Shown here: positions 1-28,858 of the stretch, one piece after another
How the letters are laid out: each line of letters starts with the position of its first letter
Numbering within the stretch: position 1 is the stretch's first letter
IMG/VR virus record: IMGVR_UViG_3300021255_001482
Coordinates: 74,382 to 103,239 of that record
Direction: 5' to 3' (one strand)
DNA length: 28,858 nt
From: a virus
Lineage: Duplodnaviria; Heunggongvirae; Uroviricota; Caudoviricetes
The notes under the pieces: model-generated
The model's input: only the letters and a program-made list of their open reading frames with translations
What the model was told of the DNA's origin: nothing
Database searches by the model: none
Position numbers and translations under genes: made by a program

Positions 1-1
1 G

Positions 2-112
2 ACTTGGCGAGAAAAAATAAATAAAATTTATCCATATTGCCCTCATTGTGGCGCCCGCAAGAAATGGTATAATGAAAAACCAAAGAAAATAGAAAAATAT
101 TCATGGGAGTGA
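2..112 (+). CDS. 3' end of a small CxxC (Zn-ribbon-like) hypothetical protein, truncated by the window start
   Basis: Manual translation from base 2: TWREKINKIYPYCPHCGARKKWYNEKPKKIEKYSWE*, with TGA at 110-112 just ahead of the next gene. Confidence 0.6.
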   Translation, partial: TWREKINKIYPYCPHCGARKKWYNEKPKKIEKYSWE

Positions 113-116
113 TAAT

Positions 117-377
117 ATGTCCAATTATGAAACAAGGCAACCCGATATTAATATTATTGCTAATTTAGATTTAGATAGTAGTAACGCCAACGAACATATT
201 AAAGAAGTTAAAGAAAATCTTGAAGAACTTGCAGAACTAATTGAAGAAATTGAATTACCAGACATTCGCCCAATCATAAATTTTTATGGTTGTTCTTTTA
301 ATTTTGCTAATGATGGATGTGCCGAAGCAAGATATTATAATGGTTCTGATATTTATAATCAAAGAAAGGAAGATTAA
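117..377 (+). CDS. Hypothetical protein (86 aa, acidic)
   Basis: ORF track. SD-like GGGAGTGAT upstream; stop abuts the next ATG at 379. Confidence 0.7.
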   Translation: MSNYETRQPDINIIANLDLDSSNANEHIKEVKENLEELAELIEEIELPDIRPIINFYGCSFNFANDGCAEARYYNGSDIYNQRKED

Positions 378-378
378 A

Positions 379-1098
379 ATGAATAGAATCTTCATTACTG
401 GTGACCTTCATTTGAATATTGATATTAAAAAATTGAGTTTTAAAAATTGGCCTTCCTCACGCGAACTTGATAAAGAAGATACACTCATTATTTGTGGTGA
501 TGCTGGACTTACTTGGAATGACTCAAATGAAGTTAAGTATTGGTGTGATTGGCTTGAAGATAGACCTTATACAGTAATTTCTGTTCTTGGCAATCATGAG
601 AATTATGACCTTCTTCGCGCGATTCCAATTACCGAGTGGCATGGCGCAAAAGTTCGTAGAGTGCGGCCGCACGTCATGTATATAGAAAATGGTGAAATTT
701 TCACTATTAATAATCAAACTTTTTTCTGTATGGGCGGAGCGACTTCTGTGGATAAAGTTTATCGTAAAGAAGGTAAATCTTGGTGGCCGCAAGAAATACC
801 TACTTGGGATGAAATGGATTATGCCGCTAATAATCTTCGCTTACATAATTTCCAAGTAGATAATATCATTACCCATTGTGGTCCAAATTATATTGTGGAT
901 AAACTCTTTCCTTATGAAAACGCACACGATGATATTACAAACTTTCTTGAAAAGTTTGTAAGAATGACCACCACCTTTAATAAATGGTATATGGGCCATT
1001 ATCATGTTGATCGTTGTTATGACGATCAAAAATTTAATATTCTCTACCAAGACATTCTTGAAATTATGCCTGATAGAAGATGGGAGATAATAGCATGA
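379..1098 (+). CDS. Calcineurin-like metallophosphoesterase
   Basis: Motifs GDLH, CGDAG, GNHENY, ITHCGP, GHYH. Start reassigned from 286 to ATG 379 (MNRIFITGDLH), which has AAGGAAG upstream and removes an overlap with 117..377. Confidence 0.9.
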   Translation: MNRIFITGDLHLNIDIKKLSFKNWPSSRELDKEDTLIICGDAGLTWNDSNEVKYWCDWLEDRPYTVISVLGNHENYDLLRAIPITEWHGAKVRRVRPHVMYIENGEIFTINNQTFFCMGGATSVDKVYRKEGKSWWPQEIPTWDEMDYAANNLRLHNFQVDNIITHCGPNYIVDKLFPYENAHDDITNFLEKFVRMTTTFNKWYMGHYHVDRCYDDQKFNILYQDILEIMPDRRWEIIA

Positions 1099-1463
1099 GT
1101 TATGAATATAAAACAGCAATGAAGAAAGATATATTAGATTATATTGATTCTAGCATTACATTAGAAGATTGGGAATTCCGCACTGACCTTGAAGATTATT
1201 TGTATAGCGAATTATGGGCGGACGATTCTATTACTGGTAATGGTGGCAATTATTATGACACAGAAATATCTTGTGAATCTTATCTTGCTTATAACCTTGA
1301 TTTGATGATGGAAGCTTGTGAAGAATTTTGCGTGGATATGAAAATTCTTTTACAGCATTATCATGATGAAGATTTAGCTAGATTTTTAGATTGCACTATA
1401 CGTTGCTATTTACTTGGAGAGATTCTTTATGATGTTTTAAATGAAATTTGGAAGTCAGAATAA
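1095..1463 (+). CDS. Hypothetical phage protein (acidic)
   Basis: ATGA overlap with the upstream stop at 1095-1098 and GGGAG upstream; ORF track begins at 1080. Confidence 0.7.
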   Translation: MSYEYKTAMKKDILDYIDSSITLEDWEFRTDLEDYLYSELWADDSITGNGGNYYDTEISCESYLAYNLDLMMEACEEFCVDMKILLQHYHDEDLARFLDCTIRCYLLGEILYDVLNEIWKSE

Positions 1464-1466
1464 GAT

Positions 1467-1495
1467 TTGACTTCCTATTTAATTTCTGATATAAT
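1467..1495 (+). promoter_or_regulatory. Sigma-A/sigma70-type promoter (extended -10) for the MTase cassette
   Basis: TTGACT-N17-TATAAT with TG at -15/-14. Confidence 0.85.
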
Positions 1496-1523
1496 ATTTA
1501 TAGAAAAAAGGAAGTGATTTCTA

Positions 1524-2429
1524 ATGGGAAATGAAAATTTACATCAGGCATTAAAAAATAAAAATGATGAATTTTATACTTTTTATGAGGATATAGAAAA
1601 AGAATGTAATAATTATATATCTTTTTTTAAGAACAAAAAAATATATTTAATTTGTGATAATGATGAAAGTAATTTTTGGAAATATTTTTTAAAATATTTT
1701 AATGAATTTAAATTAAAAAGTTTAACTGCAACATCCTTATCTTTTCCAAAAGGAAAATATTTTTATACAACAGATGGAAAGAATATTATTTTTAAAAATT
1801 TAATTGAAAATGGTGATTTTCAAACTCTAGAGGTTCAAAAAATATTAAAAGAACAAGATATTGTTATTACTAATCCGCCTTTTTCTTTATTTCGTAAACT
1901 AGTTACTTTATTAGAACAGTATAATAAACAATATTTATTAATTGGTAATGAAAATACTTTAGCATCTACAGAAATTTTTCCATTATTTAAAGACGAAAAA
2001 ATTACTATGGGATATAATAAAGTTAAAACTTTTTTTACTCCAAATAATGAAATAAAAACTTTTGGCAATATTACTTGGTTTACAAATTTACCAATTCAAA
2101 AATTAATAAAGCCATTAAAATTAACTAAAAAATATGATGAAAATATTTATAAAAAATATGATAATTTTGAAGCTATAAATATAGATAAGGTAACTGAAAT
2201 TCCTTTAGATTACAATGGAGTTATGGGTGTACCAATTACTTATTTAAATAAACATAATAATAAACAATTTAAAATTTTAGGATTAGCTGCTGGTAATACT
2301 AAAAATAACAATTTAAATTTTGATGTAAAATATACCCCATCTCCTTTAGATAGAGGAGGATGTGGAGTTATTAATGGTATTAGAAAATATAGTAGAGTAT
2401 TTATACAAAAAAGAAAGGAAGATGAATAG
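1524..2429 (+). CDS. Adenine-specific DNA methyltransferase, EcoRI-methylase family
   Basis: N-terminal KNDEFYT..EDIEKE, motif IV DIVITNPPFSLFR, then IGNEN..., INID and GVMGVPITYL, matching the M.EcoRI-like family as I recall it. About 20% GC in sampled lines. Confidence 0.88.
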   Translation: MGNENLHQALKNKNDEFYTFYEDIEKECNNYISFFKNKKIYLICDNDESNFWKYFLKYFNEFKLKSLTATSLSFPKGKYFYTTDGKNIIFKNLIENGDFQTLEVQKILKEQDIVITNPPFSLFRKLVTLLEQYNKQYLLIGNENTLASTEIFPLFKDEKITMGYNKVKTFFTPNNEIKTFGNITWFTNLPIQKLIKPLKLTKKYDENIYKKYDNFEAINIDKVTEIPLDYNGVMGVPITYLNKHNNKQFKILGLAAGNTKNNNLNFDVKYTPSPLDRGGCGVINGIRKYSRVFIQKRKEDE

Positions 2430-3010
2430 TGTATTATAAAGAGGTTGCTAAAAGTGGTTATAATTTTTTACTTAATCGCTTTAAAATTCAAAGAGAAATG
2501 AATCAAAATGATGGAGGAGCTCTACGAAGCTTCTCTGGAGATACGGTAGAGCTTTTTATGGATAAAATTTTTAATGAATTTAAAAATTATTATAATTTAA
2601 ATAATTATAGTTTTAAAGTAGGTTCAACTTCTCCTGTAATTCTTGGGGATGGAGATATTAAAGAATCTGTTGATAGACATCTTTATAAAAATAACATTTT
2701 ACTTTGTGGTATTGAATGTAAAACTTATACTGATAAATGTTATATGCAAAGAGCCGATAGTGATTTTAATTTAATGAAAACTGATTTAACTTTTCAAGGG
2801 TGGATTGTTTCATTAGAAAACGGTATTAAAGATACTACTTCTAAATTTTTTATGTCTAGAAAAAATATTGATAAAATATATTATTTAGCTACTGGTAAAA
2901 GACAAAGTAAAGAAGAAAAAAGAATTTATAATAATCCAGAAAGATTACAATTAAATTTAATTGAATTGCTTTGTAAAGATCTTGAAGAAAAATTTTTTAA
3001 GGAGCAATAA
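2429..3010 (+). CDS. Putative PD-(D/E)xK nuclease, possibly a type II restriction endonuclease partner of the MTase
   Basis: GTG start overlaps the MTase TAG. VD-x(12)-IECKTYTDK resembles a restriction-type catalytic motif. Same very low GC as the MTase. Confidence 0.55.
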   Translation: MYYKEVAKSGYNFLLNRFKIQREMNQNDGGALRSFSGDTVELFMDKIFNEFKNYYNLNNYSFKVGSTSPVILGDGDIKESVDRHLYKNNILLCGIECKTYTDKCYMQRADSDFNLMKTDLTFQGWIVSLENGIKDTTSKFFMSRKNIDKIYYLATGKRQSKEEKRIYNNPERLQLNLIELLCKDLEEKFFKEQ

Positions 3011-3490
3011 ATGAAAATCTATCTTGCCGGTCCTTGCGATACAGAAAATCGCTATAATATGGTTCAAATTGCAAAAGTTTTCCGCGAATATGGACAGTAT
3101 GAAGTATATTGTCCATGGGAACTTAAAATTGAAAATGCTTGGGATATGCCACAAGAAGAATGGGCGCGAAAAGTCTTTGAAGCCGATATTAAAGCAATTC
3201 AAGAATGCGATACATTCGTTATGATTACTCCTGGCCGCGAAAGCACCGCAGGAACAAACTGGGAAAATGGTTACGCCTATGCATTAAATAAACATATTAT
3301 AATTATTCAGATTACCGATAAACCCACTTCTTTAATGACTTATGCTAGTGCTTCTGAATTTTTTAATTCTTCTTTAGCCGATTGTTTAGAAACTGTAAGA
3401 AGGATTATCAATTGTTGGGAACAGTGGGGATTATATATTGCTTTAAATGGTGTTGATGGAAATTATATGTGTAAAACGGTATTAACGTAA
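3011..3490 (+). CDS. Nucleoside 2-deoxyribosyltransferase-fold protein (probable nucleotide N-glycosidase)
   Basis: KIYLAGP, DIKAIQECD, GTNWENGYAYALNK with the catalytic Glu retained. Confidence 0.88.
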   Translation: MKIYLAGPCDTENRYNMVQIAKVFREYGQYEVYCPWELKIENAWDMPQEEWARKVFEADIKAIQECDTFVMITPGRESTAGTNWENGYAYALNKHIIIIQITDKPTSLMTYASASEFFNSSLADCLETVRRIINCWEQWGLYIALNGVDGNYMCKTVLT

Positions 3491-3648
3491 TGTGGAAAAT
3501 ATATAAAGAATTACGAAAATATTGGTCTTTCTTTAATTATTGCTATAATTGGGGACCTTGGTCAAAAGCAGAATGGATTTATGAAAATAGAATTAAACTA
3601 TTAGAAAAAGAACATCCAATATTAAGTTTTATTGCGATGATAATATAA
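3490..3648 (+). CDS. Small aromatic-rich hypothetical protein (52 aa), not in the ORF track
   Basis: TAATG coupling to the upstream stop. Translates as MWKIYKELRKYWSFFNYCYNWGPWSKAEWIYENRIKLLEKEHPILSFIAMII* and fills the gap before the SD of 3662. Confidence 0.55.
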   Translation: MWKIYKELRKYWSFFNYCYNWGPWSKAEWIYENRIKLLEKEHPILSFIAMII

Positions 3649-3661
3649 AGGTGAAAGGAGT

Positions 3662-4501
3662 ATGAGAGAAGTAACAGATAAAATGCGACTCGCGGCGAAA
3701 AAATATATTACTAGTCAATGGCGTGTAAAATATGGATTTTTAGAACCATTTGATATAGATGAAGAAAAAATTCAAGAAACATCTGGAGGCATTTATTTAA
3801 AATGTATTTGCCATTTCCCAGATTGCCCTACAATGAAAGATCCTAATCATCCTTATGCTAGTGTACGCGGCAGTAAACTAAATGGCCGTACTCAGATTTC
3901 ATGTGGAGCTTGCGCGAAAAAAGCTCGTCAATTAAGTGAATATAAATTTGAACAAATGAAGGTCGGAGATACTATTGGCTGTTGGCATTTAGATGAAGAA
4001 TTAAAAAATAAGGAACTTAAACAAAAAATGGGGTGGTCTGGCCATAGTAAATATTATAAAGCACATTGCATTTATTGTGGCATAGCAGATTATAAAAGTT
4101 CAGACCACTTAAAGGTTGGAGATAGCAGTTGTGTTTGCCGTAGTGGCAGTGCGAATGAAAAACGGTTAAATAGTTTATTAAAAAGAATTTTTAATAATAC
4201 CGATTTCTTTTATACATCAGAATATGCTTTTGATAAACAAAGAATTGATTTTGCTATATTTAATAAAAATGAAGAGCCGCTATTATTTATAGAATATGAT
4301 GGCGAATTTCATGATAAGGCTGAAATGCATGAAGGCGAGTTAGAACTTAATAAACAACGTGATGAAATTAAGAATTTACGCGCGGAACAATTGAATATAC
4401 CATTAATCAGAATTAATTATAAAGAACAGAATCATATTACAGAGCCCTGGCTACGACATCATATAGAAGAAATTGTAGGTCAAATAAAGGAGAATAAATA
4501 A
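3662..4501 (+). CDS. Zn-finger plus Vsr/DUF559-like endonuclease (free-standing homing-endonuclease type)
   Basis: N-terminal Cys clusters (CHFPDC, SCGAC, CIYCG, SCVC). C-terminal SANE...RIDFAI...IEYDGEFH...RDEIKN...IPLIRI. Confidence 0.75.
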   Translation: MREVTDKMRLAAKKYITSQWRVKYGFLEPFDIDEEKIQETSGGIYLKCICHFPDCPTMKDPNHPYASVRGSKLNGRTQISCGACAKKARQLSEYKFEQMKVGDTIGCWHLDEELKNKELKQKMGWSGHSKYYKAHCIYCGIADYKSSDHLKVGDSSCVCRSGSANEKRLNSLLKRIFNNTDFFYTSEYAFDKQRIDFAIFNKNEEPLLFIEYDGEFHDKAEMHEGELELNKQRDEIKNLRAEQLNIPLIRINYKEQNHITEPWLRHHIEEIVGQIKENK

Positions 4502-4708
4502 ATGGGATATAAAACTACAACAATTACCACATGCGATAGATGCGGCAAAGAATTAGAAAATTATAGACGTGAAAGAAAATGGAAACTATATAAGAAAATG
4601 TTTCGTTTAAATGATATTGATAATACAGATTGGCATGAAAAAAGTGATTTTATTTTATGTCCTGAATGTTATAAACAATTAAGAGAGTGGTTGAAGTCAA
4701 CTAATTAG
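4502..4708 (+). CDS. Small Zn-finger protein (68 aa)
   Basis: CDRCG...LCPECY; GGAG SD upstream. Confidence 0.75.
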   Translation: MGYKTTTITTCDRCGKELENYRRERKWKLYKKMFRLNDIDNTDWHEKSDFILCPECYKQLREWLKSTN

Positions 4709-4737
4709 TTGACTTTTTCTTTATTTTATGTTATAAT
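4709..4737 (+). promoter_or_regulatory. Sigma-A-type promoter for topoisomerase subunit B
   Basis: TTGACT-N17-TATAAT with TGn extension. Confidence 0.85.
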
Positions 4738-4763
4738 TAAATATAAAGAAAAGGAGGGATAAT

Positions 4764-6626
4764 GTGAATCAAAATTATGACATTAACTCCATTGAAAGTC
4801 TAGACTTCCGCACCGGCGTTCGTACCCGTATTCAAATGTATTTGGGGTCGGATGACATAGAAGGAACTTATCAGGCTTTAAAGGAAATTATAAATAATAG
4901 CACAGACGAAGCACTTGCCGGTTTCGGTAAACGTATTGAAATTGATGTAGATGAAAAAGAAAACGCCGTTATGGTACGCGATTATGGCCGCGGTGTTCCT
5001 TTTGGTATTCGTGAAAATGGTGAAAATGTATTGGTTTCCGTCTATACTCAATCTCATACTGGCGGTAAGTTTAATCATAATGCTTATAAAAATTCTAGCG
5101 GTCTTAATGGCCTAGGTGCGAGTTGTACTTGCCTGTCTTCTGAAAAATTTGAAGTTCAAAGTAATCGTGATGGTAAGTGCGCCTGTGCTTTCTTTGAAAA
5201 AGGCAATCTAGTTACTTATAAGGAAGGAACTACAAAAGACGCCAATGGCACATATGTGCGCTTTAAGCCTGACCCAGAAGTATTTTCCAATGGAGAAATT
5301 GGATATTCTTATGAGCGTATTTGCGCGGACATCAAAGACATTTCATATTTATATCCTGGTATTGAATTTATAGTTTCTTGTGGAAAAGAAACTAAGACTT
5401 ATTGTGCCAAAGAAGGAATTGTAGATTTTGTAAAAGAAATGGTTCAAAAGCCGCTACAAAAGCATATTATTACTGGTTCTGCTACTGATGGAACAGATAC
5501 GGTAGAAATCGCATTCCAATGGGGAACTAAGCGCGAAACACCATATGTATTCGTGAATGGTCTTCGTTGCCCTGAACTTGGAACCCCAGTAACTGGCGCT
5601 CGTGCGGCTATAACTAAGACTTTTAATAGCCTATCGGGCCAGAACTTTGATGGAGAATATATCCGCAAGAATCTATTTTATGTAGTTAATTGTAAAGTAG
5701 AAAATCCTTCATTTGCTAATCAAACAAAAACCAAGATTAATAATCCTTCTCTGCGAACTCTTGCTACAACCGCTTTTACTTCTGCTTTAAAGGAAATGAA
5801 CATTAAATATAATAGTGAATTTACCACTATTGTAGAGATGTTAAAGAAAATTGAAAAGGCGGAAGCCGCGGCTGAAAAGGCTCGTAATGCTGTCCTTAAT
5901 ATGGAAAAAAAGGAAACCGAGCACAAGAAGCAAAAAATTACTTCTTCTGATAAGTTTAAGGATTGTGAAAAGCATGGGCAGGATTCTATGCTAATTGTAT
6001 GTGAGGGTAATTCCGCACTTGGTGGTCTTATGCCCGCACGCGATGTTAATACAGAAGCGTTATACGCGGTACGTGGTAAAGTTAAAAATCTTTTAAAGCA
6101 CCCACTTGACGAGTGCCTTGAAAATCAAGAAGTTTCTGATATTATTATGGCTCTTGGTTGCGGTATTCAAAATAAGTATAATAGCAAGAAGTTAAATTAT
6201 GGTAAAGTTGCTATTGCTGTGGATGCTGATGCAGATGGTTACAACATTATGTGTCTAATTGCTACAATGTTCTATGTCCTTATGCCCGATTTTATTAAAG
6301 AGGGTAGACTTTGTTGGTTAAGAGCTCCGTTATATCGTTTAAGTAAAGGTGATAAGAGAGTATTTGCTTATAACGATGCTGAACTCGCAGAACTTCGTAA
6401 GAAGTATCCTACTTGGGAGCAAGGACGCAATAAGGGGCTTGGCGAAATGACAGCAGACGATATGGAGGCATCTATGCTTCATCCAACTGAACGGCATCTT
6501 GAAGTTTTAACTGTTCATGACGCGGAAGCCGCGGCTGAAAGCCTACAAATGCTTATGGGCAATGATGTTGACCCACGGCGTGAGTTTTTGTTTGAGAATG
6601 TTGATTTTAGTGTTTTGAATAATTAA
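4764..6626 (+). CDS. gyrB: Type IIA topoisomerase subunit B (GyrB/ParE-like)
   Basis: GHKL motifs EIINNSTDE, DYGRGVP, HTGGKF, GLNGLG. TOPRIM motifs EGNSA, RGK, DADADG and KGLGEM. GTG start with AAGGAGG SD. Gyrase versus topo IV is not resolved. Confidence 0.93.
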   Translation: MNQNYDINSIESLDFRTGVRTRIQMYLGSDDIEGTYQALKEIINNSTDEALAGFGKRIEIDVDEKENAVMVRDYGRGVPFGIRENGENVLVSVYTQSHTGGKFNHNAYKNSSGLNGLGASCTCLSSEKFEVQSNRDGKCACAFFEKGNLVTYKEGTTKDANGTYVRFKPDPEVFSNGEIGYSYERICADIKDISYLYPGIEFIVSCGKETKTYCAKEGIVDFVKEMVQKPLQKHIITGSATDGTDTVEIAFQWGTKRETPYVFVNGLRCPELGTPVTGARAAITKTFNSLSGQNFDGEYIRKNLFYVVNCKVENPSFANQTKTKINNPSLRTLATTAFTSALKEMNIKYNSEFTTIVEMLKKIEKAEAAAEKARNAVLNMEKKETEHKKQKITSSDKFKDCEKHGQDSMLIVCEGNSALGGLMPARDVNTEALYAVRGKVKNLLKHPLDECLENQEVSDIIMALGCGIQNKYNSKKLNYGKVAIAVDADADGYNIMCLIATMFYVLMPDFIKEGRLCWLRAPLYRLSKGDKRVFAYNDAELAELRKKYPTWEQGRNKGLGEMTADDMEASMLHPTERHLEVLTVHDAEAAAESLQMLMGNDVDPRREFLFENVDFSVLNN

Positions 6627-6636
6627 GGAGAATTAA

Positions 6637-6960
6637 ATGAAATCTCAAGAATTTTTTTATACAGCTAAGCCCATTAGGGAAAAAGTATCTAAACAAGAAT
6701 TTTTAAATTTTATCAAAAACTATCCACGCAAACTTGAAATAGATTGTTGTGGAATTAGTGACCCTCCTAGTATTACTTATAATGATTTTGAACTTGCTAA
6801 TAGATGGCCATATAGTATTGTAGCTTCAACATTTGCTTATGATGATAATCCAGATGATTATTTTTATGAACCAGAAGATAAAAGAGATTATTTTATCATT
6901 ATAAATTATGAAGAATTATTTAAATCTAAAACTGGTAATATAGCAAAAAGCAATGAATAA
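6637..6960 (+). CDS. Hypothetical protein (107 aa) between the topoisomerase subunits
   Basis: ORF track; AAGGAG SD. Confidence 0.75.
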   Translation: MKSQEFFYTAKPIREKVSKQEFLNFIKNYPRKLEIDCCGISDPPSITYNDFELANRWPYSIVASTFAYDDNPDDYFYEPEDKRDYFIIINYEELFKSKTGNIAKSNE

Positions 6961-6964
6961 AAGT

Positions 6965-6993
6965 TTGACTTCTCCTCAAAATCGTGATATAAT
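6965..6993 (+). promoter_or_regulatory. Sigma-A-type promoter for topoisomerase subunit A
   Basis: TTGACT-N17-TATAAT with TGn extension. Confidence 0.85.
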
Positions 6994-7024
6994 ATAATAA
7001 AGAAGAAAAGGAAGTGAAAACAAT

Positions 7025-9403
7025 TTGATTTACGAAACTGACTTTCAAAAACAAATTGAAAATGCTTTCTTGACCTACGGAGCATCCGTGGCGCAAGAAC
7101 GTGCCATTCCCGATGTTCGGGATATGCTCAAAATCGGTTTGCGTCAAGGACTGTATGCTCAATTCACAAATAAACTAACTCATAAGGACAAGATGCAAAA
7201 AGCACAGAAGTCCGTAGCAGCAGCCATGAATCAAAGTTATGTTCATGGTGATGTTGCTATGTATGATACTTTCATTCGTGCGGCAAGACCCTGGTCTTAT
7301 CGTTATCCTATTGAGGATGTTCAAGGTAGCTTTGGTAATCCATCTTCTCCTGATAGCCACGCGGCCGCACGTTATGTTGAAATGCGAGCCGGTGAAATGG
7401 CGGATTATTTCTTTGCTGGTCTAAAGAAAAATGCTATTGGAGAGCAATGGTATTCTAATTATGACGATACAGAAATGATTCCTTCTGTATTTCCTTCTGT
7501 TGGCTATTGGAATATTGTAAATGGATGTTCTGGTATTGCGGTTGCAATGGCCACATCAGTTCCTCAATTCAATCTGCGCGAAGTCAATGAAGCACTAATT
7601 AAAATTATTCAAAATCCCAATGTAAGTTTCAATGAAATTTATTGTGCTCCTGACTTCGCAACCGGCGGAACAATTACAAATGCAAAGGCAGTTCGTGAGA
7701 GTCTCAAGAACGGTAAAGGCGAATCTATCCGTATCAAAGCGAAACTAGATTATTTCCCTGACCAGAACATGATTCAAGCAACTGAATTACCTTATGGTGT
7801 TTTTACAAACACTGTAATTGACCAACTAGCTGCTCTAACAAATGAAAATGAAAGTTATGGAATAGAACGAGTTGTAGACCATACCAAGAAAACAGCAGAT
7901 ATTCGTATCTATCTTTCAAAAGGTGCAAATCCAAAGCGAATGATAGCCAAGCTTTATAAGGATACAAGCCTTGAAAATTGGTATGCTATTAATATGATTC
8001 TACTGGATAATGGACGCTTTCCAAAAGTATTTGGTTGGCGTGAAGCATGTGATGCCTACATAACCCACATTCGTGAATGTAAGCGAAATATAATCCAATT
8101 TGATTTGGATAAAGCACTTGCACGCGAAAATGTAGTAGAGGGACTTATTCTCGCGGCAGCTTCTATTGATGAAGTCGTAGCAATTATTCGCTCTTCTCAA
8201 AATCCAGCAGAAGCATCTGAAAAACTTATTGCTCGTTTTAAGTTTAATGAAGAGCAAACAAAGGCAATTCTTGCTATGAAACTTTCTTCATTAACAAAAA
8301 TAGATGCTATCAAATTAAATGATGAACTAGAAGAACTTAAAAGAAAAATAGAGGAGTATCGCCACTTATTATCTGATACTACCGCTTTGAACAATGAACT
8401 AATTAAAACACTACAGGTAGTGGCTGATAAATATGGCGACGCTCGTCGTACAAAGATTTTAAATATTGTAGAGAATGAAGATAACGAGGAACAGCAAATT
8501 CAAGAAGAAGAAGTCGGCGTAATGTTATTTGATAACAATATGTTACGTCTTGTTAAGAAAGAAGATTTACAAGGCGGAAAACGTGGCCGAAAGGGTATAA
8601 ATATTAAGCCTCCAAAGGGTGCGAACCTAATCAATACTTTGTATACAACCAACCTTGGAGTTGTTGCCGCATTCACTAATGCTGGTCGTATGTATAATTT
8701 TTCTTTGGCTGATTTAGATTATGGGAAGGACTATTCTGTTTATGAACTAATTGTTCTACAAGATAACGAAAAAGTCCTGCTACTAATAGATACGACTTCC
8801 TTCAACGCATATCATAATTTAGTAACCATAAGTAAGAAGGGTTATATTAAAAAGACAGCAACTCGTGAATATAATGTGCGGGCTAAGAAAGGCACTGCCG
8901 TGATGAAGCTAGATACTGATGATAGGCTTATCGGGGTATATCTTTCTATGAGTGATGAAGATAAGATTTTCATTACTAGTAGCGCTGGTAATTATAACTT
9001 CTATGAAATTGGCGAGGTTTCTGCTACTGGAAGAATGACTAAGGGAGTTAAGGCCATTAAGTTAAACGCAACTGAAACTATTTGCGCGGCGACCCTAGTA
9101 AAAAAGGATATAAATTATCGTGGTCTTTTAACTATTACTACTACTGGTAAAGGTAAAATTACTAAGATAGAAGATTTCAATACAACCAGCCGCGCGATTA
9201 AAGGCCCACAAGTAATGGATTTAAAGACAGAAACTTTAGCAACAGTATTTGCTGTACCAGAAACACAAGAAAAGGTATTTATTACTACCAATAATAAAGC
9301 GGTTTTATTAAATGTTGATTCTATTCCTATTCAAAACCGCGTAACTAGTGGAGTTCGCATTATTGATGCGCGCGGAGTAGAAAGTGGAATTGAAATTATG
9401 TAA
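7025..9403 (+). CDS. gyrA: Type IIA topoisomerase subunit A (GyrA/ParC-like) with beta-pinwheel C-terminal domain
   Basis: ERAIPDVRD, HGD, AAARYVEMR (catalytic Tyr), PDFATGG, repeated pinwheel blades in the C-terminal part. TTG start. Confidence 0.93.
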   Translation: MIYETDFQKQIENAFLTYGASVAQERAIPDVRDMLKIGLRQGLYAQFTNKLTHKDKMQKAQKSVAAAMNQSYVHGDVAMYDTFIRAARPWSYRYPIEDVQGSFGNPSSPDSHAAARYVEMRAGEMADYFFAGLKKNAIGEQWYSNYDDTEMIPSVFPSVGYWNIVNGCSGIAVAMATSVPQFNLREVNEALIKIIQNPNVSFNEIYCAPDFATGGTITNAKAVRESLKNGKGESIRIKAKLDYFPDQNMIQATELPYGVFTNTVIDQLAALTNENESYGIERVVDHTKKTADIRIYLSKGANPKRMIAKLYKDTSLENWYAINMILLDNGRFPKVFGWREACDAYITHIRECKRNIIQFDLDKALARENVVEGLILAAASIDEVVAIIRSSQNPAEASEKLIARFKFNEEQTKAILAMKLSSLTKIDAIKLNDELEELKRKIEEYRHLLSDTTALNNELIKTLQVVADKYGDARRTKILNIVENEDNEEQQIQEEEVGVMLFDNNMLRLVKKEDLQGGKRGRKGINIKPPKGANLINTLYTTNLGVVAAFTNAGRMYNFSLADLDYGKDYSVYELIVLQDNEKVLLLIDTTSFNAYHNLVTISKKGYIKKTATREYNVRAKKGTAVMKLDTDDRLIGVYLSMSDEDKIFITSSAGNYNFYEIGEVSATGRMTKGVKAIKLNATETICAATLVKKDINYRGLLTITTTGKGKITKIEDFNTTSRAIKGPQVMDLKTETLATVFAVPETQEKVFITTNNKAVLLNVDSIPIQNRVTSGVRIIDARGVESGIEIM

Positions 9404-9415
9404 TGGAGAAATAAT

Positions 9416-9817
9416 ATGGATAAGAGATATGTAGAATTATTTACTTTGATTGCTCAAACCACTGCTAACCTAGCAGAACAAGTAATGGAAGAGCATAAGA
9501 AGAATAACGAAGAAAAGGGCTATCAAACCGCAGAAACAATGCGAAATGATTTCCTCAATTTACACGATAAGCTTGGGACTGACGAAGTATTAGATAAAGC
9601 TGATTATGCTCGTTTACTGGTCGGTGCAATTATTGTTACTAATCAGCTAGATGCTCGTATTAAGAACGAGCAAAAGGCTCTACGAGGATATAAGATTGAT
9701 ATTATTCCTAAGTTAGATCAAATTAATAATGCTGATGCTTCTGAAACTACAGAACTCGCAGAAAGTTTATTTGAAATTAAAGAAGATACAGAATCAAATG
9801 AAGAAGATTCTGAATAA
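9416..9817 (+). CDS. Hypothetical helical, acidic protein (133 aa)
   Basis: ORF track; GGAG SD. Confidence 0.75.
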   Translation: MDKRYVELFTLIAQTTANLAEQVMEEHKKNNEEKGYQTAETMRNDFLNLHDKLGTDEVLDKADYARLLVGAIIVTNQLDARIKNEQKALRGYKIDIIPKLDQINNADASETTELAESLFEIKEDTESNEEDSE

Positions 9818-9818
9818 T

Positions 9819-9847
9819 TTGACTTTTTTCTAAATTTATAATATAAT
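9819..9847 (+). promoter_or_regulatory. Sigma-A-type promoter (first of a tandem pair)
   Basis: TTGACT-N17-TATAAT, no TG extension. Confidence 0.75.
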
Positions 9848-9914
9848 ATAAATACAGAAAAGGGAAAGGAAAATAACCAGCTTGAAAATGTAGCAAGAAA
9901 AAATTATTTAATAT

Positions 9915-9943
9915 TTGACTTTCACCGAAAAATCTGTTATAAT
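9915..9943 (+). promoter_or_regulatory. Sigma-A-type promoter (second of a tandem pair)
   Basis: TTGACT-N17-TATAAT with TGn extension. Confidence 0.85.
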
Positions 9944-10025
9944 ATTTACATAAAGAGGAAAAGGAGAAAAGTCCTTACCGCTTTAACAATTAAAAAAACG
10001 TGAATTAAAAGGAGAATGATGTATT

Positions 10026-10385
10026 ATGATTACCCCAAACAGTGAGCTAGTTCTAAATTTCCTAAAGAAGAATTTTGGTAAGGAGTTTACCAAGAATGAG
10101 ATTGCAGAGACCCTAGGTATTTCCATTCCCGCCGTTACAGGTTCCATTAATGGCCTAGTTAAGAAGGGCTATGTTACTGAGCGTCTAGAAGAGAAGGTTG
10201 TTGAGGACGCTACCGAGACTCGTAAGGCTAAGGTAAAGACAATTCGTCATGAGACTCTAACTGAGGCCGGTCTAGCTTATGACCCAGTGGCTGAGGAAGA
10301 GGCCAAGCAGGCCGCTAAGGCTGCTGAGAAGGAGCGTAAGGCTGCCGAGCGCGCTGCTGCCAAGGCTGCCAAGGAGAACGCCTAA
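10026..10385 (+). CDS. Winged-helix DNA-binding protein with Ala/Lys/Glu-rich tail
   Basis: FTKNEIAETLGISIPAVTGSINGLVKKGYV is a MarR/DeoR-like wHTH pattern. Strong codon bias suggests high expression. Confidence 0.75.
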   Translation: MITPNSELVLNFLKKNFGKEFTKNEIAETLGISIPAVTGSINGLVKKGYVTERLEEKVVEDATETRKAKVKTIRHETLTEAGLAYDPVAEEEAKQAAKAAEKERKAAERAAAKAAKENA

Positions 10386-10396
10386 TAGAATAAATG

Positions 10397-10430
10397 AGGG
10401 CGATTCCCTCGTGGAATCGCCCTAGTTTTA
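10397..10430 (+). terminator. Intrinsic terminator
   Basis: Perfect 11-bp stem AGGGCGATTCC/GGAATCGCCCT, 5-nt loop, followed by AGTTTTA. Confidence 0.8.
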
Positions 10431-10432
10431 TC

Positions 10433-10461
10433 TTGACAACATATAAAAATTATGATATAAT
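10433..10461 (+). promoter_or_regulatory. Consensus sigma-A promoter for SSB
   Basis: TTGACA-N17-TATAAT with TGn extension. Confidence 0.9.
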
Positions 10462-10499
10462 AAATGTAAAGAAAAGAAAAGATAAAGGAGAAATGTAAT

Positions 10500-11405
10500 A
10501 TGAGCAAGGATATTATGACACAGGCAAATAACAGAATTAATGTTGTTGGCAAGCTACTAGACGCAGTAATTAACGATGGCACACTAACTGACGGCCGCAA
10601 GTATAAGCGCGCAAATCTTACAATTCGCGTAACCCAGACTTATGGTGGACGTGAAGAGACTAGTGAAATCCCAGTTAGTATGTTCGCTGCGCAGTATACT
10701 CAGCAGAATAAGCTAAATCCTGGTTATACTCAAATTGAGAATCTAGCTGAAATGAAGACCGCGCAGATGGTTGGTATTGATAATGCCGATACCGTTCGTA
10801 TTTCTGGTGCGAACCTACGCGAGAATAACTTCGTTTCTCGTAATAGTGGTCAGCTAATTCATGGTTGGCAGATTAATACCAGTTTTATCAACTCTGGTGC
10901 AACCGCAGATGTGGCTTCTTTCATTATTGATATTTATATTATGGATATGAAGCCAGAGGTTGACCGTGAAGGTGAAGAGACTGGCAAGCTAATCATCAAG
11001 GGCGCAATTGTTCAGTATCAGGGCAAGCTAGATGTAATTGAGTTCGTAGTTGAGAATCCCGATACCATTGATTACATTGAGCGCAACTGGAATATTGATG
11101 ACACTGTAGAAGTTCGCGGACGTATTCGTGTTACTTCTATTGAAGATAAGCCAAAGGCTACCGAAAGCTCTTGGGGTGAAGATGTGCCCGAGACCACAAC
11201 TCGCACGGTACGCCAGCTAGTCATTACAAAGGGTAGTGATGAACCTTATGAGGAAGAGTTCGCCTATGATAAGACTGACATCAAGAAGGCTTTCAATGTT
11301 CGTAAGGCAATGATTGAACAGCTACAGATTGATGCCAAGAAGGGTAATGCTCCCAAGGCAGCTAAGGAACCAGCCAAGGCTGCTAAGTCCTATGATTGGG
11401 AATAA
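10500..11405 (+). CDS. Single-stranded DNA-binding protein (probably tandem OB folds)
   Basis: N(R)INVVGKL start, second OB-like half (VEVRGRI), acidic/aromatic C-terminus YDWE, position directly before the Sak4-like ATPase, high-expression codon bias. Confidence 0.7.
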   Translation: MSKDIMTQANNRINVVGKLLDAVINDGTLTDGRKYKRANLTIRVTQTYGGREETSEIPVSMFAAQYTQQNKLNPGYTQIENLAEMKTAQMVGIDNADTVRISGANLRENNFVSRNSGQLIHGWQINTSFINSGATADVASFIIDIYIMDMKPEVDREGEETGKLIIKGAIVQYQGKLDVIEFVVENPDTIDYIERNWNIDDTVEVRGRIRVTSIEDKPKATESSWGEDVPETTTRTVRQLVITKGSDEPYEEEFAYDKTDIKKAFNVRKAMIEQLQIDAKKGNAPKAAKEPAKAAKSYDWE

Positions 11406-11420
11406 GGTGAAAACCTTATT
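11401..11420 (+). promoter_or_regulatory. GNRA-capped stem-loop at the SSB stop (mRNA stabiliser or weak terminator)
   Basis: AATAAGGT-GAAA-ACCTTATT, with only a weak U-tract after it. Confidence 0.5.
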
Positions 11421-11445
11421 CTCATTTTCTAAGGAGGGATAGCAT

Positions 11446-12450
11446 ATGGCAAACGATATTGATATTTTCTCTCTTGAACCTAGTAAGATTTCCCGCGACC
11501 TAAAAGGAAAGTTTTTACTTATTTATGGACAGCCTAAGACGGGCAAGTCTACATTTGGCTCTCAATTGCCTCGTTCACTATTTCTAAATTTTGAGCAGGG
11601 CACTAATGCCTTAGCAGGTATTCGCAGTGTTCCTATTCTTCGTTGGAGTGATTTCCGTAAGGTTCTTACACAACTACGCAAGCCGCAGGCGCGCGAAATG
11701 TATGATAGCATTGTAGTAGATACTGCTTCTATCGCTTGGCAACTTTGTGAGAAGTATATTTGTCAGCGTGAAAGTGTTGATTCCATCCGAGAAATTCCTT
11801 GGGGCCAAGGCTGGGGTATGCTACGAAATGAGTTCTCTGAATGCTGGCGTGAAATTACACTTCTTGGCTTTGGTATTTTATTTATCGCGCACAGTAAGGA
11901 GAAGCCGACTGAAATGCGCGATGAAGAGGGTAATGAAATTACCGCAGTAGCACCTGATCTGCCAAATCAGTGCTATCAAATTGTAAATAGTATTGTAGAT
12001 ATTATTGGATATTTACAGGTTCAGATGAATAACGATGGTACTTCTGAACGTTATCTATACACACGCTCTACACCGACAGTATTTGCTGGTAGTCGCTATC
12101 AATACTTGGCGCCAAAGATTAAGTTTGGTTATCAAGAATTGGTTGATGCGATTGGTGATGCAATTGACCAGGCTGTTGAAAAGGATGGAGCAGAAGTAAC
12201 TGACCATACAGTTATCGCGCAAATTAAGGCTCGTCCATTTAACGAAATTATGGAAGAGGCTAAGGCAATCTGGCAAGCATATATCAATGAAGCTGAAACA
12301 GATGAAGCAAAGGAACAGCACTTTAATATTGCTAAAGATGTTATCAAGCGCGTGTTCGGTACAGAGGCATTTAAGCTTAGCCAAGCAGTCCCCTCGCAAA
12401 GCGACCTTGTTGAATTATTCATAGATGAAATGAAAGAAATTATGGAATAA
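11446..12450 (+). CDS. Phage AAA/RecA-like ATPase (Sak4-like single-strand annealing protein, SPbeta YorG-like)
   Basis: Walker A YGQPKTGKST, Walker B SIVVDT, FIAHSKE; adjacent to SSB. Confidence 0.82.
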   Translation: MANDIDIFSLEPSKISRDLKGKFLLIYGQPKTGKSTFGSQLPRSLFLNFEQGTNALAGIRSVPILRWSDFRKVLTQLRKPQAREMYDSIVVDTASIAWQLCEKYICQRESVDSIREIPWGQGWGMLRNEFSECWREITLLGFGILFIAHSKEKPTEMRDEEGNEITAVAPDLPNQCYQIVNSIVDIIGYLQVQMNNDGTSERYLYTRSTPTVFAGSRYQYLAPKIKFGYQELVDAIGDAIDQAVEKDGAEVTDHTVIAQIKARPFNEIMEEAKAIWQAYINEAETDEAKEQHFNIAKDVIKRVFGTEAFKLSQAVPSQSDLVELFIDEMKEIME

Positions 12451-12476
12451 AAAAAGACCTGCATAGGTCTTTTTTT
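12450..12476 (+). terminator. Intrinsic terminator (potentially bidirectional)
   Basis: AAAAAAGACCT-GCAT-AGGTCTTTTTTT. Confidence 0.8.
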
Positions 12477-12477
12477 A

Positions 12478-12506
12478 TTGACTTTTTTTCAAATCTGTGA
12501 TATACT
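12478..12506 (+). promoter_or_regulatory. Sigma-A-type promoter for the helicase/primase operon
   Basis: TTGACT-N17-TATACT with TGn extension. Confidence 0.8.
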
Positions 12507-12527
12507 AAATAGTAGGAGGGATGATAT

Positions 12528-13031
12528 ATGGCAAAAGCAACATTACAATGTTTTAAATGTAAGCAACAATTTTTACGAAATGAGCTAGTAGAATATGCTA
12601 GTCCACGTTCAACTACATTTCATAAATATTGCCCGAATTGTTTAAAAGAACAACAATCACGCGATAAGTTTTCAGAAAGCGTTTGTAATATTTTTGGATT
12701 AAAAACGCCAGGACCTCGTATATGGGCTGAACGCAAACGTCTTATGGATACTTATGGTTATACCGATCAAATAATTATTGATTGTTTAAATTATATTTAT
12801 TTAGTAGAAAAAGCACAAAAATTATCAGAGTCTCTATGTTTAGTTAATCCGCCAACTGTTGAAAAGATGATGAAATATAAGCGACATCAAGAATATGAAC
12901 AAAATAAGTTGGCTAGTGCTTTTGCAGAAAGTATGAGCTCAACAGTTAAGCCACGAATGGTAAAAATCAAAGAAAACACTTCTACAGTTGGAAAGAAAAA
13001 TTGGAGTCTTGATGATTTTTTTGATGATTAA
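12528..13031 (+). CDS. Zn-binding protein upstream of the helicase (possible helicase loader or accessory, YorH-like position)
   Basis: CFKC...YCPNC at the N-terminus, acidic DDFFDD end. Function is inferred from synteny only. Confidence 0.55.
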   Translation: MAKATLQCFKCKQQFLRNELVEYASPRSTTFHKYCPNCLKEQQSRDKFSESVCNIFGLKTPGPRIWAERKRLMDTYGYTDQIIIDCLNYIYLVEKAQKLSESLCLVNPPTVEKMMKYKRHQEYEQNKLASAFAESMSSTVKPRMVKIKENTSTVGKKNWSLDDFFDD

Positions 13032-13043
13032 GGAGAGATGTAA

Positions 13044-14663
13044 ATGACACTATCAGATAAGACGGCATATCGTCAGATAGTAGGAAGTTTAATGCATAAT
13101 CTTCTTTTGTTTATAGAATATCCAGATATAAATCCTTATGACTTTGTAGAAGCAAAAGTTGATAGAGCCTGCTTTCTAGTAATACGAGGTATGTACGAAG
13201 CAGGAGCAAAAAGTTTAAGTGTATATGAAGTAGATAAGGAATTTGAAAATCAAAAAGGTACCGCGGCCGCGACACAATATTTTAGTAATGGTGGCTTAGA
13301 ATATTTGAAGAATGCATATGAATTTGCTGAGCCAAGCAATTTTCAAATGTATTATAACCGATTAAAAAAATATTCATTACTTTATCAATTAAAGAAAGCA
13401 CATTATGATATTAGTAATTTTTATATAGATGATAAAGATGTAGATGACCCATTAAAAGCGAGTGAAGTTCAAAAACATTGCGAAGATTCTAGTCTTGATG
13501 ATATTTTAGCAGAAGTAGAGGGAAAATTTAACGAAATTAGAAATGATTTTGTAAATGGGACAAAAAGAAATGGCGACCCTGCAAATAGTATTTTTGAACT
13601 TATTGATAATTTACAAAAAACTCCAAATATAGGTCCTGACCTTGAAGGAGATATTTTTAGTTCAGCTTGCCGTGGTGCGCGAGAAGGGTGTTTCTTTTTA
13701 AAATCCGCAAGTACAAATGCTGGTAAAAGTAGAACATCAGTTTTTGATGCGTGTCGTTTAGCCTATCCTAAAAGATGGTCACATGAAAAAGGAACATTTA
13801 TTCATGAAATAAATTTTGATGAACCACGACAACCGCGTAAAGTTTTATTCATTGTTACAGAGATGGATGTTGAAGAAATTCAAACAATGATGTTAGCATA
13901 TTTGTCTGGTGTAGATGAAGCGCATATTCTTACTGGTAGATATGAACCAGGAGAATTACAGCGGGTAAAGTTCGCGGCAACAATAATGCAGGAATATCAA
14001 GGTTATTTTTTAATTGAGGAAATCAGTGAACCGAATCTTGTGAATGTTGAAGCAACGATAAAAAAGTATGCAACAGTAGATGGAGTAAAATATGTATTCT
14101 TTGATTATATTCATTCAACCGCGAGTATGATGAATCAGTTTGCAAAAAATGGTTTGCGCGAAGATGTTATTCTTATGATGATGGCAAATCAGTTAAAGCA
14201 AATCGCAAAAGATTATAACGTTTTTATTTTTTCTGCGACACAGGTGAATGCGAAAGGTATGGAAAGTGATGGAGAGTTTAAAGATGAATCTTGTATTCGT
14301 GGTTCAAAAGCTGTGGCAGATAAATGTGATATGGGTTGTGTAATGAGTAGAGTAGACACTAAAATGTGGGATGATTTAGTTCCAAAATTAAGACCATATG
14401 TAAGAGACGGTATTATTGACGCGACTTATTTAGAAAACCCTGATTATCGGCCAACTCATATTATAGATATTTATAAAATGCGCCGGGGGCGTTATCGTGG
14501 TATAAGAATTTGGTCACACATCCATCTTGGCACTGGAAGAAGAGTAGATTTATTTATGACTTCTTCAAATAATTCGCCAATAGAATGGAAATCTGATACA
14601 TTCCAAACAGTAATAGAAGAAATGATAGGTAACTGGCGCGAAATGATAAAGGAGGAAGCATAA
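13044..14663 (+). CDS. Replicative DNA helicase, DnaB-like (SPbeta YorI type)
   Basis: Walker A SASTNAGKSRT, IVTEM, YVFFDYIH, ATQVN, IRGSKAVADKCD, YKMRRGR. Confidence 0.88.
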   Translation: MTLSDKTAYRQIVGSLMHNLLLFIEYPDINPYDFVEAKVDRACFLVIRGMYEAGAKSLSVYEVDKEFENQKGTAAATQYFSNGGLEYLKNAYEFAEPSNFQMYYNRLKKYSLLYQLKKAHYDISNFYIDDKDVDDPLKASEVQKHCEDSSLDDILAEVEGKFNEIRNDFVNGTKRNGDPANSIFELIDNLQKTPNIGPDLEGDIFSSACRGAREGCFFLKSASTNAGKSRTSVFDACRLAYPKRWSHEKGTFIHEINFDEPRQPRKVLFIVTEMDVEEIQTMMLAYLSGVDEAHILTGRYEPGELQRVKFAATIMQEYQGYFLIEEISEPNLVNVEATIKKYATVDGVKYVFFDYIHSTASMMNQFAKNGLREDVILMMMANQLKQIAKDYNVFIFSATQVNAKGMESDGEFKDESCIRGSKAVADKCDMGCVMSRVDTKMWDDLVPKLRPYVRDGIIDATYLENPDYRPTHIIDIYKMRRGRYRGIRIWSHIHLGTGRRVDLFMTSSNNSPIEWKSDTFQTVIEEMIGNWREMIKEEA

Positions 14664-15788
14664 TTGCTAACGACATTACAAAATCAAGACAGTGAACTTG
14701 ATTTAGCAATAGCAAGCAAAAAAGATATTGTAGATTCAATTACACTTCATGATGTAAAGAATTTTCTTGAAAGTCTTGGAGTAACACAGATTATGGTGAA
14801 TGAAGATAAGCAATATCTTGTATGCCCAACAATTTGTCATAATCCTATCAATGAAGCTGAATCTATGAAATTATACTGGTATCAAAATAATAAAATATTT
14901 AGATGCTATACTGAATGTAATGAAGCAATGTCTATATTTAGATTATATCAAAAATATATGGCATTAAACCATTATCCAGTTACAATAGAAGAGGCTGAAG
15001 AATATGTAAAGCAATGTCTAAAACATATTGTTATAAATACAAATAAGGTATCATATAACTATGAATTAGACTTAAATAAATATCAGTTTAATAATAACAT
15101 TCCAATTCTTGATGAATATCCTAAAGAAGTTTTATCTTATTTCACACATTATTATCATCCAACTTGGCTGCGAGATGGAATAACTCCAGAAGCTATGGAT
15201 AAATTTCATATTGGATTTTCACTTGGACAAAATAAAATCATTATTCCGCATTTTGATATAAATGGAAGATTAATCGGCATCCGCGGGCGCACATTAGATA
15301 AAAAAGAAGCTGAAGCATATGGTAAATATAGACCATTACAAATTGGTAAAATAACTTACGCGCATCCATTACAATTCAATTTATATGGTATACATGAACA
15401 TCAGAATGGAATTAAAATGCGGCGACAAGCAATTATAGCGGAAGCTGAAAAATCCGTATTACTAGATGATGGATATTATGGAGATTTAAGCAATTGTGTC
15501 GCATGTTGTGGTTCAACTTTTAATAAATATCACATTAGTTTATTAACTAATGTTCTTGGTGCAAATGAAATTATTATCGCTTTAGATAAAGAATACACCG
15601 ATTGGAGAACCGAAAAAGCCAGAAAATATAAAGAACGAATAATATCTATGTGTCGTAAATATAGCAATCAGGCTATTTTTTCTTACATGTGGGATTATGA
15701 TAATGTATTGGAGGAAAAAGACTCTCCATTTGATAAAGGAAAAGAAGTTTTTGAACATTTATATAAAAATAGAATTAAAGTGAGGTAA
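14664..15788 (+). CDS. DNA primase (Zn-binding domain plus TOPRIM)
   Basis: CPTICHN...CYTEC, IIPHFD...IGIRGR, IIAEAEKSV, IIIALDKE. TTG start with AAGGAGG SD. Confidence 0.88.
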   Translation: MLTTLQNQDSELDLAIASKKDIVDSITLHDVKNFLESLGVTQIMVNEDKQYLVCPTICHNPINEAESMKLYWYQNNKIFRCYTECNEAMSIFRLYQKYMALNHYPVTIEEAEEYVKQCLKHIVINTNKVSYNYELDLNKYQFNNNIPILDEYPKEVLSYFTHYYHPTWLRDGITPEAMDKFHIGFSLGQNKIIIPHFDINGRLIGIRGRTLDKKEAEAYGKYRPLQIGKITYAHPLQFNLYGIHEHQNGIKMRRQAIIAEAEKSVLLDDGYYGDLSNCVACCGSTFNKYHISLLTNVLGANEIIIALDKEYTDWRTEKARKYKERIISMCRKYSNQAIFSYMWDYDNVLEEKDSPFDKGKEVFEHLYKNRIKVR

Positions 15789-15792
15789 CTAT

Positions 15793-16287
15793 ATGGCACA
15801 AATTATTACTGCCCCAAGTATCGAAAAACCAAAATTTATTTCTCTATTTTTAGCGGGTGGTATTACTAATTGTAAAAATTGGCAAGATGAAGTAATAAAA
15901 GAATTGGAATTTGAAGATGTTTCTATTTTTAATCCCCGTCAAATAAATTTTGATATAAATGATAAATCCGCGTCTTTTAAGCAAATATCTTGGGAATTTG
16001 AAAGATTGGAACAAATGGAAATTTTTAGTATATATTTTTGTGAAAGTAATTCTGACCAACCAATTTGTATGTATGAATTAGGTCGTAATATAATTCGCAT
16101 ACAAAATAGATTCCCCTTTGATTGGCAAAAAAGAATAGTTATTGGAGTAGAAGAAAATTATAAAAGAAAGCAAGATGTAGTTATTCAATTATCACTATGT
16201 GCTCCAACAATATTTGTTGATACTTTAGCAAGACCAGTCACTCACGCTCATTATATAAAAAATAAAATAAGACAAATAAGAGGTTAA
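15793..16287 (+). CDS. Nucleoside deoxyribosyltransferase-like protein (second family)
   Basis: LFLAGGI..C.NWQ, IFNPR, QISWEFE, PICMYELG. Confidence 0.82.
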   Translation: MAQIITAPSIEKPKFISLFLAGGITNCKNWQDEVIKELEFEDVSIFNPRQINFDINDKSASFKQISWEFERLEQMEIFSIYFCESNSDQPICMYELGRNIIRIQNRFPFDWQKRIVIGVEENYKRKQDVVIQLSLCAPTIFVDTLARPVTHAHYIKNKIRQIRG

Positions 16288-16291
16288 TGAT

Positions 16292-18064
16292 ATGATTTAC
16301 AGACTAAGAAATTATTATACAATGAATCCAGAAAATGCCCTTCAAGAAATTCTAATTGATCGTGGCGTAAAAGATATTGAAAATTTTTTATATCCAACTT
16401 CAAAATGCGAACTTGACCCATATGGCCTTGAAAATATTGATTTAGCCGCGGAGATGCTTTTAAGACATTTACGTGCGGATAGTAAAATTATGTTTGTTGT
16501 TGACAGCGATGCGGATGGAGTAACTAGTTCTAGTATTTTATGGCTTTATATTAAACATATTTTTCCAAAAGCAAATTTAAATTTTACTATGCACGAGCAT
16601 AAACAGCATGGACTAGATGATAAGATTGACTGGTTAGAAACTTTAAATGATATTAATTTAGTTATCTGTCCAGATTCTGCAAGCTATGATGTAGAAGAAC
16701 ATTCCAGATTAGCTGAATTAAATATTGATTGCCTTGTGCTAGACCACCACGAACAACTTTATGATACTGATGGCAATCCAGTCATTTCTACTGCTCCAAA
16801 TACAGTAATAGTAAATAATCAGCTGTCTCCGCATTATGAAAACAAGTCTCTTTGCGGCGCAGGTGTAGTATATAAATTTTGTGAAGTGTTAGATGAAATT
16901 CTTGGCATTCATCAAGCACAAGAATATATGGATCTAGTTGCACTTGGAGAAATCGCTGATGTTATGGATAGAACAACAGCTGAAACTAATTATCTTATGC
17001 TTGAAGGTCTTTCTAATATTCAAAATAAGGGTTTTCAAACTTTGTTAGCATCTCAGTCTTATTCTTTAAAAGAAAAAGCTACTTTTCCATGGAACGGCTT
17101 AACTCCTATTGACATTGCCTTTTATATTGCTCCTTTAATCAACGCTCTAACTCGTGTTGGGTCAATGAAAGAAAAAGAAGCAATGTTCTATTGTTTTGTA
17201 GAACCGGATAGAGTTCTTCCAAGTACGAAACGCGGAGCGAAACTAGGTGACACGGAGACTGCCGCAGAACAAACAGCGCGTGTAGGCAAAAACGCAAAGG
17301 CTCGTCAAGATAAGCTAAAAGAAAAGGCTATTGACTTAATTGATTTCAAAATTCAAAAGAATGATTTGGCAAGTAATAATATTATTTTAGTAGAAATTGA
17401 ACCAGAAGATAATATTCCGCCTGAACTAACTGGACTAGTCGCAATGGCTATTGTAAATAAATATAATAAGCCAGTTATGATTGGTCGCCGCAATGATAAG
17501 GGTGAAATCAATGGAAGTATTCGTAGCAGCGGAAACTTCGCTGGATTACCTAGCTTTAAGCAATTCCTTGAAGAAAGTAATTTAATGAACTATGTTGCTG
17601 GACATGATGCCGCGGCAGGCTTTGGAATTAATGCTACATTAGATGAACGACTATTAAATTATAGTAATGCAGTTCTTAATGATGATGATTTTAAGAAGTG
17701 TTATACTGTTGATTATATTCTTGATGCTGGCGATAATAATACTGAACTGCTCACAGTGTTAGCTTCACACCCAGAGTTTTTCGGTAATCATATAGATGAA
17801 ATTAAATTTGTAATTAAAAACATTACGCTTTCAAATGTTATGGCTATGGGCGCAAATAAGGATAGTATGAAGATTTCTTGTAATGGTGTTGATTATGTAA
17901 GATTTAAGGATATGGATTTTGTTGACACCGTTATGAATAATAGAATGGATAAACTTACAGTTTATGGGCGTGCAAATTTAAATACTTTCGCTGGCCGCAC
18001 ATCAATTCAAGTATTTATTGATGATTATGAACTTTTAAAGGATGAAAATAAATATGATTTCTAA
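16292..18064 (+). CDS. recJ: RecJ-like DHH single-stranded DNA exonuclease
   Basis: DSDADG, DHH, LCGAGV, DLVALGEIAD, IAPLINA, GSIRS, GHDAAAG. Confidence 0.92.
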   Translation: MIYRLRNYYTMNPENALQEILIDRGVKDIENFLYPTSKCELDPYGLENIDLAAEMLLRHLRADSKIMFVVDSDADGVTSSSILWLYIKHIFPKANLNFTMHEHKQHGLDDKIDWLETLNDINLVICPDSASYDVEEHSRLAELNIDCLVLDHHEQLYDTDGNPVISTAPNTVIVNNQLSPHYENKSLCGAGVVYKFCEVLDEILGIHQAQEYMDLVALGEIADVMDRTTAETNYLMLEGLSNIQNKGFQTLLASQSYSLKEKATFPWNGLTPIDIAFYIAPLINALTRVGSMKEKEAMFYCFVEPDRVLPSTKRGAKLGDTETAAEQTARVGKNAKARQDKLKEKAIDLIDFKIQKNDLASNNIILVEIEPEDNIPPELTGLVAMAIVNKYNKPVMIGRRNDKGEINGSIRSSGNFAGLPSFKQFLEESNLMNYVAGHDAAAGFGINATLDERLLNYSNAVLNDDDFKKCYTVDYILDAGDNNTELLTVLASHPEFFGNHIDEIKFVIKNITLSNVMAMGANKDSMKISCNGVDYVRFKDMDFVDTVMNNRMDKLTVYGRANLNTFAGRTSIQVFIDDYELLKDENKYDF

Positions 18065-18218
18065 AGATATTGAATGTTTTAAATGTAAATATGGAGAAAA
18101 TTGTCCTGTTCTTTGGTCTAGGCATAATGCCGCCTGTTTAACAATTCGTGAAGAAAAAGATGAATATGAAGAACAATTAGACTGGGATTATAGGGCACAT
18201 GAATATCTAGATAGTTGA
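18054..18218 (+). CDS. Small Cys-rich hypothetical protein (54 aa), not in the ORF track
   Basis: MISKDIECFKCKYGENCPVLWSRHNAACLTIREEKDEYEEQLDWDYRAHEYLDS*; overlaps the recJ end and fills the gap to the next promoter. Confidence 0.55.
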   Translation: MISKDIECFKCKYGENCPVLWSRHNAACLTIREEKDEYEEQLDWDYRAHEYLDS

Positions 18219-18243
18219 CAAAAAGAAAATTCTATGATATAAT
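18215..18243 (+). promoter_or_regulatory. Consensus sigma-A promoter for DnaE
   Basis: TTGACA-N17-TATAAT with TGn extension; -35 overlaps the upstream TGA. Confidence 0.88.
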
Positions 18244-18273
18244 AATTATAGAATAAAGAAAGGAAGTGATTGT

Positions 18274-21200
18274 GTGAGTAAATACCCTGGTAGTCTTCAT
18301 AATCACACGGATTATAGCAATGAGACTTTACGAGATTGTATTAATAAAGTAAATTCTCTAATTGATACAGCAATTAATTTGGACCATGAGTGTGTAGCAA
18401 TTACAGACCATGAAACCATTTCAAGTTATATTAAGGCTGAAAAATATTATAACAAAATTAAAAAGGAACATCCAGATTTTAAACTTATTCGTGGTAATGA
18501 AATTTATCTTACACGAAATGATTTAAATGCGACAAATTATGATAAAAATAAAGATAGGTATTTCCACTTTATTCTTCTTTGTCGTGATTTAGAGGGTTAT
18601 CATCAGATTTGTGAACTATCTACTCGTGCCTGGCGTCGTTCTTATATTAGTCGTAGATTAAGGAGACGTCCAACTTATTACCGAGATTTAAAGGAAGTTG
18701 TTAAACCAAATCAAGGACATTTAATTGCTTCATCTGCGTGTCTTGGCTCACAACTAGATAAGTTTCTTTTAAGATATATGGATACTGGTGATGAAGAATT
18801 TTATAAAACAGCTAAACAATGGTGTCTATATATAGAAGATATATTTGGTCGTGGTAATTTTTATCTTGAATTGCAGCCATCAAATAGTAAAGAACAGATA
18901 TTTGTAAATCAGCATCTTGTTAAGATAAGTAGAGAATTAAAGCTCCCTTATATTATTACAACCGATAGCCATTATCTGCGGCCAGAAGATTCATTCATTC
19001 ACGAATCTTTCCTAAATGCGCAAGATGGCGAACGCGAAGTAAGAAGTTTCTATGAAACAACTTACATGATGAGCGATGAGGAAATTCGTTCGTTCTTTCC
19101 TTATCTTGAAAAAGAAGAAATTGAGACGGCATATTATTACATTAGAGAAATCAAGAATAAGTGTGAAGATTTTTCAATCTTAAAGCCGTTGGAAATTCCT
19201 ATGCTGCCTTGGCGTGAGTTTCATGCGCGCACGCAAGAGGAGATAGATAAGTATATTAGTTATATTCCAGAATTAGATAAATTTCTTCATTCCCCTTATC
19301 GTGCTGATAACGAATTGTTTTTTGCTGTTATAGATGGAATCCAAAAGCACGAAGATTTACAGAATCAAAAAGCATATGACGCTTTAAATGAGTGTTTAAA
19401 TATGACTTGGATTTCTAGTGAAGTAAATAAAGCAAGATGGTCAGCCTATTTCCTCAATCTTCAAAAGATTATTGATGAATGTTGGAACGCCGGAACATTA
19501 GTTATGCCCGCACGTGGTTCTGGCGGTGGATTTTTACTTCTATATGCGTTAGATATTATTCAAATTAATGCTTTGCGCGAAAAGACAGCCATGTATCCTT
19601 GGCGTTTCCTTAATCCTGCGCGTGTATCTGTTCTTGATATTGATGTAGATATTTCTGGTATTAAGCGTGCGCAAGTATTGGAGCATTTAAGAAAGTATTA
19701 TGGTGAAAACCGAGTATCAAATGTAGCAACATTTAAACTAGAAAAATCTAAATCAGCAATTCTTACTGCGTGTCGTGGCTTGGGAATTGATGTAGATAAT
19801 GCACAATATATTTCTTCTTTGGTTACACAGGAACGTGGCCAGGCATATACATTACATCAAATGTATTATGGCGATGAAGAAAATGGTATTAAACCAAATC
19901 CAACTTTTGTTGAAGAAATAAATAAGTATGATAAACTATGGGAAGTTGCTAGTAAAATTGAGGGACTAATTTGTGGATACGGTATTCACGCGGGCGGTGT
20001 CGTGTTTAAGGATAAGGATTTCACTGAATCTAGTGCACTTATGCGCGCACCAGATGGAACAATTATTACACAGTTTGAACTTCATGATTTGGAAGATGTT
20101 TCAGAAATTAAAATGGACCTTCTATCGGTTGAAGCCGCGGATAAAATCCAAACCTGTCTTGAAATGTTAATTAAGGATGGATATATTGAAAAGTATCCAA
20201 CTTTACGTGAAACATATGAAAAGGCATTGGGTGTATATAACATTCTTCGTGATGACGAAGATATGTGGAAGTTAGTAGATGAACATAAAATTGTAAGTCT
20301 TTTCCAAATGGAAAAGGCAAGCGGTATTCGCGGTATTTCACTAACTCATCCAAAAAATGTTGATGACTTAGCAACTTTAAACTCGGTCATTCGTCTTATG
20401 GCGTCAGAAAAAGGTGCAGAAGCACCACTAGATAAATACGCTCGTTTTCGTAAGCATCCTAATGATTGGGAAACTGAAATGATTCAGTATGGTCTTTCAA
20501 ATAAAGAACGAGAATTACTTCATGAACAATTAGATGTTTCAGATGGTTTGTCAATTACACAGGAACAATTTATGAAATTAGTTCAACTACCAGAATGCGG
20601 CGGCTGGGACTTACAATGGGCTGATAGACTTCGTAAAAGTATTGCGAAGAAGAACCCAAAAGAATATGAGCAACTAACCAAAGAATTTTATGAACGAGTA
20701 GATGAAAAGAATCTTAGTAAAAAATTTTGTCATTATGTTTGGGATGTTCAAATTGCGTTAAGCCGTGGATATGGTTTTAATGCAAGTCATACTTATGCTT
20801 ACTCTATTATTGCTCTTCAAGAAATGAATTTAGCATATAGGTATCCAATTGTGTATTGGAACACAGCAAATCTGATAGTAGATAGTGGTGGAGTTCAAAC
20901 CGAAGATATTGATGAAGAAGATGAAGATGAAATTCAAGCTGTCTTATTAGAAAATAGCATTGAATATATGAACACTTCTGAATATTTAGATGAAGAAGAA
21001 TCTGATGAAGAAGAATGGGAAGAAGCAAATGAAGAAACAACCGAAGCAACGGCAGATAAGAAAAAGAAAAAGAATAAAGTCGTTGATTATGGACGTATCG
21101 CCTCAATTATTGGTAAAATGGGCGATTATGGAATTAAAGTATCTCCACCTGATATCAACCAATCTTCTTTTACATTTACACCTGTCGCAAAAGATAATGT

Positions 21201-22269
21201 TATTCTTTACGGGCTACGCGGCATCACTCGCGTCTCCACGGACAAGATTAATGAAATCATGGCTATGCGACCATATGAGTCATTAAAGGATTTCTTAATG
21301 AAAATTAAAGTAAATAAGCTTCAAATGATAAATTTAATTAAGTCTGGTGCGTTTGATAACATTGAGAATATTCCGCGCGAAGAAATTATGGCAAAATATA
21401 TTGACATGATTGCTGATAAGAAGCAAAGATTGACTCTTCAAAATATGTCAATGTTGATTGCGAAAAATCAGATACCTGCTGATATGCAGTTCTATGCGAA
21501 ATTATTCTCGTTTAATAAGTTTCTAAAAACCTGTAAGGATGGAATTTATTATGAATTAAATGAAGCCGCGATTAACTTTATTGATAATCATTTTGATATA
21601 GATATTGTTGAAGATGGCACAAGAGTTTTACAAAAAACTTGGGATAACATTTATAAGAAGGCAATGGAACCAATGCGTCAATATTTAAAAGATAATAAAG
21701 AAGAAGCATTGGCAAAGTTAAATAAGGCTTTATATGATGAAATTGCTGATAAGTATGCCGATGGTAATATTAGTAAGTGGGAAATGGACAGTATCTCATT
21801 CTATTATCACGAGCATGAATTGGCAAAAGCCAAGAATGATTTTGATGATTTCTTCAAATTATCGGAAGAACCTGAAATTGAATATAGTTTTCCTGGAAGT
21901 AATGGCCAAGAAATAAAGGTATATAAGTTATTTAAAATCATTGGGACTGTAATTGATAAGGATAAGAATCGTAATACAGTTACACTCTTAACTCCGACTG
22001 GTGTTGTAAATGTAAAAATTTATAAGAACCAATATGCAATTTATGATAAGCAATTGAGCCAGCGCGGAGATGACGGTAAGAAACATGTAATTGAAAAGAG
22101 TTGGTTCGCGCGCGGAACAAAACTTATGGTTCAGGGCATTCGTCGCGGAAATGATTTTATCCCAAAGAAAAAGAAACAGTCAATTTATCCAATTATTTCA
22201 AAGATAACAAATGTAGATGAATATGGAAACTTAACTTTCCAATATGAGCGTGCGGAGGTAGAAGAATGA
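18274..22269 (+). CDS. dnaE: DNA polymerase III alpha subunit (C-family, DnaE-like, SPbeta YorL type)
   Basis: PHP motifs LHNHTDYS, ITDH, GNEIY, HFILL, SSAC, TDSHY. Polymerase motifs ARGSGGG, LDIDVD, GIHAGG, KMDLL, GYGFNASH. C-terminal OB fold. Confidence 0.95.
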   Translation: MSKYPGSLHNHTDYSNETLRDCINKVNSLIDTAINLDHECVAITDHETISSYIKAEKYYNKIKKEHPDFKLIRGNEIYLTRNDLNATNYDKNKDRYFHFILLCRDLEGYHQICELSTRAWRRSYISRRLRRRPTYYRDLKEVVKPNQGHLIASSACLGSQLDKFLLRYMDTGDEEFYKTAKQWCLYIEDIFGRGNFYLELQPSNSKEQIFVNQHLVKISRELKLPYIITTDSHYLRPEDSFIHESFLNAQDGEREVRSFYETTYMMSDEEIRSFFPYLEKEEIETAYYYIREIKNKCEDFSILKPLEIPMLPWREFHARTQEEIDKYISYIPELDKFLHSPYRADNELFFAVIDGIQKHEDLQNQKAYDALNECLNMTWISSEVNKARWSAYFLNLQKIIDECWNAGTLVMPARGSGGGFLLLYALDIIQINALREKTAMYPWRFLNPARVSVLDIDVDISGIKRAQVLEHLRKYYGENRVSNVATFKLEKSKSAILTACRGLGIDVDNAQYISSLVTQERGQAYTLHQMYYGDEENGIKPNPTFVEEINKYDKLWEVASKIEGLICGYGIHAGGVVFKDKDFTESSALMRAPDGTIITQFELHDLEDVSEIKMDLLSVEAADKIQTCLEMLIKDGYIEKYPTLRETYEKALGVYNILRDDEDMWKLVDEHKIVSLFQMEKASGIRGISLTHPKNVDDLATLNSVIRLMASEKGAEAPLDKYARFRKHPNDWETEMIQYGLSNKERELLHEQLDVSDGLSITQEQFMKLVQLPECGGWDLQWADRLRKSIAKKNPKEYEQLTKEFYERVDEKNLSKKFCHYVWDVQIALSRGYGFNASHTYAYSIIALQEMNLAYRYPIVYWNTANLIVDSGGVQTEDIDEEDEDEIQAVLLENSIEYMNTSEYLDEEESDEEEWEEANEETTEATADKKKKKNKVVDYGRIASIIGKMGDYGIKVSPPDINQSSFTFTPVAKDNVILYGLRGITRVSTDKINEIMAMRPYESLKDFLMKIKVNKLQMINLIKSGAFDNIENIPREEIMAKYIDMIADKKQRLTLQNMSMLIAKNQIPADMQFYAKLFSFNKFLKTCKDGIYYELNEAAINFIDNHFDIDIVEDGTRVLQKTWDNIYKKAMEPMRQYLKDNKEEALAKLNKALYDEIADKYADGNISKWEMDSISFYYHEHELAKAKNDFDDFFKLSEEPEIEYSFPGSNGQEIKVYKLFKIIGTVIDKDKNRNTVTLLTPTGVVNVKIYKNQYAIYDKQLSQRGDDGKKHVIEKSWFARGTKLMVQGIRRGNDFIPKKKKQSIYPIISKITNVDEYGNLTFQYERAEVEE

Positions 22270-23345
22270 TAGGGTTAGTTGATTATGATATATCTAATTT
22301 TTCTTCCTCTAAATTTATCATTCCTAATCTTGAAATAATGAAATTAGCAACTTACTACAAAACCGAAGAAAATCGGTTTTGTAGATTGTTGTCTTTGAAT
22401 GAAGAAGATTTGTCTGGATATGAAAAGATTTATTTTTTCAGTGAAGGACACGCAGTTCCAAAAGTGCCAGAACAATTCTTGCGCTCGCCTGTTGTGGAAT
22501 ATGGTGGTACAGCTTTTACGAATGGAAAATATATTCCATTTGAAAATTCAATTATAGACTTTACTATTCCGCGACCTGCGATTTATAAAGAATATCTTAA
22601 AGGAAAATATGATGACGGCATAAAAGCAAAAGTTATATCTAATGTATTAGATAATAGTTATTATCGTTGTTATGCGGGCGAAGAGAAATTACCAATTCCG
22701 CCCATCATGTCAAACAAACGATTAATCATGTATGACCGCGAATTTTTCTATCCAAATTGGCGCGATATATTAGAGGATATTAGTAATAGAAAACCATCTT
22801 CTATTGTAAGAATACATCCTATCGTTTGTAAAAAATTATCCGAGTTTTTTGAAATAAGAAATTATCCCAAAATGACTCGTTCAAATACAATTATATTTGA
22901 TTTAGATATACCATTAGATGAAGTGTATTACATGACTAATAAATATAAAAATTATTTAAAAGCAGATATTACTCCTTATTCTAATGTTTATATACAACTT
23001 GGTGGAAATTTTGCAACAAGTTTTCAATACTTCAAAGATATGATTTATAAAATGAATTTATTATACTGCCTTTGGAGCGTTGATATACCAATAAAAATTT
23101 TATATGAACCACCATTTATCGGATATAAAAATCCATTGGCGAATCTATCTATTCGCATTGAGCGGTGGGCGGATGTAACCAGAAAAGATAACTATTCAAT
23201 AATTTTAAATGATAGAATAAATACTAAAAAGAAAAATCCAGCAATGGATGAACGAGAATTATTATTAAAATTTTATCCATCGGCAAAAGACTTATTTACC
23301 CAGTCTCACGAGATGGTTGCGAAAGGAGGAAGGTGGAGAATATGA
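22266..23345 (+). CDS. Radical-SAM-like phage protein lacking the CxxxCxxC motif
   Basis: N-terminus IGLVDYD...PNLEIMKLATYYK...YGGTAF resembles a common phage radical-SAM-associated family; there is no Cys triad downstream. ATGA overlap with dnaE. Confidence 0.5.
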   Translation: MIGLVDYDISNFSSSKFIIPNLEIMKLATYYKTEENRFCRLLSLNEEDLSGYEKIYFFSEGHAVPKVPEQFLRSPVVEYGGTAFTNGKYIPFENSIIDFTIPRPAIYKEYLKGKYDDGIKAKVISNVLDNSYYRCYAGEEKLPIPPIMSNKRLIMYDREFFYPNWRDILEDISNRKPSSIVRIHPIVCKKLSEFFEIRNYPKMTRSNTIIFDLDIPLDEVYYMTNKYKNYLKADITPYSNVYIQLGGNFATSFQYFKDMIYKMNLLYCLWSVDIPIKILYEPPFIGYKNPLANLSIRIERWADVTRKDNYSIILNDRINTKKKNPAMDERELLLKFYPSAKDLFTQSHEMVAKGGRWRI

Positions 23346-23581
23346 GGATTGATGATATTATTCAAACTCGTGAACAGCTTAATAAAGAATTAAGAATGGC
23401 TCTTTCCACTATGGAGCGAAAAGATACCATACAAAAAATAAAGCTTGCTATTATTGACAATCAAAAGCATTGTCCGCATACAAGCACAAAGTATAATTGG
23501 GAAATTACAAATGATACTTGTCCTTATTGTGGTTTCCATTTTAGCACTGGCGGCATTTGGAGGGAAGATGAAAATGATTAA
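23342..23581 (+). CDS. Small Zn-ribbon protein
   Basis: CPH...CPYCG; ATGA overlap at 23342-23345 with GGAGG/GGAG upstream. Confidence 0.7.
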   Translation: MRIDDIIQTREQLNKELRMALSTMERKDTIQKIKLAIIDNQKHCPHTSTKYNWEITNDTCPYCGFHFSTGGIWREDEND

Positions 23582-25880
23582 GGTTATTAAGAGAAATGGT
23601 TCAGAAGTTGATTTTGATAAATCTAAAATTATAAATGCTATTAGAAAAGCTTGGATTCAAGTGTATAATGATTCTACGCGCGAGGAGCCTGAATATTTTA
23701 CTATTATAGCAGATAGTATTGAGCGTGTAGCTAATCAAACTTTCACTGATAGTGGAAAATATCTTACTGTTGAAAATATTCAAGAATTGGTTGAAGATGA
23801 TTTAGCAGCTTTTGACCGCCTCGTAGAAAAGGCATATATTCGTTATCGCTATAAGAGGGGCGTAATGCGTTCTTGCTCTGATGAATTTATCCGTTCTATT
23901 AGTGAGAAACTAACCGCTTCTAATGTTCAAAATCAAAACGCTAATGTTGATGAGCATTCATTTGGCGGTCGCGTAGGCGAAGCATCAGATGAAATGATGA
24001 AGCAGTATGCTCTTGACTTCTGTATGTCGGAAATGGCGAAGAACAATCATTTAAATAATGAAATTTATATTCATGATTTAAGTGCTTACGCGGTTGGTAT
24101 GCATAATTGTTTATCTATTCCTTTTGATAAGTTATTAGCAGAAGGTTTTAATACCAGACAGACTGATGTGCGGCCGGCTAATTCCATTAATACTGCTTTC
24201 CAGCTTGTTGCTGTTATTTTCCAGCTTCAATCATTGATGCAGTTTGGTGGTGTTTCTGCGACTCATTTAGATTGGACTATGGTGCCCTATGTAAGAAAGA
24301 GCTTTTGGAAGCATTTTAAAGATGGATTAAAATGGTTTGGAGAGGGTAATGAAAATCATTATTTCTTAAATGTAGATATTTCTAAAATGCCTATTGAGCC
24401 TTATCATAATTTAACAGTTGATGAAGGGGTGCTTCCTTTAGTGCAAACTGCAAAAGTAACCAAAGCTTATAAATATGCAATGGAAATGACAGAGCGTGAA
24501 CTTAGTCAAGCAGTAGAAGGAATGTATCACAATCTCAATACACTCCAATCCCGTAGCGGCAATCAACTTCCATTCACTTCAATTAACTATGGAACCTGCA
24601 CACTACCAGAAGGTCGTATGGTAATTCGCGCGCTACTTGAAGGTTCTATTAAGGGCGTAGGTAAATTACATAAAACGCCTATTTTCCCTTGTGGTATTTT
24701 CCAATTAGGTAAAGGTATCAATCGTGAACCTGGCGATCCAAATTATGACTTATACCAATTAGCTTTGAAGTCAACAGCGCAGCGTATTTATCCTAATTAC
24801 GCAAACATTGATTGGTCTGGTAATGCCGGATATGATAAGAATGACCCAAAGACTTATTTTTCTACAATGGGCTGTCGTACAGCAAATGGTGCTGACATTA
24901 ATGCTGAAGAAGGCACTAATCCTCAGACTAAGGATGGACGCGGCAATATCTGCCCCGTAACCATTATTATGCCAACACTTGCTATGGAAGCAGAGGAAAA
25001 AGCAGCACTACATAATTTAAATGCTAATAATTTAAATGCTGTTTTTGAATCAGAAGTAGTAGATAACTTTATGGAATTACTAGATCAAAAAATCCACGAA
25101 GCCAAAGATATGCTATTAGAACGCTTTGAATGGATTTGCGGCCAGAGTCCAGCATCCGCGAAGTTTATGTATGAGAATGGGACTATGTTGGGTTATCATC
25201 CAGAAGAAGGTATCCGCTCAGCTTTAAAGCATGGAACCATAGTAATCGGTCAACTTGGTTTAGCTGAAACACTTCAAATCTTAATTGGGTGCGACCATAC
25301 CACCGAAAAAGGAATGAAATTAGCAAAGCAAATTGAACAATTATTTAAAGATCGTTGCGCTGAATTTAAGAAAGAGTATAAGTTAAATTTCGGTGTATAT
25401 TATACTCCGGCCGAAAATCTCTGCTACACCGCTATGAAGAAGTTCCAAAAGAAGTATGGCGAAATTAAAAATGTCAGCGACCATGAATATTTCACCAACA
25501 GTATCCATGTTCCTGTATGGCATGATATTTCTGTATTTGATAAAATTGATATTGAAAGTCAACTTACAGGATATTCCAGTGCCGGATGTATTACTTATGT
25601 AGAATTACCTTCTGGTGTAAAAAATAATCTTGAAGCACTTGAAACTATTGTCAATTATGCGATGGATCATGACATACCTTATTTTGCAGTCAATGTGCCT
25701 CTTGATACATGTATGGACTGCGGCTATGCGGATGAAATTAATGATACCTGCCCACAGTGCGGCAGTCATAATATTCAGCACTTACGTCGTGTAACGGGCT
25801 ATTTAACAGGCGATTATAAAACTGCGTTTAATTGGGGCAAGCAGAAAGAAACAGAAGCACGTGTAAAACACGTTCATTAA
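23574..25880 (+). CDS. nrdD: Anaerobic (class III) ribonucleoside-triphosphate reductase with N-terminal ATP cone
   Basis: VIKRNG..VDFDKSKI cone, MHNC, SINYG, MGCRT, TPAEN, CMDCG..CPQCGS, RRVTGYL. Start reassigned to ATG 23574 (GGAGGG SD); 23568 is an alternative. Confidence 0.96.
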   Translation: MIKVIKRNGSEVDFDKSKIINAIRKAWIQVYNDSTREEPEYFTIIADSIERVANQTFTDSGKYLTVENIQELVEDDLAAFDRLVEKAYIRYRYKRGVMRSCSDEFIRSISEKLTASNVQNQNANVDEHSFGGRVGEASDEMMKQYALDFCMSEMAKNNHLNNEIYIHDLSAYAVGMHNCLSIPFDKLLAEGFNTRQTDVRPANSINTAFQLVAVIFQLQSLMQFGGVSATHLDWTMVPYVRKSFWKHFKDGLKWFGEGNENHYFLNVDISKMPIEPYHNLTVDEGVLPLVQTAKVTKAYKYAMEMTERELSQAVEGMYHNLNTLQSRSGNQLPFTSINYGTCTLPEGRMVIRALLEGSIKGVGKLHKTPIFPCGIFQLGKGINREPGDPNYDLYQLALKSTAQRIYPNYANIDWSGNAGYDKNDPKTYFSTMGCRTANGADINAEEGTNPQTKDGRGNICPVTIIMPTLAMEAEEKAALHNLNANNLNAVFESEVVDNFMELLDQKIHEAKDMLLERFEWICGQSPASAKFMYENGTMLGYHPEEGIRSALKHGTIVIGQLGLAETLQILIGCDHTTEKGMKLAKQIEQLFKDRCAEFKKEYKLNFGVYYTPAENLCYTAMKKFQKKYGEIKNVSDHEYFTNSIHVPVWHDISVFDKIDIESQLTGYSSAGCITYVELPSGVKNNLEALETIVNYAMDHDIPYFAVNVPLDTCMDCGYADEINDTCPQCGSHNIQHLRRVTGYLTGDYKTAFNWGKQKETEARVKHVH

Positions 25881-25882
25881 CT

Positions 25883-26368
25883 ATGAGTAAAATTGCTGGA
25901 ATCTATTGGGATGATACCGCGGCTGCGCCAGGTATCTCCCTCTCGGTCTATTTTTCTGGATGTCACTTCCATTGCCCCGGTTGTCATAATCCAGAAGCAC
26001 AAGATTTTAATTTTGGAGAAGAATTTACTCCAGAAACTATTCGTGAAATACTTACGAAGTTAAGAAAAAATGGAGTTGAACGTAGACTTTCCATTCTTGG
26101 CGGCGAACCACTTTGTCCTGAAAATCGCAAGGCGGTATATGATTTAATTAGCATTTGCCGCAAAATTTATCCACAAATGAAAATATATATTTGGACTGGA
26201 TATACTATTGAAGAACTATTTGAAGAAGGGGACGAAATTATTAATATGATTTTTAAACATACTGATTGTATTATTGATGGACGTTTTGAACTAGATAAGC
26301 GTGATATTACTCTTCCTCTCCGCGGTTCTTCTAATCAAAGAATTATTTATTTAAATGAGCAGGCATAA
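25883..26368 (+). CDS. nrdG: Anaerobic ribonucleotide reductase activating protein (radical SAM)
   Basis: FSGCHFHCPGCHN, LGGEP, IWTGY, DGRF, RGSSNQR. Start reassigned to 25883. Confidence 0.95.
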   Translation: MSKIAGIYWDDTAAAPGISLSVYFSGCHFHCPGCHNPEAQDFNFGEEFTPETIREILTKLRKNGVERRLSILGGEPLCPENRKAVYDLISICRKIYPQMKIYIWTGYTIEELFEEGDEIINMIFKHTDCIIDGRFELDKRDITLPLRGSSNQRIIYLNEQA

Positions 26369-26386
26369 GCCTGCTCTTTTCTTTTT
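26357..26386 (+). terminator. Intrinsic terminator after nrdG
   Basis: GAGCAGGC-ATAA-GCCTGCTC followed by TTTTCTTTTT. Confidence 0.85.
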
Positions 26387-26388
26387 AC

Positions 26389-26417
26389 TTGACTTTTTCA
26401 AAAAACCATGATATAAT
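26389..26417 (+). promoter_or_regulatory. Sigma-A-type promoter for the GIY-YIG operon
   Basis: TTGACT-N17-TATAAT with TGn extension. Confidence 0.85.
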
Positions 26418-26450
26418 TAATTGTAAAGTAAAGGAGTGGTTGTGATGTAG

Positions 26451-27464
26451 ATGTTGTATGGAATAATAGGAATACTTACAATTATAATAATTATACTAGG
26501 TGTAAAACTAGGACAGAAGATTTCAATTGATAATAAGCAATTAGAAGTTTATAAGAAAGAAATCTTTGAAGCGGAAGGAAGAGTAGAAAAACTTCGTTTT
26601 CAAAAAGATGAATTAACAAAAGATATTAAAACACAAACTGATTTGGTTAGTGAATATAATGATAAATTAATTGAAATTCAAAATAAGTATAAACGAGAAT
26701 TAAATAAGAAAACGACAGATTTAGACTTATATTTTGAAAATCAAAAACTTACACGTCAGTCAGAAATGGATACAGACTTTGAACGATTGTGGCGTGAAAA
26801 AGAAGAAAATTTAAAAACCAAATATATTCAGTTTGAGCGCGAAGAATTAGAGAAAGAGCATAAGTTTAGACAGGAAGTTCAAAAAGTAATTGATTCTGCG
26901 CGTGAAAGCCAAGAAAATATTCTAGCAGAGACTCGCGCGCAACAAGACCGTTTTGAAGGACTACTACTTCCTTTAAGACAATATGAAATGGAACAACAGG
27001 AACGTTTATTTTATACAATACAAGTTCCTGATGAATATAAAGATGATATTAATTTCTTAATTACTACTGTTTCACAAAAAGTCCAGCATCCCGATATTAT
27101 AAATAAACTTGTATGGGCTGAATATGTGAAACCTTATATAGATGGAACTTTTAAGCGAGTTGGAATAGAAGATAAGCCTGGCATTTATAAAATTACAAAT
27201 ATTGATACTGGTAAATGTTATATTGGTAAAAGTACCAATGTTAAAAAAAGAATTACTGACCACTTTAAAAGTTCAATTGGTATAAAAACAATCGCAGACC
27301 AAGCAGTACACCATGAGATATGGAAAACAGGTTTTTGGAATTGGACGATTGAAATAATTATTTATTGTGAGAAAGAGCAATTAAATGAATTAGAAAAGTA
27401 TTATATAGATTTCTTTAAAAGCCAAGAATTTGGATATAATAAAAATGTTGGTGGTGGGGGATAA
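26451..27464 (+). CDS. Membrane-anchored coiled-coil protein with C-terminal GIY-YIG nuclease domain
   Basis: Hydrophobic N-terminus LYGIIGILTIIIIILGV and long E/K/Q-rich helical region. Nuclease motifs GIYKITN..TGKCYIGKS..VKKRI..H, LNELEKYYI and GYN. Confidence 0.82.
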   Translation: MLYGIIGILTIIIIILGVKLGQKISIDNKQLEVYKKEIFEAEGRVEKLRFQKDELTKDIKTQTDLVSEYNDKLIEIQNKYKRELNKKTTDLDLYFENQKLTRQSEMDTDFERLWREKEENLKTKYIQFEREELEKEHKFRQEVQKVIDSARESQENILAETRAQQDRFEGLLLPLRQYEMEQQERLFYTIQVPDEYKDDINFLITTVSQKVQHPDIINKLVWAEYVKPYIDGTFKRVGIEDKPGIYKITNIDTGKCYIGKSTNVKKRITDHFKSSIGIKTIADQAVHHEIWKTGFWNWTIEIIIYCEKEQLNELEKYYIDFFKSQEFGYNKNVGGGG

Positions 27465-27757
27465 TGGAAATTATTAAATATGAAGGTAATTCAAATTATA
27501 TAATTATTTTATATAAAGAAAAAGATAAATTATTTGTTTTATATGCTCTTACAAATGCATTGTTTATAGATAGCGAAAATGAGGAAGTAGATATAGACGG
27601 TTGCTTTTCCCGTATTACAAAATTTGTTTTAAACCGCCATGTTGCTGTGCATATTCCTCTTATTGAAAGAGAAAATAATAAAGTATTTTCTATCATTCAA
27701 GTAGATAATGAAAAAGCATATGATTTAATTAAAACAGTAGTGGAGGATTTACTATGA
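27464..27757 (+). CDS. Hypothetical protein (97 aa)
   Basis: ORF track; TAATG coupling. Confidence 0.65.
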   Translation: MEIIKYEGNSNYIIILYKEKDKLFVLYALTNALFIDSENEEVDIDGCFSRITKFVLNRHVAVHIPLIERENNKVFSIIQVDNEKAYDLIKTVVEDLL

Positions 27758-28044
27758 GTGAAGAAATTTTTGCTACTGGCTTAACTACAGAGCATGATAG
27801 CCTAGAATCGATTGAAGCTGAAACTACGGCTGCTATTGAAAATAAATCGCAAGAACTACAATTTCATAATCGTGCCCAGCGTAGAGCGTTCGCAAAGAAA
27901 CTTGGCAAGTCTGGGCGCGCGAAAATGGGCACCATATCAGAGACAGCTAAAAAGCTTAATTATATAAATCTAATTGAACAACTACGAGAACTAAATGAGA
28001 AAAAGGAGAATGAAAATTATGAAGATGCTACTGAAGACAGTTGA
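27754..28044 (+). CDS. Hypothetical protein (96 aa)
   Basis: ORF track; GGAGG SD and ATGA overlap. Confidence 0.75.
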   Translation: MSEEIFATGLTTEHDSLESIEAETTAAIENKSQELQFHNRAQRRAFAKKLGKSGRAKMGTISETAKKLNYINLIEQLRELNEKKENENYEDATEDS

Positions 28045-28225
28045 CACTTTCCGTGTTGAAGATGAAGAAGAGGCTGTTCGCCTAATTGAAGAATATAAGA
28101 ATAATCAAAATACAGAAGGTTACTCTCTAACTAAGTCTGGCTATGTTCTAAAGAATAAGAAGTCCAAGGGCGAAATTATTGATAGTTGGGCTATCGTAAC
28201 AGTAGAGAGAACTTTTACTGAATAA
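28019..28225 (+). CDS. Small hypothetical phage protein
   Basis: Start reassigned from 27995 to ATG 28019 (AAGGAG 10 nt upstream): MKMLLKTVDTFRVEDEEEAVRLIEE...KSKGEIIDSW. Confidence 0.7.
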   Translation: MKMLLKTVDTFRVEDEEEAVRLIEEYKNNQNTEGYSLTKSGYVLKNKKSKGEIIDSWAIVTVERTFTE

Positions 28226-28238
28226 GGAGACAATAACT

Positions 28239-28858
28239 ATGGAAAACAATTTTACAAATTTCGCAGATATGGTATCTAATGATGAAAATTTACAGCCTAT
28301 TATGGATGCCATTGAGCAGATTATGGCTATTCCAGAAGATAGTTTAAATAATGAAAATATTGATGTCATGATTGGCATGATTTCTGGAGCCTTTACTGAT
28401 AAAATTCGCAATGATTCTGTCAATGAAATGATTAAGAATTTTGAGGAAGAAGGGCTTACTCGTGCGGCCGCGCATGAAAACATTGAGTCTTCAAAGATTG
28501 CTATTAAGGAAGCAATTGATGAACTAAAGCCTTCCGCTAATAAGCGTCAGATTCTTGAAGGTATTTTCTCAATTTTCTATGATATTTTTGATGCCGCATT
28601 AGAACGCTATCATAATTATAATATCGTTCTTCCAATTAAGCTGGATGATGGCGCGACCGTTCCTACTTATGCGCATGAAACCGATGCTTGCGCCGACCTT
28701 TATGCCGCAGATGATATGGTACTTCCAGCGCATACCTTTAGTAATATGGTTAGAACTGGCGTGCATATTGCTCTTCCAGAAGGCTGGATGGCAATGATTT
28801 TCCCACGTTCTAGTATTGGAGCCAAGACGCAGAATCGTCTATCAAATAGTGTTGGTAT
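28239..28858 (+). CDS. dut: Trimeric dUTPase with an N-terminal extension of about 125 aa (truncated by the window end, not in the ORF track)
   Basis: Manual translation from ATG 28239 (AAGGAG SD) is open to the end: ...VPTYAHETDACADLYA (motif 1), VRTGVHIALPEG, IFPRSSIG (motif 2), RLSNSVG (start of motif 3). Confidence 0.9.
   Translation, partial: MENNFTNFADMVSNDENLQPIMDAIEQIMAIPEDSLNNENIDVMIGMISGAFTDKIRNDSVNEMIKNFEEEGLTRAAAHENIESSKIAIKEAIDELKPSANKRQILEGIFSIFYDIFDAALERYHNYNIVLPIKLDDGATVPTYAHETDACADLYAADDMVLPAHTFSNMVRTGVHIALPEGWMAMIFPRSSIGAKTQNRLSNSVG

Follow-up and report, generated by a model that had tools for sequence, protein, structure and literature searches.

The excess of CGCG in this phage DNA is genuine and lies far above chance. 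It is one face of the side-by-side placement of G and C at silent positions that marks the phage clade, and CGCG as a distinct iterated palindrome was not supported. On balance, it is rather probable that a GpC-centred neighbour-dependent bias and restriction avoidance together make the excess and that CGCG itself is neither selected nor targeted.

The window, which is the whole stretch of 28,858 nucleotides that was analysed (positions 1 to 28858), was characterized by word counts and shuffles as a CGCG-rich region bearing the G/C-clustering signature of the clade together with avoided palindromes. Exact counting gave 14 CCGG and 99 CGCG, the latter at 87 separate loci, in agreement with the approximate figures of a first-pass annotation, whose 16 example coordinates were all correct and whose GC estimate of about 31% fell below the measured 33.9%. 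The density of CGCG was 3.43 per kb in the window compared to 2.29 per kb in the remaining 74 kb of contig sequence. Observed counts in the window exceeded expectation 4.37-fold for base composition, 3.0-fold for a first-order Markov model and 1.47-fold for a maximal-order (second-order) Markov model (z 5.05); second-order ratios were 1.23 for the contig (G000), 1.28 for its closest relative (G001, 100% complete) and 1.38 for relative G004. Within-gene shuffling of synonymous codons left a 1.84-fold excess in window ORFs (z 7.9) and a 1.58-fold excess in contig ORFs (z 8.8). The surplus was 1.22- to 1.35-fold under dinucleotide-preserving shuffles and 1.29-fold (z 5.5) in window ORFs when the shuffle also fixed every dinucleotide. 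The excess outlasted codon, dicodon and Markov corrections, and the earlier claims that amino acid content does not account for it and that it occupies all three codon phases (1.48-, 1.72- and 2.87-fold) were upheld. Of the 14 window genes that reach 600 nt, 13 were enriched in CGCG. A general elevation of CpG, which had been named as a possible refutation, was not seen (rho 0.93 to 1.00), and GpC was high (rho 1.36 to 1.48); the proposed specificity for CGCG did not hold.

The 238 CGCG observed in contig ORFs were compared to a ladder of expectations of 77 for third-base composition, 151 for codon usage and 195 for codon usage plus dinucleotides, which became 98, 163 and 201, respectively, when avoidance was added. 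When codon usage, all dinucleotides and avoidance were imposed together, which is the strictest null, CGCG was still enriched 1.18-fold in the contig (z 5.4) and, with a null of the same type, 1.30-fold in G004 (z 18).

Other G/C words shared in this enrichment. In the contig synonymous shuffle, CCGC and GCGG were enriched 2.09- and 1.44-fold, next to 1.58-fold for CGCG, and the z score of CCGC was larger than that of CGCG under every null. The most enriched 5-mer was GCSGC (2.2-fold, z 15.7; range, 1.9- to 2.2-fold). Every S-only (G/C) tetramer with a GpC step had an r0 above 1.2, from 1.24 for GCCC/GGGC to 3.02 for CCGC, and every one without this step had an r0 below 1 (CCCC, 0.66; CCGG, 0.84; CCCG, 0.91). 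Alternating CGCGCG runs and alternating CG-GC words were over-represented 2- to 4-fold, as exemplified by the CGCGCGCG run at 22107 to 22114 in the DNA polymerase ORF, which holds three overlapping CGCG. As CGCG reached only 1.2- to 1.5-fold over second-order Markov expectation and the non-palindromic CCGC/GCGG were more enriched, a separate status for this palindrome is not supported.

Silent sites were 2.7 to 3 times likelier to carry G or C when flanked by G/C. At four-fold sites, P(S3) rose with the number of S neighbours from 0.15 to 0.41 in the contig, from 0.20 to 0.44 in G001 and from 0.20 to 0.61 in G004, and this relation was flat in a control set of four unrelated AT-rich phages (SPbeta, phage K, A511 and T4). 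CGCG ranked 1 to 3 of 256 tetramers in the present phages; in the controls its r0 was 0.00 to 0.96, with a neutral value in T4 and a place among the rarest tetramers in SPbeta, phage K and A511. The observed codon shares of 17% for GCG and 30% for CGC form part of the signature, since such usage was missing from the four control phages. No long-range GC3 heterogeneity was detected (autocorrelation of about 0.015 at lags 1 to 3 and nil further out). Overall, these analyses showed that the bias is local, independent of phase and strand, clade-wide and lacking in the control phages.

The clade comprises AT-rich phages of roughly 165 to 185 kb. About 75 related viral loci were fetched, and 69 of at least 9 kb were used for r0 and 60 of at least 12 kb for correlations. 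The median r0 of CGCG was 2.96 (range, 1.0 to 7.1) and that of CCGC was 2.74; the check on related phages that had been proposed earlier thus found the CGCG excess throughout the clade, with CCGC similarly raised. Across the 60 loci, CGCG correlated with rhoGC at 0.75 and with TCGA avoidance at a rho of -0.48. Relatives having the same gene set spanned a 1- to 7-fold range of CGCG density, and relatives with 94% identical polymerases differed 2.6-fold in CGCG intensity, a shift that is fast for a replication-error signature and that GCGC avoidance explains in part. GCGC-avoiding relatives (L009, L016, L037 and L047) had lost part of their CGCG and kept CCGC. Conservation of CGCG relative to G001 equalled that of the other pooled S-only tetramers (0.49 for both; 0.54 versus 0.55 in the window part), and gains approximately matched losses via CGTG, CGCA and TGCG, indicating that individual sites are not maintained. 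These comparisons showed that CGCG sites turn over neutrally while their number stays steady.

Depletion of 4- to 5-bp palindromes is the classic restriction-avoidance signature of phage genomes, and codon-aware depletion of short palindromes in a lineage-specific pattern was found here. TCGA, GATC, GTAC and TGCA occurred 2, 13, 21 and 50 times in the window. Relative to expectation, TCGA was at 0.14- to 0.16-fold, GATC at 0.18- to 0.26-fold and TGCA at 0.57-fold, and GTAC, ACGT, CATG and GCWGC were also depleted. Each relative had its own fingerprint of avoided sites. GCWGC stood at 0.6- to 0.7-fold whereas GCSGC was at 1.9- to 2.2-fold, and GCTGCA was at 0.36-fold whereas GCCGCA reached 2.76-fold, so that avoidance shapes the surviving G/C-rich words. 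CGCG lay outside the avoided set and was enriched instead. A maximum-entropy model of avoidance covering 13 site groups accounted for about 13% of the CGCG excess with third-base composition fixed, showing that avoidance is a minor contributor.

The explanation that we favour combines two forces. The first would keep or gain G/C preferentially beside G/C at silent positions, with GCG/CGC as its core, and would thereby inflate every S-only word made of GC and CG steps (CGCG, CCGC/GCGG, GCGC, CGGC, GCCG and GCSGC). The second, lineage-specific avoidance, would strip W-containing palindromes (TCGA, GATC, TGCA, GTAC, ACGT, CATG and GCWGC) and also some S-only ones (CCGG and, in some lineages, GCGC), and CGCG may be what is left over as an unrestricted sink. 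The first force is probably a substitution bias of the genome-signature type, arising from the replication/repair environment rather than from site selection, and this environment could be provided by the host or by the SPbeta-like PolIII-alpha/RecJ/helicase module that the phage itself carries. At equilibrium, such a force would have the same statistics whether it came from mutation bias or from weak selection. Karlin and co-workers reportedly attributed the genome signature, that is, di- and oligonucleotide relative abundances, to context biases of replication and repair. The phage bias resembles it in being strand-symmetric, phase-independent, genome-wide, shared by relatives, GpC-centred and in equilibrium turnover. 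It differs in that it reaches 4- to 8-mers cooperatively and that one palindromic octamer exceeds the neighbour-effect prediction.

This octamer, GCGGCCGC, was present in 16 copies in the contig compared to 0.6 expected under a second-order Markov model (28.6-fold). Its excess was 11.8-fold over the synonymous shuffle and, with a z of 6.7, 2.8-fold over the strictest null; the pooled 75 loci contained 100 copies compared to 17.9 expected (order-3 Markov). Copies lie at 663 to 670 (the thirteenth of the 16 contig copies, within ORF 286-1098), at 7361 to 7368 (within the topoisomerase II subunit ORF 7025-9403 and kept at the orthologous position in G001), at 13263 to 13270 and at 28464 to 28471 (within minus-strand ORF 28148-28483). 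The third of these is also kept in G001, is flanked by CGCG at 13262 and 13268 and lies inside CCGCGGCCGCG, an 11-base G/C run at 13261 to 13271 in the DnaB-like helicase ORF. A second clade-wide GC-rich palindrome, GCCGCGGC, occurs at 5865 to 5872, 6528 to 6535 and 17609 to 17616. The favoured octamer varied by lineage, being GCGGCCGC in the contig and GCCGCGGC, along with CCGCGG, in G004.

GCGGCCGC was observed 15 times compared to 2 for the non-palindromic GCGGCGGC/GCCGCCGC, which have equal strand-symmetric trinucleotide content, and palindromic forms of GCSGCSGC were enriched and non-palindromic forms were not. This preference is not expected from neighbour effects alone and may point to a symmetric protein that recognises the palindrome. 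When 7 of 8 positions matched the octamer, the eighth matched in 50% to 77% of cases. In G001, 3 of 11 aligned GCGGCCGC sites were kept (27%, a small sample) compared to 23% of other S-only octamers and 30% of 7-S octamers. The density of GCGGCCGC was 0.155 per kb in the contig and 0.06 to 0.07 per kb in G001 and G004. GCGGCCGC appears to be a genuine iterated element and is the sole HIP-like unit here.

HIP1 (GCGATCGC) of cyanobacteria is found at 15 to 300 times its second-order Markov expectation and at 0.3 to 2.7 per kb, with quasi-periodic spacing at 10 to 90 kb, and comparison of related genomes shows its sites to be better preserved than control motifs (Xu, Lawrence and Durand 2018, PMC5861425). 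Alternate cyanobacterial HIPs are GCsGC, GGCGCC and rCCGGy, GCSGC being that of Cyanothece PCC 7822, and in the model of Elhai (2015, PMC4390886) a cognate methyltransferase resides in the same genome and the enriched words contain GpC. We consider it unlikely that a comparable drive produced the present pattern; a host cytosine methyltransferase (for CGCG, GCSGC, CGGCCG or similar) and methyl-directed or very-short-patch repair would then ratchet the phage DNA, and CGCG, GCSGC and GCGGCCGC/GCCGCGGC would be the products. Consistent with such a drive, GC-rich palindromic words were over-represented in genes in all frames and whatever the peptide, the Cyanothece word was the top 5-mer, every enriched S-only word had the required GpC, and GCGGCCGC fell inside the HIP1 range. 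The palindromic GCSGCSGC forms, the completion of the eighth octamer position and the movement of octamer preference between lineages, as expected from changing methyltransferase specificity, point the same way. Unlike HIP1, however, CGCG was no better conserved than controls and GCGGCCGC, in the small sample of 11 aligned sites, did not clearly exceed them, GCGGCCGC in the 103-kb contig was below the HIP1 density range, and the words are carried by a viral genome of 35% GC instead of a cyanobacterial chromosome. Neither of two candidate genomes examined matched. The HIP analogy drawn in the first-pass annotation is thus fair for GCSGC and GCGGCCGC and fails for CGCG, with its 1.2- to 1.5-fold, unconserved excess.

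The enzymes of such a drive were sought by profile search. PF00145 and PF01555 were not found in the contig, G001, G002, G004 or G005, PF02086 was not found in the contig, to which its search was limited, and the Vsr family PF03852 was not found in the contig or five near-complete relatives; a phage-encoded cognate methyltransferase was rejected for PF00145/PF01555 in these five genomes. The only relative carrying a C5 methylase, G003, had the lowest CGCG among close relatives. Dcm/Vsr in enterobacteria enriches CCWGG-type words by very-short-patch repair, the methylated site gaining copies through biased T:G repair, and a CGCG methylase with biased mismatch repair had been proposed by the same logic. 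The one-transition (deamination) neighbours of CGCG were not depleted under a maximal-order Markov model (TGCG, 0.93; CGCA, 1.18; CGTG, 1.27; CACG, 1.19). With no PF03852 in these genomes and no depleted neighbours, a Vsr-type drive was not supported, and the proposed methylase found no counterpart in the contig.

Pure spillover from avoidance, by which forbidden W-containing 4- to 5-bp sites push silent positions into safe CGCG, CCGC and GCSGC, is improbable. Enriched and avoided words do differ by single silent changes (GCTGCA versus GCCGCA; T-GCA and T-CGA to C-GCA and G-CGA), CGCG tracks TCGA avoidance over the 60 loci, and avoidance by itself yields 71% of the excess seen for GCCG and 38% of that seen for GCSGC, as well as 45% of the added cooperativity at sites whose neighbours are all S. 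The expectation for CGCG, however, moved only from 151 to 163 with codon usage fixed and from 77 to 98 with third-base composition fixed, compared to 238 observed. Modelled GCG and CGC shares reached 12% and 16% compared to 17% and 30% observed, and GCGGCCGC was modelled at 1.6 to 2.5 compared to 15. For the 13 site groups, this shortfall on CGCG largely refutes avoidance as a sufficient cause.

It is very improbable that CGCG is a Z-DNA-prone element. The same holds for the binding grid suggested in the first-pass annotation, in which sites some 300 bp apart on average would be occupied by an abundant DNA-binding protein of the phage, for example the wHTH encoded at 10026 to 10385. The density of 3.4 per kb and the CGCGCG runs would suit either, and the ORF gave weak MarR-type profile matches (E 5e-6 to 9e-4), but nothing ties it to the motif. 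Spacing was irregular to clumped (CV 1.18), with no regular grid, and the flanks, mildly G/C-enriched at -2/-1 and +4/+5 (1.3 to 1.8 times background), showed no shared consensus and no longer motif at k = 5 to 8. Nor does a grid accord with unconserved positions among close relatives, greater enrichment of non-palindromic CCGC or the variation in density between relatives whose gene set is the same. Chance juxtaposition of Ala GCG and Arg CGC codons, which does lift the contig-ORF expectation from 77 to 151, was already refuted by the shuffles, the excess in all three phases and the absence of this codon usage from the control phages, and can be dismissed.

Tentatively, and against our own leaning towards the neighbour-dependent bias, a HIP-type process might act on the clade, with GCGGCCGC, GCCGCGGC, GCSGC and some of the surplus CGCG arising from a methylation-directed repair ratchet or a symmetric DNA-binding protein. 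As the phages lack known methyltransferases, the machinery would come from the host or an unrecognised phage gene. If true, a highly iterated palindrome system would for the first time be described in a virus and beyond the cyanobacteria, and its favoured word would switch between closely related phage lineages.

CGCG was strongly over-represented in the window. The hand count made in the first-pass annotation (99 CGCG at 87 separate loci, and 14 CCGG) was exact, and all 16 of the coordinates offered there as examples were correct. The observed number was 4.37 times that expected from base composition, 3.0 times the first-order Markov expectation and 1.47 times the maximal-order Markov expectation (z = 5.05). 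Within the open reading frames (ORFs) of the window, CGCG was 1.84 times as frequent as after within-gene shuffling of synonymous codons (z = 7.9) and 1.29 times as frequent as after a codon shuffle that preserved dinucleotides (z = 5.5). Gene calls for the shuffling were crude, being taken as the longest ORFs (128 ORFs; 88% coding), and had no bearing on the Markov statistics, which were computed on the whole sequence. An excess was detected in all three codon phases (1.48-, 1.72- and 2.87-fold), as had been claimed, and in 13 of the 14 window genes of at least 600 nt. The CpG dinucleotide was not raised (0.93 to 1.00) and GpC was (1.36 to 1.44). As the excess survived Markov, codon and dinucleotide correction without any rise in CpG, it could not be attributed to codon content or to a general elevation of CG. 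CGCG ranked first to third of the 256 tetranucleotides, in a genome from which TCGA and GATC have been almost eliminated.

The window (28,858 bases) forms the terminal part of a linear IMG/VR viral contig of 103,239 bp, which has a GC content of 35.1%, 29 tRNA genes and a completeness of 58% as estimated by CheckV. A DNA-replication module is present in the window and encodes two topoisomerase II subunits, a Sak4-like annealing protein, a DnaB-like helicase, a primase, a RecJ-like exonuclease, a 1,331-amino-acid PolIII-alpha-type polymerase and NrdD. The gene order at 11446-22269 (Sak4-like, small ORF, DnaB-like helicase, primase-like, small ORF, RecJ-like, PolIII-alpha) is that of yorG-yorL in Bacillus phage SPbeta, and YorL exhibited 37% identity to the contig polymerase. 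A polymerase query retrieved 75 related IMG/VR loci, the complete genomes among which were 165 to 184 kb, two having terminal repeats. For the 69 of these loci with 9 kb or more of sequence, the median tetramer ratio (r0) was 2.96 for CGCG (range, 1.0 to 7.1), 3.73 for GCGC (range, 0.07 to 5.6) and 2.74 for CCGC. The whole genome of the closest complete relative, G001, whose polymerase is 98% identical, contained 530 CGCG (3.08-fold), and a near-complete relative, G004, contained 1,028 (5.05-fold; 1.99-fold over synonymous shuffling, z = 29).

CGCG was not exceptional among words made only of S (S = G or C; W = A or T). Over the whole contig, r0 was 3.02 for CCGC/GCGG, 2.75 for CGCG, 2.36 for GCGC, 1.94 for CGGC/GCCG and 1.93 for CGCC/GGCG, and was at or below 1 for CCCC, CCCG and CCGG. 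All S-only tetramers with a GpC step were enriched and none without this step was. The strongest words relative to synonymous shuffling were CCGC/GCGG (z = 16.4), GCSGC (2.17-fold, z = 15.7) and GCCGCA, with CGCG in ninth place (z = 8.5). CGCG is not itself an iterated-palindrome system, and the analogy drawn in the first-pass annotation with highly iterated palindromes (HIPs) is apt instead for GCSGC and for the octamer GCGGCCGC. Two candidates for a longer motif, TTCGCGCGAA and CGCGCGAA, were rejected, being explained by codon content (Arg-Glu and similar) and having a strand bias and variable flanks.

G or C became more likely at four-fold-degenerate third positions as more of the four surrounding bases were G/C, its probability climbing from 0.15 to 0.41 in the contig, from 0.20 to 0.44 in G001 and from 0.20 to 0.61 in G004. 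The curves were flat for 50-kb pieces of four AT-rich control phages, SPbeta, Staphylococcus phage K, Listeria phage A511 and T4, and the signature is therefore distinctive. CGCG was among the rarest tetramers in the first three of these (r0 of 0.12, 0.00 and 0.03, respectively) and neutral in T4 (0.96), so that a generic clumping of S in AT-rich genomes was rejected. Regional heterogeneity or mosaicism of GC3 was also rejected, as the autocorrelation of third-position G/C was about 0.015 at lags 1 to 3 and nil beyond, indicating that the clustering is local. In the set of 60 loci measuring 12 kb or more, the level of CGCG correlated with GpC relative abundance (0.75), GCGC (0.64), CCGC (0.61) and TCGA avoidance (-0.48).

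Short palindromes in phage genomes are usually read as restriction targets that are avoided. Only 2 TCGA sites were present in the window, compared to 48 expected from synonymous shuffling, and GATC, TGCA, GTAC and ACGT were strongly depleted there. Of the 47 TCGA remaining in the whole contig, 26 lay in GTTCGA, part of the tRNA T-arm word GGTTCGA, at 38.2-58.6 kb of the contig, upstream of the window; in the T-arms of the 29 tRNA genes the site is not removable. CTGCAG occurred three times in the contig compared to an expected 25. Whole-contig depletion was also observed for CTNAG and GGWCC and for several non-palindromic words, namely runs of A or T of at least 6 (0.61-fold), AGGT/ACCT (0.75-fold) and CAGG/CCTG (0.77-fold). 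GCWGC (GCAGC/GCTGC) was depleted (0.6- to 0.7-fold, with 0.62-fold over the whole contig; z = -7 to -10) and GCSGC was enriched (1.9- to 2.2-fold), leaving GCNGC near neutral. Avoided and enriched words were paired by single silent changes, as for GCTGCA (0.36-fold) and GCCGCA (2.76-fold). Before GCA, the frequency of T dropped from 0.44 to 0.22 and that of C rose to 0.24; before CGA, T fell to 0.06 and G rose to 0.37.

Spillover from this avoidance was examined as a sole cause of the CGCG excess and was rejected by three models. When synonymous codons were permuted at constant codon usage, with none of 13 avoided site groups allowed to exceed its observed count, 163 ± 10 CGCG were obtained, compared to 151 without the avoidance constraint and 238 observed. 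A maximum-entropy model that fixed only codon positions 1 and 2 and the global third-base composition yielded 77 CGCG, or 98 with avoidance, which represents 13% of the excess; the corresponding shares were 38% for GCSGC, 28% for CCGC and 71% for GCCG, and the codon shares of GCG and CGC were 12% and 16%, compared to observed values of 17% and 30%. In the strictest model, which combined codon usage, all dinucleotides and avoidance, 201 CGCG were expected in the contig (1.18-fold excess, z = 5.4), and in G004 there were 610 expected and 794 observed (1.30-fold, z = 18). At sites flanked entirely by S, avoidance explained about 45% of the additional cooperativity (a rise from 0.30 to 0.35, compared to an observed 0.415). 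Overall, these models indicated that avoidance does contribute to the level of CGCG, but only to a small extent, and, as they fell short of the observed 238, that a second, GpC-centred and neighbour-dependent force is needed.

Turnover of sites was apparent in 54 kb aligned with G001, in which conservation of CGCG was 0.49, as it was for other S-only tetramers (0.54 and 0.55, respectively, in the window part). CGCG was present at 85 sites only in the contig and at 101 only in G001, the alternative word being mostly CGTG, CGCA or TGCG. The number of CGCG is therefore held at a steady state and individual sites are not maintained. The force beyond avoidance would be a GpC-centred, neighbour-dependent G/C-clustering bias, and this is most likely a substitution bias of the genome-signature type, which may be determined by the conditions of replication and repair in the host or by the phage's own replisome. 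This suggestion rests on features of the sequences: the bias is strand symmetric, phase independent, genome-wide, common to the relatives, graded by GC and CG steps and at equilibrium with fast site turnover. We consider it somewhat probable that a clade-specific clustering bias of this type, shaped by restriction avoidance, underlies the excess.

A live but rather unlikely rival is that methylation supplied by the host drives a repair ratchet that creates sites. There is a precedent in GCSGC, an alternate HIP that has been linked to a cognate methylase (PMC4390886). Repair drive predicts depletion of the one-transition neighbours of CGCG, and this prediction failed (TGCG, 0.93; CGCA, 1.18; CGTG, 1.27; CACG, 1.19). 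The version proposed in the first-pass annotation, a methylase with biased mismatch repair, was likewise unsupported by these neighbours or by site conservation, and no match to PF00145 (C5), PF01555 (N4/N6), PF02086 or PF03852 (Vsr) was found in the contig. Because the contig is incomplete, searches for PF00145, PF01555 and PF03852 were repeated on five near-complete relatives, and none was detected in G001, G002, G004 or G005. The only C5 methylase among the six genomes of the clade was L076 of G003 (G003:173433-174353), and G003 had the lowest CGCG level (1.7-fold) of the close relatives despite carrying it. GCGC was strongly avoided in this genome (6 sites in 24 kb). A binding grid, the other mechanism offered by that annotation, gained no support: CGCG spacing was irregular (CV, 1.18), the flanks exhibited only slight G/C richness over about two bases, no extended consensus was detected around CGCG, maximal-order Markov scans for k of 5 to 8 gave nothing centred on it, and nothing tied the suggested wHTH ORF (10026-10385) to these sites. 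The original observation thus stood in full, with codon content excluded, but neither proposed mechanism was supported. DNA hypermodification was rejected, as no TGT/DpdA and no thymidylate-synthase/dCMP-hydroxymethylase homologue was found in five genomes. A Chi-like oriented motif was also rejected, since the Chi words of B. subtilis, S. aureus and L. lactis showed no notable excess or orientation and TTGCGG/CCGCAA, although enriched, was largely flank of GCGGCCGC.

The octamer GCGGCCGC, which is the NotI word, was present in 16 copies in the contig, 12 upstream of the window and 4 within it (663-670, 7361-7368, 13263-13270 and 28464-28471). Expected numbers were about 0.1 from base composition, 0.6 from a second-order Markov model (28.6-fold excess) and 1.3 from synonymous shuffling. 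Fifteen of the 16 copies were in ORFs, in different genes, all three phases and unrelated flanks, compared to 5.4 expected under the strictest null (z = 6.7). The CGGCCG core was flanked by G and C in 16 of 23 cases, and, given any seven matching positions, the eighth matched in 50% to 77%. The non-palindromic GCGGCGGC/GCCGCCGC, with the same strand-symmetric trinucleotide content, was not enriched (2 compared to about 2). The enrichment of GCGGCCGC exceeds neighbour effects. In the 75 pooled loci, it was the top octamer palindrome (100 copies compared to 17.9 from an order-3 Markov model; present in 50 loci), followed by GGCGCGCC (43 compared to 13.8) and GCCGCGGC (74 compared to 30), and none of the three was found in the control phages. 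G004 favours instead GCCGCGGC (35 copies) and CCGCGG (145 copies). The excess of GCGGCCGC reaches the range of the cyanobacterial HIP1, 15- to 300-fold over a second-order Markov model (PMC5861425), but its density is low (0.155 per kb), no methyltransferase is encoded with it and conservation of its sites did not clearly exceed that of control octamers (3 of 11, a small sample, compared to 23% to 30%). For these reasons, we report it as an apparently HIP-like element and do not place it in the HIP family. The top octamers of G001, GGCCGGCC and CGGGCCGG, were rejected as a dispersed element, as they occurred only within a single 23-kb region (135.6-158.9 kb; L083-L084) and are thus a local repeat with no counterpart aligned in the contig. 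About 19 GGCCGGCC and about 31 CGGGCCGG/CCGGCCCG occur there at a spacing of roughly 0.5 to 1.5 kb, and, taken together, the words point to a 12-base palindrome, CGGGCCGGCCCG, that would be repeated between small genes.

The fingerprint of palindrome avoidance differed from relative to relative. GCGC was almost absent from L009, L016, L037 and L047, GATC was not present in L021, L026, L039, L043, L060 and L073, TGCA and CATG were nearly absent from L048, and GGCC was nearly absent from L059, L074, L020 and L066. The likely explanation is that members of this single phage clade have met hosts that differ in their restriction repertoires. Lineages that have purged GCGC had lost part of their CGCG and kept CCGC, a pattern consistent with a shared baseline of G/C clustering from which restriction by each host has removed particular words.

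The host was not found by any of three routes. Megablast detected no match among deposited phages. The only match among bacterial genome contigs was a 54%-identical relative, L095, in a Lachnospiraceae metagenome-assembled genome (MAG; G006). L095 is phage-like, has 35% GC and avoids TCGA, GATC and GTAC. The rest of the MAG (L125-L136) has 49.5% GC and does not avoid TCGA or GATC, and it exhibited a striking avoidance pattern of its own (CGCG, 0.12-fold; GGCC, 0.05-fold; CTAG, 0.01-fold). As this signature is opposite to that of the phage, the presence of L095 is probably a binning error. A scan of GCGGCCGC density in 401 Lachnospiraceae-family genomes yielded one outlier, G198, which was rejected as a host because it has 58% GC, an octamer frequency near expectation and no avoidance of TCGA or GATC.

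The rule of G/C clustering spans a large clade of uncultured phages and is absent from four other AT-rich phages. Such a signature misleads composition-based host prediction and binning, as exemplified by L095 in a MAG of 49.5% GC. Should the excess amount to a genome signature and nothing more, it would serve as a warning, since a raw 4.4-fold enrichment falls to about 1.2-fold when lower-order composition is taken into account. The HIP1-like over-representation of GCGGCCGC, without a methyltransferase in the genome, provides a tractable test of how iterated palindromes arise, and the clade is a natural system in which restriction-driven selection can be separated from context-dependent substitution bias.
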